A stretch of DNA of 64,000 nucleotides from a virus. Taxonomy: Duplodnaviria; Caudoviricetes. Made by a program: the position numbers and the translations under genes. The notes below the pieces were generated by a model that searched no databases, was not told where the DNA came from, and saw nothing but the letters and a program-made list of their open reading frames with translations. The first letter of the stretch is position 1; each line of letters starts with the position of its first letter. This document shows, in pieces, positions 1-64,000 of the stretch. Location: the IMG/VR virus record IMGVR_UViG_3300031994_000006, positions 32,001 to 96,000 of that record; one strand, 5' to 3'.

Positions 1-2967
1 ATCGACCGTCGACGGACTGTCCTTCCATTTGACGTACGCCTTGGGCGCCAGCCTCTGCCGGATCCTTGCCCTACTGCCGGCGAATGCCTCCTTTAGCATC
101 CTCGCGAAGTCGGACAGCCTGTCCGTATTGACAAGCCATACCCTGTCTGAGAATTCCGTAAAGTCCTGCCATGTAGGATCCCTGGTGACGATTTCACCTT
201 CAAACGTGTTCCTCAGGGTCGTCTCATCCGTGAACCATTCAGGATATTCATACTGGAAGTTATATCTGACCGTATAGTGTTCCCTGCCGCTGAGCGCGAA
301 CTTCACCATCCTCACCCATACCTTATCGCCGAGCACATACAGCCTGAGTGACCACTCCTGCACGAACTGTTTCATATTCCCGCGCCCCTCGGCCGACCTC
401 TTACTGCCTTCCGGCATAAGCCTGAAGATGTCTATGAAGTTCATGTCTTTCGGCATATGGCCGCTCTCATAGCCCATGACGCCGCGGACGAACGAATTCT
501 CAATATACACGACGCCCGCAAGATGCCTGGTCCTACGATCCTGCGGATTCTCGACAACGACCCATTTGTCGTCCTCGAGCATCTTCTTGATCATGGCCGT
601 GAGCATCTCCGCGGCCGACTTGCCGTCTGTATGGAAAGGACTGTCGAAGTCGAACGCCGACTCTTTCTTCCTGGCCTGATTACCGGCCCTGAACGCCTCG
701 TTTACATTGCCGAAGGCCCTGTCGATACATTCCCTGAATTTCGCGGTATTCTCCGGATTGAGCAGCATCGTCGGATATCCGTGTTCGACCATAAGATGGG
801 TTTCAAGATTGATTTCCGAGAACATATCCAGATACGCGTTCGGTTCTTCATTGCGTTCAAGGCTGTCACAGAAATAGTCCCATGAAGTACTCATCGATTC
901 ATCATAGGACTCGGTCGAGATCCACAGCCTGGCCCATCCGCCGTAGACGCTGACGTTATTCGGCGAATCACAGTCGAACTCAAATGTAATCCTCTCATCC
1001 AGGCCGTTGTATTCGACGGTCGGGGAATACACACCGAGCTTAATCGACTTGTCATCGAGATGTGAATAGTCAAGAAGCTCGGTATTATCGGGATACCTGT
1101 TCGTTATATCCTTGAAAAGCCTGAGAACGTCTTCGGCGTTACGGCATCCGAGAGATACCGACTCGACTGTATCCTGTACAGACTCCTTCTTCCTCGCCCT
1201 GTTGCCGGCGCGGAACGCCTCGATTACCTGACCGGCAAGATGACGCTTTGTCATCCATTCCTTTACATTAATACAGTTTTCATTTTCGCCTCCGGGTTTT
1301 TGGATTTTAATTCCGAGCCGTTTGATGAAAGGCATGAGACTCTCCGGGATATCCCAGATACAGTCACATTTGACAGTCAGATCAGCCGGTAAAAAAGTCA
1401 GTCCTTCACATCCTTTGATAAACAAATCACCTTCAATAGTCAGTCCCTGAGGCAAAGATCTCAGATTGGTGCAGTTTTCAAGATGCAGGCAGTCTCCGAC
1501 CGTCATTCCTTGCGGTAATGACGTCAGTTCGGTACAGTTCTCGAGAAACAGATTGCCTTTGAAATCGGTTAAACTTGGAGGAATGCTTGTCAATTTTGTA
1601 TAATCAAGAGATAAATCGCCTCCGACGACAAGATCGGCGGGCAATGAGGTTATCGGACAGTCTGAAAGTTCCAAATTCTCTCCTACGTACAGACCGGCGG
1701 GCAATGATTTTAATTTACTGCAGCCGCTGAGGCCTAACGATCCTCCGACCTTCAGTCCCTGGGGCAGTGAAGTCAGGCTAATACAGTCATAGAGAAGCAG
1801 ACTGCCGAAAACCTCGAAATCAGAAGGCAAAGAACTCAGATTGCTGCAACCGGTCAAATCCAGGAAATCAGACGTCAGTCCTTCCGGCAGTGAAATTATG
1901 TCATCGCAATAAGTAAGATTCCATTCATCACTGTCAAGATAAATCCTGTTATTCCTGATTTCAGCTTCAACACCGGTCTGTTCCTCAAATTGTTCAATCC
2001 GCGCTTTAAGAAGGTCGACTGTCTGTACAGCATTCTGAACGGATTCTTTCTTCCTGGCCCTATTGCCGGCGCGGAACGCCTCGCTGACGGGCCATTCGAT
2101 GCCGCATATGTCCCTGAGGATTCCCATGCGGTACTGGCCGAACGTCATGCCGTTCGACATTTTAGAGTCGTTGGCAAGTTCGTCCAGGTACATCTCCCAG
2201 TCATAATGCACGAATCCCATGTCGTCGACGTGCAGTATCCAGAAAGCCCCGTGGGGATCGCCCTCTATCGGCCAGAGGATTCCCTGCCACTGTGTGACGT
2301 CGTCGTCGAACGTCACCATATAGGTATCGACCTTCCCGGGATCCGAGACCGTCTCACACCAGTAGAACAGCCATCCCTGCGGCTCGGGGACCGCGTCCGG
2401 ATCCGGCAGCTTGTATCCCCTGATATCGTCACTGTCCTCCCATGAGCATATACGTCCGTCGCCGAATACGTCGACCTTATTCACAGTATAGCCCTTTTGC
2501 ATCATCAGGGAGATGACCGATGCCATATAGCTGCCGGATGACACCTGATTGACCGCACCGACGGCGGATTCCTTCTTCCTTGCCCTGTTGCCGGCCCTGA
2601 AGGCCTCGTCGGTCCTCGGGACACGTATCATGGCATCCATGACATTGAAGTCCGTACTGCGTCCCCTGTTGGGCCTGAAGCCGAATCTCCTGTAGAACTT
2701 CTGCAGCCTGCCGACCGATGTGGCGCCCATTGACTTGTCAGGTGTCAAAGTCAATGTCCAGCCCTGTCTGTCCGCCAATCCGGCCAGATCCTTCATGAAT
2801 CTGGTACCGGCGCCCTTGCCGCGTTCCCTGGCCGCGATACGGCTGATCTTCAGATAATTACGGGAAAGGCTGAGCGAGAGCTCGCTCAGTCCGTATTCCT
2901 CCATCAGTCCGGGATCATTGATACAGATGCCCTTGTCCGAGAGCTTGTCGATAAGACTGTCTATCAT
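1..2967 (-). CDS. Tag-delimited polyprotein A (partial, >=989 aa): N-terminal GNAT acetyltransferase-like domain, then tagged modules including a 9-repeat LRR module
   Basis: ATG at 2967, 20 nt after the portal stop. No stop-terminated ORF is listed in this frame, so it runs off the left edge. Begins MIDSLIDKLSDKG...RERGKGAGTRFMKDL...RLQKFYRRFGF. Tags are in frame at 2607, 2082, 1221, 699 and (degenerate) 90. Confidence 0.88.
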   Translation of the reverse strand, partial: MIDSLIDKLSDKGICINDPGLMEEYGLSELSLSLSRNYLKISRIAARERGKGAGTRFMKDLAGLADRQGWTLTLTPDKSMGATSVGRLQKFYRRFGFRPNRGRSTDFNVMDAMIRVPRTDEAFRAGNRARKKESAVGAVNQVSSGSYMASVISLMMQKGYTVNKVDVFGDGRICSWEDSDDIRGYKLPDPDAVPEPQGWLFYWCETVSDPGKVDTYMVTFDDDVTQWQGILWPIEGDPHGAFWILHVDDMGFVHYDWEMYLDELANDSKMSNGMTFGQYRMGILRDICGIEWPVSEAFRAGNRARKKESVQNAVQTVDLLKARIEQFEEQTGVEAEIRNNRIYLDSDEWNLTYCDDIISLPEGLTSDFLDLTGCSNLSSLPSDFEVFGSLLLYDCISLTSLPQGLKVGGSLGLSGCSKLKSLPAGLYVGENLELSDCPITSLPADLVVGGDLSLDYTKLTSIPPSLTDFKGNLFLENCTELTSLPQGMTVGDCLHLENCTNLRSLPQGLTIEGDLFIKGCEGLTFLPADLTVKCDCIWDIPESLMPFIKRLGIKIQKPGGENENCINVKEWMTKRHLAGQVIEAFRAGNRARKKESVQDTVESVSLGCRNAEDVLRLFKDITNRYPDNTELLDYSHLDDKSIKLGVYSPTVEYNGLDERITFEFDCDSPNNVSVYGGWARLWISTESYDESMSTSWDYFCDSLERNEEPNAYLDMFSEINLETHLMVEHGYPTMLLNPENTAKFRECIDRAFGNVNEAFRAGNQARKKESAFDFDSPFHTDGKSAAEMLTAMIKKMLEDDKWVVVENPQDRRTRHLAGVVYIENSFVRGVMGYESGHMPKDMNFIDIFRLMPEGSKRSAEGRGNMKQFVQEWSLRLYVLGDKVWVRMVKFALSGREHYTVRYNFQYEYPEWFTDETTLRNTFEGEIVTRDPTWQDFTEFSDRVWLVNTDRLSDFARMLKEAFAGSRARIRQRLAPKAYVKWKDSPSTVD
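61..2607 (-). repeat. Coding tag repeats EAFRAGN(R/Q)ARKKES x4 plus one degenerate copy
   Basis: Copies at 2566-2607, 2041-2082, 1180-1221 and 658-699; degenerate LKEAF-AGSRARIR at ~61-96. Confidence 0.92.
1370..1920 (-). repeat. Nine ~21-aa leucine-rich repeats (LxLxxCxxLxSLPxGLxVxG)
   Basis: Manual translation gives DLTGCSNLSSLPSDFEVFGS, LYDCISLTSLPQGLKVGGS, LENCTELTSLPQGMTVGDC and similar units. Confidence 0.9.
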
Positions 2968-2987
2968 ACCGGTCCGTCATTCATCAT

Positions 2988-4856
2988 TTACATAGGCGCC
3001 GCAGGCGCGGGTGCGGCACCGGCCATCGGATCAGGCGCAGGCGCGGCCCCGGCCATCGGGTCCATACCTGACATCGGGTCCATACCTCCTGCCATAGGAT
3101 CACCGCCCATCATCGGATCCATGCCTCCCGCCATCGGGTCACCTCCCGCCATCGGGTCCATACCGCCTCCCATTCCGGGATCCATGCCTCCGCCGGGTGC
3201 TCCGCCCTGTCCGGCGACCTGCTGGGCCGCGAGTATCTGTATGTCAATGGCCTCCTTCTTCTCCTGCAGCAGGTAGTTCTCGTTCGTCTTGAGGTCCTCC
3301 TTGGTGAGTCCCATGTACTTCTCAATGAGGAACTTGACGCTGAACGCGGGTGTGCCGTCCGCCTTCTTGAGTCCCATAAGCGAGCTGACGGCGGTCGCGC
3401 CCTGCTGTGCGGTCGCGCGTTCCTTGGCGAGCTCGAACTGGTTGTCGTTGTTGTATTTCAGGCCGATGGAGTTCGGTATGACGCTGTTGAGCGCGAAGAG
3501 AGGCTGCTTCAGGCAGAACTGTATCCAGGTCGCCTTAAGCAGTATCTCCTTGAACACTGACTGTATGCGCTTGATGAATCTCGCGAACGCGGCCTCTTCT
3601 CGCGTTATCATGGCGTCTCCGTTCGCGGGGTTGTTCGGCGCGGCCTGCGGGTCGAGCAGGAACCTGTTCGCCGGGATCTTCGACTCCAGGATGAACCTGC
3701 GCCACCAGTACTTGAGCTCGTCGGTCGAATTGAGGTTGTATCCCTCGACGCCTATCTCCTCGATTTCCGTCTGAATGCCGGCCATGCTCGGGAAAATGTA
3801 CGTCTTGTTGAACGAGAACTTCGGCTGGCCATTGACGGTCATTGTACCGTCGATGTCGTTGATCTGTGTGTCCTCGTTGTAGTACGCCTTCAGCTCATTG
3901 AGCCTCTGCCGCTGACGGTCAGGCGTCTGGTCGCCGACCGGCACCACGATCTTGATCCTCTTCTGGGCGTTCTGGATGTTCCAGATGATGCGGCTGTTCT
4001 CCAGCTGCCTGAGCATGTTGAACGTCCTGGTGAGCGACTCGAGGTACGATATACGGCTCGTGAAGTTACCCTTAGCCCATGAGATATAGATGATGTGCGA
4101 ATCCGGTATGATGCGCTGCTTCTCGGCGTCGTCACGGTACTGGTACCATATCTTGATGTCCTGCCCGGTCGACTCGTCCTTCACGATGTCCGGCTCGAGC
4201 GTCGTCGGATCAAGCTCCTTGAAGCCGATGATGTCCTTGGCCTGATAGGAGTCTTCGTCATAGTCGAACAGTATCTCGAACGCCAGGAAGCCGTCACAGA
4301 GGAACTTCTTCATGTACTCCCATGCATCGTTGGAGTTTCCCCATCCGAACATGTCATACACGCGCTTGTACGACTCGTCAAGCAGCTTCAGTATCTTCTC
4401 AGACTCCTCGGTCTTCTTCAGCCGGCGCTTCAGGCCGTCCGTGTCGAGGTACGCGAAGAAGTTGTTCTGGTCATATACGACGGCATCGTCCGCTATAGTC
4501 TCGAGTATGAAGTTGATCTCGCCGTTCTGGGCGAAGTCCCTCAGATACTGGCGACGCAGCGGATAGTCACGGTCGAAGAAGCAGACATAGTCCGAGTTGA
4601 TGCGGGTGATATCCTGCGTCTTGGCATAAAGCGAGTCGTAGAAATCCGTGGATACGGTACGGTTGTACATCGTATCGCTGTCACGGTTGGTCTCGGTCGT
4701 ACCGTGCGACAGTGACGACTTGATAAGGGAACGGTCCCAATCGAGACTGATGCTCGACAGGGTCATCGTATTGCTCTTCTTTATGCGGCCCTTGAACTCC
4801 TTCTCGGCGTATTCGCCGGGCGAGTAGCTCCTGAGCAGGTAGTTTTCTTGAGGCAT
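2988..4856 (-). CDS. gp20: Portal protein, T4 gp20-like, with a GGMDPM low-complexity tail
   Basis: Motifs ISYLESLTRTFNMLRQLENSRIIW, ELKYWWRRFILESKIPANRF and ITREEAAFARFIKRIQSVF are typical of T4-superfamily portals. Confidence 0.9.
   Translation of the reverse strand: MPQENYLLRSYSPGEYAEKEFKGRIKKSNTMTLSSISLDWDRSLIKSSLSHGTTETNRDSDTMYNRTVSTDFYDSLYAKTQDITRINSDYVCFFDRDYPLRRQYLRDFAQNGEINFILETIADDAVVYDQNNFFAYLDTDGLKRRLKKTEESEKILKLLDESYKRVYDMFGWGNSNDAWEYMKKFLCDGFLAFEILFDYDEDSYQAKDIIGFKELDPTTLEPDIVKDESTGQDIKIWYQYRDDAEKQRIIPDSHIIYISWAKGNFTSRISYLESLTRTFNMLRQLENSRIIWNIQNAQKRIKIVVPVGDQTPDRQRQRLNELKAYYNEDTQINDIDGTMTVNGQPKFSFNKTYIFPSMAGIQTEIEEIGVEGYNLNSTDELKYWWRRFILESKIPANRFLLDPQAAPNNPANGDAMITREEAAFARFIKRIQSVFKEILLKATWIQFCLKQPLFALNSVIPNSIGLKYNNDNQFELAKERATAQQGATAVSSLMGLKKADGTPAFSVKFLIEKYMGLTKEDLKTNENYLLQEKKEAIDIQILAAQQVAGQGGAPGGGMDPGMGGGMDPMAGGDPMAGGMDPMMGGDPMAGGMDPMSGMDPMAGAAPAPDPMAGAAPAPAAPM
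2991..3200 (-). repeat. GG(M)DPM(A)G peptide repeats in the portal C-terminus
   Basis: GGMDPGMGGGMDPMAGGDPMAGGMDPMMGGDPMAGGMDPMSGMDPMAG. Confidence 0.9.
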
Positions 4857-4881
4857 ATTAGAACTGTATAATCTTCAGCCG

Positions 4882-4889
4882 TATTTATC
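4882..4889 (-). promoter_or_regulatory. T4-like late promoter (GATAAATA) for portal
   Basis: Lies 25 nt upstream of the portal ATG and resembles the T4 late consensus TATAAATA. Confidence 0.65.
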
Positions 4890-4930
4890 GGCTTAATATA
4901 TAAAGCTGAAAACATAACCGTTAAAGCGAA

Positions 4931-5143
4931 ATGCCAGTTCCAATTACATCGACAAGGGTCTATACCGCGGTAAAGGCCCAGGAGATCAACGACGGGGCGA
5001 AGGGACCTGTCAATGCGGTGGATCTCGAGGAGTCACCGACCGAGTTCAACCCGCCCGTGAACGAGTCCGTCAACCCGGACGACCTCGCAACGCCGCTCGA
5101 ACAGGAAAAGAAGACGGGACGCAAGTCCGCGGCGAAGAAATAG
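4931..5143 (+). CDS. Hypothetical protein, 70 aa
   Basis: AT-rich upstream region; followed by a terminator-like hairpin. Confidence 0.65.
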   Translation: MPVPITSTRVYTAVKAQEINDGAKGPVNAVDLEESPTEFNPPVNESVNPDDLATPLEQEKKTGRKSAAKK

Positions 5144-5164
5144 GGGACCTGAGGTTCCCTTTTT
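5142..5164 (+). terminator. Intrinsic terminator
   Basis: aggggacc-tga-ggttccct followed by a T tract. Confidence 0.55.
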
Positions 5165-5176
5165 CGTTTAATAGAC

Positions 5177-5650
5177 ATGAACGGATTGAGTGCGATTGAG
5201 AAACTTGAGCGGGATCTCTTCATAAAGGAGATGTGCGCTCGCCAGCCGTACGGCGTCAGGGTATATTACTGGGGGCCTGAGGAGGAGATGTGGTGTAACG
5301 ACCTCATCGACTGTATTGAGCTGTTCCCGAACGGCGAGGCGGAGTTCTCGATAGGTCAGTACGGCCTGCGGGCAGGGCAGTTCAAGCCCATACTCCGTAC
5401 GCTCGACTCCATGACGGCCGAGGAGCGCCTGGAAATGGGCGAGTATATCAAGAAGGACTATATTTCGCCGTTCGGCGAGATTAAGGACTCCGGTGCAGAC
5501 AACCTGCTGTTGTCCTCAATCAACGGGGCGAAGAACCTTATGCACTGGCTTTACCTGAATAATTTCGATATCAACAACCTGATACCGAGGGGACTTGCCT
5601 ATAACAAGGACTATCCCCTTCCTGATAAAAGGCCTGATCCGGCTACTTAG
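5177..5650 (+). CDS. Hypothetical phage protein
   Basis: KPILRTLDSMTAEE...FDINNLIPRGLA, a pattern I associate with Bacteroidota phage proteins. Confidence 0.75.
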   Translation: MNGLSAIEKLERDLFIKEMCARQPYGVRVYYWGPEEEMWCNDLIDCIELFPNGEAEFSIGQYGLRAGQFKPILRTLDSMTAEERLEMGEYIKKDYISPFGEIKDSGADNLLLSSINGAKNLMHWLYLNNFDINNLIPRGLAYNKDYPLPDKRPDPAT

Positions 5651-6326
5651 TCGAGGCTTCTTTCTGCAGCTTTGATATCGTGCCTCCTCTGAGTCCGTTC
5701 CCGAATTCGAGGAACGGGATATATTTCCATTGCCAATAGTCCACGAACCTCACTCTCGACATGTTCTTTGTGAAGTACTTACGGAAGGCCATGGATCCCG
5801 TGCTCATCCTATACTTGGAACAGATTGTCTTGATGAACTTCCATCCCTCATCCGGCTGAAGCGCCGCAAGCGTCCTCTTGGAATAGACCGGAAGCTTGGC
5901 GGCCACGAGCTGTTCCATCTCGCGCTCCCAGAATGCCGGATCGATATCGGCGCACTCCTGCAGGACCGCGGCCCTCTTGTACGGCGTCAACAGGTTCAGG
6001 TTTATGCCGAACGCATATGTGTCGCCGGCGGCGCCGGGATCACGCCCCGTGCCGGTCACCAGCACAACGGGGCATATGTCGTGCACCATGCCGTCAGGCG
6101 TGACCGGCAGTCCCTGATGCCTGAATACGTAGACGCATCCGGGCATCAGTCCGGTGTGCAGTCTGTTTATACCCGGCTCACCTTCCCAGAAATCAAGGTC
6201 GGACGCCCTCGCAGGACCGTGCTCGTTCTTGTCGAGCAGATCCCTGATAATCGTCTTCTGTGCAAGCTCCGGGTATCTCGTGCTGTTCACGGGATCAGCG
6301 AGCATCTTCAGGAAATCCTTTCTCAT
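5643..6326 (-). CDS. DNA end-protector protein, T4 gp2-like
   Basis: GCVYVF...DICPVVLV...AFGINLNLLTPYKRAAVL...AFRKY resembles the gp2 family core (D.FPLV...GINLHYLP...R...AF+.Y). Confidence 0.6.
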   Translation of the reverse strand: MRKDFLKMLADPVNSTRYPELAQKTIIRDLLDKNEHGPARASDLDFWEGEPGINRLHTGLMPGCVYVFRHQGLPVTPDGMVHDICPVVLVTGTGRDPGAAGDTYAFGINLNLLTPYKRAAVLQECADIDPAFWEREMEQLVAAKLPVYSKRTLAALQPDEGWKFIKTICSKYRMSTGSMAFRKYFTKNMSRVRFVDYWQWKYIPFLEFGNGLRGGTISKLQKEASTK

Positions 6327-9300
6327 ACCTTTCCGAATTCGTCTTTATGGAATATCTCACCGGGTTTCTTCTTGACGGCGTCCTTTGCATTGTCATAGGC
6401 GTCCTTGACATCCTCCTTGGCATCGTCAACGGCTTTCTTCACGTCATTTACTGTATCATTGACGGCCTTGCCGGCCTCCTTCGCCGTATTCCTGGCGGAT
6501 TCCTCCGCATCCTTGACGGCGTCGCCGACGGCCTTCACGCCGGCCTTGCCCTCGTCATACAGCGCCTTGCCCTGTCTCTTCAGATCCTTATACGTGTCGG
6601 TCGCCCTTTCAACCGCCTGTTTCATCTCACGGTTGGCGGACTCCTTGAAGTACTCGATGATCATCTGACGGCTCGGGAGCTGTACGGCCCTCAGCGCGGC
6701 ATATGACTTCTTGTACCGCTCCTGTTCCTTGAGCAGCCTGGTGTTGTCTGCCTTGACAATATTGGAGAAGCCGTCGGCCAGATCGGGCACGCAGAGGTTG
6801 AGCTTCTGAAGCTGTGTCATGAACTCGTCCTTGACCATCATGAGCGCGAGCGTGACCGGTATGACGGCCGAGTTGTTCTCAGAGCTCATGTTGACGTATA
6901 TGATCATCGGCAGTATGGCGATACCCCTGATGGCCAGTCCTATCACGACGAGCAGCTTGACCTTCGGGATGCTCGTCACGTATATGGGAATGTAAATGCA
7001 CGGCAGGGGTATCGGCACGCCGGCTATCACCAGTCCGGTCGCCAGGAATCCGACGGTCATCAGCGTGGCGATGCCGCAATACCTCACCCAATACTTGAGC
7101 TCGGTTATCTCGACCGACGACGCGCCTGACAGATTCCCGGATACGGGCCTGTCGGGACATCTGCCGAGGTCGTCCTCACCGGCCCCCTGTGCCGGCTGTG
7201 CGGCCGGCGTATTGTCAAGCTCCTCGCCGAGCGCGCCGGATCCCTTGTCGGCCGAGCCCTCGCCGGCGGCGGCGCCTCCGCCTGTCCACGTCTCGGGGGC
7301 CTCGGGGGCCTCGGGCTCCTCCAGTGAGACTGACGTATCCAGGTTGACGACCGGACATCCGACGGTCCAGTCATCCGGATCCGCGTCACGGCCCTTCGAA
7401 CCGAGGTTCTTCCTCATCAGGTCCTTCAGGTCATCGACGTTCTGGAAGGTGTAGAGATCATAGTGTATGCCGTCGAGCTCGAAATCCTTCTTCTCCGGCC
7501 ATTCGGCATAGCCGCGGGCCATGCCGTTCTTCTTCATGAACCTGCCGACGGCGTCCTGCCTGCCGGCGAACTCGGGAGGCGTCCTGACCTCGGGCGGCCC
7601 TGATATGCCGGCGGTCTCAGGCATCTCTATGTCATCCTCGCCGAGATCCGTACCGATGAACACCTCCGGACATCCGGGAGGGTTCCAGTCCGTCTGGGCC
7701 CGAAGGTATTCCTCAGGATCCTCGGCGTCGTATCCGGACTGCTCGTCGCCGGCCTCCGGTATGCACGGCACGGACTGCGTCCACAGCCTGCCTCTCGCAA
7801 CGTCGGCGAGATATGTGAGATCCGGGCCGACGTGATTCTCGAAATACGCGTTCCTTGCCCTGACATAGAGATCCTCGAGCAGCCTGAACTCCTCAAGCAG
7901 CACCTTGTTCCCGACCTTCACCTCATGATCGCGGCCCTCGTCGTCCGTCTCAGTACGCTTCTCGATGAATCCCTTCATCATCCCGCGGAACTCCTTCATC
8001 ATGGAACCGTCGGATACGGACGAGTCCGCCACGGGCTCCGCGAGTTCAAGCAGCTCATTACACCTGTCACGGCCGGGATCGGACTTCACACGGGGTATGA
8101 GCAGTACCGGCTCCTCCGTCTTCTCCACGCGGTCGATGCAGAACTCGCATACGAACATGGCGTCGGCCATGATACGGTCGCGTACCCTCATGTTCTCTGA
8201 GCCGAGCGCCAGAAGGGCGGAATGCTCGCCCTCCGTCTTCTTGATATTGTCGGCGGAACACAGCCGCTCGAGCCTCTTCTGTTCAAGTTCCCTCTGTTTC
8301 TCATACCTTTTCAGGATGAGATTCATCGTCAGCGGATAGACGACCGCGTTCGCGACAGCGAACTCGGCCAGCGAGTAGACGAGCGGATCCGTCACCAGTG
8401 AGAAAGGCGTGTTTATGTCCTGGAACTTGGTCTGAAGCTCCTCCGTGAACTCGAGCGCGGCCTTCTCGAACTCCGCCTGGTTCTGAGCCGACATGGCCTT
8501 CTCCCATGACGATACGCGGATGGACGGCAGCGGATCATTGACGACGGAGTTCATAAGCTCCTCGCCTGCCGCGACCTGTTCCTCACCGGACAGTCCCGTC
8601 CTGACGGTCCCGGACGTGGATGATCCGGCGGATGATCCTCCCGCGGGATGCACGGCCTCCTCGACCTTCTTCATGCCGCCGGGGCACATTATGTCAAGGT
8701 CGCTGCCGGCAAGGCCCGAGCCGCTCTCGCAGTACTCGATACAGTCAATAATGATATGCCTTGAGTTGACGGTCTTGAACAGCCTGCCGAATCCTCCGTC
8801 CTTCGGATCCTTACGGACCACGCCGGACTTGAAAATGGATTTCATCGGCTTCATCCTGCGTTCCTGACGGCACCGGCCTATGATGGTATCGGGGCCGACG
8901 GGATCGCCGGGCCTGACCTTCCATATGCCGGGTTCGAACGGCACAGGCGCCGTGTCGGCGGCGAACTCCACGATGGCGATGCGGCACTGGTCGCCCCTTG
9001 ACTGTCCGGGCTCCGGCAGCCTGGGCTGACGGTATATCGCGGATACGTCGGTCAGGAAGGTGTGGCCGTCACCGCCTCCGCCGTGCGGCAGAGGAGACTC
9101 AGGATCGCCTATAAGCTCGTTTATGAGCTCGTCAAGGCCTTTGTTTATCTCTTCAGGAGAAGCGGAAGGATCGATTGCCTCGGGAAGCCCGGGGATGACG
9201 GATTCAGGCTCGGTCCTGTTATACCTTACGGGTATATCGCAGAATCCGAGCTCGTCTATCCTGACGATATCGGCGGACGAGTCGGGCACCGTCGCCATGA

Positions 9301-9388
9301 GCCTCGTCAGCGCGTCGGCCAGGTCCTCGCCGCGGCGTATGAACTCCCGCCTTGCGGCATCCCTTTCATTATCCGTAATCTGCGGCAT
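6323..9388 (-). CDS. Large hypothetical protein (1021 aa) with a long hydrophobic hairpin and an amphipathic C-terminal repeat
   Basis: Long ORF with an ATGA overlap to the next gene. Hydrophobic YCGIATLMTVGFLATGLVIAGVPIPLPCIYIP...LLVVIGLAIRGIAILPMIIYV; KAV.DA.K repeats at the end. Confidence 0.85.
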   Translation of the reverse strand: MPQITDNERDAARREFIRRGEDLADALTRLMATVPDSSADIVRIDELGFCDIPVRYNRTEPESVIPGLPEAIDPSASPEEINKGLDELINELIGDPESPLPHGGGGDGHTFLTDVSAIYRQPRLPEPGQSRGDQCRIAIVEFAADTAPVPFEPGIWKVRPGDPVGPDTIIGRCRQERRMKPMKSIFKSGVVRKDPKDGGFGRLFKTVNSRHIIIDCIEYCESGSGLAGSDLDIMCPGGMKKVEEAVHPAGGSSAGSSTSGTVRTGLSGEEQVAAGEELMNSVVNDPLPSIRVSSWEKAMSAQNQAEFEKAALEFTEELQTKFQDINTPFSLVTDPLVYSLAEFAVANAVVYPLTMNLILKRYEKQRELEQKRLERLCSADNIKKTEGEHSALLALGSENMRVRDRIMADAMFVCEFCIDRVEKTEEPVLLIPRVKSDPGRDRCNELLELAEPVADSSVSDGSMMKEFRGMMKGFIEKRTETDDEGRDHEVKVGNKVLLEEFRLLEDLYVRARNAYFENHVGPDLTYLADVARGRLWTQSVPCIPEAGDEQSGYDAEDPEEYLRAQTDWNPPGCPEVFIGTDLGEDDIEMPETAGISGPPEVRTPPEFAGRQDAVGRFMKKNGMARGYAEWPEKKDFELDGIHYDLYTFQNVDDLKDLMRKNLGSKGRDADPDDWTVGCPVVNLDTSVSLEEPEAPEAPETWTGGGAAAGEGSADKGSGALGEELDNTPAAQPAQGAGEDDLGRCPDRPVSGNLSGASSVEITELKYWVRYCGIATLMTVGFLATGLVIAGVPIPLPCIYIPIYVTSIPKVKLLVVIGLAIRGIAILPMIIYVNMSSENNSAVIPVTLALMMVKDEFMTQLQKLNLCVPDLADGFSNIVKADNTRLLKEQERYKKSYAALRAVQLPSRQMIIEYFKESANREMKQAVERATDTYKDLKRQGKALYDEGKAGVKAVGDAVKDAEESARNTAKEAGKAVNDTVNDVKKAVDDAKEDVKDAYDNAKDAVKKKPGEIFHKDEFGKV

Positions 9389-10871
9389 TGAAAAGCCTCC
9401 TTCCTCCGTTTATGTTGTCTATGAAATCCTCGAGCTCGCCCCATGAATTGCCCTGGAACTTGAGGTTGACGAGCCTTGAGCCGTCCCTCCACGTACTGGT
9501 GTTGATGATGGGGAACCTGGGATCGTATCCGAGCGACGGATCCTTGACCGCCTGTATAAGGTGCATCTTGGTCCTCTCGACCTCGCTCGGTATGAGCGAC
9601 TTGTCGGAGAACGCGGCCCATCCGGCGGCCGGATCATAGAGCACGCCGCCGGCGCCGGACGGCAGCGAGCCGACCAGGTCCCTGACGGGCACGCCCGGCC
9701 TCGGGACCTGCACCCATGAGGCGTCCAGCACCTGCTTGTACGGCTTGACAGGCTCGACGTTCATGTCGTCAGGGGTCCTCTTGACGACCTCCCTCACGAG
9801 ATCGTCGTCCTCCAGGTACATGTCGCCCACGCCGTTCCAGTCGACGGACGCGTCGATCTCGCCCTCGGCCGCGGCCTCTTCCCTGAAAGACCTCGCCTTC
9901 CAGAAACTGCCGGACAGCCATTCGGAGTCGTCCATGGCGTTATGGATGCGCTCGACCTCATGGGGCGTCCTGACGCCGTGCAGATGCTGCGTTATCTGCA
10001 CCGTGCCCGTGATGCCGAAGTCCGCGGCCATCTTCCTCTGACCGCAGTCCGTTATCGGATCGGACACGAGTCCGCGGGCCTGCTCATGGTTCGTCTTCCA
10101 GTTCTCCGCGAGCCTGCCCAGCAGCGCGACGGTCAGCAGCAGGACCTCGATAAGGTCCCAGAGCGCGGACATCGTCTCATTCAGCGTCACCTCGTCTCCG
10201 GTCTCGGTGCCCTCCTCGGTCGTCAGGTTCCTCGACAGCGCGTACAGGCCGGCCTCGGCGGCGGAAGAAGAGTCCGGCGATCCCATCACCGCGTTCCTGT
10301 CGAACATCTCGGGATCGTCCTTGAACGTCTGCCTGCCCTTCTTGAAGAACTGCCTGAGGGTCTTCCACTCGTCGGAAATCTGCCTGGCTCCCTGGAGCGC
10401 GGCCTGGCGTCCCTGGAAGCACAGCTGCCTGCAGTTGTCGAGGATGGGCATCACCTCGAGGGCGAACATGGCGTTCACGAGTGTCTCGCCCTCCTTCAGG
10501 TACAGCTCGGGCTGGCGTTTGAGCCAGTCCTTCAGCGCGGCCTTGTACGCGGCCTTCTCCTCGCCCTTCGCCTCACTGTACATCTTGTAGTACCTGACGG
10601 CGTCGGTGCACTGGGCCCACGCCTGCTCGACCGTGATACCGGTGGCCTTGTAGAACTCCTCGAGCACGATCTGGCGGGCGGCCTCCTCAAGCGACTTGAG
10701 GGTGTCGGCCGCCAGTTCCTCGAGCGAGGGTGCCATCGAGTCCTTGACATAGCGGATCTCCTCCCTGAGCGCGGCCTTCAGCCCGAGCCATTTCTCCCGG
10801 GCTATCATCTTCACGCTCTTGAGGCTCACCCTGTCCTTGTCTATCGGACGTGTCTTAGGGGATGCAGGCAT
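9369..10871 (-). CDS. Hypothetical protein, 500 aa
   Basis: Long ORF in an operon-like minus-strand run. Confidence 0.8.
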   Translation of the reverse strand: MPASPKTRPIDKDRVSLKSVKMIAREKWLGLKAALREEIRYVKDSMAPSLEELAADTLKSLEEAARQIVLEEFYKATGITVEQAWAQCTDAVRYYKMYSEAKGEEKAAYKAALKDWLKRQPELYLKEGETLVNAMFALEVMPILDNCRQLCFQGRQAALQGARQISDEWKTLRQFFKKGRQTFKDDPEMFDRNAVMGSPDSSSAAEAGLYALSRNLTTEEGTETGDEVTLNETMSALWDLIEVLLLTVALLGRLAENWKTNHEQARGLVSDPITDCGQRKMAADFGITGTVQITQHLHGVRTPHEVERIHNAMDDSEWLSGSFWKARSFREEAAAEGEIDASVDWNGVGDMYLEDDDLVREVVKRTPDDMNVEPVKPYKQVLDASWVQVPRPGVPVRDLVGSLPSGAGGVLYDPAAGWAAFSDKSLIPSEVERTKMHLIQAVKDPSLGYDPRFPIINTSTWRDGSRLVNLKFQGNSWGELEDFIDNINGGRRLFNAADYG

Positions 10872-10888
10872 GGATTATCTATCGGCCG

Positions 10889-11602
10889 TCAGATTATTAT
10901 CTCCTTTTCGAAGTCGGGGATCTCCGGGAATCCGCTTGTATCCTTCTCCTTGATGTAGCATGTCCTGGTCACCCAGTAGGCGTCGCACAGGTCGTCGACA
11001 CACTCTATCCAGGCGGTCTTGGCGATGAGCCTCCTGTTACGGACCGCCTGTGTGAACGGGTGCCCGGACGGCCCGTTCTGTCCGAACCTCTCAATCATGG
11101 GATCCTTGAGCGACCTGAACGCCTTGCCGGCGCATCCGGCCACGGACTTCATCGTCGTCGGACTGTACGTGAACAGGTCGTCGGCCAGGCCGAGCCTCAT
11201 GAGCCCGGCGAGGAACACCCCCTTGTATGTGGCGAGGTTCGTCACGGCGTCGCCCTTGGAGCCGAACGACAGGCCCTCCGACGCGACATAGAGCAGGTCG
11301 CCGTCGTTCTTGCGGGCCGACAGCCATCCGTTGATTATGTCGGCGAGGTCCATCGCCCTTCTGATATGGGCCTTGACGGTCTCGGTCGAGCCCTCCGCGA
11401 CGTGCGACACGGGCTCGAGATTCCTGCTGCGGCAGCTGACGCCGCATCCGGCGTACTTGGCGGCCGCCGGCTTCTTGATATCCTGCGGCCAGCAGATGAA
11501 GTCGTAGCTGACGCCCGCGACGGCGTCTATTGTGGCAAGGCAGCATGCGGGCTTGGCGACTGAGAAGTCGAAGCCGGCTATCATGAACTTTCCTTTCGGC
11601 AT
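10889..11602 (-). CDS. RuvC-like Holliday junction resolvase
   Basis: IAGFDFS, VASEGLSFGSKG, YSPTTMK and DDLCDAYW match the RuvC-fold catalytic D/E/D/D pattern. Confidence 0.8.
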   Translation of the reverse strand: MPKGKFMIAGFDFSVAKPACCLATIDAVAGVSYDFICWPQDIKKPAAAKYAGCGVSCRSRNLEPVSHVAEGSTETVKAHIRRAMDLADIINGWLSARKNDGDLLYVASEGLSFGSKGDAVTNLATYKGVFLAGLMRLGLADDLFTYSPTTMKSVAGCAGKAFRSLKDPMIERFGQNGPSGHPFTQAVRNRRLIAKTAWIECVDDLCDAYWVTRTCYIKEKDTSGFPEIPDFEKEIII

Positions 11603-11619
11603 ACGGTAAAATGTGTTTT

Positions 11620-12096
11620 TCAGAAGGGCAGGCCGTCGCCGAGGTCGAGCAGCGACTTCTGTACGGGCCTGTACTCGGGCAGGACGATAGTCTCACATGA
11701 ATAAGGGAACGAGCGGTCGCCCATCTCCTCCCATATGGGATCGGAGTCCTTCGCGGACCAGAGCCCTGAGACGGCGAGTCCCCGGGGCGTCGCGTCCTTG
11801 ACGGCCTGTATGAGCGGCCTCGGACACTGTCTTCCGCTGTACCATCCGGCGGACGCCGTATTGTTCGTATAGACGGTGCATGTGTCGCCCTCGTTGACGG
11901 GACGGAGCGATCCTATCTTCGACAGCCCCCATGCGACGGCGGCTATCTCGCAGTTGTACTGATCCGGCAGGACGTCCGAGTCCGGGTATACCGGGCCGTT
12001 CCACTGACGGAAGCCGTATGCTATGCGCCTGCCCTCCTTGTCAATGACGATGCACAGCGAGTTGTTGTCACGTCCCTTTGCGTAAATCCTGAACAT
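11620..12096 (-). CDS. RNase H-like protein, apparently lacking catalytic Asp residues
   Basis: Likely start MFRIYAKG at 12096. YNCEIAAVAWGL and CTVYTNN correspond to RNase HI NN.AEL.A and VYTDS. Confidence 0.5.
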   Translation of the reverse strand: MFRIYAKGRDNNSLCIVIDKEGRRIAYGFRQWNGPVYPDSDVLPDQYNCEIAAVAWGLSKIGSLRPVNEGDTCTVYTNNTASAGWYSGRQCPRPLIQAVKDATPRGLAVSGLWSAKDSDPIWEEMGDRSFPYSCETIVLPEYRPVQKSLLDLGDGLPF

Positions 12097-12127
12097 AAAA
12101 TATCGAAACCTGTTGTTTTTGGCCGGA

Positions 12128-12135
12128 TATTTATC
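12128..12135 (-). promoter_or_regulatory. Late-promoter-like GATAAATA
   Basis: 31 nt upstream of the 12096 start; heads the minus-strand run 12096 to 5643. Confidence 0.55.
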
Positions 12136-12239
12136 CTGGTTTTCCGGACGGGCCGGATCTGTCCCGTCATACATTAAACGCATGAACATCATGTGTGTCA
12201 CGCGCACGCGCGAGCCTAACCTTGACTTTTCTGAACCTT

Positions 12240-12291
12240 CACGTGTGCATGCACATGCATACACGTGCACACGCATGCGCACACGTGCACA
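12240..12291. repeat. 52-bp perfect alternating purine-pyrimidine tract
   Basis: cacgtgtgcatgcacatgcatacacgtgcacacgcatgcgcacacgtgcaca. Confidence 0.9.
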
Positions 12292-12439
12292 ATCCATCGC
12301 CCAACCACCGGGCGATGCCCTAAACTGGTAAAGTGGAACACTCCTACCTCACCCTCCCGAAATCCCCCATCGGGGTGGACTGATGTTTAATCAGTTCATC
12401 TGATTTATCAATTTCCCCGAGCGCGCGCCCACGCGTAGG

Positions 12440-12620
12440 GTTTGTAATTTATTGGAAATCAAATAGTTAGGATGTAAGATTTTTCTATTTTGCAATATCT
12501 AAAGTTTGCAAATAAAATAGTTAAAAAAATCTAATTTTATGAAAATCTGTGAAAATATATAAAAATTCGTTAATTCAATAAGCTTTTTAAATACTTTTGC
12601 AAACAACTGCAAATTCAAAT
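12440..12620. other. Very AT-rich non-coding tract (candidate unwinding element or origin)
   Basis: Lies between divergent transcription units; contains tttgcaa repeats; strongly AT-rich against the genome background. Confidence 0.45.
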
Positions 12621-12735
12621 GGAAGGTAATCCGGCTCCGGATATGCCGTTCAAGGCTTTCAGGCGTTATATGATAGATATGACGGCCCGTCATAGGGCCT
12701 GTTGACCTATTGAAATTATACTGATTGACTAATTT

Positions 12736-14385
12736 ATGATTTATGCTGACATAACAGACGACGGAAAGTTCCTCACCCTTACAGGGATGACGATGACGGA
12801 GCTCAAGCAGCTTCAGATTTCGTTTACCAAGGAACTTGACGATGCATGGCTGATAAAGAAGAAGACCCCCTGGGCCGCGTTCGAGACGAAGTTCATGAAC
12901 GACTACGGCATGATACCGGCCGGACTGTGGCTTGAGCTCGTCAAGATAAGCCGCAGGTGGTCGCTTCCGCTCGATTTCAGCCCGAAGGCTGTCAGCATGC
13001 TCGTGGATCAGTCCGTCAGCGAGCAGGTGTTCAAGAACTACTGCAGCATGCTGTTCGAGGACGCCAGAGACGGCGAGGGCCATCCGGTCACGCTCCGCGA
13101 CTATCAGATAGACGGCGTGTTCAATCTCGTCAAATACCGCAAGGCCTGCCTGGAGATCACCACCTCAGGCGGCAAGACTCTCATGGCCTACATCCTCTTC
13201 AGGTTCCTCCGTGACGTAATGAACGTCAAGAGGCTCCTGTATATCGTGCCTAACAAGAACCTGGCGACGCAGTCGGCCGAGGCGTTCGACAAATATGAGA
13301 AGTGGACGCACAGCGACCATTCATGGACGAGCGTGGCCCTCGCGTCCGGTACCAAGAAGAAGGATCGCAGGTTTTCGAGTGAGTGTACGGTGCTGTTCGC
13401 GACGTTCCAGACGCTCAACAATAAGGACATGCAGTTCTTCCAGTCGTTCGACGCCGTATTCGTCGACGAGTGTCATCATGCACAGGCGAACTCCATTAAG
13501 AAGATATTGACGATGTGCACCGGCGCCAGTTATGTGTTCGGCATGACCGGCACGTTCCCAAAAGAGGACTCACATGACAGATTCCTTATCGAGTCCTTCA
13601 TAGGCCCGCACGTGTTCACGCTCGAGTCGTTCCAGCTCATACAGGAAATCGGCGGCGCCTGCCCGGTGGTCGTCGTGGAGGAGCTGCTCGACTGGGCGTC
13701 GACAGATGACAAGAAGGCCCTGTACGAGATCAGGAAGACCGCGGCCGGCCAGGACCTCGGCACCAAGCTCCTTCGTCAGGAGCAGGACTTCGTCAACGGC
13801 AATCCCGACCGCCTGTACTATATCTGCAACCAGGCCATCAAGGCGAAGGGCAACTGCATGATACTGTTCGGCGACGTCAACATCGGCAAATACGGTCATA
13901 AGGTGTGTGAATACATCAAGGACAACTCGGACAAGAACGTCTACTATGCAGATGGCTCTACACCTGTCCGTAACCGTGAGATCTATAATGACCTGCTTGA
14001 GAACGATGTCTCCGGCAATACGATTATCGTGGCGTCCATCTATACATACGGAGAGGGTATCGACCTGCACAACCTGTACTCCATATTCCTCGTGAATTCC
14101 CTGAAGAGCGAGAAGCAGCTGCGCCAGATACTCGGCCGCGGCATGCGACTCTATACGAATCCGGAAACCGGCGAGGAGAAGAAGATGGTCGTGCTGTTCG
14201 ACTTCGTGGACGACCTGAGGTACGGCAAGAAGGACGACTCGCCCTGGAGGACCAACAACTACCTCTGGCGGCATCATGAGGAAAGGCATCAGATCTACGT
14301 CGACCATAAGTTCCCGGTATACCAGCGCGAGGTCAAGCTGGGATACCAGGCGGCCAGGTCCGCCAAGGGAATAGATATGTCATGA
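12736..14385 (+). CDS. uvsW: UvsW-like SF2 DNA helicase
   Basis: LRDYQ, TSGGKT, VDECH, GMTGT, EGIDL and QILGRGMR motifs. Confidence 0.9.
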   Translation: MIYADITDDGKFLTLTGMTMTELKQLQISFTKELDDAWLIKKKTPWAAFETKFMNDYGMIPAGLWLELVKISRRWSLPLDFSPKAVSMLVDQSVSEQVFKNYCSMLFEDARDGEGHPVTLRDYQIDGVFNLVKYRKACLEITTSGGKTLMAYILFRFLRDVMNVKRLLYIVPNKNLATQSAEAFDKYEKWTHSDHSWTSVALASGTKKKDRRFSSECTVLFATFQTLNNKDMQFFQSFDAVFVDECHHAQANSIKKILTMCTGASYVFGMTGTFPKEDSHDRFLIESFIGPHVFTLESFQLIQEIGGACPVVVVEELLDWASTDDKKALYEIRKTAAGQDLGTKLLRQEQDFVNGNPDRLYYICNQAIKAKGNCMILFGDVNIGKYGHKVCEYIKDNSDKNVYYADGSTPVRNREIYNDLLENDVSGNTIIVASIYTYGEGIDLHNLYSIFLVNSLKSEKQLRQILGRGMRLYTNPETGEEKKMVVLFDFVDDLRYGKKDDSPWRTNNYLWRHHEERHQIYVDHKFPVYQREVKLGYQAARSAKGIDMS

Positions 14386-17300
14386 AGATCGATTTTGACA
14401 TTAAGAAAACCGTTAAGGAGGCCTTCAGGGCCGGCAACCGGGCCCGTAAGAAGGAGGCCGTCGCCGATACCGTCGAATCAGTCGACAAACTGCAGCAACA
14501 GATTGACAGATTCAGGGAGCAGACCGGATATAAACTTGAAATCAGGAACGGCAGGCCCTATTATGATAACTTTATAGATCTTGAGAACTGTACCGATCTG
14601 ACGGAACTGCCTGACGGCCTGACGGTCAAGAACTATCTCTGTATCAACGGATGTACCGGACTGATGAAGCTGCCGGACAATATGACCGTCGGCCGCGATT
14701 TCTATCTTAATGACTGTGTTAACCTGACATCGCTGCCTCACGGCCTTACCGTCAAAGGCAGTATGTATCTCAAGAACTGTAACGGCCTGACTTCATTTCC
14801 GGCGGATTTGACTATTACCGGATTTTCGATTTACAGGGTTCCTGAGAGCCTTTTCCCGTTTTTCGAGAGCATCGGTGTCGAGGTCCGGTTTATCGGCGGT
14901 ATCCATACGATAGACGCGAAAGACTGGATGGACAGGCGTCATATGGTCAATGAGGCGTTCAAGGCCGGCAACAGGGCCCGTAAGAAGGAGTCCGTTCATG
15001 ATTCGGTATCTGACATACACGATGACGAACCTGTGACGGATGCCGCCGCGGCCGCTGATTTCCTCCGCAATCTCAATAAGAGATTCCCGGGCGTCACCAG
15101 GTTCAAGGATGACCGGTATGAGTCCACATATGTCGAGTTCGCCGTATGGGACGTGAATCATCAGGATACCATGTGGTTCTCGTTCTGGAGGGATTCAGCT
15201 AACCTGGCGGCAGACAGCTGCCTGGATCCTGCCGTTACGCTGATGATATGGTCGGAGGCCGTCGTCAAGGGCGTGCGCGGCCACTGGAAAGGCTATAATG
15301 ACAAGGAGGCTATCCGTGAGAACTATGTCAAAATGCTGCAGGAGTCCGGACTCCCTATCGACATGGCCGACGTCGAGGCACGCCGCAAGCCGAGGCTCAG
15401 GCTGACCAGCAATTCTCTGGCGAGGCTTGCCGCATATGTCGCCCGTCAGGCCGAGATGCAGATCATGGCGCCGCTGGGCAAGGCGTTCCAGCTCGAGGAG
15501 GCGTTCAAGGCAGGTAACAGGGCGAGGAAGAAGGAGTCCGCCCAGGATACGGTCAAGTCCGCCGACGCATACTTCAATTCGGAAAGCATTGACGAGCTTG
15601 ACTCGTTCATCCGGATGGTATGGAAATCCGTATGCGGCGATACCGATATCGACGCGCCTTGTATGGACAATGATCATTATGACAGCGAGGCCGGGATATG
15701 GTGGGGACCGCTGAAATTCCATCTTGAATCCGGGAATATAAAATACCGTATATGTTTCCTGAAGACCGCCGATATACAGGCGTTTAACAAGGCGTTCAAC
15801 AAGGCCGGCGAATCGAATGACGAGTTTGGTCAGGAATGCCCTGCCAAATGGGCGTTCGACATGCATGTCCAGATCGGCGATGAGATGGCGTCTGTCAGAC
15901 TCTACAGGATCGAGCCGTATTCAAAGTACAGCAATACGAATGTGGTGACCTATCCGGTAGGGGTGCCGCAGCTGACAGAGGCATTCAGCGTCCTCAGGCT
16001 GATTTATTCACGAGGTATCCATACCAGGGAGCATGAGGCCGGATGGAGTACGCCGGGCAAGCAGGGCAGTTACTTCTACGCATGCAGCAGATTCTCCGTA
16101 CAGACATGGAGGAATCATATCCTGCCTATCGATGATCATGAGCAGCTGCAGAAGTATTTCACGGATACGGCCAGGGCCGTGTACTTCCGGGAATGCGACA
16201 GGTCGGTGGACGAGGCCTTTAAGGCCGGCAACCGCGCCCGTAAGAAGGAGTCCGTACAGGATGCCGTAGAGGCCCTGTCGTCATTGGAGTTCTATGTCCC
16301 GGCTATGAACGACATCCCCAAGACGGTGCTTGAGAAGGGATCCCCGGCGATTGAGTCGCTGTTCACCCGGAACGGATTCGGCATTCATGAGAAGAGCACA
16401 TACTTACATCCGAAGGAGGCCCTGTGGACCGTCAATATAGACGGCAGCCCGCGTAAGCATATATCGGTCGCATATGTGCAAAGGGGATCCGCAGGATGGG
16501 TGATGTTCCTGAAGATCGGATTCACCGTCATCAAGTGTCTGGTCATAAACAGTCCTGAATGGCTGGGATTCCTGAAGGATCTGACCAGTAAGGCCGATTT
16601 GTTCAGGCTGTATTTCTGGATGACCGGAGACGGCGGCGCCACGCAGGAGATGCGCGACCTGAAGCACAGATATATCGAACGCAGCAAGCCTGTCTACGGA
16701 AATGCTGTGAACCTGACGGAATTCTATGATGCTATATTGCTGCCGTTGATAGATCATTACGGTATCAATATGCCGGACTGTTGTATGTTCGCCGATACAG
16801 TCACGCCGGTTGACATGCTCAGGAAAACCCAGACATACGCCGACATCAGGGAATATATCTCAAAACTGGACGTCAATAATCTCGGCGAGGCCTTCAGGGC
16901 CGGCAACAGGGCCCGTAAGAAGGAGTCCGCCGCCGATACGGTCCAAGAGGTCGACAAGGATCTGAAGGATGAGGATATCGACAGGATTATTGACGATCTG
17001 TGCGGGAAATACCCGGATGTCGCGCATAAGAAGAACTATTATCATGCCTTCAACGGCGACGTCCTGGAGATATACGACGACGATGCGGACGACAATGCCG
17101 TACTGGTGTTCGAGTACCCGAGTGAGAAGGACGACGGAACCGTAAGGGTCCTCGTCTCTTCGTACAGGAGAGTCTATGCACAGGGATCCGAGGAGCAGAT
17201 TGACAAATCCTATAAAATCATCTGCGACAGGCTTATCGACGACAACGTCGATTCCGGGACGGTCACGGCCGACGACGACGGCTGTATGATATTCGAGCTG

Positions 17301-17870
17301 ACACCCGGGAACATCGCCGCGATATACAGGTACGCCGAGCTGTGTAACAGCCTGACGGAGGCATTCAGGGCCGGTAACAATGCACGTAAGAAGGAATCCG
17401 CACAGGATGCGGCCGAATCCGTCGACGGCATACCGTACCCTGATGATATCGGGAATCCCGTCAAAGTCGCCGAGTGCCTGATGAAGGTTGCGGAAACGGC
17501 CCTCGGTCGACCGGGACTGGCGGAGGCGACCGAAATAGAGGTAAACTTCCTGAATCATGAGAACGACGACAATATCGTCGCGTCCGTCGATACGACCATC
17601 AGCGGTGTGACACTGATACTGATAGTCAGGGGATTCAGTAAGGTGCGCGGCGACATACCCGTCAGCCCGTCCGGCGGCATATGCGTCGGCGGCATTATGG
17701 CGCCCAGGAAAGGGGATCCGCGTGAAGTCGGCCCTTCCGATCCGTCGTTCCGGCCGGGATTCAGGACGTCTACCGTCAGTTTCTGGCCGGTGTCCGACAT
17801 GGAGTGCTGGAAGTCGCTCGTCGGTAAATATGAGGAGGATCTCAGGGCCGTGACGGCGGCCTCAAAGTGA
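14382..17870 (+). CDS. Tag-delimited polyprotein B (1162 aa, 6 modules; module 1 is a 4-repeat LRR)
   Basis: Tags start at 14418, 14952, 15498, 16212, 16887 and 17358; leader MKIDFDIKKTVKE. Confidence 0.92.
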   Translation: MKIDFDIKKTVKEAFRAGNRARKKEAVADTVESVDKLQQQIDRFREQTGYKLEIRNGRPYYDNFIDLENCTDLTELPDGLTVKNYLCINGCTGLMKLPDNMTVGRDFYLNDCVNLTSLPHGLTVKGSMYLKNCNGLTSFPADLTITGFSIYRVPESLFPFFESIGVEVRFIGGIHTIDAKDWMDRRHMVNEAFKAGNRARKKESVHDSVSDIHDDEPVTDAAAAADFLRNLNKRFPGVTRFKDDRYESTYVEFAVWDVNHQDTMWFSFWRDSANLAADSCLDPAVTLMIWSEAVVKGVRGHWKGYNDKEAIRENYVKMLQESGLPIDMADVEARRKPRLRLTSNSLARLAAYVARQAEMQIMAPLGKAFQLEEAFKAGNRARKKESAQDTVKSADAYFNSESIDELDSFIRMVWKSVCGDTDIDAPCMDNDHYDSEAGIWWGPLKFHLESGNIKYRICFLKTADIQAFNKAFNKAGESNDEFGQECPAKWAFDMHVQIGDEMASVRLYRIEPYSKYSNTNVVTYPVGVPQLTEAFSVLRLIYSRGIHTREHEAGWSTPGKQGSYFYACSRFSVQTWRNHILPIDDHEQLQKYFTDTARAVYFRECDRSVDEAFKAGNRARKKESVQDAVEALSSLEFYVPAMNDIPKTVLEKGSPAIESLFTRNGFGIHEKSTYLHPKEALWTVNIDGSPRKHISVAYVQRGSAGWVMFLKIGFTVIKCLVINSPEWLGFLKDLTSKADLFRLYFWMTGDGGATQEMRDLKHRYIERSKPVYGNAVNLTEFYDAILLPLIDHYGINMPDCCMFADTVTPVDMLRKTQTYADIREYISKLDVNNLGEAFRAGNRARKKESAADTVQEVDKDLKDEDIDRIIDDLCGKYPDVAHKKNYYHAFNGDVLEIYDDDADDNAVLVFEYPSEKDDGTVRVLVSSYRRVYAQGSEEQIDKSYKIICDRLIDDNVDSGTVTADDDGCMIFELTPGNIAAIYRYAELCNSLTEAFRAGNNARKKESAQDAAESVDGIPYPDDIGNPVKVAECLMKVAETALGRPGLAEATEIEVNFLNHENDDNIVASVDTTISGVTLILIVRGFSKVRGDIPVSPSGGICVGGIMAPRKGDPREVGPSDPSFRPGFRTSTVSFWPVSDMECWKSLVGKYEEDLRAVTAASK
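14418..17399 (+). repeat. Coding tag repeats x6
   Basis: 42-nt in-frame copies with synonymous variation; modules of 178, 182, 238, 225, 157 and 170 aa. Confidence 0.95.
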
Positions 17871-17884
17871 ACAGTTGACCGAAA

Positions 17885-18538
17885 ATGACAATCAAGGAAG
17901 AGAAGAAGGAACTTGAGGCGCTGCTCAGGACGTCGGCGCCGCAGGCGCCTGCGGGAGGACAGCAGGTCCAGTACGGGCCGGACGTCGATCCGATGGAGGA
18001 GCTCGAGCCCGAGCCGCTGTTCGAGATTGACTATGACAAGATACAGAGGCAGCTCGCCAGGAAGGCGCGCGAGTCCGTGAAGAGGATAGTCAGGTCGGTC
18101 ATCCGCAACCCGGAGTATGCGAACAGCGAGTTCGTACAGGACAAGATATCACAGGACGCCGAACAGCTCGGCAACCTGTACATGGAACAGTATCAGATCA
18201 ACCAGGTCAAGAGGTCGCTGATAGACACCATAGGAAAGGGTAACAACGCGCCCCGTATGTACGAGGTGTTCACCCAGGTGTCGAAGACGTACTCTGACAT
18301 ATCGAAGCAGATATCGGACTTTCAGATCTCGATGAAGGACAACTACGCGAAGATCAAGTTCGACATGATGGGCGAGGACGTCCCCAAGGTCAACGCGCTC
18401 GGTACCGCACAGGCCCCGCAGCTCGAGGACGGACAGGAGAAGGACCGGCACATCTTCATAGGCACCAAGGGCCTTGCCGACATGCTCAAGCAGGATAAGG
18501 TGAGGGCCCTTGAGACCGCCGAATACAAGGAGGCCTGA
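17885..18538 (+). CDS. Probable terminase small subunit (T4 gp16-like)
   Basis: APRMYEVFTQV...IFIGTKGLADML resembles the PRAYEV...FVGST.EL pattern of T4-like small terminases. Confidence 0.55.
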   Translation: MTIKEEKKELEALLRTSAPQAPAGGQQVQYGPDVDPMEELEPEPLFEIDYDKIQRQLARKARESVKRIVRSVIRNPEYANSEFVQDKISQDAEQLGNLYMEQYQINQVKRSLIDTIGKGNNAPRMYEVFTQVSKTYSDISKQISDFQISMKDNYAKIKFDMMGEDVPKVNALGTAQAPQLEDGQEKDRHIFIGTKGLADMLKQDKVRALETAEYKEA

Positions 18539-18633
18539 TCCGTCAGGGTCGGCCGCCTCCTTAAAATGAACTTATTGGAACAATGGGAGGCACCGGAGGT
18601 ATTCCGCTCCGCCGCAGGGTCCGCCCCGGCGGC

Positions 18634-18978
18634 ATGAAGAGGATTAACAGAATGCTCGAGGAAATCGACAGGGACTGCGAGCCCTGTCTGGGGGATATCC
18701 CCGTGGACACGGAGGCCTTGAGGCAGACCAGATGGCTGTGCGGACTCATGCCTGCCGACCAGCTGCCGAGGGTGAGGGTCGAGTCGAACGGACACGGTGG
18801 CGTGTCCGCGTGGTGGGAGAAGCCGGGCTATAAGGTCGGCATCGACCTCGGGGACGAGACCTGCTCCTGGTATATCGAGGATCACGGCAAGATGAAGGCA
18901 TCTGAGTCCTTCGTGCCTTATGAAAAGTCTCCGTTCACCCGGATAACGGGCATGATCGAGAACCTGTCCCGTATGTGA
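18634..18978 (+). CDS. Hypothetical protein
   Basis: Likely start MKRINRML; fits the plus-strand operon. Confidence 0.6.
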   Translation: MKRINRMLEEIDRDCEPCLGDIPVDTEALRQTRWLCGLMPADQLPRVRVESNGHGGVSAWWEKPGYKVGIDLGDETCSWYIEDHGKMKASESFVPYEKSPFTRITGMIENLSRM

Positions 18979-19007
18979 CTTCGGACGGCCCCCGGCGTTA
19001 AATTGTT

Positions 19008-19967
19008 ATGCCGAACATATACAAAGAACTGAGGGCCCCCCTTATCAAATGGTCGGGCAGCAAGCGGAAGCAGGCGCCGTACATCGTCAGTCTGTTCCCG
19101 AGAAGGATCAGCACCTATTATGAATGCTTCCTCGGCGGGGGATCGGTCCTGCACGAGGTCATGAACCGTGTCCTTGACGGCACCATGCGCGTCAGCAGAC
19201 TCGTCGGCTCCGATCTCAACAGCGACCTTATCGGTATATGGAGCCTTTTCAAGAAGGACCGTAACAGGCTGTTCGACTATTACGTCAGTGAGCATGAGGA
19301 ACTCAAGCGCCGCGGTGAGCCGGACATCACGCCGGACACCCGCGAGCAGTGCAACAAGTGCCAGCACTTCTACTATGAGGAACGTGAGCGTTTCAACAGG
19401 ATGGCCAAGACCGATCCGGAGCGTCCCATGCTGTTCTTCTGGCTGATGCGCACGTCGTTCAACGGACTGGTGCGCTATAACGGCAAGGGCGAGTTCAACT
19501 CGCCGTTCCATGTCGGCGGCAGGTTCGGCATCACGCCCGACATGCTCCGTCCCGTGTTCGACGAATGGGCGCGCTGCATCGGTTCGCTCAACGTCACCTT
19601 CGTCAATGACTCGTATGACAACGTCGTCGCTGCCGCCAGGCAGGGGGACCTGGTCTATATGGATCCGCCGTACGCCAATGTCGGCCCCATGTACTTCGCC
19701 GAGGGATTCGATCAGGATCACATGTTCGACGTGATGAGGTCGCTGACCGCAAGGGGCGTGAAGTTCGCTCTCAGCTATGACGGGAAGACAGGCGACAAGG
19801 ACACGACCGTCGCCATACCCCGTGACACATATCTTACTCATGAATACGTCTATTCGGGACAGTCGAGCTTCCGCAAGCTCGACCGTATCGATGTGACGGA
19901 GGTTCATGAGTCTCTCTATCTTAACTACACACCTGAGAAAAGACCGCAACAGACAAAACTTATCTGA
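19008..19967 (+). CDS. dam: DNA adenine methyltransferase (Dam/D12 class)
   Basis: IKWSGSK, YYECFLGGGSV, FNGLVRYN..GEFNSPF and YMDPPY. Confidence 0.92.
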   Translation: MPNIYKELRAPLIKWSGSKRKQAPYIVSLFPRRISTYYECFLGGGSVLHEVMNRVLDGTMRVSRLVGSDLNSDLIGIWSLFKKDRNRLFDYYVSEHEELKRRGEPDITPDTREQCNKCQHFYYEERERFNRMAKTDPERPMLFFWLMRTSFNGLVRYNGKGEFNSPFHVGGRFGITPDMLRPVFDEWARCIGSLNVTFVNDSYDNVVAAARQGDLVYMDPPYANVGPMYFAEGFDQDHMFDVMRSLTARGVKFALSYDGKTGDKDTTVAIPRDTYLTHEYVYSGQSSFRKLDRIDVTEVHESLYLNYTPEKRPQQTKLI

Positions 19968-21224
19968 ATGGATCAGAAGGACAGACACTGCATCATCTGC
20001 GGACGTGACGACGATCACGTCGATTTTATGATTGAGGGCGAGGACGGCTGCATCTGCGGCGAATGCGCCCGTGAGGCCGCCAAGGTGGCCGAGGCCAACG
20101 ACAGGGTCGAGAAGGCCAGGGCGAGCGAGGGCTCGCATGCCGGCACGGAATTCAAGTGCCCGAAACCCAAGGAGATTGTGAGTTTCCTCAATGAGTATGT
20201 CATCGGGCAGACCGAGGCCAAGAAGGCCATAGCCACCGCCGTTTATAACCATTATAAGAGACTCAACCGTATCGGCGCCGGTACCAAGGTCGAGATTGAG
20301 AAGTCCAATATGATCATGCTCGGTCCGTCCGGCTGCGGCAAGACGCTCCTGGCGAAGACCGTCGCCCGGATGCTCAATGTCCCGTTCGCCATCGCGGACG
20401 CGACGGTGCTGACCGAGGCCGGATATGTCGGCGAGGACGTCGAGAGCATCCTGAGCCGCCTGCTCCAGGCCGCAGACTATAATAAGGACATGTGCGAGCG
20501 CGGCATCGTATTCATCGACGAGATCGACAAGATAGCCAGGAAGGGCGGCGACAACCCGTCAATCACCCGAGACGTGTCCGGTGAGGGCGTCCAGCAGGGA
20601 CTGCTCAAGCTGCTCGAGGGCAGTGTGGTCAACGTGCAGCCCGAGGGAGGCCGCAAGCATCCGGATCAGGAGTTCGTGCAGATTGACACCAAAAACATCC
20701 TGTTCATCTGCGGCGGCGCGTTCGAGGGCATCGAGCGCCGCATAGCGCAGCGTCTGAACATGAGGACCGTCGGCTATACCGCCGCGCTCAACCGCGAGAA
20801 GATAGACTCGGACGACTATATCCAGTACGCGACGCATCAGGATCTGAGGACGTTCGGCCTCATCCCTGAGATACTCGGCCGCCTGCCGGTCCTGACCAGG
20901 CTCAGGCCGCTCGACGAGGCCGCCATACGCAGGATACTGACTGAGCCGAAGAATGCGCTCGTCCGCCAGTACGAGGAGCTGCTCAGGGAGGACGGCTGCA
21001 TGTTGCACATCACGAGCAAGGCGCTCGACCTGATCGCGCAGACCGCGGTCGACTGTGGCCTCGGCGCCAGGGGCCTTCGGACCGTGATGGAGGAGGTGCT
21101 CGGCGACGTGATGTACGACCCGGACTCGTATACCGGAGTCGCCGGACTGATACGCATCGACTCGGCGTTCGTCAGGTCGAGGCTTGACAAGTCGCCCATC
21201 AAGAGACTTAAGGACGCCGCCTGA
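19968..21224 (+). CDS. clpX: ATP-dependent Clp protease ATPase subunit ClpX
   Basis: C4 Zn-binding domain, [37 protein letters not shown] loop, VGY loop and LGARGLR. Confidence 0.96.
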
Positions 21225-21248
21225 TGCCGTAACCTCCAATAAACGCTG

Positions 21249-21280
21249 AATCCTGCGGAAAAATGTTGCAGGATTTTTTT
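21249..21280 (+). terminator. Intrinsic terminator after clpX
   Basis: aatcctgc...gcaggatt followed by a T tract. Confidence 0.65.
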
Positions 21281-21297
21281 ATTCCGGAAAAAACCCT

Positions 21298-21305
21298 TAT
21301 CTTTG
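21298..21305 (+). promoter_or_regulatory. Bacteroidota sigma-A -7 element TAnnTTTG (TATCTTTG)
   Basis: Exact match 25 nt upstream of ATG 21331; no well-spaced -33 TTTG seen. Confidence 0.45.
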
Positions 21306-21330
21306 CGTTGTAATTTAAAAGAACAGAAAT

Positions 21331-21681
21331 ATGGGAACTGAAAAGAAAAGGAAATTTAAGGTCACCTACCATAAGTACGGTGTGAGCCAGGAAATGAATC
21401 TCGTCGATCAGTCGGAATTCGAGCAGATCTACAAGCCGACGGTCATGAGGATGCGCGAGCTGAGTGAGGAGATCAATTCACTTAACAAGAAGAAGGACGC
21501 CGACCTGATCAGGGAAAAGCTGAAGGAAATCGGACAGCTGAAAATCCTGGTAGACAGTGTATACGGCTCGTTCTTTACTTCAGGGTCACCGCTCGGCCTG
21601 GCGATGGAGACAGGCGTCATGGAGCTTCCCGCCGCACAGGGCGGATCCTCTGAAGTGTGTTTTAATGAGATATTCGACTAA
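21331..21681 (+). CDS. Hypothetical protein
   Basis: 116-aa ORF with an AT-rich start. Confidence 0.75.
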   Translation: MGTEKKRKFKVTYHKYGVSQEMNLVDQSEFEQIYKPTVMRMRELSEEINSLNKKKDADLIREKLKEIGQLKILVDSVYGSFFTSGSPLGLAMETGVMELPAAQGGSSEVCFNEIFD

Positions 21682-21704
21682 TTCCTAAATTTATATATAC
21701 GACT

Positions 21705-21869
21705 ATGGCTATTTTCGGAGCAGAGGATTTCGGTTTTGACGGATCAGGCGGCGGAGGCGAAGGCTGCGGCTGCGCTGCGTTCGCTTTCATACTCGCACTG
21801 GTGTTCTTCCCGGTTATCGCGCCTTTCGTCCTTATATGGGGAATCTGGCGCATAGTGAGAGGTTCGTGA
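21705..21869 (+). CDS. Small membrane protein (54 aa, not in ORF track)
   Basis: MAIFGAEDFGFDGSGGGGEGCGCAAFAFILALVFFPVIAPFVLIWGIWRIVRGS. Confidence 0.6.
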   Translation: MAIFGAEDFGFDGSGGGGEGCGCAAFAFILALVFFPVIAPFVLIWGIWRIVRGS

Positions 21870-21897
21870 TTTATATTATTGATTTTATTGATTTGAC

Positions 21898-21928
21898 AGG
21901 CCCGGATGATATGGCATCCGGGCCTTTT
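21898..21928 (+). terminator. Intrinsic terminator followed by GCGTTTAAT
   Basis: aggcccggatg/catccgggcct stem followed by T residues. Confidence 0.7.
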
Positions 21929-21943
21929 ACGCGTTTAATCATT

Positions 21944-22375
21944 ATGAATGAACAGACAGATTTCAAATTGCCGTATGATCCTAATGAAGAGCTGAAGAGG
22001 CTCCTTAAGCAGGATATTGACGACCGTGATACCGATCCGAAGTCGGATCACCGTATATGGACGACGACCCACAGGACAGTCAGTATGTGCGGATTCGACT
22101 ATTCCGAATTTATCAAAGGTATCAGGGAGGAGATGGACGGCATACGCGCCGAATATCCGCATATGAACCTGAATGACGACGACTTCAGGCTGTCGACCGA
22201 TGTCGGATGGTGCTACGAGGATTCATTCGGCGAGATTTCCATACAGGCCGATGTCGTAGAACGGGAAGATCAGTGGATCGGCAGGCTCCGTAATAATGCG
22301 GAGTCTGAGAAACGAGAGCTTGAGCAGCTGAAGAGGCTGTCGGATAAACTCGGATACAAAATCGAAAAGAAATAG
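21944..22375 (+). CDS. Hypothetical protein
   Basis: Likely start MNEQTDF just after the terminator and motif. Confidence 0.7.
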   Translation: MNEQTDFKLPYDPNEELKRLLKQDIDDRDTDPKSDHRIWTTTHRTVSMCGFDYSEFIKGIREEMDGIRAEYPHMNLNDDDFRLSTDVGWCYEDSFGEISIQADVVEREDQWIGRLRNNAESEKRELEQLKRLSDKLGYKIEKK

Positions 22376-22378
22376 CAT

Positions 22379-22654
22379 ATGACCGGAATTATTATCCTTA
22401 TGGTAGCAGTCGCGATCCTGATTATCGCCAGTATAATCATAGACAGCTATAGGAAACGCAAGGTATGGTGCCTGATGAGCGGCAGTTCGACCACAGGCTA
22501 TGCGCTGCACGGGGTGTTCTCCTCGCCGAAGGCCGCCGAGGGACATATCAAGGATCACGGACGTCAGGGTGAATGGGCCATCGTCGAGGCGACGGTCGAC
22601 GTCTTCGGGTCCGGCGATCACGTCAAGTTCGTAAAGCACTCGTCCGGCCTGTAA
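22379..22654 (+). CDS. Hypothetical protein with an N-terminal TM helix
   Basis: MTGIIILMVAVAILIIASIII. Confidence 0.7.
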   Translation: MTGIIILMVAVAILIIASIIIDSYRKRKVWCLMSGSSTTGYALHGVFSSPKAAEGHIKDHGRQGEWAIVEATVDVFGSGDHVKFVKHSSGL

Positions 22655-22686
22655 AGCAATATATAGACAAACATAACCAGTAAAAT

Positions 22687-23373
22687 ATGAAGATTTCAGC
22701 AGTATCGGACCTTCACGGCCTGATCAAGTTCAATATCATGCCGGCAGACGTCCTGTTCATTGCGGGCGATATCATGCCGCTTGAGATACAGACGCGTATA
22801 CCGCAGTCGAAGGAGTGGATCAAGAACGCCTTCATTCCCGCGATGGAGGCTCTGCCGGCCGAGCAGATAATCCTTGTGGCCGGCAACCATGACTTTGTGT
22901 TCGAGCGGACTCCGCTGGACGAGATCAAGTCCTGGTTCAAGGATACCAAGATTACGTATCTCTTCAATGAGACGTGTCAGGTAGAGGCCGGGGGCCGTAC
23001 GTTTACCGTATTCGGCACACCTTACTGCCATATATTCGGTAACTGGGCGTTCATGCCGGAGCCTGAGGTACAGGTCAAGGCGTTCGCCGGAATCCCGGAA
23101 CACTGTGACATCCTCGTTTGTCATGACGCGCCCTATGGCGTGAGTGACGTTATCCTGCAGGACATCTTCTGGCGCAAGGAGGGTGAACATATCGGTAATC
23201 CTGAGCTTGCCGATGCCGTCAGGGCCAAGCAGCCGCGCCTGCTCCTGCACGGACACCTGCACTCCACCAATCATGAGAAGGAGATGCTCGGCGGTACCGA
23301 GGTGTACAATGTGTCAATCAAGGACGAGCACTACTGTCACACCTATCCGTCGTTCCATATGAGATTCGAATAG
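22687..23373 (+). CDS. Calcineurin-like metallophosphoesterase
   Basis: SDLHG, AGD, GNHD, CHDAP and HGHLH. Confidence 0.9.
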   Translation: MKISAVSDLHGLIKFNIMPADVLFIAGDIMPLEIQTRIPQSKEWIKNAFIPAMEALPAEQIILVAGNHDFVFERTPLDEIKSWFKDTKITYLFNETCQVEAGGRTFTVFGTPYCHIFGNWAFMPEPEVQVKAFAGIPEHCDILVCHDAPYGVSDVILQDIFWRKEGEHIGNPELADAVRAKQPRLLLHGHLHSTNHEKEMLGGTEVYNVSIKDEHYCHTYPSFHMRFE

Positions 23374-23376
23374 TCT

Positions 23377-23565
23377 ATGGTGCCCTGGGAGAAGTACTAC
23401 GTCAAATGCCCGGACTGCGGACACTCGTTTCTACCGTGGAACGCGCTGATGGTAACCGACTTCCCCGGCGGCGTCAAGCAGGTCCGGATTTGGTGTCCGT
23501 CATGTAAAAAGGATCACCTTCAGTCTGAATATGGAAAAGGGAAACCAGAGGACGTCTGTGACTGA
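23377..23565 (+). CDS. Small Zn-ribbon protein
   Basis: CPDC...CPSC. Confidence 0.6.
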   Translation: MVPWEKYYVKCPDCGHSFLPWNALMVTDFPGGVKQVRIWCPSCKKDHLQSEYGKGKPEDVCD

Positions 23566-23684
23566 GACGTCGGGATTCTGCTGTTATACGGATTGCCTGT
23601 CCAACTATGAGGGAACGTGCAGGCACGGTCTGACGGCGGGATACGGCAGGGATAATTGTCCGATGTATTTAAACAGATATAGTT

Positions 23685-24017
23685 ATGAAGAAGACAACAA
23701 CAGAAACGATTGATTCCGAGATGAAATCGGCCATACATGACGCATCGCTTATGCCGGCACAGGAGGCCTACAACCGTGTGTCGAAGGCCAAGTCCGACCG
23801 AATCTCCGATCTTGTCAGGACGGAGCTCCGTGAGTGTGGTGATTATATTCAGAAGGCCGTCAAACAGGAGAGTTACAAGACAGAATTGCCGAAGGCCATC
23901 AATCAGCGCACGGTCGAATGCCTGAAGGAACTCGGCTATGACGTACAGGTCATTCAGGAGAAGTGCATCGACGGGGTCAGTAAGACTATAATCTCATGGG
24001 ATTTCAGAAGGGTATGA
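23685..24017 (+). CDS. Hypothetical protein
   Basis: 110-aa ORF with an ATGA overlap to the DHFR gene. Confidence 0.7.
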   Translation: MKKTTTETIDSEMKSAIHDASLMPAQEAYNRVSKAKSDRISDLVRTELRECGDYIQKAVKQESYKTELPKAINQRTVECLKELGYDVQVIQEKCIDGVSKTIISWDFRRV

Positions 24018-24589
24018 GACCGAAGGTAAGGATAATCGCAGCCGTCGGACGTGACGGCCTGATAGGCGCGTCGAACGGGCTTGTGTTCAGGTGCAAGGAG
24101 GATATGGCCCGGTTCAAGAGGCTTACGAGCCTTCATGATTCATGCTGCCTGATGGGCGCCAATACGGCACTGTCCCTGCCGTTCGAGGATCATGTCCTGC
24201 CCGGACGCGACTGCTTTGTAATCACGTCGAGGAGATCCGGCAACTTCACCGCGGCCAAGGCCGTCATATCGTCGGTGGATGAGGCGATCTATCATATCTT
24301 CTACGAGCCGAATTCGATACTGTTCGGCGGTTACAGGTGGATTAACGTCATAGGAGGCGCATCCGTATACAAGCAGATGATAGACTGGGTCGATGAGCTG
24401 TGGCTGACGGAGTCCGAGCATTACCTGTACCGTGCCGGCATGGAGGATACGGCGTATTTCCCTGAGATACCCGAGTTGTTCCATACGGGATCGATAGAAT
24501 ACAAGAACAGCCCGTCGTTCGATATCAACGGGGATCCGCTCAGATGCGGCTTTACGTTCACGACCTATTACCGGAACTATACCCTATAG
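24014..24589 (+). CDS. folA: Dihydrofolate reductase
   Basis: IIAAVGRDGLIG, EDMARFKRLT, LMGANT, LPGR, VIGGASVY and DTAYFP. Confidence 0.88.
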   Translation: MRPKVRIIAAVGRDGLIGASNGLVFRCKEDMARFKRLTSLHDSCCLMGANTALSLPFEDHVLPGRDCFVITSRRSGNFTAAKAVISSVDEAIYHIFYEPNSILFGGYRWINVIGGASVYKQMIDWVDELWLTESEHYLYRAGMEDTAYFPEIPELFHTGSIEYKNSPSFDINGDPLRCGFTFTTYYRNYTL

Positions 24590-24652
24590 GGTATAAACTA
24601 TATCCGAAAGGATATAATCATACCCGAAAGGGTATAAACTATATTCGATATA
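24578..24652. repeat. Tandem ~21-bp palindromic units
   Basis: tataccc-tata-gggtata, tatatcc-gaaa-ggatata, ataccc-gaaa-gggtat and a partial fourth unit. Confidence 0.8.
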
Positions 24653-24670
24653 ATATAAAACAACAGACAT

Positions 24671-26191
24671 ATGAGTGAACATACTACAGTAAATCCCGTA
24701 TTCTTTGCAAGCAAGGACATGCAACTTGAGTACTGCGCGAGCGTCGTCAGGCTCGGTCCTGTGACGCCGGTGCCCGATTCCGACCATCTCGGCGTGACTG
24801 AGGTCGAGGGACAGCCCATCGTGGTCGACCGCTTCTCCACCAAGGAGGGCGACGTTATGGTATACTGCATGAACGAGACCATGCTTAACCTGAAGTTCCT
24901 GGCCGTGAACAACCAGTTCGATATATCCGAACGTGCGCAGAACGCGAACGCCAAAGAGGTATGTGCCCTGTATGACGATGACGGATCCGATGAGGCGAAG
25001 GCGAAGGCCAAGGCGATGTGCGGCTTCTTCAACAAGCACGGACGCGTCAAGATGGTCAAGCTCCGCGGCCAGTATTCGATGGGATTCCTGACGTCGCTCG
25101 AGTCTATTGTGAAGTGGCATCCGGAGATTACGCCGGACGTCCTGGACGACGCGGCCGCCCGTGCCCCGTTCAATTTCGATACCGTGTGCGGCGATCTGTT
25201 CCTCAAGGTGTACATGCCTCCTGCCCCGGAGGTCCGTCATCACGGCGGTTCCGGTCCCGTCAACGGCAAGCCGAGGTTCAAGCAGTATATCGACGGTACG
25301 GTCCCGTTCCACTATCATACGGATCCGCTCAACAAGTCGATGGCCGACATCTATCCGGATCAGGACATCGTCGTGACGCCCAAGCTGCACGGCACGAGCG
25401 CTATCTACGGACATGTACAGATTAACAAGAAGGCCAGGAAGACCATTATCTCGAGGATCTGCTCATACAGGCTCAGGACCGGCCGCTGGCAGACCTTCTC
25501 TGAGAAGATGCTCTATAAGAGACATGTCGCCAAGAAGGGCGTCGGACACGGCTATATCGCCTGCAGCCGTAAGATTGTGCTGAACGCGCATGAGGGAGTG
25601 CATCCCCGCGGCGAGTACGGCTGGATACTCGACAACCTCATCAAGGCCGTCAAGCTGCCCGAGGGCATGATCGTATACGGTGAGATTACCGGATACAAGC
25701 CCGGCGCGACGTCCATGATACAGAAGGGCTATGCCTACGGCTCCAAGTCCGGCAGGTGCACGTTCTGGCCGTACCGCATCGTGACGCCTGAGGGTGAGTG
25801 GACGATGGACAGGGTCGTCAAAAAGGCCGCTGAGTGGAAGAAGGCCCTTCCGGATGACAGGAAGGATCTTGTCGGCGTACTTCCGGTCCTCTATAAGGGC
25901 AAGGCCGGCGACATGTATCCTGAATGGAAGCCGGCGGCCGGCGAGAACGCGCTTCTGGAATGGCGTGATCATTTCCTGCATGCCGTCATGAACGACAAGG
26001 ACCGTCTCGGCATGGAGCTCAAGGAGCCGCTTAACGGCGGCAAGGAGTACCGTGAAGGCGTCGTATTCAGGGTAGGCGACAAGAAAATCGCATACAAGCA
26101 GAAATGCCTCAATTTCTCCGCCACCGAAACCAAGCGCGTCGACAAGGGTGAGATTGACGATGAGATGCTCGAGGGTTACGCGGAGGCGTGA
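24671..26191 (+). CDS. RNA ligase (Rnl2/DRB0094-like)
   Basis: N-terminal OB-like segment (VTPVPDSDHL); adenylation motif TPKLHGTS; VYGEI; REGVVFR; YKQK. Confidence 0.82.
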   Translation: MSEHTTVNPVFFASKDMQLEYCASVVRLGPVTPVPDSDHLGVTEVEGQPIVVDRFSTKEGDVMVYCMNETMLNLKFLAVNNQFDISERAQNANAKEVCALYDDDGSDEAKAKAKAMCGFFNKHGRVKMVKLRGQYSMGFLTSLESIVKWHPEITPDVLDDAAARAPFNFDTVCGDLFLKVYMPPAPEVRHHGGSGPVNGKPRFKQYIDGTVPFHYHTDPLNKSMADIYPDQDIVVTPKLHGTSAIYGHVQINKKARKTIISRICSYRLRTGRWQTFSEKMLYKRHVAKKGVGHGYIACSRKIVLNAHEGVHPRGEYGWILDNLIKAVKLPEGMIVYGEITGYKPGATSMIQKGYAYGSKSGRCTFWPYRIVTPEGEWTMDRVVKKAAEWKKALPDDRKDLVGVLPVLYKGKAGDMYPEWKPAAGENALLEWRDHFLHAVMNDKDRLGMELKEPLNGGKEYREGVVFRVGDKKIAYKQKCLNFSATETKRVDKGEIDDEMLEGYAEA

Positions 26192-26220
26192 CCCTTTTCT
26201 TTTCCCGGCGTTATAATCAT

Positions 26221-26712
26221 ATGGAAACAGAGAGAATTATACCGGGAACGCCTATACTGTTCCTGAATGAAATCGACACGCTGAAGTCCGACCGGATGCT
26301 TATGTCCGAGGATACGAGGTACACGCCGTCCGCGATGTCGGCGCTGAATTACGTAGTCAAGTCGGTACCAGGTGTCCTGATTGTCGTGATGACGTCGAGG
26401 CCTGATACGGGTACGCTGGTACATGACGTGGAGAAGGATATGGGACTTGCCGGATTCAACGGGGAAATATATGACTGTATATCCAAGTTCCGCAGGGTAG
26501 GCGAGCCTGTGATGAAGTTCGGCAGGCTCATCGAGAACTGGCTTGATCAGAGATTCCAGCCGGATGACAGGATGAATTTCGCAATCTGCTCGGAATCGGC
26601 GGAGATGCTCTGGCACAGGCATTCCAAGTGGGTGCCTGTCAACGGATACTACGGCATGCTGGCCGTACAGGCGCAGATGGCCGTGGACATATTGACAAAT
26701 ACAGAAGGATAA
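26221..26712 (+). CDS. HAD (Swiss-Army-knife RNA-repair type)-like protein with degenerate catalytic motifs
   Basis: ILFLNEIDTL (for IFLDIDGVL), IVVMTSR, IENWL and FAICSE (for FAILDD). Confidence 0.5.
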   Translation: METERIIPGTPILFLNEIDTLKSDRMLMSEDTRYTPSAMSALNYVVKSVPGVLIVVMTSRPDTGTLVHDVEKDMGLAGFNGEIYDCISKFRRVGEPVMKFGRLIENWLDQRFQPDDRMNFAICSESAEMLWHRHSKWVPVNGYYGMLAVQAQMAVDILTNTEG

Positions 26713-26716
26713 TAAG

Positions 26717-27154
26717 ATGACAAAGAGAGAATACACCGGCTGTATATTCGCGTTCATGTTCGGTGAATGGGCCGTGTTGATGGAGCAGGTTCCTGCTGAC
26801 GGATGGACATTGCCGTCCAGTTCATGTGATCCCCTGGAAGACATCAGGGGCAAGCTTCAGGAGCTGATGGCCGACTGCTTCGGTATGTGTGTGCCGGCGA
26901 CGGACTTCAGCCGGTCGAGGGCCGTGTCCGGATGGATGACCGCTTTCGTCGATCCGACAGGCAAGGACGACGGCCCGGAGGTCATATTCGATGAGCTGTG
27001 TATCACAAAGCTGAGATGGCTGCCTGTCTCCAAGCTGCACAGGTTCACGGACTCTGATACTGCCGAACTCGTCAAGGCCGAGCTGCGTGCACAGGGCTTC
27101 TGGCGCAATCTGTATCATATAATCAAGTCAAAGATTAGGAAGCCTGTATTATGA
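26717..27154 (+). CDS. Nudix-like protein with a degenerate Nudix box
   Basis: VLME..GWTLPSSSCDPLEDIRGKLQELMADCFG...LRWLPVSKL. Confidence 0.45.
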   Translation: MTKREYTGCIFAFMFGEWAVLMEQVPADGWTLPSSSCDPLEDIRGKLQELMADCFGMCVPATDFSRSRAVSGWMTAFVDPTGKDDGPEVIFDELCITKLRWLPVSKLHRFTDSDTAELVKAELRAQGFWRNLYHIIKSKIRKPVL

Positions 27155-27834
27155 ATGTACCTACACAGTTCAAGGACGGATCCAGGATATGGTTCACGTC
27201 GGATACGCATTACGGACATTCCAATATAATCGGATATACGAACCGTCCGTTCAGTGACGTGGACGAGATGGACGCGACATTGGTTGCCAACTGGAACAGG
27301 GCCGTCGGCAAGGATGATCTTGTATTCCATCTCGGTGACTTCTGCTTCGGTACGCCGGGTGACTGGAGGAGCATCCGCGAGCGGCTGAACGGTCATATCG
27401 TTCTGATCCTCGGCAACCATGACATGAAGATGTACGGCAAGAAACCGGAGCTCTTCAGGGATCTGTTCGAATACACATCCCCTCAGATGATGATCAGGAT
27501 TGAGAATCGCAGGGTAATCCTGAATCATTGTCCGCTGCTGTGCTACTCAGGGGCTTTCAAGAATGAGCGGGATGCTACGTGGCAGCTGTTCGGGCATGTG
27601 CACTCGGGACCGCTGAACGACAAGGGCCTTGATATACCGAGGCTCGTACACTGCTTTCCGTATCAGTACGACGTCGGCGTCGACAACAACGGGTTCGCCC
27701 CGATATCATGGAGGGACATCTGTGACAGGATTGACGAGCGGCTGCGTGAGCATGATTTCGAGCTGGGACAGAAGGTAGTTCAGGATTACCTGGAAGACAG
27801 GTCTATACAAAGGCATCATTACGGTCTTATTTGA
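27151..27834 (+). CDS. Calcineurin-like phosphoesterase
   Basis: WFTSDTHYGH, HLGDF, GNHD, LNHCP, FGHVH and DVGVD. Confidence 0.92.
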   Translation: MNVPTQFKDGSRIWFTSDTHYGHSNIIGYTNRPFSDVDEMDATLVANWNRAVGKDDLVFHLGDFCFGTPGDWRSIRERLNGHIVLILGNHDMKMYGKKPELFRDLFEYTSPQMMIRIENRRVILNHCPLLCYSGAFKNERDATWQLFGHVHSGPLNDKGLDIPRLVHCFPYQYDVGVDNNGFAPISWRDICDRIDERLREHDFELGQKVVQDYLEDRSIQRHHYGLI

Positions 27835-27866
27835 TATATAGGATTATAGACAATATTGACTTTATT

Positions 27867-28223
27867 ATGAGTAATAATAGCAGCAATGATACAATAGGAT
27901 GCGGATGCGGCGGATGGATATTCGGCCTTGTAATGACTCTGATCATCATGGCCTTCGGCGGATGCACCGAGACGAGGAAGTTCTCGGATCCCTCGACGGA
28001 TCCCCCGATGACCGTGGTCGCCGAGCCTTACGGCATTTTCAATGAGAAGGACAAGCGTGTCGACGGCGTCGTATACGAGCTGAGCGTCGGACACCTGGTC
28101 TGGTCGGTCATCCTGTGCGAGACGCTGATCACGCCGGCGTATTTCATCGGCTGGAACCTGTATCAGCCGGTCGAGTACATACCGCCCCGGAAACCGCAGT
28201 ATGATGAAAATACCGATAAATAA
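27867..28223 (+). CDS. Membrane or lipoprotein-like hypothetical protein
   Basis: GCGCGGWIFGLVMTLIIMAFGGC and a second hydrophobic segment. Confidence 0.65.
   Translation: MSNNSSNDTIGCGCGGWIFGLVMTLIIMAFGGCTETRKFSDPSTDPPMTVVAEPYGIFNEKDKRVDGVVYELSVGHLVWSVILCETLITPAYFIGWNLYQPVEYIPPRKPQYDENTDK
28215..28222 (+). promoter_or_regulatory. Late-promoter-like GATAAATA
   Basis: Followed by the hairpin aagcctga/tcaggctt and ATG 28252. Confidence 0.55.
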
Positions 28224-28251
28224 GCCTGAGAAATCAGGCTTGTTTTATTTT

Positions 28252-29361
28252 ATGGCGATATATGGAAGCAGTTATTACGGCGGATCATCGACAACCGCGG
28301 CTGTTAATACAAATGATTACAGTCTGTTAACCAAATCGGTCCTTGATGGATATAATCTTACGATTAGTGATCCGAGTAATTTAGTGGGCAGCTACAGGCT
28401 CATTACAAAAAGCCTGTGGAATGCTATCGGCCATTCAAATTTATCTCTGAGGACCAATCCCAGCAGTTCACAGGTGCTCAGGGTCTGTGATCTTGATAAA
28501 ATCACGACTACGCCTGCGGCCGCGCCGTCAGACAGCGTCGCCAATTCATCCTGGACGTCATACGGAATAGGTAATTATGAATACCCGAGTGCCACATGCA
28601 AGTTCATTCTTTTCGAGGACCAATGGAATAACTCCGGAAGTTATTCAACCGGACTGATGCATGCCAAGTATCTTGATTATACAGATTCACTTGGCGGCGG
28701 CGGTTATATCGAAGAGGCCTATTATGAATTTTGGCTGAGACTTGAGGAATTCGCCTGTAATCATACATTTTCCGCAGTATACGGTACACTCAATTCGGCA
28801 TACGGCCAGAATCCCTATATTACAGGAGGCGTTTATAAAAACGGAAAATTTCCGTATTATGAATATACATTCGACCTTGAGTCGACTCAACAAGAACGTT
28901 CCCTGTATAGACTTACAGACAATGAGGGTGATAAACTGACATACTGGGCCAGTAATTCAGATCATCCCAGGGGCGGTCAGATCGGCTGTATCATAGTATG
29001 TCAATGGAGTTCAATCGTCAGTATCAATGACAATCATTTCAAGAATTTCAAGCTTTGGGGAGGCTGGAGAACCGGTACAGGCTGGACTACTTATACACAG
29101 CAGACTACGAATAAGTATTATAACGGAGGAGGAACAGGAGCCTACAATTACGGTAATTCGAGTTCGGGCGTACTTATAGACTGTACGCAGATAAATTCAA
29201 CCAGTCTGAACGCGCCTTGGAATCTCGGATGCTATGTGGATATGCATCCGAATAAATCATATGTTGGTTATGATGGCATTGAAGGGCCTGTCGTCATAGC
29301 ATTTATACCGAATTTTCCAATGACGAAGAATTATCTTTGTCTGTTCCATAAGAATATGTAG
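28252..29361 (+). CDS. S/T/G/N/Y-rich protein, probably virion-associated
   Basis: Likely start MAIYGSS; beta-rich composition; AT-richer than neighbours; late-type promoter upstream. Confidence 0.7.
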   Translation: MAIYGSSYYGGSSTTAAVNTNDYSLLTKSVLDGYNLTISDPSNLVGSYRLITKSLWNAIGHSNLSLRTNPSSSQVLRVCDLDKITTTPAAAPSDSVANSSWTSYGIGNYEYPSATCKFILFEDQWNNSGSYSTGLMHAKYLDYTDSLGGGGYIEEAYYEFWLRLEEFACNHTFSAVYGTLNSAYGQNPYITGGVYKNGKFPYYEYTFDLESTQQERSLYRLTDNEGDKLTYWASNSDHPRGGQIGCIIVCQWSSIVSINDNHFKNFKLWGGWRTGTGWTTYTQQTTNKYYNGGGTGAYNYGNSSSGVLIDCTQINSTSLNAPWNLGCYVDMHPNKSYVGYDGIEGPVVIAFIPNFPMTKNYLCLFHKNM

Positions 29362-29421
29362 TGACCTTTGCCGTTCTGTGCGTTATACATACAGGTATTA
29401 ACATTTAAACAGTATTCATAT

Positions 29422-29718
29422 ATGGCAAGCGGAAAGACAAATGGTACGGCTGAGAGCCCGGTTTTCGTCAAGTGCGACTATTCGTATATCCTCGGCGAGC
29501 ATACATGCGTCAGCGGCCAGTCGGTATTCAAGAAGGAATCCGGCGATCAGGTTGACGAGCAGACGATGAAGGTCTGTGTGGCCCGTGAGCATGCAGGCGG
29601 CAATTCCGTCAGATTCAAGGAGTTCGATTTCGGTTTCATCAGCGAGGCCGAGTTCAGGGAGATTGAGGATACATACAAGAAAGAGGCCGCAGAGGCCGAA
29701 GATCCGTATAATACATGA
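29422..29718 (+). CDS. Hypothetical protein
   Basis: Likely start MASGKTN. Confidence 0.65.
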   Translation: MASGKTNGTAESPVFVKCDYSYILGEHTCVSGQSVFKKESGDQVDEQTMKVCVAREHAGGNSVRFKEFDFGFISEAEFREIEDTYKKEAAEAEDPYNT

Positions 29719-30182
29719 AGAAATATCTGGAAAAGCACGGCCTGACCGTGATTGTGAACTCATTGCTTCCGTTCAGCGGATTCAAGTATATGAACCTGTT
29801 CGGCTGGATCTGGACACAGATGGAGAATTTCGTCATGACCGATGACGATGCCAACCATGAGAAGACCCATACACGGCAGGCGAGGGATTTCATCCCCGAG
29901 TTCCTGAGGGATCACCTGCCCGTATGGCTGACGGACTTCTTCGGGTACCTGATTTTCTATATATGGTACGGCATTGAATATGTGATCAAGCTGATCGCGT
30001 CGGTATTCATGAAGTCCCCGAGGGGCGTCAGGAAATGGGTGTACCGGTCGGTGTCGTTCGAGCAGGAGGCCTACTACAACAGCTGGGATCCCAATTACCT
30101 GAAAAACCGCAGGCGGTTCGCATGGACGGCATTCATATTCACGATGTTCAAGGTAAACGACATACCAGAGGTCCGGAATTAG
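29715..30182 (+). CDS. HExxH-containing membrane-associated protein
   Basis: NHEKTHTRQ...FYIWYGIEY...YRSVSFEQEAY. Confidence 0.75.
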   Translation: MKKYLEKHGLTVIVNSLLPFSGFKYMNLFGWIWTQMENFVMTDDDANHEKTHTRQARDFIPEFLRDHLPVWLTDFFGYLIFYIWYGIEYVIKLIASVFMKSPRGVRKWVYRSVSFEQEAYYNSWDPNYLKNRRRFAWTAFIFTMFKVNDIPEVRN

Positions 30183-30196
30183 TTCCGGGCCTTTTT
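30169..30196 (+). terminator. Intrinsic terminator
   Basis: aggtccggaa/ttccgggcct followed by a T tract. Confidence 0.65.
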
Positions 30197-30218
30197 CATT
30201 TCCGCGCGTTTAATGTAT

Positions 30219-31766
30219 ATGGAAGGATTGTATAAGAAAAACAGGACAGACATACAGGAGTATTCGTTCGATGACATACGCGCCGGCAAGGACGGCGCGC
30301 TGCTCATATATGAGTACGTGAGGGGAAGCACCGCGTACGGGCTCGCCGATCCGGACAGCGACGTCGATACCGGAGGCGTCTATATGGAGCCGGTCCGTCA
30401 GCTGTTCAGCATTGATCTGTGCGCAAGGCAGGACGAGGTGCATGACGAGAGGCACGATACGGTCTGGTTCTCACTCGACAAGTTCTTCAGGCTGCTGCTC
30501 AAGGCCAACCCCACGGTTCTCGAGGCATTGTTCATACCGAAGGAACACGTCATATACGAGCATCCTATCATGACCGAGATCAAGGAGCATGCCGGCATGT
30601 TCCTGACCAAGCAGTGCTTCGGCTCGTTCATCAACTACTCGTCCAACCAGATACAGCGGGCCAGGAGCCTCGGCAAGAAGATCGTCAGCAAGTACGACGG
30701 TCCCCGTCCGACCGTGCTCGACATGTGCTGGGTGCCGCAGGACAACGGATCCAAGAAGGTCAAGGTCTGGCTTGAGGAGAACGGCCTGCTGCAGAAGTTC
30801 TGCGGCATGGTCAACATCCCGCATATGAGGGACACCTACGGCCTGTACTATGATTTCGCGTCGCATCTGAGGTATGTGTACGGTATCAGGAACTTCTGGC
30901 AGTTCATGCAGGATTTCAGGAACGTCAAGAAGGCCGAGGCCGCCGGTGAGGGATATCAGGAGCCGGCCCGGTGCCGGCTGTACCTGTTCATCGAAAGGCA
31001 CTTCCTTAACGCGTACGGCCTGCGCATGGTCGACGGGCAGCTCGGGGATATCGACGCCCGGAAGATCTGGGACGAGCATCTCGGCAGGCCCGGCCTGTGC
31101 TATAAGGGCATCGTGCATGAGGAGGAGGACGGGACCGACGGGGGACGCGAGTCGACATGCGTCCGCCTGTCAAGTGTCCCCAAGGGCGAGGAGAAGCTCG
31201 CCGTCATGACGTTCAGCAAGGATCAGTGGATGACCGAGTGCCGCGAGTGGCGCGAGTATCAGGAATTCAAGGCCAACCGCAATGAGAAGCGGTTCAACCT
31301 GGCCAAGGCCGACGAGTTCGACCGCAAGAACGTCATGCACTGCATGCGCCTGCTGCACATGGGGCTCGAGATAGCCCGCGGCGAGGGATTCCACGTCGAC
31401 CGCAGGGGACGCGACGCCGAGCAGCTCAGGGCTATCCGGCGGGGCGAGGCGACGTATGACGAGATCATGCGGGAGATACAGTCGAACCGTGACGAGATGA
31501 TGCTCATCATGCAGGAGTCGAAACTGCCGGATCAGTTCGACTACGAGGCCGTTCAGGAATTCCTGAGGGAAATCCGCAAGAAGCAGATGATGAAATGGAT
31601 CGGCGTTGAATCAGGCGCCGGCAACGGCAGTGCCGACGACCTGGAGATGGCATGGTCGCGGGGTGTCGAGCAGCTTCGTGAGATTGTCGACCGTCATGTC
31701 AGTGACGATATATACCAGGCCATACGCAGGGATTTCGCAAACGAGACCGGAAAGGACATACTCTGA
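30219..31766 (+). CDS. Pol-beta-superfamily nucleotidyltransferase (YcgL/RlaP-like)
   Basis: RGSTAYGLADPDSDVDTGGVY, KFFRLLLKANPTVLEALF, FDRKNVMHCMRLL and LRAIRRGE. Confidence 0.85.
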   Translation: MEGLYKKNRTDIQEYSFDDIRAGKDGALLIYEYVRGSTAYGLADPDSDVDTGGVYMEPVRQLFSIDLCARQDEVHDERHDTVWFSLDKFFRLLLKANPTVLEALFIPKEHVIYEHPIMTEIKEHAGMFLTKQCFGSFINYSSNQIQRARSLGKKIVSKYDGPRPTVLDMCWVPQDNGSKKVKVWLEENGLLQKFCGMVNIPHMRDTYGLYYDFASHLRYVYGIRNFWQFMQDFRNVKKAEAAGEGYQEPARCRLYLFIERHFLNAYGLRMVDGQLGDIDARKIWDEHLGRPGLCYKGIVHEEEDGTDGGRESTCVRLSSVPKGEEKLAVMTFSKDQWMTECREWREYQEFKANRNEKRFNLAKADEFDRKNVMHCMRLLHMGLEIARGEGFHVDRRGRDAEQLRAIRRGEATYDEIMREIQSNRDEMMLIMQESKLPDQFDYEAVQEFLREIRKKQMMKWIGVESGAGNGSADDLEMAWSRGVEQLREIVDRHVSDDIYQAIRRDFANETGKDIL

Positions 31767-31938
31767 TGCTGAGGGATTTTCTGTACCGGCTTCTGTGCCG
31801 GCATGTATACATATTCGACCGTAACGTATATGGCGACGAGATCAACCGGACCGGGTACAGGTCATGGTGGAGATGCTGCAAGTGCGGCGCATATAAAGGA
31901 AGTGAGAGGCTTTATCAGCCAGATAAAGAGGACTGAAT

Positions 31939-32274
31939 ATGAAAGGACTGTTGATAACGCTCCCGGCATCCGTGAAATGGGAGGATTATGAGAAAGAGCT
32001 CAGGGCCGTCGAGGACGGGACACAGGTGATGAACTTCAAGGTTCCGTTTCTGCCGAAGGATACCGGAGGCGTCGAGCGTGTGTATCTGGTGCACCGGGGC
32101 AATATCGTCGGCTGGATGAAGTTCTCCGGCGTCTGTTCGAAGGAATTCACGTGCACGACGACCGGGCGTCCCTGGAAGGGCAATTTCATTCAGAGGACCG
32201 GCCCGTTCCACTATATTAATCCGGTTCCCTGCAGGGGATTCCAGGGATTCAGGTACTACGAGTATGACGAATAA
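31939..32274 (+). CDS. Hypothetical protein
   Basis: 111-aa ORF ending RGFQGFRY. Confidence 0.7.
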   Translation: MKGLLITLPASVKWEDYEKELRAVEDGTQVMNFKVPFLPKDTGGVERVYLVHRGNIVGWMKFSGVCSKEFTCTTTGRPWKGNFIQRTGPFHYINPVPCRGFQGFRYYEYDE

Positions 32275-32361
32275 GATCTGAAGAATACCGTGAAAAGCAA
32301 AAACGCGCGTGATCCGTCCGGATTACGCGCGTTTAATTTCTGTATTCAAAGTTAAAGGCTT

Positions 32362-32535
32362 ATGAGACATATCAAGAGACCCGCGTATTGGTTTACGACC
32401 AATTTCGTGATGACGAATCTGCTTATCAGGCTCGTCAATCAGACCGCGTTACGGGACGCGGATTCATATGCGGAGCTTCCGGCCGAGGTCCGTGAGCTCA
32501 TGACGGAGACACAGTATAATATGATGACAGAATAG
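32362..32535 (+). CDS. Small hypothetical protein (57 aa, not in ORF track)
   Basis: MRHIKRPAYW..., downstream of a hairpin and GCGTTTAAT. Confidence 0.5.
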   Translation: MRHIKRPAYWFTTNFVMTNLLIRLVNQTALRDADSYAELPAEVRELMTETQYNMMTE

Positions 32536-32538
32536 CTT

Positions 32539-32811
32539 ATGGTATATCAGATTACAATCAAGGACGTCCAGAAGGCCCTGCAGACATGCCAGAAGAACGG
32601 CGTGGCGGTAGTGGTATGCTCAAATTCGCCGAGGATGTCATTTGCGGTATCGTTCCATATCAAGGATGACGGGACCGTCTGGTTCAGTCCGTCATATCAG
32701 GTCGGTAACCTGAACCGGTGCCTGCCGGAGAACTATAACCTGCTTACCGCGATCTACGAGTTCAACAGTGATATGCGGAAATATGACAATGAGCATTTCG
32801 ATTTCACATAA
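32539..32811 (+). CDS. Hypothetical protein
   Basis: Tightly coupled plus-strand ORF. Confidence 0.6.
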   Translation: MVYQITIKDVQKALQTCQKNGVAVVVCSNSPRMSFAVSFHIKDDGTVWFSPSYQVGNLNRCLPENYNLLTAIYEFNSDMRKYDNEHFDFT

Positions 32812-33062
32812 TGAATAAGAATCGCTATAAGAAGAAAAGGACTCTGCGACAGCATTATTTCAGATCCCTTGAGAAACTGGTCGACTTTGTCAATCATTAT
32901 CATAGGGTCCGTCCTGATTTCGAGGTCCAGTCCGTTACGACGGATGTTGAGGAATGCCGGATGTTTATGTCGGAGTCCAGGAGCATCAGGAACATTTATA
33001 ACCTGCTTTATTATTCAGATGACTATTTAAAGAAAGATTATGATAAACCTACAGAATCTTAA
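32811..33062 (+). CDS. Hypothetical protein starting MNKNRY
   Basis: TAATG coupling to the upstream gene. Confidence 0.6.
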   Translation: MNKNRYKKKRTLRQHYFRSLEKLVDFVNHYHRVRPDFEVQSVTTDVEECRMFMSESRSIRNIYNLLYYSDDYLKKDYDKPTES

Positions 33063-34377
33063 GATTTCAGATCAGGATGCGAAGTCCCTGAAGGAGCGTT
33101 TCCTCAGGGACACCGGCATCAAGGGCGATCTCATAAGGGAGCCCTATTTCACCGCGAGGATGCTGTACCTGGAGGAGTACTGCGGCGCCTGGACACAGTG
33201 GAAGGCCCTGCTCGACGAGATCTCCGGCAAGTACGGGGGCAATGTATCCGAGTTCCTGGAGTCGTATTATAACGCGAGGAACGATATGCTTCTGTCAATA
33301 TGTCCGTCGGCCGTCGAGAAGGGCGCGAACAAACGCAAGGCGCCCGAGCATCTGCTTGAGATTTACCGACAGGGCGGATTTCCGTACGCGCTGTTCAACG
33401 GAGATATGGACAAGCTGACGTCGGATGCCGCGCAGAGGATGTACGAGAAGATGCAGTCGAATATGTCCCATTACTTCATCGGTTCGTACGGCAAGACCTC
33501 GGAGGCCCTGATTATAGGACTGTCAGCGCAGAAGGCGGGCGACGGTAAGAACGTCTATACGCCGGACAATGACGGATGTCTGTTCGTGGAGGCCGATCTC
33601 AGGATGGCCAACTTCCAGGCGATGCGCTATTTCGACGGCAGGATATTCGGCCAGGACGTATACGCGCAGGACGGGCCGCTTGACATTGAACAGGAATACC
33701 GTAAATGGGCGTCCACGTTTACGGACTCTGAATACGTCCTCGGTTCGAAGTATGTCCGTCAGGTCGTATTCGGCTCGCTCAATCCCAAGAGGGAGATCTC
33801 AATCGAGCAGGCGCTCGCGGCCGCCGGCGCATGCGAGCTTTCCGGCTGGTTCGACGTATCCGGCATAGAGCACAGGTGCGTGGCCGTCAACAGCGACGCG
33901 GTCATATTCAGGATAGATTCGGATGAGGACCGGTCGAAGCTGGTCAGCATATGCGACCGTGCCGCGATGCTGCTCCGCCGTCAGGGTGTGTCACCCGGGG
34001 ACTATATGAACGGAACGGACGGAGGATCGTGCTTCCTGGAGGACGTCGGCATCCATATGAGGATCCGTCCGTTCTGGCTGCGCCGCGGCGTGGTCACCGA
34101 CGGGACGAATGAGTTCGACTTCTATATGAAGGAGTACCTGGACAAGGGCCTCGCGCCGAAGTTCATCCAGCTTGACAGCGCCAATGTGCCGCAGGTGCTG
34201 GCGTTGACCGATCCGGAACTGTGGAAGCGCGCGACCGCGCTCGCCGAGAAGGACGCCTGGTACGTCGGCAACCTCAATGCGGTCAGGGACGTACTGGAGA
34301 ACGGCGAGATTTCCAAGTATTTCATGCACAACGGCAGGCTGTGCAGCTTCGTATGGCCGCTCGTCTGGAAACGCTGA
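33040..34377 (+). CDS. Hypothetical protein, possible polymerase-palm-like motifs
   Basis: 445-aa ORF with FVEADLRMANFQ, SKYVRQVVFG and AVNSDAVIF. Confidence 0.75.
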   Translation: MINLQNLKISDQDAKSLKERFLRDTGIKGDLIREPYFTARMLYLEEYCGAWTQWKALLDEISGKYGGNVSEFLESYYNARNDMLLSICPSAVEKGANKRKAPEHLLEIYRQGGFPYALFNGDMDKLTSDAAQRMYEKMQSNMSHYFIGSYGKTSEALIIGLSAQKAGDGKNVYTPDNDGCLFVEADLRMANFQAMRYFDGRIFGQDVYAQDGPLDIEQEYRKWASTFTDSEYVLGSKYVRQVVFGSLNPKREISIEQALAAAGACELSGWFDVSGIEHRCVAVNSDAVIFRIDSDEDRSKLVSICDRAAMLLRRQGVSPGDYMNGTDGGSCFLEDVGIHMRIRPFWLRRGVVTDGTNEFDFYMKEYLDKGLAPKFIQLDSANVPQVLALTDPELWKRATALAEKDAWYVGNLNAVRDVLENGEISKYFMHNGRLCSFVWPLVWKR

Positions 34378-34530
34378 TAAAAGCTGACAGATGTCCGGAT
34401 ATCGTGACTATATGATATCCGGGCGTTTAATACAGGAACGCAGGATTGCATACGGAGCCGTTCGGAGCCCCGTGTCACATCCTGACGGTTCGGCATTATA
34501 AAGTTATTAATATCATAGAACAAAGCGATT

Positions 34531-34989
34531 ATGGAGACAAACAACACTGAGAATCCGGTCATCGACGCACAGACTGAGACCGTGCAGAACCCTATGGACT
34601 CGAGCGTGGCGAAGGTTCTCTATCCCAAGGAGAGCAAGATCCGCAAATGGCTCGGGATCGACAGCAAACAGGTCAATGACGTACTTATTCCGGCGAATGA
34701 GTCGTATCTGCGCACGCTCTATACGGGCAATGCCGAGAGCGATGCCGTACGCCTGAAGAACTTCATGCTTGAGGTGACGCACCTCATGGAATACAAGCGC
34801 TCGCATCAGTCGTATATCTGCTGTATCCGGGTGCCTGACGACCTCCTTCTCTATCTGCATGACATCGTAGAGAAGTACCGCTCGCTCGGATATTTCGTGG
34901 AGAACCTGCGCAATCACATCGACGGCGTCGACCGCGACTATCTGTTCATCTCATGGGACAAGTTCGACATTAGCAGTCCCGTACAGTGA
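34531..34989 (+). CDS. Hypothetical protein
   Basis: 152-aa ORF ending YLFISWD. Confidence 0.75.
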   Translation: METNNTENPVIDAQTETVQNPMDSSVAKVLYPKESKIRKWLGIDSKQVNDVLIPANESYLRTLYTGNAESDAVRLKNFMLEVTHLMEYKRSHQSYICCIRVPDDLLLYLHDIVEKYRSLGYFVENLRNHIDGVDRDYLFISWDKFDISSPVQ

Positions 34990-35348
34990 ACAAGAACCGC
35001 TATAAGAAGGAAAAGCCCCCGAAGCTTTCCGATCCGTACGGGTTGAGCCTCGTGCTCGATCCGACGGATTTCTATGTAAAGAAGGACTTCGGATCCAGTC
35101 CGACGGTATTCAAGATGCTTAATACGGATACCGCCGTGTCCAATTTCGCGGATTTCCTGGCGTTTTATGACGGCGGCAGTGTAAACAAGGTCTGCATGGA
35201 TATATCAAGGATTGAGATGGCCCCGCCGGCGCTGGTGAAGAAGTGTATAGAACAGGTATTACAGTCAATAGAGAAGAAATGGAAAAAACAGGATCAGTAT
35301 TCAGAAGACCTCCGCAGAGTCATCGGGACAATGTTGAGACGCTTATGA
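34986..35348 (+). CDS. Hypothetical protein starting MNKNRY
   Basis: GTGA overlap with the upstream gene. Confidence 0.65.
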   Translation: MNKNRYKKEKPPKLSDPYGLSLVLDPTDFYVKKDFGSSPTVFKMLNTDTAVSNFADFLAFYDGGSVNKVCMDISRIEMAPPALVKKCIEQVLQSIEKKWKKQDQYSEDLRRVIGTMLRRL

Positions 35349-35644
35349 GGAACACCTCATGGACCGAGGCGGAATGTGAGAAATTCATAACGATGGTCAC
35401 CGGGTACCTTGACTCATGCGGGTACTTCATGGGCGACTTCAATATACACAGGCTGCCGGTTCCGGAAGACTGGCGTCCGTACAGTCAGGAAGGCATCTGC
35501 AGATGGGTGCTCGATATGGCGCTTCAGCTGAACATGGAGTGCGGGTTTGAGTATGACGTCAGACTGAAGGGTGACCGGCGAGATCCAGCATACAGATCTT
35601 ATGCACAAGAAGAAGATACTGAGGCTCAGCAGGGATCCGTCTGA
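35345..35644 (+). CDS. Hypothetical protein
   Basis: ATGA overlap; start MRNTSW. Confidence 0.55.
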   Translation: MRNTSWTEAECEKFITMVTGYLDSCGYFMGDFNIHRLPVPEDWRPYSQEGICRWVLDMALQLNMECGFEYDVRLKGDRRDPAYRSYAQEEDTEAQQGSV

Positions 35645-35906
35645 ATGGGTATACTATAAGGAGCCGAACGGATACAGCTGGTCTCCGGAGCCGGGCTGGT
35701 GGAGGATCACAGGCTCGTACAGGGACGTAAGCTACGGAATGGGTAACGGCACATTCCTGATACTGACAAGGCCTGACTGGGCCAGTATGCTTCATGTCAG
35801 GGTCGAACACTGCAGACCGGCGAACACGGTCAAGGACTTCAGGGAACTGGAGGAGACCATCAGCCGGCTCGAGCGTTATATCAATGACGATTACAGGAAG
35901 ACATGA
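35571..35906 (+). CDS. Hypothetical protein (start uncertain)
   Basis: Plus-strand ORF ending in an ATGA overlap. Confidence 0.55.
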   Translation: MTGEIQHTDLMHKKKILRLSRDPSEWVYYKEPNGYSWSPEPGWWRITGSYRDVSYGMGNGTFLILTRPDWASMLHVRVEHCRPANTVKDFRELEETISRLERYINDDYRKT

Positions 35907-36259
35907 ACAAGAACAGATATGTACTGAAGGAGGAACGGGAGAAACCCTGCTATACCAAGATAGGGGGTATCAATGCATGCTCGGCCATTAATAGCGATAT
36001 GGATCTTGACTGTTTCATGCCGATCGGTCCCGGCAGGTACTGTCTGTATAAGCTGGATTACGGCGATTACTGGATAGTCGGCAGGATTCCGGAATTCAGC
36101 AACCTGCCTTATACACCCGGTATGTGCATCGAGATACCTGTAGAGTCGAGCAGCGGATATCTGCTGATGCTGAAGCCCTGTAATATCAGGGGAATCCTGA
36201 CGGACATGGGACTTGAGCGTATCCGCAGATATACGGATACCAGAATATACAGAAAATGA
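35903..36259 (+). CDS. Hypothetical protein starting MNKNRY
   Basis: ATGA overlap. Confidence 0.65.
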   Translation: MNKNRYVLKEEREKPCYTKIGGINACSAINSDMDLDCFMPIGPGRYCLYKLDYGDYWIVGRIPEFSNLPYTPGMCIEIPVESSSGYLLMLKPCNIRGILTDMGLERIRRYTDTRIYRK

Positions 36260-36582
36260 ACAAAGAGAGATACAGCGGAAAGGCCGGCAGGCCCGCATGG
36301 TATAAGGAACCGGTTGACTGTGAGGACATGTATACGTTCCTCAAGGAAAACGGCCTGTCCAAGGTACGGCCGCTTATACCCGGTGGCGGATGTATGTTCA
36401 GGACGACAGGCCCGGCGTCATATGGCAGGGACAAGTATATATACGGCATATTCACGGGTACGGTCATAAAACCGGGCGAATACGCGGTCCAGGGACCGGA
36501 CGGCCATCTGCAGTCTGTATTATACTATAATATCACAGGCGTTCCGTATGAGAAACCGCCGGAACTGCCGAGACCTTATTAA
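36256..36582 (+). CDS. Hypothetical protein starting MNKERY
   Basis: ATGA overlap. Confidence 0.65.
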   Translation: MNKERYSGKAGRPAWYKEPVDCEDMYTFLKENGLSKVRPLIPGGGCMFRTTGPASYGRDKYIYGIFTGTVIKPGEYAVQGPDGHLQSVLYYNITGVPYEKPPELPRPY

Positions 36583-36613
36583 ATATAGTGTTTAATCTTT
36601 AAAACTTATCTGA

Positions 36614-37645
36614 ATGGAACTCGAGAACGACGTTTGGCTGGACGATGAGACTATTGAGGAGAGCAGCGACAAGGAACATATGTCGAAGTTCACACAGTAT
36701 ATCATCGACGGCGATAATTACGTGCCTGTCCAGAAATGCGGCAAGACGCTTCCGAGCGGCTATTACAGGATAGGCTTTAACGACAATACGCAGCAGGTGT
36801 TCTTCATCAGGCAGAAGATCATCATGCCCAAGCTGTACACCCTGCCCAACTCGCTGCACCGCGACATCATGCGCGACATACAGCATTTCTGGGAGTCGAA
36901 GGACCGCTACAAGGCCTTCGGTAATGTTTATAAGCGCAATATTCTGATATATTCTGTACCTGGTACGGGTAAGACAAGCCTTATCAATCTTATTGTCAGG
37001 GATCTCCTGAAGAAAAGGAAGGGCATCGTCATACAGATCAACAAGGCGAACGACCTCGTGCTATATCCGCTGGCCATGAAGTACTTCAGGCAGGTGGAGG
37101 GCGACAGGCCCGTCATACTCGTCATGGAGGACTTCGACACGCTCCTCCTCGACGACACCTACAAGAGCGCGATGCTCAACCTCCTCGACGGAAACGACCA
37201 GTTCGACAACGTGGTGACCATCGCCACGACCAACCATCCCGAGAAGATAAACGACCAGTTCAGCAACAGGCCGAGCCGGTTCAACCTCATCATCGAGTAC
37301 GGCAAGCCGAGCGCCAAGGTCCGCAAGTTCTATATCGAGACCAAGCTCAAGGAGGCCGGCATTGATATCAGGAAAATCAAGGACGACATCACCAGGTACG
37401 TCTCCAGGTCGTCCGGCTATACGATGGATCACCTCAAGGAGCTCATCCAGGGCATATTCGTCGACGAGCTGCCTGAGGAGGACGTGTTTGGCCGCATCGA
37501 CGCGATGATCGAGAAACGCGGCCTGTACAAGGCGAACGACGACTATATCGGTGCCGGCGGGGGCGACGACGAGGACTGGGACGATGAGGTCGACGGGGCC
37601 CTGCCGCCGCTTCCGACGCCGAAGCGTAAGATCGGATTCGTATAA
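36614..37645 (+). CDS. AAA+ ATPase
   Basis: YSVPGTGKTS (Walker A), VMEDFD (Walker B), ATTNHPE and NRPSRF (Arg finger). Confidence 0.9.
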   Translation: MELENDVWLDDETIEESSDKEHMSKFTQYIIDGDNYVPVQKCGKTLPSGYYRIGFNDNTQQVFFIRQKIIMPKLYTLPNSLHRDIMRDIQHFWESKDRYKAFGNVYKRNILIYSVPGTGKTSLINLIVRDLLKKRKGIVIQINKANDLVLYPLAMKYFRQVEGDRPVILVMEDFDTLLLDDTYKSAMLNLLDGNDQFDNVVTIATTNHPEKINDQFSNRPSRFNLIIEYGKPSAKVRKFYIETKLKEAGIDIRKIKDDITRYVSRSSGYTMDHLKELIQGIFVDELPEEDVFGRIDAMIEKRGLYKANDDYIGAGGGDDEDWDDEVDGALPPLPTPKRKIGFV

Positions 37646-37648
37646 ATA
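37641..37648 (+). promoter_or_regulatory. T4 late promoter consensus TATAAATA
   Basis: Exact match 4 nt before the ATG of a tagged gene. Confidence 0.6.
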
Positions 37649-37652
37649 CGGT

Positions 37653-38096
37653 ATGAGACTCGACAGGATTTATACCCAGATAACCGAGGCGTTCAAGGCG
37701 GGCAACAGGGCACGCAAGAAGGAAGCTGTCCAGGATGCGGCCGTCATGCCGGACAGTCCCGTGGACGAGGATCTCCGGGATCTCGTCAACGATTTTATGT
37801 TCAGGACAAGCGTGGAGGCCTGCATAGAGACCAACGGCTGCGACAAGTCCAAGCTGACAATCAGCGGCGACAATTCACAGATCATCGTCCGGTTTATGCT
37901 CCCTGGCGAGAACAAGAAATGTTTTATCCTGATATATCCGGCCGAAAAACATGTCATACTGCACGGCGGCAAGGTGCAGGGAATCAAAAAGATTGATTTT
38001 GACAATGACGGCGATTTTACCCCCAAGGTGAACCTGATGGTCAACATGATGCACTACGTCGAAATGCTTATCGGAACATACAAAGAAGAAGTGTAA
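37653..38096 (+). CDS. Single-module tagged protein C
   Basis: MRLDRIYTQITE|AFKAGNRARKKEAVQD; tag at 37686. Confidence 0.85.
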   Translation: MRLDRIYTQITEAFKAGNRARKKEAVQDAAVMPDSPVDEDLRDLVNDFMFRTSVEACIETNGCDKSKLTISGDNSQIIVRFMLPGENKKCFILIYPAEKHVILHGGKVQGIKKIDFDNDGDFTPKVNLMVNMMHYVEMLIGTYKEEV

Positions 38097-38130
38097 AACG
38101 TACACTTAAAGTTGATATATGTCAAATAAT

Positions 38131-38170
38131 AAGGCCTGATTCAGTTTCTGCGGCTCTGAATCAGGCCTTT
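38131..38170. terminator. Stem-loop or terminator
   Basis: aaggcctgattcag...ctgaatcaggcctt, 14-bp stem. Confidence 0.65.
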
Positions 38171-38478
38171 AAAGCGCCCTGAAACGTTAAATATCCAGAA
38201 CGGCGACTGAACGGCCGGTTCTTTACGGGGCCGGACGATAGCCGAGAAAAGAAAAGAGAAAGAAGAGTATGAGAGTTATCAGGAAAATGCTGGGTTCGCT
38301 CGGCCGCGGCTGGAAAGAGGCCGCAAAGCTGATGGCTCCGCCCGCGATAGCCGGGATGTAAGCCATGACTGTTTTGATTGTTATTACGATAGCGGCGTTC
38401 GCCGCATCGGTGTGGACGCTTACGGGGATTCGTATAAAAGAACCCCGTGGGCATAAATAAAAAAGAAAGGAAAAGAGT

Positions 38479-38868
38479 ATGAAGAGAATTATCATGACGG
38501 CCCTGATGGCCGTTGCGTTCATGTCCGCGATGGCGGATACCGAGAAAGAGATGTCAAGGGAGGAGCTTGCGTCCGCCTATGACATGAGCGTCAGCTACAG
38601 GAGCCTTGACAGGGCGCTTGAGCTGACACAGGATCAGGCCGAATATATGCACATGGCATACGACCTTTTCCGGAAGCAGATGGAATGCGCCGGAATGTGC
38701 TCCGGCAAGGCGTCGCGTGATGCGATGACCTCCAACGCGATCAGGTCGCATGTCGGCATCATCAGGCCGGTCCTTGATCAGAGGCAGTACCGCAAGTACC
38801 TGACACTGCTCAATACGACGCTCCGTAACAGGAATATCGACGCGGCCGGAAACAATGACAGGAAATAG
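38479..38868 (+). CDS. Secreted helical protein, Bacteroidota host-like
   Basis: Sec signal MKRIIMTALMAVAFMSAMA; LELTQDQ; QYRKYLTLLNTTLRNR. Confidence 0.75.
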   Translation: MKRIIMTALMAVAFMSAMADTEKEMSREELASAYDMSVSYRSLDRALELTQDQAEYMHMAYDLFRKQMECAGMCSGKASRDAMTSNAIRSHVGIIRPVLDQRQYRKYLTLLNTTLRNRNIDAAGNNDRK

Positions 38869-38894
38869 CCTGGCGGCAGTCGCCGTTCAAACAG

Positions 38895-38923
38895 GAAAGG
38901 GACTCATTCGAGTCCCTTTCTTT
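38895..38923. terminator. Bidirectional terminator
   Basis: gaaagggactc-attc-gagtccctttc between convergent genes. Confidence 0.75.
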
Positions 38924-38928
38924 ATTCA

Positions 38929-39651
38929 TCAAAGCCATCCCCATTGTATCATCCTGGTGACGGTCTCTTCATACGTTATTGAGCCGTTCAGGCCGAACTT
39001 GTATTCCGTATTACAGTACCCGCATCCGGGATCCTTGAACGTGTCATGCACGCACATTCCGTGCTGCTCAAGCGGTTCGATAAGGTGCTCGAATATCTCG
39101 GTCTGTTTGAGGTCGGCTATGAACGACACCATCTCCTCCCTCATCATCGGCGGGCATTCCTTGAACACGACCAGCTCGAGGTTCGAGTCGACGAAGCACA
39201 GTGCATCGACCTGACCGGCCCTGTGCTTGTTGCGTCCCTTCCTTTTCCATTCGGCGAAGTCCGTCACGGAGTCGATGCTGTCGAACGTTATTTTCCTGGT
39301 GACCCAGCTGCCGACGCACGCGCTGGTGACGGTCTTCGGTATGTTCAGCACCTCTGCGAGGTTGTCGCCCCTTATCACAAGCGTCCTGAGTCTGTCGAAT
39401 CCCATCTGCGAGAAGTCGAACGTCAGCAGATCGGCATCGTCGCCCTTCTCGTCGAACGACAGGTCAAGGGTTTCGCACTTCTTCATGTCGCTGAGCCTGA
39501 CTATGCCGGAACGCTCCATCTCATGCTTTATCTGGGGATCCGGCCATGCAATCAGGGGATCCACGGAATTCACCGTGTCCTGCGCGGATTCCTGTTTCCT
39601 TGCCCTGTTTCCGGCCCTGAAGGCCTCGTTGAAGTCGAATTTTCTCCTCAT
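38929..39651 (-). CDS. Single-module tagged protein D (degenerate BspA/LRR-like)
   Basis: MRRKFDFNE|AFRAGNRARKQESAQDTV; tag at 39586-39627. Confidence 0.85.
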   Translation of the reverse strand: MRRKFDFNEAFRAGNRARKQESAQDTVNSVDPLIAWPDPQIKHEMERSGIVRLSDMKKCETLDLSFDEKGDDADLLTFDFSQMGFDRLRTLVIRGDNLAEVLNIPKTVTSACVGSWVTRKITFDSIDSVTDFAEWKRKGRNKHRAGQVDALCFVDSNLELVVFKECPPMMREEMVSFIADLKQTEIFEHLIEPLEQHGMCVHDTFKDPGCGYCNTEYKFGLNGSITYEETVTRMIQWGWL

Positions 39652-39659
39652 AATAAATA
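39652..39659 (+). promoter_or_regulatory. Late-promoter-like AATAAATA
   Basis: In the 29-nt gap between two divergent tagged genes. Confidence 0.5.
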
Positions 39660-39680
39660 GCCAAACCTATCGGTATTATT

Positions 39681-40130
39681 ATGTCATATTTACTTTCCGA
39701 TATATTCCGGCAGCTCTGTGAAGCCTTCAGGGCAGGCAATGCCGCCCGTAAGAAGGAATCTGCACAGGATTCCGTCGACGGAGGCCGTGTCATACCGCCG
39801 TCGGAGGTGCTGAAGCAGTATTTCGGTGATAAGATGGACGACCTGAGGACCGTCAAGATAGACATTGACGGACGGATCAGGGAATACCTGACGACATATG
39901 TGGAGGGATATACGGACGGCCGTAATATGGTCAGGATCTCGTTCATTGACGAATGGCCCCTGATTTCCGGCGATACATTCCTTCTCAAGATGTACTATGA
40001 CAACGGCGACAGGGATGATCTCCATTTCGGCGATGAAATCGACAATGCCGATATATTGCTCTGTGTGTGCGACGAGATTATGGACGCCGTCGACGGATCG
40101 GAGGATGAAACTGAAGAGGATGACGAATGA
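39681..40130 (+). CDS. Single-module tagged protein E (acidic)
   Basis: MSYLLSDIFRQLCE|AFRAGNAARKKESAQDSV; tag at 39720. Confidence 0.85.
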   Translation: MSYLLSDIFRQLCEAFRAGNAARKKESAQDSVDGGRVIPPSEVLKQYFGDKMDDLRTVKIDIDGRIREYLTTYVEGYTDGRNMVRISFIDEWPLISGDTFLLKMYYDNGDRDDLHFGDEIDNADILLCVCDEIMDAVDGSEDETEEDDE

Positions 40131-40510
40131 TTAAGGAGATATACTGCCGCATGCCCGGCGATCCCAAGTACGACAAGGGCCGCATTCATATAGACGACGA
40201 AGTCAGCGCGCTGCTGCAGCGCATCAGGATTTGCCTCGGCACCCGTCAGGGCGAGGTGCTCGGGGATCCGTACTTCGGTATCGACCTGACCGACTATCTG
40301 TTCGACATGTCGTACGACAAGGCGGCCATCGAGGCGGCCATTATGGAGAACCTGACCGACTACGTCATAGCACCGTTCGCCAGCGACAGGGGATACGATG
40401 TGTCCGTCGACGTCGAGTTCGGCAAGGACCCGCAGGCCCGCGCTGACTACATGCTTGTCGACATATCGATAAACGGTGAGAAACTGCTCGGAATACTTGT
40501 TACGGTATGA
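40127..40510 (+). CDS. Baseplate wedge subunit, gp25/GPW-like
   Basis: LQRIRICLGTRQGEVLGDPYFGIDLTDYLF. Confidence 0.8.
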   Translation: MIKEIYCRMPGDPKYDKGRIHIDDEVSALLQRIRICLGTRQGEVLGDPYFGIDLTDYLFDMSYDKAAIEAAIMENLTDYVIAPFASDRGYDVSVDVEFGKDPQARADYMLVDISINGEKLLGILVTV

Positions 40511-41604
40511 CGGACGCCTCTGTCGTTTCAATGCTCGTCCGTCAGGACGGAACGCCTGACAGGGGCCTTATGAAGAGGGACCGGCTCAGGAAGGCCGGCC
40601 TTTACGGCTATATCAGGAACCGGTGGCCGGACTGTTCCGGTGTGACGGAGTCCCTTTACCGTATCTACAACAGGATTGACGATGTGCCCGCATGCCCTGT
40701 ATGCGGCCGTCCCCGTGAGTTCGGCGGATGGAATCGGGGCTATATGCCCCGCTGCCGTATCTGCGGCCGTGACATGACGGATCCCCTTACGCTTTCGCTT
40801 ATCACCCAGAAGCCGCTCGGTAAGTACAGGCCGCTTGACGTCAGGCACGATGCGACTGACAGGTCATATATCTGGGTTCGGCCCGGCGGTACCGATCCGT
40901 ATGAGTTCAGGGCGCCGGAGACCGAGTTCCGTAAGGGATACAGGTCATCCGCCGACACGGTCCGCCGGTATCTCGACAACATAGGAGAAGAGCATACGGC
41001 CGGCGGCGGATTCGACATATGGCTTCCGGTCAGGGGAATCGGCCTGTCGTTCGGCAAGGGAACAAGACTGGACGGTCCCGGCGTCCGCACGGTTGTGCTG
41101 CCGGAGAAGCTGCATGACATGCCGGTGTTCATGTCATACTATATCGACAGACTGTGCGGCCGCGGTACTGAGGTCAGATGGGAGGACTGTGACATTGTCA
41201 GGATACCCAATCAGATTATACTGCACGGATTCATGTGCCTGTCCGATCTGAACGCGTCGCCGGGCGACACAGGTGCAAGATTCGGTATCGTCACCGACGG
41301 AGGCGCCATCATACAGGTCATCGAGGTATGGAAGCGCCGTATCAGGATATTCGAGAAGACCGGTGTCATAATCGTAAACGAGGACTGGGCGGCCGTCTCC
41401 GACTTCGTGCTTAACGGATGCAGGGCCGGCGGATCCGGACGCATCCTGACTGAGATAAACCCCGCTACGGACGATCCTGACAGGCTCCTCCAGGCCGGCT
41501 GGACAGTCAAAGGCTTTGTTCGCAGGTCTGTATGGAAAAAACAGGGTGAAAAAAGCGGTTTTTATCGCGGATTCCGGCCGCTTTTGCTGGAATATGTCCA
41601 ATAA
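40507..41604 (+). CDS. Zn-finger protein, possibly a degenerate homing-endonuclease (Hef-like) derivative
   Basis: ESLYRIYNRIDDVPACPVCG...CRIC; FDIWLPVRGIGLSF resembles an eroded LDIY.P....IE motif. Confidence 0.5.
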   Translation: MTDASVVSMLVRQDGTPDRGLMKRDRLRKAGLYGYIRNRWPDCSGVTESLYRIYNRIDDVPACPVCGRPREFGGWNRGYMPRCRICGRDMTDPLTLSLITQKPLGKYRPLDVRHDATDRSYIWVRPGGTDPYEFRAPETEFRKGYRSSADTVRRYLDNIGEEHTAGGGFDIWLPVRGIGLSFGKGTRLDGPGVRTVVLPEKLHDMPVFMSYYIDRLCGRGTEVRWEDCDIVRIPNQIILHGFMCLSDLNASPGDTGARFGIVTDGGAIIQVIEVWKRRIRIFEKTGVIIVNEDWAAVSDFVLNGCRAGGSGRILTEINPATDDPDRLLQAGWTVKGFVRRSVWKKQGEKSGFYRGFRPLLLEYVQ

Positions 41605-41607
41605 ATA
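41600..41607 (+). promoter_or_regulatory. Late-promoter-like AATAAATA for the tail sheath gene
   Basis: 57 nt upstream of the sheath ATG. Confidence 0.55.
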
Positions 41608-41664
41608 ATATGCAGACGGCTGAAATATGCCGTTTCAGCACGAAAAATCACTCACAAGAAAATA

Positions 41665-44600
41665 ATGGCAAAACTGGCACTCAATCTCGCACAGTTCAAG
41701 TCTGCCGGTGTGTATATCCAGGAGATAGACAACACCACCGAGATCACTGTCGAGAGCAACTCGCTTCGCCTTCTTGTAGGTTTCAATCCCAAGGGACCGT
41801 TCAACCGTCCGGTTTTCCTGTCCAATGAGAATGACCGCGTCAAGATCTTCGGCGACATCGACCAGAAGCTTGAGGCTAAGGGCAACTACTTCAACCGTAT
41901 GGCCCAGACCCTTGTCAGCGCCGGCCCGCTCTTCGCGCTCAACCTCCTGAAGGTCGACGACGCATACGACGGCGAGGACCAGGTCAACTATGCGGCGTTC
42001 TCCCTGAACGCGGGCTACCCGAACCCCGAGCTTATCTCTACCAACGGAACCATCTACGGCGAGGTCGACAAGAACCCCGTGGACGATACTGTCTACTACA
42101 ACAGGGCGAACAACATCATCCCCTATGTAGGCAACGCTCCTTACAGCGCCTTCTATGACAGGTCGAGGTTCTGGATCCCCTCTGAGGAGAACCTTACCGC
42201 CGTTGCGGCCCGCGGCGTCGGCGACGGCACCGAGACGACCGTGTTCAACAGCTCGAACTTCTTCAACCTGGCGAACGTCGGCACCGAGGAGATCTCCGTG
42301 CTCGTGTTCAAGCCCGAGGCCCTGAAGGGATACGATATCACCTGCGCGGAATGGTATGACGGCGAGGAGAACATCCCGTACGGATTCATCCGTCCGAACG
42401 ACTACATCGCCGACTACTTCATCCAGGTTGTCGTCGTCAAGGGCAACTGGGGCGACTTCAAGAAGCTCGCGACCGACACGCTCTGGGGTGACTTCTTCGA
42501 TGCCAACGGTATCAAGAAGAACAAGATCAACCAGTTCCTGTCTACCGCAGGTGTCTCCACGCTCGGTTCCTGGATCGGTTCCATCATCCCCGACTTCGAG
42601 GACAAGCTCGGCAACCCGCAGAACATCGTCGACAAGATCAACAACTCGACGACCGTCACGGGCCTGCTCGCAGCGTTCAACCGCGACGCCGCGATGACCC
42701 TCGGCTATGACTACGACTTCGAGGACACCGACGACGAGGACAACAAGGGCGGCTGGTTCCAGGACATCGACGGCGACGGCAACTTCGACCGTGGCCAGGA
42801 GTCAATCGATTCCCGTGAGGGCACCCCGTATGACGACGGCAAGCCCAAGAACGACCTGTTCCTCATCGATATGGTCGGTCACGAGTTCACGAAGGGCTAT
42901 CCTACGGACAAGTACAATACTGAGACTAAGAAGTATGAGCGCCGTTACGGTATTAACTTCCTGTCTTACAACTACGACTCCGACACTCCTGACGACCTCC
43001 TGACTCCGATGAACTTCGCCAGCTACTTCCATGAGACCGGCGCTGTTCCTCCTGAGATTCAGAACATGTTCATCATAGCCAATGAGCACGCTGCTGCGAA
43101 GCTCGGTCTCGGCGACTATGTGAAGAACTTCCCCGGCGAGGGCGAGGAATACGGACACCTCCTGATTCCCGGTATCACCAGGATCATCAAGAAGGTCGCC
43201 CTGACGCTGACCATCTCCGAGTCTGACGCCCAGAAGCTGTACGGCAACCGCGACCAGACCGTCGAGGTGACCGACGCCAAGTTCATCTACAAGGGCAAGG
43301 AGTATCTGTACAGCGGCTACGCTATCCAGAACTACCGCCTGAAGAGGTTCTATGTATGGCTGTACACGGCTGTCGAGCCCGTCGAGATCATCAGTGCCGA
43401 GGAGGCGATGATTTCGATTGATAACGACACTGAGGAGAATGTCCTTGTCACCGACCTGTCCCAGGATAGTATCATCGACTTCCAGTACGACGACTATGCG
43501 TTCCGTCTCTTCATCAACTCTGATGAGGACACCACAGGCGACAAGGCTATCGAAGGCGATCTGAACACCAACGAGGGCTTCACCGACAAGATCCAGGTCA
43601 ATGCGGCGTTCGGCATATATGTCGACGGCGAGTTCTATACTCAGGCTAAGGAGAACGGCTGGAAGGTCAAGATCTCCAAGAAGCACTATGAGAACGGTAT
43701 TCTCGTTCCCGGTGAGTTCGAGGAGGACTACTACGAGCTCGACGAAGACAGGTTTAATACCATCACCCTCAACGAGATCTACATCGACGGTACCGGTATC
43801 TACAAGGACGACGGCTCTCCCGTATCCACAGCGGATCTCCCCGCCGGATACAAGATCGGCATGACCATCAACCACGTCAAGACCGACGTCTATGTCGGCG
43901 GACAGGTGACGAAGCAGGCCGCTATCACGGATCCTATCGTCAGCGCCAACCTGAAGTTCATCCCGATGAAGGGCCTGTCGATCTCCAAGCGTCATATGCC
44001 CGGATACGACGAGCAGGGTAACCTGGACGTCGAGGCCGGCGTGAACAAGATCTACAGCCTGCTGATGGAGGACGAGGGCGTGCTCCGCGGCCTCTGTAAC
44101 CCGCAGATGATTGACTTCCGTTACATCATCGACTCGATGGGCTACGGCCTTGACAGCATGATGGGCGGCAAGGTCTACCTGTCGCAGCTGGCGCAGAAGA
44201 GGCAGTCATGTACCGCGATCCTGAACGCGCCTTCTAAGAGGCACTTCAGCATCAGCACGAACCCGTACTTCTGCGACTCGTTCACCGAGGGCGTCGAGAT
44301 CCGTCCCGCATTCGACACGAGCTATATCGCATCGGGCGGCAACACCGAGCTCTATCACTCCAAGATCTTCAGTCTGCCCGACCTGGACAACGGAGCGTCG
44401 TTCACCGGCGTATTCTGGCCCTGGCTGCAGTACACGGTCAACCGCAAGAAGATCATGGTTCCGCCCGCTGCCGACGTCGCGAACGTGTTCATTAGGAAGT
44501 TCACCGGAGGCGATCCCTACGCCATTGCGGCCAACCGCAACGGTATCCTGAGCAACCGCTACCTGACGGGCCTCGAGTATCAGGCCGACCAGCAGGATCG

Positions 44601-45027
44601 TGACTACCTCGAGCCGATGGGTATCAACACCATCATCGCCGACGGACAGGACATCATGATCTACGGCAACCAGACCGCCTACCAGCGTGTCGACAGCGAC
44701 CTGAACAAGCTGCACGTCCGTGAGAACCTGAACACCATCGAGCTGCGCTGCAAGGCCGTTCTGAAGAACTACGTGTTTGTCTACAACACGCCTGTTACCC
44801 GCGGCGAGATTGTGAAGAGACTCGACCCGATCCTCAGCGCGATGAAGACGTCCGGCGCCATCAGCTGGTACAACATCCAGTGTGACGACAAGAACAACAC
44901 CGATGAGATTATCGAGCAGGACTTTGGTATCGTGGACATCAGCGTGATCTTCGGTCACGGCATGGAGAAGATCCTCACCAGGATCACCCTCGAGCGCAAG
45001 TCCATCATGGTACGCTCTGGATATTAA
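41665..45027 (+). CDS. gp18: Contractile tail sheath protein (gp18-like), 1120 aa
   Basis: SAGVYIQEID...GFNPKGPFNRPV...IFG; C-terminal VPPAADVA, RDYLEPMGINTI, IYGNQT, LNKLHVR and QCDDKNNTDEII. Confidence 0.92.
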   Translation: MAKLALNLAQFKSAGVYIQEIDNTTEITVESNSLRLLVGFNPKGPFNRPVFLSNENDRVKIFGDIDQKLEAKGNYFNRMAQTLVSAGPLFALNLLKVDDAYDGEDQVNYAAFSLNAGYPNPELISTNGTIYGEVDKNPVDDTVYYNRANNIIPYVGNAPYSAFYDRSRFWIPSEENLTAVAARGVGDGTETTVFNSSNFFNLANVGTEEISVLVFKPEALKGYDITCAEWYDGEENIPYGFIRPNDYIADYFIQVVVVKGNWGDFKKLATDTLWGDFFDANGIKKNKINQFLSTAGVSTLGSWIGSIIPDFEDKLGNPQNIVDKINNSTTVTGLLAAFNRDAAMTLGYDYDFEDTDDEDNKGGWFQDIDGDGNFDRGQESIDSREGTPYDDGKPKNDLFLIDMVGHEFTKGYPTDKYNTETKKYERRYGINFLSYNYDSDTPDDLLTPMNFASYFHETGAVPPEIQNMFIIANEHAAAKLGLGDYVKNFPGEGEEYGHLLIPGITRIIKKVALTLTISESDAQKLYGNRDQTVEVTDAKFIYKGKEYLYSGYAIQNYRLKRFYVWLYTAVEPVEIISAEEAMISIDNDTEENVLVTDLSQDSIIDFQYDDYAFRLFINSDEDTTGDKAIEGDLNTNEGFTDKIQVNAAFGIYVDGEFYTQAKENGWKVKISKKHYENGILVPGEFEEDYYELDEDRFNTITLNEIYIDGTGIYKDDGSPVSTADLPAGYKIGMTINHVKTDVYVGGQVTKQAAITDPIVSANLKFIPMKGLSISKRHMPGYDEQGNLDVEAGVNKIYSLLMEDEGVLRGLCNPQMIDFRYIIDSMGYGLDSMMGGKVYLSQLAQKRQSCTAILNAPSKRHFSISTNPYFCDSFTEGVEIRPAFDTSYIASGGNTELYHSKIFSLPDLDNGASFTGVFWPWLQYTVNRKKIMVPPAADVANVFIRKFTGGDPYAIAANRNGILSNRYLTGLEYQADQQDRDYLEPMGINTIIADGQDIMIYGNQTAYQRVDSDLNKLHVRENLNTIELRCKAVLKNYVFVYNTPVTRGEIVKRLDPILSAMKTSGAISWYNIQCDDKNNTDEIIEQDFGIVDISVIFGHGMEKILTRITLERKSIMVRSGY

Positions 45028-45053
45028 GCCGAAAGGTAATAAATCCCTATATG

Positions 45054-45088
45054 ACAGGGGTTCCGGTAATGACCGGGACCCCTGTTTT
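45054..45088 (+). terminator. Intrinsic terminator after the sheath gene
   Basis: acaggggttccggt-aatg-accgggacccctgt followed by T residues. Confidence 0.75.
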
Positions 45089-45121
45089 GCGTTTAATAGT
45101 AAACTTATATAATTTTCAACG

Positions 45122-45742
45122 GTGTCAACCTTAACGAATGACCAGATGAAACGGCTTGACAAATACGGCAGGGACTGCGTCCATGTGATGGCCGATAACA
45201 CCAAGCTGTTCAGGATACATTATACAACACCACAGGGATCTTTGGACCAGGCCGGAATTGACGGATGGATTATGTCAATGGACGGGTATACGATGAGCTT
45301 TGACGCGAAATCGCATATGAGGGGATACGATATAACGGATGAGAGGACCGGCGGGCTTCATTATGACTCATTCACGCTTCCCAACCATGAAATCAGTATT
45401 CCCAGGGTGAATATGTTCATGCTCGCCAACGGATATATCAATATCAATACAGATAATGACAATATATTGAGACAGCCGACCAGGCTCTATATCCTTGACA
45501 TGATGAATCTCGTATTCCTCAGGGACCTTATCGTAGATAAAAATGAGGAAGTCAAAGGCCTGCACAAGAGTCCCGTCAGTTCCGATGAGCCGCTGTGGCA
45601 GCTTGAGATGAACGAGCTTATGAAGTATAATAACGGCCGTGTGAACGACAAGACCGGTCATGTTATCCAGTTCCGTTATTATGATTTCAGGAAGAACGCT
45701 TTCGTCCTTGAACATGAGGACTGGAAACCTGATGTTATATAG
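45122..45742 (+). CDS. Hypothetical protein
   Basis: 206-aa ORF. Confidence 0.7.
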   Translation: MSTLTNDQMKRLDKYGRDCVHVMADNTKLFRIHYTTPQGSLDQAGIDGWIMSMDGYTMSFDAKSHMRGYDITDERTGGLHYDSFTLPNHEISIPRVNMFMLANGYININTDNDNILRQPTRLYILDMMNLVFLRDLIVDKNEEVKGLHKSPVSSDEPLWQLEMNELMKYNNGRVNDKTGHVIQFRYYDFRKNAFVLEHEDWKPDVI

Positions 45743-45745
45743 GAT

Positions 45746-46543
45746 ATGAAATATACAGTAATAACATTCCTTTTCAACGGATACGATAAGCTGCGTACGC
45801 CGAGGATTGTGGATCCCAATGCGGTCTACGTATGCTTTACGGATGATCCCAAGCTTGAGTCACATGTATGGAAGTGCGTCTATCTGGAGCAGTTCGACGA
45901 CAAGACGCTTACCGGCGTGCAGAAGACCTACAGGCTCAAGTACTCGTTCTGGAAATACCTGCCGGCCGATGCCAGGTATACGGACTGGTGGGTGGTGATG
46001 GACGGCTCGCTTGAGATACAGGAGTCGCTCAGTCCCGTCATCATGCACCTTGAGAACAACGGCTATGACATGGCCCTGTCGGTCCATCCTGACCGTACGG
46101 ACTGGCTCAAGGAGTATGATGCATGGATAGAGCAGCGCGCCATGGATGCAGACAACAAGGCCAGGTTCGTGGAAGTGATGAAGGACAAGCTCGGCACCGA
46201 GGACTTCAATCAGGGACTCATCGAATGCACCATCAGGTTCTACAGGGCGAACAATCAGGAGATACTGCACATGCTCAGTAATACATATGAACTGCTCAAC
46301 TATGCGAACCAGTTCAAGGATCCTAATGACCAGTGCTATTTCACCTATATCTGCAAGCCTTATATACAGAGACTCAAGACTCTCCTGTTCTCAAGGCAGT
46401 TGTACTTTGATTCCAGGTACTTCAGGTTCTACCTTCACGGTACCGACAGGTGCATCAGATGGAACGGGGATCCGTATAAGGACATGCCGCCGCTCGCGGC
46501 GACCAAGCTCGGAGGCGAGCAAAGCAGGATAGAGGTTTTCTGA
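45746..46543 (+). CDS. Glycosyltransferase-like protein (DUF616/GT-A type)
   Basis: GYDKL, YVCFTDD, VMDGSL, VHPDR...EY and DQCYFTY. Confidence 0.6.
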   Translation: MKYTVITFLFNGYDKLRTPRIVDPNAVYVCFTDDPKLESHVWKCVYLEQFDDKTLTGVQKTYRLKYSFWKYLPADARYTDWWVVMDGSLEIQESLSPVIMHLENNGYDMALSVHPDRTDWLKEYDAWIEQRAMDADNKARFVEVMKDKLGTEDFNQGLIECTIRFYRANNQEILHMLSNTYELLNYANQFKDPNDQCYFTYICKPYIQRLKTLLFSRQLYFDSRYFRFYLHGTDRCIRWNGDPYKDMPPLAATKLGGEQSRIEVF

Positions 46544-46546
46544 TAT

Positions 46547-46585
46547 AAAAAATCCGGGGCGTTCTGAACGTCCCGGATTCTTTTT
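46547..46585. terminator. Bidirectional terminator
   Basis: A tract, aatccggggcgttc/gaacgtcccggatt stem and T tract between convergent genes. Confidence 0.8.
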
Positions 46586-46608
46586 GAGGTATTGTCATAA
46601 CCCGAAGG

Positions 46609-48549
46609 TTAGAACATGCCAGCGAAGTCCACGTGGAAGGTGATGTACTGGGTCTCAGGATAGAAACCAGTGTCGATAAGAGCGTAACGGCTCTTGATCA
46701 TTACCTTCGGAGCCATGGTGCCCTCAGAGATGATCTTCACAGACTCAGCCATGAGGTAGGGTGCGAACACAACACCGGGCTCATCCTTGCTGCCCTTACG
46801 GCCGACGAGGACACGGGTGTCATTACCAGCCATCAGAGGATCAACATAGACCGTGATACCTGCGACGTTGCCGACAGGATACAGGCTGTTGCCGTTCTGA
46901 GCGACGTTGTTCTCGATCGGAGCCCAGATATTCTGCGCGTTGCTCTGGAGAGCGGTAGCGACAGTAATATTGGTAACAGCGAACGTAGCGCCGCCGTAAC
47001 GACCACGCTGGAGGATCCAGTTGTTGGCGGTGATGAAGTTCATCTGCAGCCTCTGGAGCAGGGTAGCCTGGTTCTCGAAGATGGCCTTGCTGTTCAGGTA
47101 GATGGGCTTGTACGGCATGGAGACGTTAGTCCACTTGCGGTACGTACCGTCTGCGCCGACAGTCGTAGCGTCAGCCTGTGGGATCGCATAGGCAGGAGTC
47201 ATGCCGTTACCGAAGATACCGGCAGTCTTGCTGTCCTCAGCGAACGAGATGTTCAGGTTAGCTACAGAACCCTCAACCTCAGCGAGCTTGCAGTGGTTCT
47301 TCCAGCCGAGAGCGAACAGACGAGAGAGGATGTGACGGTTGATCGTCGAGCTGAGCTCGTTGACACCGGCGTTCTCAATCATCTTCAGCACATCGATACC
47401 CCACTGCTTCTGGAGGTCAGTTACCTGCTCCTGAGTAACAGCGACGGATACCATGATGGTACCTACGGTCACGTTCTTCGTGAACACCTGGAGGCTGAGC
47501 TGACGAGCGTAGCTCATCTCACCTGTACCACGAGACATGGGCTCGTAGAGAACCGTTCCGTCCTGATACGTGCCGTACCAAGGATCCATGTCGTTGACAC
47601 CGGATCCAGTGAAGCCCTGGATCTGATCCTCAAGCATAGAAACCAGACGGGGAGTAGTAATCGTAGCGCCAGCCAGGCTGCCGGTCAGGGCAACAGGACC
47701 AGCGGCGAACTCCTGAGCGAGGGTCTTGGCGCCCTTGACGATCTTCAGGATGGGGTCGCCATCGAGACGGCTCCAGCCGACGAACTCGAGCGTCAGGCCA
47801 TCAGCCTCGTTGAGGACGGTCTCACCGGGAACCAGACCCGCAGCGCGTGCGGCGGCCTTCAGGGCACCTACAGACTTGGCAGAGCCGATAGAGTCGAAGG
47901 AAGCCTTGAACATGTGAGGCAGACCGTAGAGGTCGTTGGGCTTGTTAGCACCGTTGGCGTCCAGATCGTGGAAGTGGTTGACGTTCTGGGTAGCGTCGTC
48001 GTAACCCGGGGTAGAACCGTAGGGCTGCTTCGTTCCGCTGTAGACGTAGTCCATGTAGGGGATTACGCCGGTCGGTCCCTGCATAGGAACGGTGTTGACC
48101 AGGTCGAAGCCGATGGTCTTGGCGGCGACCTTCAGTGCCAGGGGCAGGAGGGCGGGCCACTTGTCACCGGAACCCATCTGGGTGCCGTCAGCCTGATCAG
48201 CGGCGGTCAGGCCGGGAGTGCCTGCGGGAACGGCGTCACCGATGCCGAGGGTGTTGTACAGGGTCTGGTAGGGAGCATACACGCCGCCGACGGTACCGTT
48301 GATACCGGAAGCGTTGTTGAAGTATGCACCGCCGGGGACCTGAGCCTCATTCAGTGAACCGAACGCGCCGTAGCGGGCTGCTACGTTGGCGTTGATGCGG
48401 GCGTTCTCGTTGAGAGCCTGCACGGTGTTCATGGCAATCTGGGCCATGAGGGCCTTCTTGGCGGGATCCTTGACACCGGTAGTGCGCTCAATCATCGCGC
48501 CCCAGCTCTCGGTCAGCGCCTTACGGCTGTTCTTAAGATTACGTGCCAT
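46609..48549 (-). CDS. gp23: Major capsid protein, T4 gp23-like
   Basis: IGFDLVNTVPMQGPTG, EQVTDLQKQWGID, ELSSTINRHIL, ITVYVDP, GVVFAPY and PKVMIKSRYAL; predicted cleavage LNE|AQ at E68. Confidence 0.93.
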   Translation of the reverse strand: MARNLKNSRKALTESWGAMIERTTGVKDPAKKALMAQIAMNTVQALNENARINANVAARYGAFGSLNEAQVPGGAYFNNASGINGTVGGVYAPYQTLYNTLGIGDAVPAGTPGLTAADQADGTQMGSGDKWPALLPLALKVAAKTIGFDLVNTVPMQGPTGVIPYMDYVYSGTKQPYGSTPGYDDATQNVNHFHDLDANGANKPNDLYGLPHMFKASFDSIGSAKSVGALKAAARAAGLVPGETVLNEADGLTLEFVGWSRLDGDPILKIVKGAKTLAQEFAAGPVALTGSLAGATITTPRLVSMLEDQIQGFTGSGVNDMDPWYGTYQDGTVLYEPMSRGTGEMSYARQLSLQVFTKNVTVGTIMVSVAVTQEQVTDLQKQWGIDVLKMIENAGVNELSSTINRHILSRLFALGWKNHCKLAEVEGSVANLNISFAEDSKTAGIFGNGMTPAYAIPQADATTVGADGTYRKWTNVSMPYKPIYLNSKAIFENQATLLQRLQMNFITANNWILQRGRYGGATFAVTNITVATALQSNAQNIWAPIENNVAQNGNSLYPVGNVAGITVYVDPLMAGNDTRVLVGRKGSKDEPGVVFAPYLMAESVKIISEGTMAPKVMIKSRYALIDTGFYPETQYITFHVDFAGMF

Positions 48550-48693
48550 TGTTTTATATTGGCTAATTTTTTTCGTTTCGTCCTTGCGGAGTTCCTGCGT
48601 CCTGCCGGATTAGGTTTTGTTTTTTCGTCCCGGCGTCGCCGATGTCCTTTTCCTTTTGGAGACGGCACAGTACCTTCCGTGTCGGAATCATAT

Positions 48694-48701
48694 TATTTAT
48701 T
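48694..48701 (-). promoter_or_regulatory. Late-promoter-like AATAAATA for the capsid gene
   Basis: About 145 nt upstream of the capsid ATG. Confidence 0.55.
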
Positions 48702-48907
48702 ACATGAAAATGCGGCATTTATTGAAAAACGCCTATTTGTGGTTTTTGCGGAGCCTTGCCCTGATCTGACAGATCTTCATTACGTCTTCATGAGAGAGAC
48801 TGCTCTTGAGCTCGGCAAGGTCCTTTTTCGTGAATTCCATACTATTGGGCGTTGTTTCTCTGTATATATCACGGCTGAATAGATAAGCTAAGCTATATTA
48901 TAGGTAT

Positions 48908-51900
48908 ATGGGAAAAATCGATTTCGATAAGATGAACGAGGCCTTCAAGGCCGGCAATAGGGCGAGGAAGAAGGAGGCCGTACAGGATACGGTCGAATCG
49001 GTCGACAGCATGCAGGCACAGATTAAACTGTTCAAGAAGCAGACCGGTGTAGAACTCGAGATCAGAGACGGACGTCCATATTCTGATAGAGACCTGGATC
49101 TGGAAGGCTGTACCGGACTGACAGGCCTGCCGGTTGGACTGGAGGTTAACGGGTATCTGTACTTGGACGGCTGCACCGGGCTGACAGGCCTGCCTAAAGG
49201 CCTGGAGGTTAACCGGTATCTGTCACTTGAAGGCTGTACCGGACTGACAGGCCTGCCCGACGGGTTAAAAGTCAGAGGAAGCCTGTGGCTGAAAGACTGC
49301 ACCGGACTGACAGGCCTGCCTGACGGGTTGAAAGTCAGAGGAGATCTGGTTCTGACAGGCTGTACCGGACTGACAGTCCTGCCTGCAGGCCTGGAAGTTG
49401 AAAGACTGCTGAATCTGGAAGGCTGCACCGGACTGACAGGCCTGCCGACTGACCTGGTTGTCCGGGGTGATTATATTGTGCACAAGGGCGTGCTGACATC
49501 GTTCTTCAGGAAACTTGGGATACCGGTTGACGACGACGGAAATACAGATGCGGAAGACTGGCGTAGGTGGCAAAAAGCGCACGGATATCTTACAGAGGCG
49601 TTCAGGGCCGGCAACAGGGCCAGGAAGAAGGAATCCTTGCAGAATGATACGGATGCCGTATCCAGATGGCGCATACCGAAGAAGCTCGAGACCATCGACG
49701 ACTGGGAGGCCGCGTTTCTGCTGAACGCCGAGTCGGTCGGTATTACGGCCACATTAAGACAGTCGGATTCCCCGAGCAGTACGACGCGTATCTATAACCT
49801 GTATGTCCGATCAACGGAAAACAATTCCGTCACTTTCTCTGTCGGCATCACGAAGACTGATTTCTATTCGGACAATTCCCCGTTCGGCATAATAATGCGT
49901 GTAATCCTCAAGTTGGGCGCGGCCATCGGTAATGTATCGATGCACCTGGTACCTGTCACGGATGCTGCGAGGAATACGTCAGGGAGGAAAATATTCACGG
50001 ATCTGTCCGCTGCCATGGATTCCGTATGGGAGATAATCAACTATCTCAGGAACAGCAGACATTTAGGACAGGTTCTGAAGAATCCGCTCATACTCGAGCT
50101 TGACTCATCCGACGTCACGATGATCATCGTTGATGAATACCTCAGGTCCGAGCCGGGATGTCCGCTTATCTGGAACCAGAGGGATGAATATCAGGATTTC
50201 CTGACAGACTATGATTCAGAGCTAAGGCGTGCGACCGCCGTCGGACCGTGGATCAACTGGCACGGAGACACCGAGGTGCTGGCCGAGGCCTTCAGGGCAG
50301 GCAACAGGGCCAGGAAGAAGGAGTCGATATCCAGGACGTCGAATATCGTCAGCACCAGGGTACCGTCAATCACAGAGCTCGGCGACATGCTCCTTGATCT
50401 CGGATTCCTGGTCAGGAGCGGTAAGAGGGACTATGCCGAGGAGCGTCAGGAGAAGGCCCCTGAGGAAATCGACAGCATCCTGTTCAGCAAATGGTATACG
50501 CCGTCGGGCAAGGTGCCTGAAAGCGGTCCTATCAAGGAGTCCATGATACTGATGCGCGGCGGATACGGCTTATTGAATAACAAGGAGTCCGGACGGAAAA
50601 TCCCCTATATCAGCGCGGAGATTCATGTCGATATAATGCTGGACGAGGAGACCGTCGGCAAATACAGGCTGAGCTCGCTGTCAAGCAACTGGAGCTCCGT
50701 ACTCAACCTGACGGCATTCAACAAGGTCGACGAGGAGTTCATGCCAAGATTCGCCGTTCTCATGAAACTGTGGAGCGACAGCGACAGGATACTCAAGGGC
50801 CTGTATGACATGACAAAGGACAACCTTCTCCTCTTGAGGGTCGATCAGTACATACAGAAGGCGTATATCCACAGGCTGCTGTGCAGGCTCATGCCGGAAT
50901 TCGAGTCATGGCTATACTCGGAAGGTTTCGGTATCGGCAAGGAGATAGATCCTGACTCATGGCAGTGGCAGGCATCGGGCTGGATCAAGATGCCGGAGAT
51001 ACCGGAGGCGCCGCAGACGCCTGTCAACGAGGCTTTCAGGGCCGGTAACCGCGCACGTAAGAAAGAGACCGTCCGGGACGCTGTACCGGATAATGTGGAT
51101 CCTCCTATCAGGTTCGAGGATCCCAATGTCGAGAAGATATGTCACGGGCACGGCGTCTATACCATTGGCGACGCGGCCGGGATCGAGACGATACAGGGAT
51201 GGTTCGAGATTGACAGCGGCGCGGGTATCGATAATCCGGAAATCGTGAAGTTCAATGAGCTCAGGTACTTTACCGGACTTACGACCATTCCCGCCAATGC
51301 GTTCCTCGAGCAGGAGAAGCTTGAGGAGATTATGATACCCGATAGCGTCACGGTAATCGGTCAGTGCGCGTTTGACTCGTGCAGGAATCTGTCGAAGCTC
51401 GTCCTGCCCGACAGGAACAGCCTGGAGCTCGGTAATGACTGTCTGCAGTCGTGCGACGGACTGGACGAGGTCGTCGTGCCGTCCGGATGGTCCAGATGGG
51501 ATTGCATCCAGAATATGAAGGAGGCGTATGACAATGAACTTATCTGGTACCAGGAGAAAATCGATGACAACCGCATACCGGAGGAGTCAGCCTTCGAGCT
51601 GCTCGATGCGAGACTTGATACGTATTTCACCAACCGTCAGGATACGCTTGACTGCAGATTCTCCGACCTGCTTGACTGGTGGACCGAGGATGACTGTTAT
51701 GATGACGGCCAGGACAATGACGGCGAGGAAATGTCTGAGGCGTTCAGGTCCGGCAACCGCGCCCGCAAGAAGGAGTCCGTCCAGGATACCGTCCAGTCGG
51801 ACGACGCACTTGACGACCGCAACAGGTGCGCCGAGATGATGAAGACCATGCTGACGTCGCCGGCATGCCCGGCCGTAAGGATCATAGGCGATCGGCCCGC

Positions 51901-54900
51901 GGTCGTCGAGAACGCGCCGGCGATAGACCCGGCCGACATCAAGATAAGCGAGCACCTCGGCAATAACCAGGACTATACGCTCGTCGTCCTGAAATGGGAG
52001 GGTGTCGACCAGACCGATCCCGCGCAGAACTTGACATACGTCACGGAGATTTCGTTTTCGGAGGCGACCGACGGATCGGGCCTGCTCATATCGGGCGGAT
52101 GTTTTAATGACGATGATTCGGCAGACTTCTCGCCGCTTCCCGACATGTGTATCAGGGCCGATGCGGAGAATGACGGCCGGCCGAAGCTGTGGGAGCTGTG
52201 CTATGTCGAGGACTGGGAAACCGTGGATCCGGACGGCATGACGTATTCGAAGGTGTCCGTGAACGCGATGGCGGCGGTCGCCGCCGCCGTCAGGCAGATT
52301 AAGGAGCAGGACCGCAGGAAGGATCCGTCGTCGGCCGGCAAGTACCCGGTCGGCGAGGCGTTCAAGGCCGGCAACAGGGCGCGTAAGAAGGAGGCCGTCT
52401 CCGATACGGTACAGGATACCGATACGTTCATAGGCGACGGTATGCCGGCTGACAAGATTATCCCGAATCTATTCCTGAGCGCCGTCAGTACGACACAGGC
52501 GCTGCTCAGGATGCTGGGCAACGTCAATCCGCCGTTCAAGCCTGAGTTCCCAAGCTATATGAAGTGGTTCATTGATATCATAATCTCCATGTATATCAAG
52601 ACCTCGATTTCCTGGCAGCGCAGGATTTCGATCGCGAACGTCAAGGGCAGCCCTGACAGGAACAAGGGACAGGAATTCGATATCATCCTTGAGATGGGAA
52701 TCAGGAAATACCATTTTCTCATAACCCCGGGCAACAAGGAGAACCAGTATGCGGTATGGTTTAAGATGACCGTGCATCTGTTCGACATAGACTTCAATCC
52801 TGATTATCCGGAGCAGTCCGCCGTCCATATAGCGCCGGCCATGAAGTATTTCATTGCCGGATTCCTTGAGGCATACAGGACGTTCTTTGAGGAAAAAGGT
52901 GTGCTCGAGGCGTTCAGGGCAGGCAACCGGGCCAGGAAGAAGGAATCCGTACAGGATACTGTCAATGCTGTCGATGTACCGGTCAGATTCGAGGATCCGG
53001 TCGTCCGCATGTACATGGAGGAGCATGGGATAACGACTTTGTCCAAGGTCGCGACCGCGATATTGCCGATATGGGATGCCGATGAACAGGAAGACTGGTT
53101 CAGGCCTGAGAGGTTCAATGAGTTCAAGCTGTTCACGTCGATAACTCATATCAAGGAATATATGTTCAACGGACAGGAGAATCTTGAGGAAATAGAGCTC
53201 CCGCCTACAGTACAGGCCATCGGATATGGGGCATTCAGATCATGCCTGAGTCTCGAGAACCTTGACATTCCCAATTCATGCAGGGAACTCGGGGAAGACT
53301 GCCTTGCCGGATGCGACAGCCTTGAATATGTTGGTTTCCCGGATTCATGGACCTATGAATACGCGTTCGAGCAGTTCGCCAGGGCATTCAAAGATGATAT
53401 TGAAACCCTGCCCGACATACTTACCTGGAATGATGTCAACTCATGGGATGAGATGCCGTTCCCTGATGCGACGATTACGAACAATTACTATACATTCCAT
53501 CTGTCGGATCTGTTTAAGAAGTTCAGCGACCAGGATACCCTTGAGATGCATGGACTGCTTAATGAGGCCTTCAGGGCCGGCAACAGGGCCCGCAAGAAGG
53601 AGTCCGCCGCCGATACCGCAGAGGGTCCGTTAAAGCAGATTCCGTTTACTGAGAAGGAAATCAGGGACGCCTTCAGGGCGATAATCGACAGTGAGGACAA
53701 TCCCATCAGGAAGAACGCGCAGCCCGGCTATGAGGACAAGATAAAGCCGGCCGCCGTGCTGGCACAGGCCGTCAGTTATTCATGTGAGGCCTTCAGGAAA
53801 CTGTTCAGCCGCGTTATGGCAGGGCCGTGGGGCAAGCTCAAGATTACATGGGAGGAATGGCGGGACGGACGCCGCTGGGGCGGATGGACGGAACTCGGTA
53901 TAGTCAAGGTCATCATCAGCCGGGACGACTTCAAGGACGGCACGCCCGTCAAGGTGTGGAAGTTTTCGCTCAGGATTACCAACGACTTCGAGAACGACTG
54001 GCAGGACAGGTTCGGCGTATTCGCCGGATTCGACGCCGCTGAGAATCTGAACGTCGAAATATACAAGCCTGTTATAGACATATACATCAGGCACAACCCG
54101 TATAAGATATATGTTCGTCAGGCATTCGTCGACGGGCTTAACAGATTCTTCTCATATGAGATCTGGGAGGCTTTCAAAGCCGGTAACAAGGCCAGGAAGA
54201 AGGAGTCCGTCATCGATACGGTCGAGTCGGTCAATGATATACAGACACAGATTGAATTGTTCAGGAAACAGACTTTCGGCATAGAGCTTGAGATCAGGGA
54301 CGGACATCCGTACTTTAACGGAGACCTGGATCTGCGAGGCTGCACCGGACTGACAAGCCTGCCTACAGGCCTGGAGGTTGAAGGAGACCTGGATCTGGCA
54401 GGCTGCACCGGACTGACAGGACTGCCTGCAGGCCTGAAGGTTGAAGGAGACTTGTCTCTGGAAGGTTGTACCGGACTGACTGGCCTGCCGTTTGACTTGG
54501 TTGTCCGGGGTGCTTATATTTTTCATGATGGTATGCTGATACCGTTCTTCAGGAAACTTGGGATACCGGTTGACAAAGAAGGAGACACAGATACAGAAGA
54601 CTGGTGTACGTGGCAAGAAGCTCATGGATATCTTAAAGAGGCCTTTAGGGCCGGCAACCGTGCAAGGAAGAAGGAGTCCGCCGTCGATACGGTCGATTCC
54701 GTCAATGTGAAGATTACGAAAGAGGAGGTTGTCGGATGGTTCAGGGATGCGATAGATTCTGACCGGAATACCATACCGAAGAATGATCCGCATGCCTGGC
54801 CTGCAATGTGCCTTGTCACTGACGCCTTGTTTACAAGGCTTGCCATTGATAAGCTTGTTGATAAAATTAAGGAAAGTGACAGCGGTGTTGTTATAGAGCG

Positions 54901-55219
54901 TGTATCATACGGACAGTTCCGTAATCCTAAAGGGCCTAATCAGTTCGGCAGTAAGACCTTGGGTTTTGTCGATGTAACGGCAGGCTTTAAGGATCGCAGT
55001 TTTTCATGGAGCTGGGAATTTGTAATTACTATTGAAGATTATAAAGGCAAGGAAGATTATTGCTATAAGCTTTATGTCAATTCTCGTGTAAATTCTGAAA
55101 GCCTTTTACCGGGTCCTAAAAATGAACCGTTGGTGACCGTCTATGCAAGACGTACTCCGTATAAGATAGAAGTCAATGAGAAATTCATCGACGGTATTAA
55201 CAGTATATTGAAACAATGA
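48908..55219 (+). CDS. Tag-delimited polyprotein F (2103 aa, 10 modules: 2 LRR, 2 BspA-like LRR, others unknown)
   Basis: Tags start at 48938, 49595, 50285, 51029, 51737, 52355, 52907, 53564, 54167 and 54638; leader MGKIDFDKMNE. Confidence 0.93.
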   Translation: MGKIDFDKMNEAFKAGNRARKKEAVQDTVESVDSMQAQIKLFKKQTGVELEIRDGRPYSDRDLDLEGCTGLTGLPVGLEVNGYLYLDGCTGLTGLPKGLEVNRYLSLEGCTGLTGLPDGLKVRGSLWLKDCTGLTGLPDGLKVRGDLVLTGCTGLTVLPAGLEVERLLNLEGCTGLTGLPTDLVVRGDYIVHKGVLTSFFRKLGIPVDDDGNTDAEDWRRWQKAHGYLTEAFRAGNRARKKESLQNDTDAVSRWRIPKKLETIDDWEAAFLLNAESVGITATLRQSDSPSSTTRIYNLYVRSTENNSVTFSVGITKTDFYSDNSPFGIIMRVILKLGAAIGNVSMHLVPVTDAARNTSGRKIFTDLSAAMDSVWEIINYLRNSRHLGQVLKNPLILELDSSDVTMIIVDEYLRSEPGCPLIWNQRDEYQDFLTDYDSELRRATAVGPWINWHGDTEVLAEAFRAGNRARKKESISRTSNIVSTRVPSITELGDMLLDLGFLVRSGKRDYAEERQEKAPEEIDSILFSKWYTPSGKVPESGPIKESMILMRGGYGLLNNKESGRKIPYISAEIHVDIMLDEETVGKYRLSSLSSNWSSVLNLTAFNKVDEEFMPRFAVLMKLWSDSDRILKGLYDMTKDNLLLLRVDQYIQKAYIHRLLCRLMPEFESWLYSEGFGIGKEIDPDSWQWQASGWIKMPEIPEAPQTPVNEAFRAGNRARKKETVRDAVPDNVDPPIRFEDPNVEKICHGHGVYTIGDAAGIETIQGWFEIDSGAGIDNPEIVKFNELRYFTGLTTIPANAFLEQEKLEEIMIPDSVTVIGQCAFDSCRNLSKLVLPDRNSLELGNDCLQSCDGLDEVVVPSGWSRWDCIQNMKEAYDNELIWYQEKIDDNRIPEESAFELLDARLDTYFTNRQDTLDCRFSDLLDWWTEDDCYDDGQDNDGEEMSEAFRSGNRARKKESVQDTVQSDDALDDRNRCAEMMKTMLTSPACPAVRIIGDRPAVVENAPAIDPADIKISEHLGNNQDYTLVVLKWEGVDQTDPAQNLTYVTEISFSEATDGSGLLISGGCFNDDDSADFSPLPDMCIRADAENDGRPKLWELCYVEDWETVDPDGMTYSKVSVNAMAAVAAAVRQIKEQDRRKDPSSAGKYPVGEAFKAGNRARKKEAVSDTVQDTDTFIGDGMPADKIIPNLFLSAVSTTQALLRMLGNVNPPFKPEFPSYMKWFIDIIISMYIKTSISWQRRISIANVKGSPDRNKGQEFDIILEMGIRKYHFLITPGNKENQYAVWFKMTVHLFDIDFNPDYPEQSAVHIAPAMKYFIAGFLEAYRTFFEEKGVLEAFRAGNRARKKESVQDTVNAVDVPVRFEDPVVRMYMEEHGITTLSKVATAILPIWDADEQEDWFRPERFNEFKLFTSITHIKEYMFNGQENLEEIELPPTVQAIGYGAFRSCLSLENLDIPNSCRELGEDCLAGCDSLEYVGFPDSWTYEYAFEQFARAFKDDIETLPDILTWNDVNSWDEMPFPDATITNNYYTFHLSDLFKKFSDQDTLEMHGLLNEAFRAGNRARKKESAADTAEGPLKQIPFTEKEIRDAFRAIIDSEDNPIRKNAQPGYEDKIKPAAVLAQAVSYSCEAFRKLFSRVMAGPWGKLKITWEEWRDGRRWGGWTELGIVKVIISRDDFKDGTPVKVWKFSLRITNDFENDWQDRFGVFAGFDAAENLNVEIYKPVIDIYIRHNPYKIYVRQAFVDGLNRFFSYEIWEAFKAGNKARKKESVIDTVESVNDIQTQIELFRKQTFGIELEIRDGHPYFNGDLDLRGCTGLTSLPTGLEVEGDLDLAGCTGLTGLPAGLKVEGDLSLEGCTGLTGLPFDLVVRGAYIFHDGMLIPFFRKLGIPVDKEGDTDTEDWCTWQEAHGYLKEAFRAGNRARKKESAVDTVDSVNVKITKEEVVGWFRDAIDSDRNTIPKNDPHAWPAMCLVTDALFTRLAIDKLVDKIKESDSGVVIERVSYGQFRNPKGPNQFGSKTLGFVDVTAGFKDRSFSWSWEFVITIEDYKGKEDYCYKLYVNSRVNSESLLPGPKNEPLVTVYARRTPYKIEVNEKFIDGINSILKQ
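49091..49470 (+). repeat. Six 63-bp/21-aa LRR tandem repeats
   Basis: tgyaccggactgacaggcctgcc core with a 63-nt period (49109, 49172, ...); GCTGLTGLP. Confidence 0.92.
54320..54512 (+). repeat. Three 63-bp LRR repeats, paralogous to 49091-49470
   Basis: DLDLRGCTGLTSLP / DLDLAGCTGLTGLP / DLSLEGCTGLTGLP. Confidence 0.9.
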
Positions 55220-55443
55220 AGATAATCAGGGCATATATAAGGTTCATCGAGACGCTGCTGACCGACAGGAGGACCGAGCAGGAGATCCGCCGGTATGATA
55301 TCTGCAGGGCCTGCCCGCACCGGAAGTGGGTGTTCTGCGGCCTGTGCGGGTGTGTCATACACGCCAAGACTATGGCCGACTATCCCCTGGGATCCGACGG
55401 CCTGAGCATAGGCGGGTGTCCGGACGAGCCCCCGAGATGGTGA
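55216..55443 (+). CDS. Small Cys-rich protein
   Basis: RYDICRACPH...CGLCGC...AKT...CP...W. Confidence 0.7.
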   Translation: MKIIRAYIRFIETLLTDRRTEQEIRRYDICRACPHRKWVFCGLCGCVIHAKTMADYPLGSDGLSIGGCPDEPPRW

Positions 55444-55446
55444 CCG

Positions 55447-55454
55447 GATAAATA
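55447..55454 (+). promoter_or_regulatory. Late-promoter-like GATAAATA
   Basis: 26 nt upstream of ATG 55481; flanked by ccgg on both sides. Confidence 0.6.
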
Positions 55455-55480
55455 ACCGGAAAATTCAGATACTGTATTAT

Positions 55481-56215
55481 ATGAAGATAAGTCTCAAGAA
55501 GGAACATTGGATGTTCATCCTGGTGGTGGTGCTCGGACTCAGCCTGTTCGGCAACGTCAGGCAGTGCATCCGCCTGCATGAGAAGCCCGTCGTGATTGAC
55601 GACTCGCTCCGTTACTGGAAGGACAAGGCCGGCAGGGAATACGCAGAGAAGGCCGCGGCTATCATGACCGTCAGTCAGCTCAGGCATGAGAACGACTCCC
55701 TGTATGCGGAATACAAGGCGCTCAAGGATCGCGGTCCTATCATCATTACCAAGACCGAGACGCTCATCGAGCTCCGCGACACGGCCATCAATACGGTGGT
55801 CGAGAAGTTCCCCGGCGGCTATGACCTGAAATGGGGCATGCGCCAGGACTTCAGCGGCAACAACTGGGTGGCGCTCGGCGGCACGACCAGGGCCGACTCG
55901 CTCATGAAGGACGTCACGACCAGGCTCGACTCGCTCCAGATAGGCGCCGACATGGTGCTCAGCGTGACCGACGGCAACAAGGACTGCGTCCGTATCGACG
56001 TCAGGTCCAACAACCCGCTGCTCAAGGTCACCGACATAGAGGGCGTGATGCTCGATCCGAATAAGTCCAAGTCAATCACCTCGAGGATCAAGAAGAAGAA
56101 GTTCGGTATCGGACTGCATGTCGGACCGGGACTCCAGGTCAATCCGAAAGGCGAGGTCAACCTCGGCATAGAGGCCGGCGTCGGACTTGATTTCAACCTG
56201 ATTTCCCTGTTCTAA
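55481..56215 (+). CDS. Membrane-anchored protein, possible spanin-like lysis component
   Basis: N-terminal TM helix, coiled coil, then KKKKFGIGLHVGPG...GVGLDFNLISLF (C-terminal amphipathic beta strands ending in Phe). Confidence 0.55.
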   Translation: MKISLKKEHWMFILVVVLGLSLFGNVRQCIRLHEKPVVIDDSLRYWKDKAGREYAEKAAAIMTVSQLRHENDSLYAEYKALKDRGPIIITKTETLIELRDTAINTVVEKFPGGYDLKWGMRQDFSGNNWVALGGTTRADSLMKDVTTRLDSLQIGADMVLSVTDGNKDCVRIDVRSNNPLLKVTDIEGVMLDPNKSKSITSRIKKKKFGIGLHVGPGLQVNPKGEVNLGIEAGVGLDFNLISLF

Positions 56216-56216
56216 G

Positions 56217-58115
56217 ATGGCAAAGATTTCGAAGTTCTTCCAGATCTCGGAGAAGATCCTCCTCGAGTATTCATATGACACGTACAATCCGTCAAGCAGG
56301 CTCAGCCAGGCGTTCGCCGGCGTGATAGAGCAGCTCGACGGAAGGAAGGCCGTATTCGAGACGCCTTCACGCGACGACATGCAGGAGCGGTACAAGTCGT
56401 CATTCCTGTTCTCGTCGTATCCGAACGAGACCGGCGATTCCGCCTTCTATACAGGCTACACGCAGGTGTCCAAGCTGTCGTCCGTCGACTCGGCATGTCA
56501 GGACAGGCTCGTGTCGGAGCGCAGGATCTCGAGGATCGTGCTGGCGCCGTCGCCCGTCCAGGTATACTATGACACCGTAAGGGTCCACATACTGACCGGA
56601 TACAATTTCGCCGACGTCGCCGGATTCCTGATGACGTTCGCCGCCCATGCCGTACAGGGACCGGACGTCGTACTGAGGAACTTCACGTTCAACAAGGGCG
56701 CCGGACTGGTGTCCGCGGGTACCGGATGCGTCACGTTCAATCCCCGTCCGGTCTATCTGTCAGGCAAGTTCTACGACCGCTACATAGAGTTCACGGTGCC
56801 GAGCGCGTACTGGCTCGCGTCGGCCGCCAATCCGGGCATGGGTACGATACAGGGCGTACTCAACGTCAAGCACGGCTCGGGCGTGACCGTCTCGTTCACC
56901 GAGATAGGCGACGATAACTGGAGGCTTGTCGAGAATCCTGTCCCTTATACCCCGGGAGCCACGCTCATCGGACAGGCGGATCTCATGCTCACCAACCGGG
57001 TCGACGCCGAGATACCGTACAACTCACAGTCCGACTGGTTCAACGTCCGCCTCGGTGTCGATGAGGACAAGAGGGCCGTTGAGTTCTATTCGGTCTGGGG
57101 CGACGTCATCGACGACCAGCCGATGACCATGACCGTCATGAACCAGATCGAGACCGGCGACATCCGCATACTCACTGACTCGTTCATGGACGACTCAGAC
57201 GTCGACTGGGAGGAGTTCACCGAGATATACGGTCCCGAGGCGCGCAAATGGGTCATCCGTAACGAGCTCACGCTGACGTACAGGTACAATTCGTACACGT
57301 TCGCCGGATCGGAGCTCTACGAGTACCGGAACATACACCAGAAGGAGCGTATCGACCGGTATACCATGCTGGAGGACTTCAACGACTCCACGCTTGCCGA
57401 CTCGGACGCCGACTCCACGTATAAGTTCTTCTACAGGCCGGTGGTGCCCGAGCTGCCCGGATACGACTGCGTCGCGATGGACATCGAGTATACCGCGAGG
57501 CTCCTGAACAGGCTCAACGGCGCCGAGGTCGTCCGAATGGCCACCATGACAGTCGAGCAGCCGCTCAGGGCATTCGAGGACAAATCGGCCGAGATCTCGG
57601 TCAGCAACATGAACCGGTGGGTGCTGTTCAACAAGAACGTCATCAACCAGATAGTGCCCGACTCGTCGGCGCTCGCCGCGCAGCGCGACTCCAGGATCAG
57701 GTACATATCCAATTTCTATACCAATAACGATATAGTGATACAGGCCGGTACGGATACGTTCACGACCATGGGCACCAATACGCTCGTACTGTACGACACC
57801 GATCACTACTACAAGTTCTCCGTATGGTCCGATATGACGCTCAGCCAGCCGTGGGCGCTCGATCAGGCTACAGCCGAATACCTGCTGACCTATACGGACA
57901 AGGACGATATAAGGAAATACATAGCGCCGACGTATTCCGTCAACATGTCGCTCGCCGCCGGGACCATAGAGTTCAAGCTGACGGAGTCGATGGTGAAGAG
58001 CATACTCGGCGGCAACGGCAGGTATGCGCTCGTGGCCAGGACGCCCGAGGGCACCACGACGGTTTTCGCCGGCCGGGCCGTGAGTATATACAGTACCGAG
58101 TCTGAGAATCCGTAA
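56217..58115 (+). CDS. Hypothetical protein, probably structural (632 aa)
   Basis: Long ORF in a late-type operon. Confidence 0.8.
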   Translation: MAKISKFFQISEKILLEYSYDTYNPSSRLSQAFAGVIEQLDGRKAVFETPSRDDMQERYKSSFLFSSYPNETGDSAFYTGYTQVSKLSSVDSACQDRLVSERRISRIVLAPSPVQVYYDTVRVHILTGYNFADVAGFLMTFAAHAVQGPDVVLRNFTFNKGAGLVSAGTGCVTFNPRPVYLSGKFYDRYIEFTVPSAYWLASAANPGMGTIQGVLNVKHGSGVTVSFTEIGDDNWRLVENPVPYTPGATLIGQADLMLTNRVDAEIPYNSQSDWFNVRLGVDEDKRAVEFYSVWGDVIDDQPMTMTVMNQIETGDIRILTDSFMDDSDVDWEEFTEIYGPEARKWVIRNELTLTYRYNSYTFAGSELYEYRNIHQKERIDRYTMLEDFNDSTLADSDADSTYKFFYRPVVPELPGYDCVAMDIEYTARLLNRLNGAEVVRMATMTVEQPLRAFEDKSAEISVSNMNRWVLFNKNVINQIVPDSSALAAQRDSRIRYISNFYTNNDIVIQAGTDTFTTMGTNTLVLYDTDHYYKFSVWSDMTLSQPWALDQATAEYLLTYTDKDDIRKYIAPTYSVNMSLAAGTIEFKLTESMVKSILGGNGRYALVARTPEGTTTVFAGRAVSIYSTESENP

Positions 58116-58155
58116 GGATTCCAAATCTCAGTGAATTGTTGTTTGTCATAAGTTT

Positions 58156-58192
58156 AGAAGGCGCATCCGTGAGGATCCGCCTTTTCTTTTTT
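58156..58192 (+). terminator. Intrinsic terminator
   Basis: aaggcg.atcc-gtga-ggat.cgcctt followed by a T tract. Confidence 0.6.
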
Positions 58193-58195
58193 ACC

Positions 58196-58203
58196 GATAA
58201 ATA
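58196..58203 (+). promoter_or_regulatory. Late-promoter-like GATAAATA
   Basis: 28 nt upstream of ATG 58232. Confidence 0.6.
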
Positions 58204-58231
58204 ACCGGAAATACCGGAATATATTCTGATA

Positions 58232-59437
58232 ATGGCCGAAAAATATTCAACGCTCAAGATACCGAGCCTTTATAAGTTCACTTCGGAGATTGACTACCTC
58301 AACTTCCTGGCGACCAAGCCGGCCGCGGACCGTGAGTCCGTACTCGCGTTCGTGGGCAACAGTGCGGGCCGTGACGACGTGGACGACAATACGTCACAGG
58401 GATTCGACATATTCCTCGGCAACGAGTCGCTCACCAAGGTCAAGTTCTATGTGACGGATGAGTCTACCGGATACTGGAGGCTCGCCACCGAGTCCGAGCT
58501 CGACGGAACCGTCAACTACGCCATTACGAAGGTCGACCGTGACCGTCAGTCCCATTCGAAGAACATCTATCTCAGGAAGATCTCCGAGGAGGTCAACGGC
58601 CTTGTGGAGAAGGCGGTGGACGACAAGTACTACTCGATGCTCCACCATACACACCTCATCTTCCGCAAGATATACTCGATACTGTACAAGTTCGTCATAC
58701 CGAACATCGACGACGCATGGCTCACCCAGGCGCCGGGCATCTATGAGCACGGACAGAAGGTGACCATCTCGAGCGTACGTATCGGAACGCTGACCGAGCC
58801 CGACGTGAAGATCAAGAGGATCGGTGTATTCAAGAACAGGGTGCAGGACGTCTCGCCCGCGAACTGCATCGCCTATACGACACAGAAGACCACGGGCAAC
58901 GAGCTGGCGCTCAACATGCCCGTCACAATCTCGGAGAACCATACCTATTACATAGGATTCACATACGAGTTCGTCAACCATACGGACCTCATACACAAGG
59001 AGAGGAACTTCGACACCAGCGTCCCGCTCGGTGAGGAGGAGGGAACCGAGTTCGTCGAGTTCATCAAGACATGTACATACACATTCGGATATATGGAGAA
59101 ATTCTTCTGGAGCACCAATATAGACGCCGTCCGTAACAGGTCGATCGGCGAGATCATGACGACTGAGGAGGACTGGCGCCCCGGCACGTCTTATGTCGGC
59201 GTCACCCATCATACAGGCAGCCTGGCCGCATGGGTGCCGACGACCGAGCAGACCAAGAAATTCCTGTTCGCCTGCTTCCCCGAGTCATGGGGCAAGCCGA
59301 AGTACATGATAGACGGCCTGACCTATGAGTTCGAGGAGGATAAACTGATAAATAAGACTGAATACAACGGAGTGACTTACTGCCTCTACGCATCTGACTA
59401 TCCGATTGTCGCAAACGCTATCAGCATCACAAGGTAA
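58232..59437 (+). CDS. Hypothetical protein, probably virion-associated (401 aa)
   Basis: Late-type promoter; beta-rich C-terminus; TAATG coupling to the next gene. Confidence 0.8.
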   Translation: MAEKYSTLKIPSLYKFTSEIDYLNFLATKPAADRESVLAFVGNSAGRDDVDDNTSQGFDIFLGNESLTKVKFYVTDESTGYWRLATESELDGTVNYAITKVDRDRQSHSKNIYLRKISEEVNGLVEKAVDDKYYSMLHHTHLIFRKIYSILYKFVIPNIDDAWLTQAPGIYEHGQKVTISSVRIGTLTEPDVKIKRIGVFKNRVQDVSPANCIAYTTQKTTGNELALNMPVTISENHTYYIGFTYEFVNHTDLIHKERNFDTSVPLGEEEGTEFVEFIKTCTYTFGYMEKFFWSTNIDAVRNRSIGEIMTTEEDWRPGTSYVGVTHHTGSLAAWVPTTEQTKKFLFACFPESWGKPKYMIDGLTYEFEEDKLINKTEYNGVTYCLYASDYPIVANAISITR

Positions 59438-62400
59438 TGGCCATTATAATTAACAGCTGGTTCAAGGTCAACTCGTCGATAGACACCGCGCTCCTCGACT
59501 CGTCATGGGTCAAGGGATCGGTGCATTACGCCAAGCAGCCTTCGGACCTTGTGGCACCGGGCGGCCGGTTCCAGGACAAGGCGTTCGTCGAAGACGGCAA
59601 CCTTGTCGTGTGCAACAGGCGCGAGCTCTGGCAGGCGCTCTATACGGATTCCTCAATCCTCTGGAGCAAGTTCGCAGTGACGGGCACCGGAGGCGGCGGG
59701 ACCGGCGGAGGCGGTTCGATAGTCAGGCCCGGCACGGACGGCTCGGTCATCGTCAATCCGACGGCCGGCCCTTCAATCGTATATGCCGAGACATACGAGG
59801 CGCTCTGTCAGGCCTACAGGGATCCCGCCAAGATAGACGAGGGCGTCCTGGGCGTCGTCGGGGGCAAGGACCTCTATGAGTCCAGGCTCGTATCCGGCGA
59901 GATCACATGGGTGAAGTCCCAGATAATCCCGGAGATAGACGACAAGGGCAGCTCGGTCATATACGTCAGTACATGGGAGGAGCTCTCGCTCGGTGAATAC
60001 CAGGACCGCAATAAGATACAGGACGGCAACCTGGCCGTCGTCAAGTACGGCAAGAGCGGCAAGCAGGAGGTCTGGCAGGGATTCTACGCGAGCGACTCAC
60101 CCGCCATCGTCTGGGAGAAGTCCAGGCTGTTCAACGTCTCGCAGCGCAATATCGTCGTCGACTCATCGGGCAACTGGCTCGACAACGTCTATTTCGACGA
60201 GGAGCTCCGGCAGTTCTCAGGCGAGGAGATGGAAAAGCTTCCCGACGAGTTCCTGGTTGTCAGCTCCAGCACCGATCTGAACGAGTTCTCGAAGATCAGG
60301 CCGTCATGGGATCCGTTCGAGGCCATCATGGTCCTGCAGAACGCGGTCGCCGACATGCAGCGCAAGATGAGGGTCCTGCTCCGCACGTTCGACAACGGCC
60401 TCGAGTCCGGCAACATAGCCGACGTGTCCGCCAATGCGGCCACGTCGCTCGCATACGGACAGGCCGCCCCGCAGCCGATGATAGACGTCAGCCCGTTCGT
60501 GCTCGGCACCGGCAATGAGGTTCCCGAGGGCGAGGATCCGGTGGCCGACGTCAGCATGCACTGGACGAACGAGAACGGCGAGATCGTCGAGCGTGAGCAT
60601 GTCATATACAATGACAACATCCTCGACTCATGCGTCTATCCGTATACGAAGCTCGGCTCCACCGACACGTTCGATGCTGAGACGCTCGAGGAGGGAATCG
60701 ACCCGTTCGCCGGCGTGGACGTCAGCGACGGAACCCAGAGCTTCATCAACCCTGGGGCGCTCCTCTACGGCGATTCCATGATACCCGACACGCTCGACTC
60801 GAGCGGGTACATAATGCCCCTGAAGCACCTCGTACTCAAGGTCGCCGACACGGTCGAGATCATGAACAGGTTCAAGCAGTACCTGTACCCGAACGAGCTT
60901 GTCATCTGTATCGCCACGAATACGCTCTACCGCTATGACATAACCCGCAACAGGATGGTCGCCCTGGCCGGCGGCTCCGGCGGCTCAGTGGATCCGAGCG
61001 CAGACTCTTCAACTGACATACCTGATACATCAACAGATATTATTACAATGGATGAAATAATCAAGGCACTGACCGACGGTTCGGTCAACCAGATCGTCCT
61101 CACGGACATCAACAACTCCGCACCGGACGCGCCGAAGTATACGGCCGGCATCAGCAACGGTCAGTGGAAGATTTCCCGCGTCGGAGGCGTCGAGATTCCC
61201 AAGGGTTCGACCGCTGGTCCCGCGAGGACGAGCACCACGAGCCCGTTCAAGGGATGCAGCACCCTGCAGATCAACGAGGTGTACGCGAACGACAATGCGG
61301 CCATTCTGGCGAACGCCGAGCATGACGTGACGCTTCCCTGCTCACACAACTTCGTGGAAATCGCGAACCTTGATCCGCATAACGCAATCGACCTGAGCAA
61401 GGTCACGCTCCAGTACCTGGATCCCGGTGAGAAATGGCACTGCCTGCGGCTCCGCGGCGTCATCGAGCCGGGCAGCACGTTCCTTGTCAGGGGCGCGAGG
61501 ACTGCTCCGTCAGGAGCCCCGTCCACCGTCATCGACGTCACTACGTACGATATGGAATGGTATGAGAACGGCAGCCTGATGGCGTTCAATAACGCGAAGG
61601 GCGCGCTCTATCTCACGCTTGACACCTCCGCGCTTCCAGACGCGTCGAATCCCGCCGTCATGGCAGGCAAGCTTCCCGCCGACAACAACTACATCGATCT
61701 CCTGGGCTGGGGTCCGGCGACATGGGGATACGCCGACGCGGCGAGCCCGTTCACGGTCGTAGGCCCGAACAACCTTATCGTCAAGAAGTGGATGATGGAC
61801 CGCTCGAAGCAGGGCGGACCGCAGGCGCTGTCGAACAGGGACTCCAACAAGTACATGGACTTCGTCAACCTGAAGGCGCACAACCTCGGCAACGAGAAGG
61901 ACTTCCGTCCCCGTGCGTCGTTCGAGAAGAAGGACATCTACACGACCCGCTCGTTCTTCCGTGAGGATCATCCGTACTGTGTGACCGTCGCGTTCGGTAT
62001 CGACGCCGCGACGACCAGGACATTCAACTGGATCTCAACGCAGGATCAGGCCGAGTACGTGTTCTACCGCATCAAGGGCTCCAATGACCCGTGGAAGATT
62101 AAGGAGTCTTATTATGAAGGAGACGGCATGGACGCCGCCATCCGCGAGGTCCCGGCGACCTATACCAGGTACGCGGCGGCAGTGGCCGCGGCCGGTGCCG
62201 AGGCGACCGAGGCGTCCGACGCGACCACCTACAAGATCCATATCCCCGCATACGACCGTATCAAGTGGGAGACCTCGGGCCAGACCTTCGTCACGACGCA
62301 CAAGGTCATCCTGAAGAACGGTGTCACGACCGAGTGGAGGAAGTCCGGCGACTCATATGTCAAGGCGACCACGGTTCTCACGCCGTCGCTCCGCTACTAT

Positions 62401-64000
62401 ACCGACAACACGCTCAGGACCGAGTCCGGAACGAGGACGCAGTATACCAAGGGTACCGAGTATGAGTTCAAGGTAGGTCCCGCGGTCTATGACCAGTACG
62501 GCATCGTCGCCGGTCCGGATGACGCGCGCTGCTCCGAGCTGTTCTGCTTCCAGATCCGTCCGGCTGTCACGGACGCCGAATGGAGCTTCGTACAGCATAC
62601 CGACGAGCAGGGCTTCCGCTGGCAGGACTATGAGTGCTGGAGGCGTTCCGCGGACCAGATACGCGCCCTGCACAATCCTGAGTTCACCATAGACACGGGC
62701 GATATGACCCAGAACGGCAACAGGCTGTCCGAGTGGATTGACTTCTACAACGGCGGACTGAATCTCTGGGGAGGCCGTCCTTTCTCCAAGAAGATCGGAC
62801 AGGGTACCGAGAACAGGCTCTATGAGAACGAGTCCGCGGGTATCGAGCAGATGAACGTCGTCGGCAACAACGACCTTTCACCGATACAGGACTACATCCT
62901 CGGCGACGGTTCGGATACCATTGATATAGGCAACGTCGAAGGCAAGTGCTCACCCAAGCAGTTCCTGTACTTCTACTGCTATGAGCTCGATCCTGAGAAC
63001 CTGCCCGTGCAGTACTCCACTGAGGAGGTCACCCTTAACTGGCGCGACAGCGGCGGGGCCGCCCATGCCGTGCAGGACGAGAGGACCTATATCACGAACG
63101 TCTTCCCGAGCACGTACAGCTTCAACTACAACAACTGTCACTTCACGGCCATCTGCTCCGAGCTGACGGTACCCGCTGAGCACCATATCTACGGCGCCGA
63201 GGCCGCGGGCACGGGAGTCGCTTCCCATGCGGGCACCAATGATGCGATCCTCAGGTGGATGGAGGCCGACCTCTGCAAGTACTACAAGTTCTCGCACAAG
63301 CCGGGTCCGAACGCCACCTATCCATGGGCTATCGTCTACATGCATGAGATGCCCTATACAATCCTCACGGAGGACTATATGGACAAGTTCATGCCGACCG
63401 ACGCCGAGAAGGCACAGGGCAGGCGCTGCACCGCGACGCTCGCCGCACGTACCGGAGGCTCCAAGCTGAACGACAATACGACCCGTCCGTTCGAGACGTC
63501 CGAGATCATACAGCGCAATCACGTGCGTCTGGTCATCGGCGGCCACAAGCACACCCATTCGCAGACATGGCCCCTGTTCGAGAACGTGACCTATACTACC
63601 AAGATCTGGATACCCGCGGCCGAGTACTCCGCACTGAACGCGGCCGGTCCTATCGAAATTGTGAAGACCGACGTCTCCACTTACCGCGTGACCGGCGCGA
63701 GCGCGACCTATACCGACGTGGACGTTCCTAACCATGACGACTATACGTTCGTCGGCGAGCAGATCATCCAGCCCTGGGAGGTCAATACCTGGGTTATCGA
63801 GAACGCGTCCAAGCTCGAGAGGAAGGTCAACAGCGCACAGGTGTACTTCACGCTGCCGGACGGATCCAAGACCGATGCATACGACTCGACCGCGTATGAC
63901 GTCTACAAGCGCGAGTACACCGGCGAGGCCGCGGATCGTTCCGACATCTACTATGACTGGCGCTGGCAGGGCGGCGGCATTCCTCTCGTCGCGGCCGACA
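59437..64000 (+). CDS. Giant protein (partial, >=1521 aa) with lamin-tail domain and purple-acid-phosphatase-like phosphoesterase
   Basis: ATG overlaps the upstream TAA and the frame is open to the window end. LQINEVYA...HNFVEIAN...IDLSKVTLQY (~61261); TRTFNWIS; HTDEQG, DTGDMTQNG, VGNND, MHEMP and GGHKH (62581-63560). Confidence 0.85.
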   Translation, partial: MAIIINSWFKVNSSIDTALLDSSWVKGSVHYAKQPSDLVAPGGRFQDKAFVEDGNLVVCNRRELWQALYTDSSILWSKFAVTGTGGGGTGGGGSIVRPGTDGSVIVNPTAGPSIVYAETYEALCQAYRDPAKIDEGVLGVVGGKDLYESRLVSGEITWVKSQIIPEIDDKGSSVIYVSTWEELSLGEYQDRNKIQDGNLAVVKYGKSGKQEVWQGFYASDSPAIVWEKSRLFNVSQRNIVVDSSGNWLDNVYFDEELRQFSGEEMEKLPDEFLVVSSSTDLNEFSKIRPSWDPFEAIMVLQNAVADMQRKMRVLLRTFDNGLESGNIADVSANAATSLAYGQAAPQPMIDVSPFVLGTGNEVPEGEDPVADVSMHWTNENGEIVEREHVIYNDNILDSCVYPYTKLGSTDTFDAETLEEGIDPFAGVDVSDGTQSFINPGALLYGDSMIPDTLDSSGYIMPLKHLVLKVADTVEIMNRFKQYLYPNELVICIATNTLYRYDITRNRMVALAGGSGGSVDPSADSSTDIPDTSTDIITMDEIIKALTDGSVNQIVLTDINNSAPDAPKYTAGISNGQWKISRVGGVEIPKGSTAGPARTSTTSPFKGCSTLQINEVYANDNAAILANAEHDVTLPCSHNFVEIANLDPHNAIDLSKVTLQYLDPGEKWHCLRLRGVIEPGSTFLVRGARTAPSGAPSTVIDVTTYDMEWYENGSLMAFNNAKGALYLTLDTSALPDASNPAVMAGKLPADNNYIDLLGWGPATWGYADAASPFTVVGPNNLIVKKWMMDRSKQGGPQALSNRDSNKYMDFVNLKAHNLGNEKDFRPRASFEKKDIYTTRSFFREDHPYCVTVAFGIDAATTRTFNWISTQDQAEYVFYRIKGSNDPWKIKESYYEGDGMDAAIREVPATYTRYAAAVAAAGAEATEASDATTYKIHIPAYDRIKWETSGQTFVTTHKVILKNGVTTEWRKSGDSYVKATTVLTPSLRYYTDNTLRTESGTRTQYTKGTEYEFKVGPAVYDQYGIVAGPDDARCSELFCFQIRPAVTDAEWSFVQHTDEQGFRWQDYECWRRSADQIRALHNPEFTIDTGDMTQNGNRLSEWIDFYNGGLNLWGGRPFSKKIGQGTENRLYENESAGIEQMNVVGNNDLSPIQDYILGDGSDTIDIGNVEGKCSPKQFLYFYCYELDPENLPVQYSTEEVTLNWRDSGGAAHAVQDERTYITNVFPSTYSFNYNNCHFTAICSELTVPAEHHIYGAEAAGTGVASHAGTNDAILRWMEADLCKYYKFSHKPGPNATYPWAIVYMHEMPYTILTEDYMDKFMPTDAEKAQGRRCTATLAARTGGSKLNDNTTRPFETSEIIQRNHVRLVIGGHKHTHSQTWPLFENVTYTTKIWIPAAEYSALNAAGPIEIVKTDVSTYRVTGASATYTDVDVPNHDDYTFVGEQIIQPWEVNTWVIENASKLERKVNSAQVYFTLPDGSKTDAYDSTAYDVYKREYTGEAADRSDIYYDWRWQGGGIPLVAAD

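Follow-up and report, generated by a model that had tools for sequence, protein, structure and literature searches.

A putative protease-unmasked cargo tag in polyproteins of a Lak-related jumbo phage and its possible mimicry by Bacteroidales proteins

The internal proteins IPI to IPIII and Alt of phage T4 depend on a capsid-targeting sequence (CTS) and the protease gp21 (PMC9958956), whose cut rule is I/LxE (PMC12991175). The jumbo phage described here is T4-like in its portal, capsid and protease, and its tagged genes recall the CTS in their short N-terminal leaders ending in hydrophobic-x-E and in a signal common to unrelated late proteins; injection with the DNA is likely, as for the T4 internal proteins. 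Unlike the T4 signal, which is N-terminal, single and removed, the tag has its conserved residues after the E, where they would be retained; most copies are internal to chains of up to 10 modules, and the tag varies by clade and appears copied in host genes. Polyvalent proteins are likewise large, mosaic and multidomain, include a GNAT domain and have been proposed to travel in the virion and be injected (Iyer et al. 2017, PMC5512222); their processing is ascribed to fused metallopeptidases, and the word "linker" is absent from that text (PMC5512222). The modules here combine variably, within the 2-15 domain range typical of polyvalent proteins, but are LRR or without family and are delimited by one repeated tag; among 48 module representatives, most of them without family, searches that covered the polyvalent-type enzymatic domains MPTase, ART, PBECR, InPase and MuF gave only LRR and GNAT families. 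On the host side, Tab, Tai and Bil are satellite or host systems acting on virion assembly, and the nearest logic is that of APOBEC3G, which is packaged into HIV virions. The PLE satellite remodels the capsid (PMC10945586), and a CBASS system senses the protease (PMC12991175). The bacterial proteins reported below would, like these systems, exploit a late step of phage assembly, but none of the systems is described with a phage cargo address at its N-terminus. Neither a cargo tag that is retained and clade-specific nor a bacterial copy of one came up in a literature search. The phage half alone is a variant of the T4 capsid-targeting system; what goes beyond that system lies in the host half.

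The stretch analyzed (the window) comprises 64,000 nucleotides (positions 32,001 to 96,000 of IMG/VR record IMGVR_UViG_3300031994_000006) of a 208-kb contig, itself part of a ~444-kb Lak-related rumen jumbo phage from sheep gut. The original prediction had placed 23 in-frame copies of one tag in six genes, and a six-frame search of the window returned exactly 23, all in coding frame (4, 6, 10, 1, 1 and 1 per open reading frame), in the following setting.

1..2967 (-): polyprotein 1, 1,072 aa, whose frame continues for 251 nt beyond the window start; 4 tagged modules after an untagged GNAT module
61..90 (-): tag remnant, degenerate and gapped
658..699 (-): tag 1.4
1180..1221 (-): tag 1.3
2041..2082 (-): tag 1.2; ortholog P0019 lacks the LRR module (1219-2079) that comes after it
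2566..2607 (-): tag 1.1, the sole window copy without hydrophobic P3
2608..2967 (-): N-terminal GNAT-like module, untagged (Pfam Acetyltransf_7, E = 0.0079; 1.7e-4 in an ortholog)
2988..4856 (-): T4-like portal protein (Pfam Portal_T4, 1.8e-54), with late promoter, heading the polyprotein 1 operon
14382..17870 (+): polyprotein 2, 1,162 aa; 12-residue leader and 6 tagged modules, the first LRR
14418..14459 (+): tag 2.1
14952..14993 (+): tag 2.2
15498..15539 (+): tag 2.3
16212..16253 (+): tag 2.4
16887..16928 (+): tag 2.5
17358..17399 (+): tag 2.6
37641..37648 (+): T4-type late promoter TATAAATA, preceding the next gene
37653..38096 (+): gene for a single module of 122 aa, with an 11-residue leader and the tag at 37686-37727
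38929..39651 (-): gene for a single module of 218 aa, with an 8-residue leader and the tag at 39586-39627
39653..39659 (+): late-promoter core ATAAATA, between the divergent genes on either side
39681..40130 (+): gene for a single acidic module of 122 aa, with a 13-residue leader and the tag at 39720-39761
46609..48549 (-): T4-like major capsid protein (45-73% identity to huge-phage capsids)
48908..55219 (+): polyprotein 3, 2,103 aa, 10 tagged modules; divergent from the capsid gene
48938..48979 (+): tag 3.1
49595..49636 (+): tag 3.2
50285..50326 (+): tag 3.3
51029..51070 (+): tag 3.4
51737..51778 (+): tag 3.5
52355..52396 (+): tag 3.6
52907..52948 (+): tag 3.7
53564..53605 (+): tag 3.8
54167..54208 (+): tag 3.9
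54638..54679 (+): tag 3.10

The 13-mer was exact in 17 of the 23 copies and carried one substitution in the other 6; 30 base shuffles of the window gave 0 matches, even allowing 4 mismatches. The degenerate copy that had also been announced is the weak, gapped one at ~90 (-). Six genes holds for the window, but not genome-wide: the motif search proposed at the outset found 41 tagged modules in 13 genes of the contig, each module preceded by a 13-residue tag directly after a predicted capsid-protease cut site, and three of these genes lack a tag near the start. Polyprotein 1, read earlier as a truncated frame with 4 tags, does carry them, but its full length and untagged GNAT start had been missed. 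The residue two before the E (P3) is L, V, I, M or F in 22 of 23 window tags, as had been noted (exception at 2607), in 37 of 41 genome-wide versus 32% at other E-A/E-S sites (p = 1.5e-14), and in 155 of 170 distinct phage tags. Tag joints were spanned by contigs from an independent goat sample. The exact tag DNA pattern had no match in IMG/VR or GTDB (the L077 copy lies one substitution outside the pattern), and the tag profile had none in 21 capsid relatives.

A gp21-type protease, which the original prediction required somewhere in the genome, is encoded directly downstream of polyprotein 1, just outside the window (protease domain at genome positions 29386-31686; phrog_207, E = 1e-38); both its His and its Ser motif are intact. 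Polyprotein 1 lies between the portal and protease genes, in what we take to be the slot of T4 core genes 67/68. A V-N-E-S after the protease catalytic domain is invariant in 7 relatives, and the protease's own disposable tail holds 17 hydrophobic-x-E|S/A sites where 2.4 are expected (p = 9e-10); in the scaffold-like protein there are 7 (1.9 expected), and the major capsid protein has such sites at residues 14 and 68. A hydrophobic-x-E|S/A cut rule thus seems readable from the phage's own head proteins, and the tags appear to obey it. A point against cutting is that cut-like sites inside modules are not depleted (22 versus 16 expected). A comodel of the protease domain with a junction peptide scored 0.02, which weighs on neither side. 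Cutting at the other E within the tag (K-K-E|S) is not favored: its P3 is K, and hosts keep that part. Derivation of the tag from the scaffold tail was also considered and rejected, because the tag profile matched none of the scaffold, protease and capsid proteins.

In all, 204 modules fell into 60 families. The modules had been called mostly unrelated, which is only partly true: 12 of 41 belong to a single LRR family, and two more pairs are paralogs; in polyprotein 3, modules 1 and 9 are LRR, modules 4 and 7 belong to a BspA-type LRR family, and modules 8 and 10 are paralogs. Relatives differ by gain or loss of whole modules bounded by tags (polyprotein 2 orthologs have 5, 6 or 7), and identity along one orthologous protein ran 80, 32, 41, 43, 86 and 78%. 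In a low-confidence structure model, the tag, modeled as a helix, lay outside the folded LRR domain. The whole-polyprotein model was poor (pLDDT 46); a PDB fold search with it recognized LRR alone, a viral fold search was uninformative, and an atlas search of module 2.3 returned viral clusters without names. A T4-type late-promoter core precedes 26 of 172 genes, mostly structural, among them 4 of the 13 tagged genes, and also the heads of two operons; none was found at 48908 (polyprotein 3). Both the capsid gene and portions of polyprotein 3 are represented among RNA contigs, from which neither a gene ranking nor expression can be inferred. Most likely, the modules are injected host-takeover or anti-defense proteins, many of them LRR binders.

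In related phages, unrelated tags follow the same cut site (LGL-type, acidic FDFD, Lak-type and SVWAD-type; genomes G001, G002, G010, G017 and G425). The tags of G001 and G002 were missed by 7-mer counting and recovered by clustering after cut sites, and fragments G008, G019, G020 and G021 gave no tag cluster. In G000 as in G001, polyproteins adjoin the genes for protease and capsid, each genome with its own tag, and one LRR module family is common to two tag types. Because related phages place unrelated tags after the same cut site, the tag reads as an address particular to its clade and not as a generic tail for binding DNA. The host range we assume for the phage comes from its relatives only.

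In Prevotella and other Bacteroidales, certain chromosomal island genes open with Met and then a phage tag in its processed form, three such tags being represented. They encode one zinc-peptidase family and two unrelated proteins and are present in named MAGs. These tagged genes lie in defense islands, with DpnI, HipA (Pfam) and an IetA-like AAA protein as neighbors and HNH-like and AbiE-like genes identified by inspection. With profiles from phage tags alone, this tag matched 30 of 99 peptidase N-termini (29 directly after Met) and the LGL tag 48 of 99; N-terminal matches outscored every one of the 538 internal control windows. The start of the bacterial copies coincides exactly with the predicted post-cut N-terminus, with the E and upstream part dropped in 29 of 30. 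Conservation patterns of host and phage copies of this tag agreed (Spearman 0.88 to 0.95, somewhat inflated since both sets were chosen by likeness to one consensus), with the same invariant and variable positions. One bacterial N-terminus led to the third phage tag, found only in a 412-kb phage, and to a second bacterial gene, adjoining DpnI; a single island carried alleles with differing N-termini. For SFT-type and PGE-type host N-termini, no phage was found (20 single matches for SFT-type). Few of the genomes searched carry the peptidase family (2/401 and 1/401). That the tag arose twice on host peptidases is a tentative suggestion, because the tree was quick and long branches meet in it.

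Our explanation of the whole, to which we assign a probability of about 0.6, is protease-cut, tag-addressed capsid cargo plus host mimicry. Its phage half, protease-cut cargo with a retained sorting signal, is well favored by the evidence. The tagged genes would be late genes for capsid-internal cargo. Before each module, the sequence reads hydrophobic-x-E and then a fixed tag of 13 to 22 residues. The chains probably enter the prohead core, where the gp21-type protease would cut after that E, so that every 15- to 40-kDa module would leave with an identical free N-terminus. The tag is likely a sequence-specific address for a phage-encoded partner, serving prohead loading and a step after cutting (retention or ejection), which would explain why internal copies do not decay. 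Candidate readers are the scaffold-like protein and a MoxR-vWA pair. That hosts mimic the tag for defense has a little better than even odds, in our judgment. Host proteins may, by a slight balance of the evidence, hijack the cargo route, entering the assembling head or being activated by it, and then spoiling virions or killing the cell, and such pressure would drive tag change in phages. Put together, Lak-related jumbo phages may well address injected cargo by clade-specific, protease-unmasked tags, while Bacteroidales proteins act as Trojan horses, using the processed tag to get into the head or poison it, with host allele swapping and phage tag replacement; we hold this somewhat likelier than its negation.

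It is unlikely that the cargo is cut but its tag read after injection by a host factor (chaperone, localization or degradation), the phages having copied a host signal. Bacterial copies are native N-termini without leader or cut site and therefore work without the protease, and copying between phage and host may have run in either direction; but the tag is too rare for a general host signal (44 of 1.84 billion cluster representatives, almost all from phages, and 1/401 genomes in the genus), and each of the unrelated tags of sister phages has its match among island genes. We give equally little credence to the idea that the bacterial tags serve a mobile element (satellite-like, shipping in a helper capsid) or are functionless captured phage DNA. 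Capture is a possible source of the tag, and the chromosomal islands are of low GC, one beside comM, with ligase and ATPase genes near. Against this stand the exact truncation after E in 29 of 30 copies, AT-rich codons and a Bacteroidota promoter, a tag kept on peptidases just 33 to 75% identical in two distant clades, the three protein bodies with three tags, and annotated neighbors that include neither capsid nor terminase genes.

The helical tag models, the absence of an upstream E from some first tags of the LGL clade and the one window copy without hydrophobic P3 would suit polyproteins that stay uncut, with the tag as a docking helix repeated along an intact multidomain protein, in cytoplasm or virion. 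This we consider decidedly improbable, as an invariant E with hydrophobic P3 precedes five unrelated tags, host copies drop exactly the precut part, and the tag rule is that of the protease's own tail. Hardly credible, finally, is a repeat that serves chiefly as a site where DNA recombination shuffles cassettes, or as a generic basic tail for binding DNA. Module exchange at tags and mosaic orthologs speak for the former, but tags are never off-frame and no two of the 41 DNA copies are alike (mean identity, 79%), with synonymous codon differences per pair near saturation (5.5 versus 7.4) and codon use near the genome's, which bears out the earlier view that selection acts on the peptide; recombination at tags is likely a by-product. 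For the latter, 40 of 41 modules are acidic and the tag is basic. The earlier proposal of a DNA-binding handle is nevertheless unsupported, because positional equivalents in relatives are acidic (G002 and Lak-type phages) or neutral and F, G, N and R are invariant.

If protease-cut, tag-addressed cargo with host mimicry is correct, it offers a way into the long-standing question of how internal proteins are chosen and ejected by T4-type heads, since among sister phages a swappable tag must covary with its reader. It would also mean antiphage defense by virion-address mimicry, findable via N-terminal tag searches; the motif alone would flag dozens of proteins per genome as candidate injected effectors in uncultured gut and rumen jumbo phages, and pairing phage tags with host alleles would predict who infects whom.

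The tagged host peptidase had no PADLOC (2023) match and no Pfam family, and Foldseek gave no E below 0.001. Its invariant residues are H240, E241, H244, E263 and E264. In a model of pLDDT 84, the 22-residue phage-type N-terminus is disordered, unlike in gluzincins, which the modeled zincin fold, with HExxH and a downstream E, otherwise resembles (DPP III, oligoendopeptidase F and LTA4H; Z = 10.0, 9.5 and 9.1; rmsd 3.8 to 4.6 over 177 to 218 residues).

A six-frame search recovered 23 window copies of the tag EAF(R/K)AGNRARKKE (17 exact, six with one change), all in frame and within the six ORFs named in the original prediction; the shuffled window sequence gave zero matches. The source contig is 207,794 bases long (the window is its bases 32001-96000) and carries 41 copies across 13 genes. 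A protein identical to polyprotein 2 (window 14382..17870) is listed for a contig of 443,820 bases, so the source contig represents about half of the genome. The best-matching sequencing runs came from sheep gut, the tag joints were spanned independently by goat contigs, and the tag was restricted to rumen-type metagenome contigs of this phage clade. Every copy differs at the DNA level, mostly at synonymous sites, and selection therefore acts on the peptide, as had been proposed. Among 170 distinct copies, residues 1, 2, 5, 6, 8, 9, 10, and 12 after E were 98-100% fixed and positions 3 and 7 were variable, a pattern that would fit one helix face docking on a partner.

The first 8 to 16 residues of tagged genes fell into two leader classes before the first tags (FDFD type and RLxxIY type). 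Two genes (genome 21711-22940 and 100896-102854) had a leader and E without a tag behind, one encoding a methyltransferase-like protein (phrog_3689). A 1728-aa polyprotein (genome 186333-191519) contains a partial duplication of the tag together with the 20 residues before it (L003:13573-13730), a mark left by tag-site recombination.

Capsid, portal, and sheath of this phage are of T4 type. Capsid relatives (45-73% identity) come from huge phages with genomes reaching 673 kb, some of which use code 15, as in Lak phages. In T4, gp21 cleaves behind E in I/LxE (PMC12991175) and trims internal proteins, which are then injected (PMC9958956). A gp21-type protease gene (phrog_207, E 1e-38) was located directly downstream of polyprotein 1 (<1..2967, minus strand):

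Genome 29386-31686 (L001:9386-11686), minus strand: gp21-type protease gene, just outside the window

Its His and Ser motifs are present, with an invariant V-N-E-S behind the catalytic domain. The C-terminal extension was the most enriched gene for hydrophobic-x-E followed by S/A (17 versus 2.4 expected, p=9e-10), and other head-region proteins came next. This tail (580 residues) is scaffold-like, with many cut sites and one duplicated block of ~30 residues. The hydrophobic residue claimed at the cut site, as in the gp21 rule, was borne out in 37 of 41 contig tags versus a 32% background. A late-promoter core was found ahead of 26 of 172 genes, mostly structural; among these 26 are four genes that bear tags, as well as the lead genes of two tagged operons. 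Window 17885-21224, after polyprotein 2, holds a small-terminase-like gene (weak Pfam match), a DNA adenine methylase, and a ClpX homolog, in an order identical to that of a relative (L069).

The 204 modules of this clade grouped into 60 families, the largest being an LRR family (61 modules); only LRR and GNAT families could be named (Pfam, PHROG, and NCBIfam). Net acidic modules numbered 40 of 41. The modules behave as mobile units: whole ones were gained or lost at tags between polyprotein orthologs, and identity jumped between successive modules. In an AlphaFold model, the LRR was confident, all tags lay outside it at pLDDT 20-40, and the remainder was poor.

Tags of related phages were identified by clustering residues behind hydrophobic-x-E. 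In G001 (capsid 73% identical), 21 sites bear an LGL-type tag, and the tagged polyproteins adjoin the protease and capsid genes, as in the studied phage. The tag is of an acidic FDFD type in G002, of a GVFKNP type in G017, and AVNRGIQLALDD on 30 genes, mostly single-module, in the Lak-type G010. One LRR module family occurred under two different tags. What stays constant across clades is the cut site, with a peptide behind it that is specific to each clade. This speaks against a generic DNA-binding tail, and the basic DNA-binding handle originally proposed is not supported, since equal cut sites precede clade-specific tags and that of G002 is acidic. The FDFD leader of the studied phage is similar to the tag of G002 and could represent a former tag. 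G010 and G017 each have a second motif class of their own behind cut sites: in nine genes of G010 (L128-L147), where it is a helix between two cut sites, nearer to a removable T4-type leader, and in four of G017 (L148-L167). A transposase-like gene recurs five or six times in G002 (68484-174984).

The tag profile also matched proteins starting M-A-F without an upstream E, which belong to an HExxH family of about 100 members; the family has a gluzincin fold, and its N-terminus is disordered. The genes lie on bacterial chromosomes: they were found next to comM within low-GC islands, under a Bacteroidota promoter, and also in MAGs assigned to Prevotella sp. RUG473 and to a Prevotellaceae bacterium. 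They were absent from 3/3 phage genomes checked. With phage-tag-only profiles, this tag matched 30 of 99 host N-termini (29 directly behind Met) and the LGL tag 48 of 99; LGL-type host N-termini had been noticed before that tag was found in G001. Host and phage positional conservation correlated (Spearman 0.88 over positions 1-13 and 0.95 over positions 1-22). Alleles at one island differed in their N-termini, and N-terminal classes switched many times on a quick tree.

Inside the AFRAGN clade of host peptidases, two members (P0071 and P0073) have switched to AWKAVN-type N-termini, perhaps following a variant of the phage tag that has yet to be seen, and SFT-type and PGE-type host N-termini (L169:4568-5632, P0093-P0095, P0106, and P0131) predict phage tags beyond those found so far. 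The gene behind the peptidase is a variable slot with differing HNH-like nucleases (L074:11194-12285 and L071:6189-7352). Fusions to DpnI_C, HARE-HTH, and LRR_5 domains occur in distant relatives of the peptidase fold (atlas search).

One neighbor gene of the host peptidase, from another family, begins MSIWAD. A pattern built from it, and partly from known motifs of this type, matched a single phage (412 kb), with about 27 such tags behind cut sites in the loci fetched, as well as a second bacterial gene, which has an unrelated body and is located between DpnI and an AbiE-like pair. Three phage tags are thus found on three host protein bodies. The AFRAGN and SVWAD host copies begin at the residue right after the predicted cut, which independently supports the cut position and an N-terminal-signal role for the tag; spacing of the LGL tag is looser in both phage and host copies.

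Tagged proteins would be cut, packaged, and ejected, much as in the T4 internal-protein system, yet the phage system is not a member of it because its conserved signal sits after the cut, is kept, and is repeated. Polyvalent proteins (PMC5512222) are similar in architecture. No description of the tag layout or of host mimics was found in the literature searched, with most subscription papers outside its scope. The original observation is confirmed, and its interpretation is partly supported and extended. Protease-cut cargo alone is probable, and a hijack of the phage system by the tagged host proteins is slightly favored; for the full explanation, we estimate a probability of about 0.62. Host tag-bearing proteins may act in defense by being loaded into proheads and then digesting them, by traveling to the next cell, or by being switched on by the reader of the tag.

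The tag probably serves loading plus some later step, because three tagged genes lack a tag near the start, one G001 gene begins almost directly with the tag, and internal copies are invariant. Its reader would be encoded by the phage. One candidate is the scaffold-like protein; another is a MoxR ATPase together with its peptidase-vWA partner, a pair described for jumbo phages (PMC7824862):

Genome 13954-20705 (L186:10954-17705), minus strand: genes for a 1344-aa metallopeptidase-vWA protein and an 874-aa MoxR-like AAA ATPase, each with a late promoter

Between the studied phage and G001, the candidate readers share just 31-33% identity, versus 73% for the capsid.
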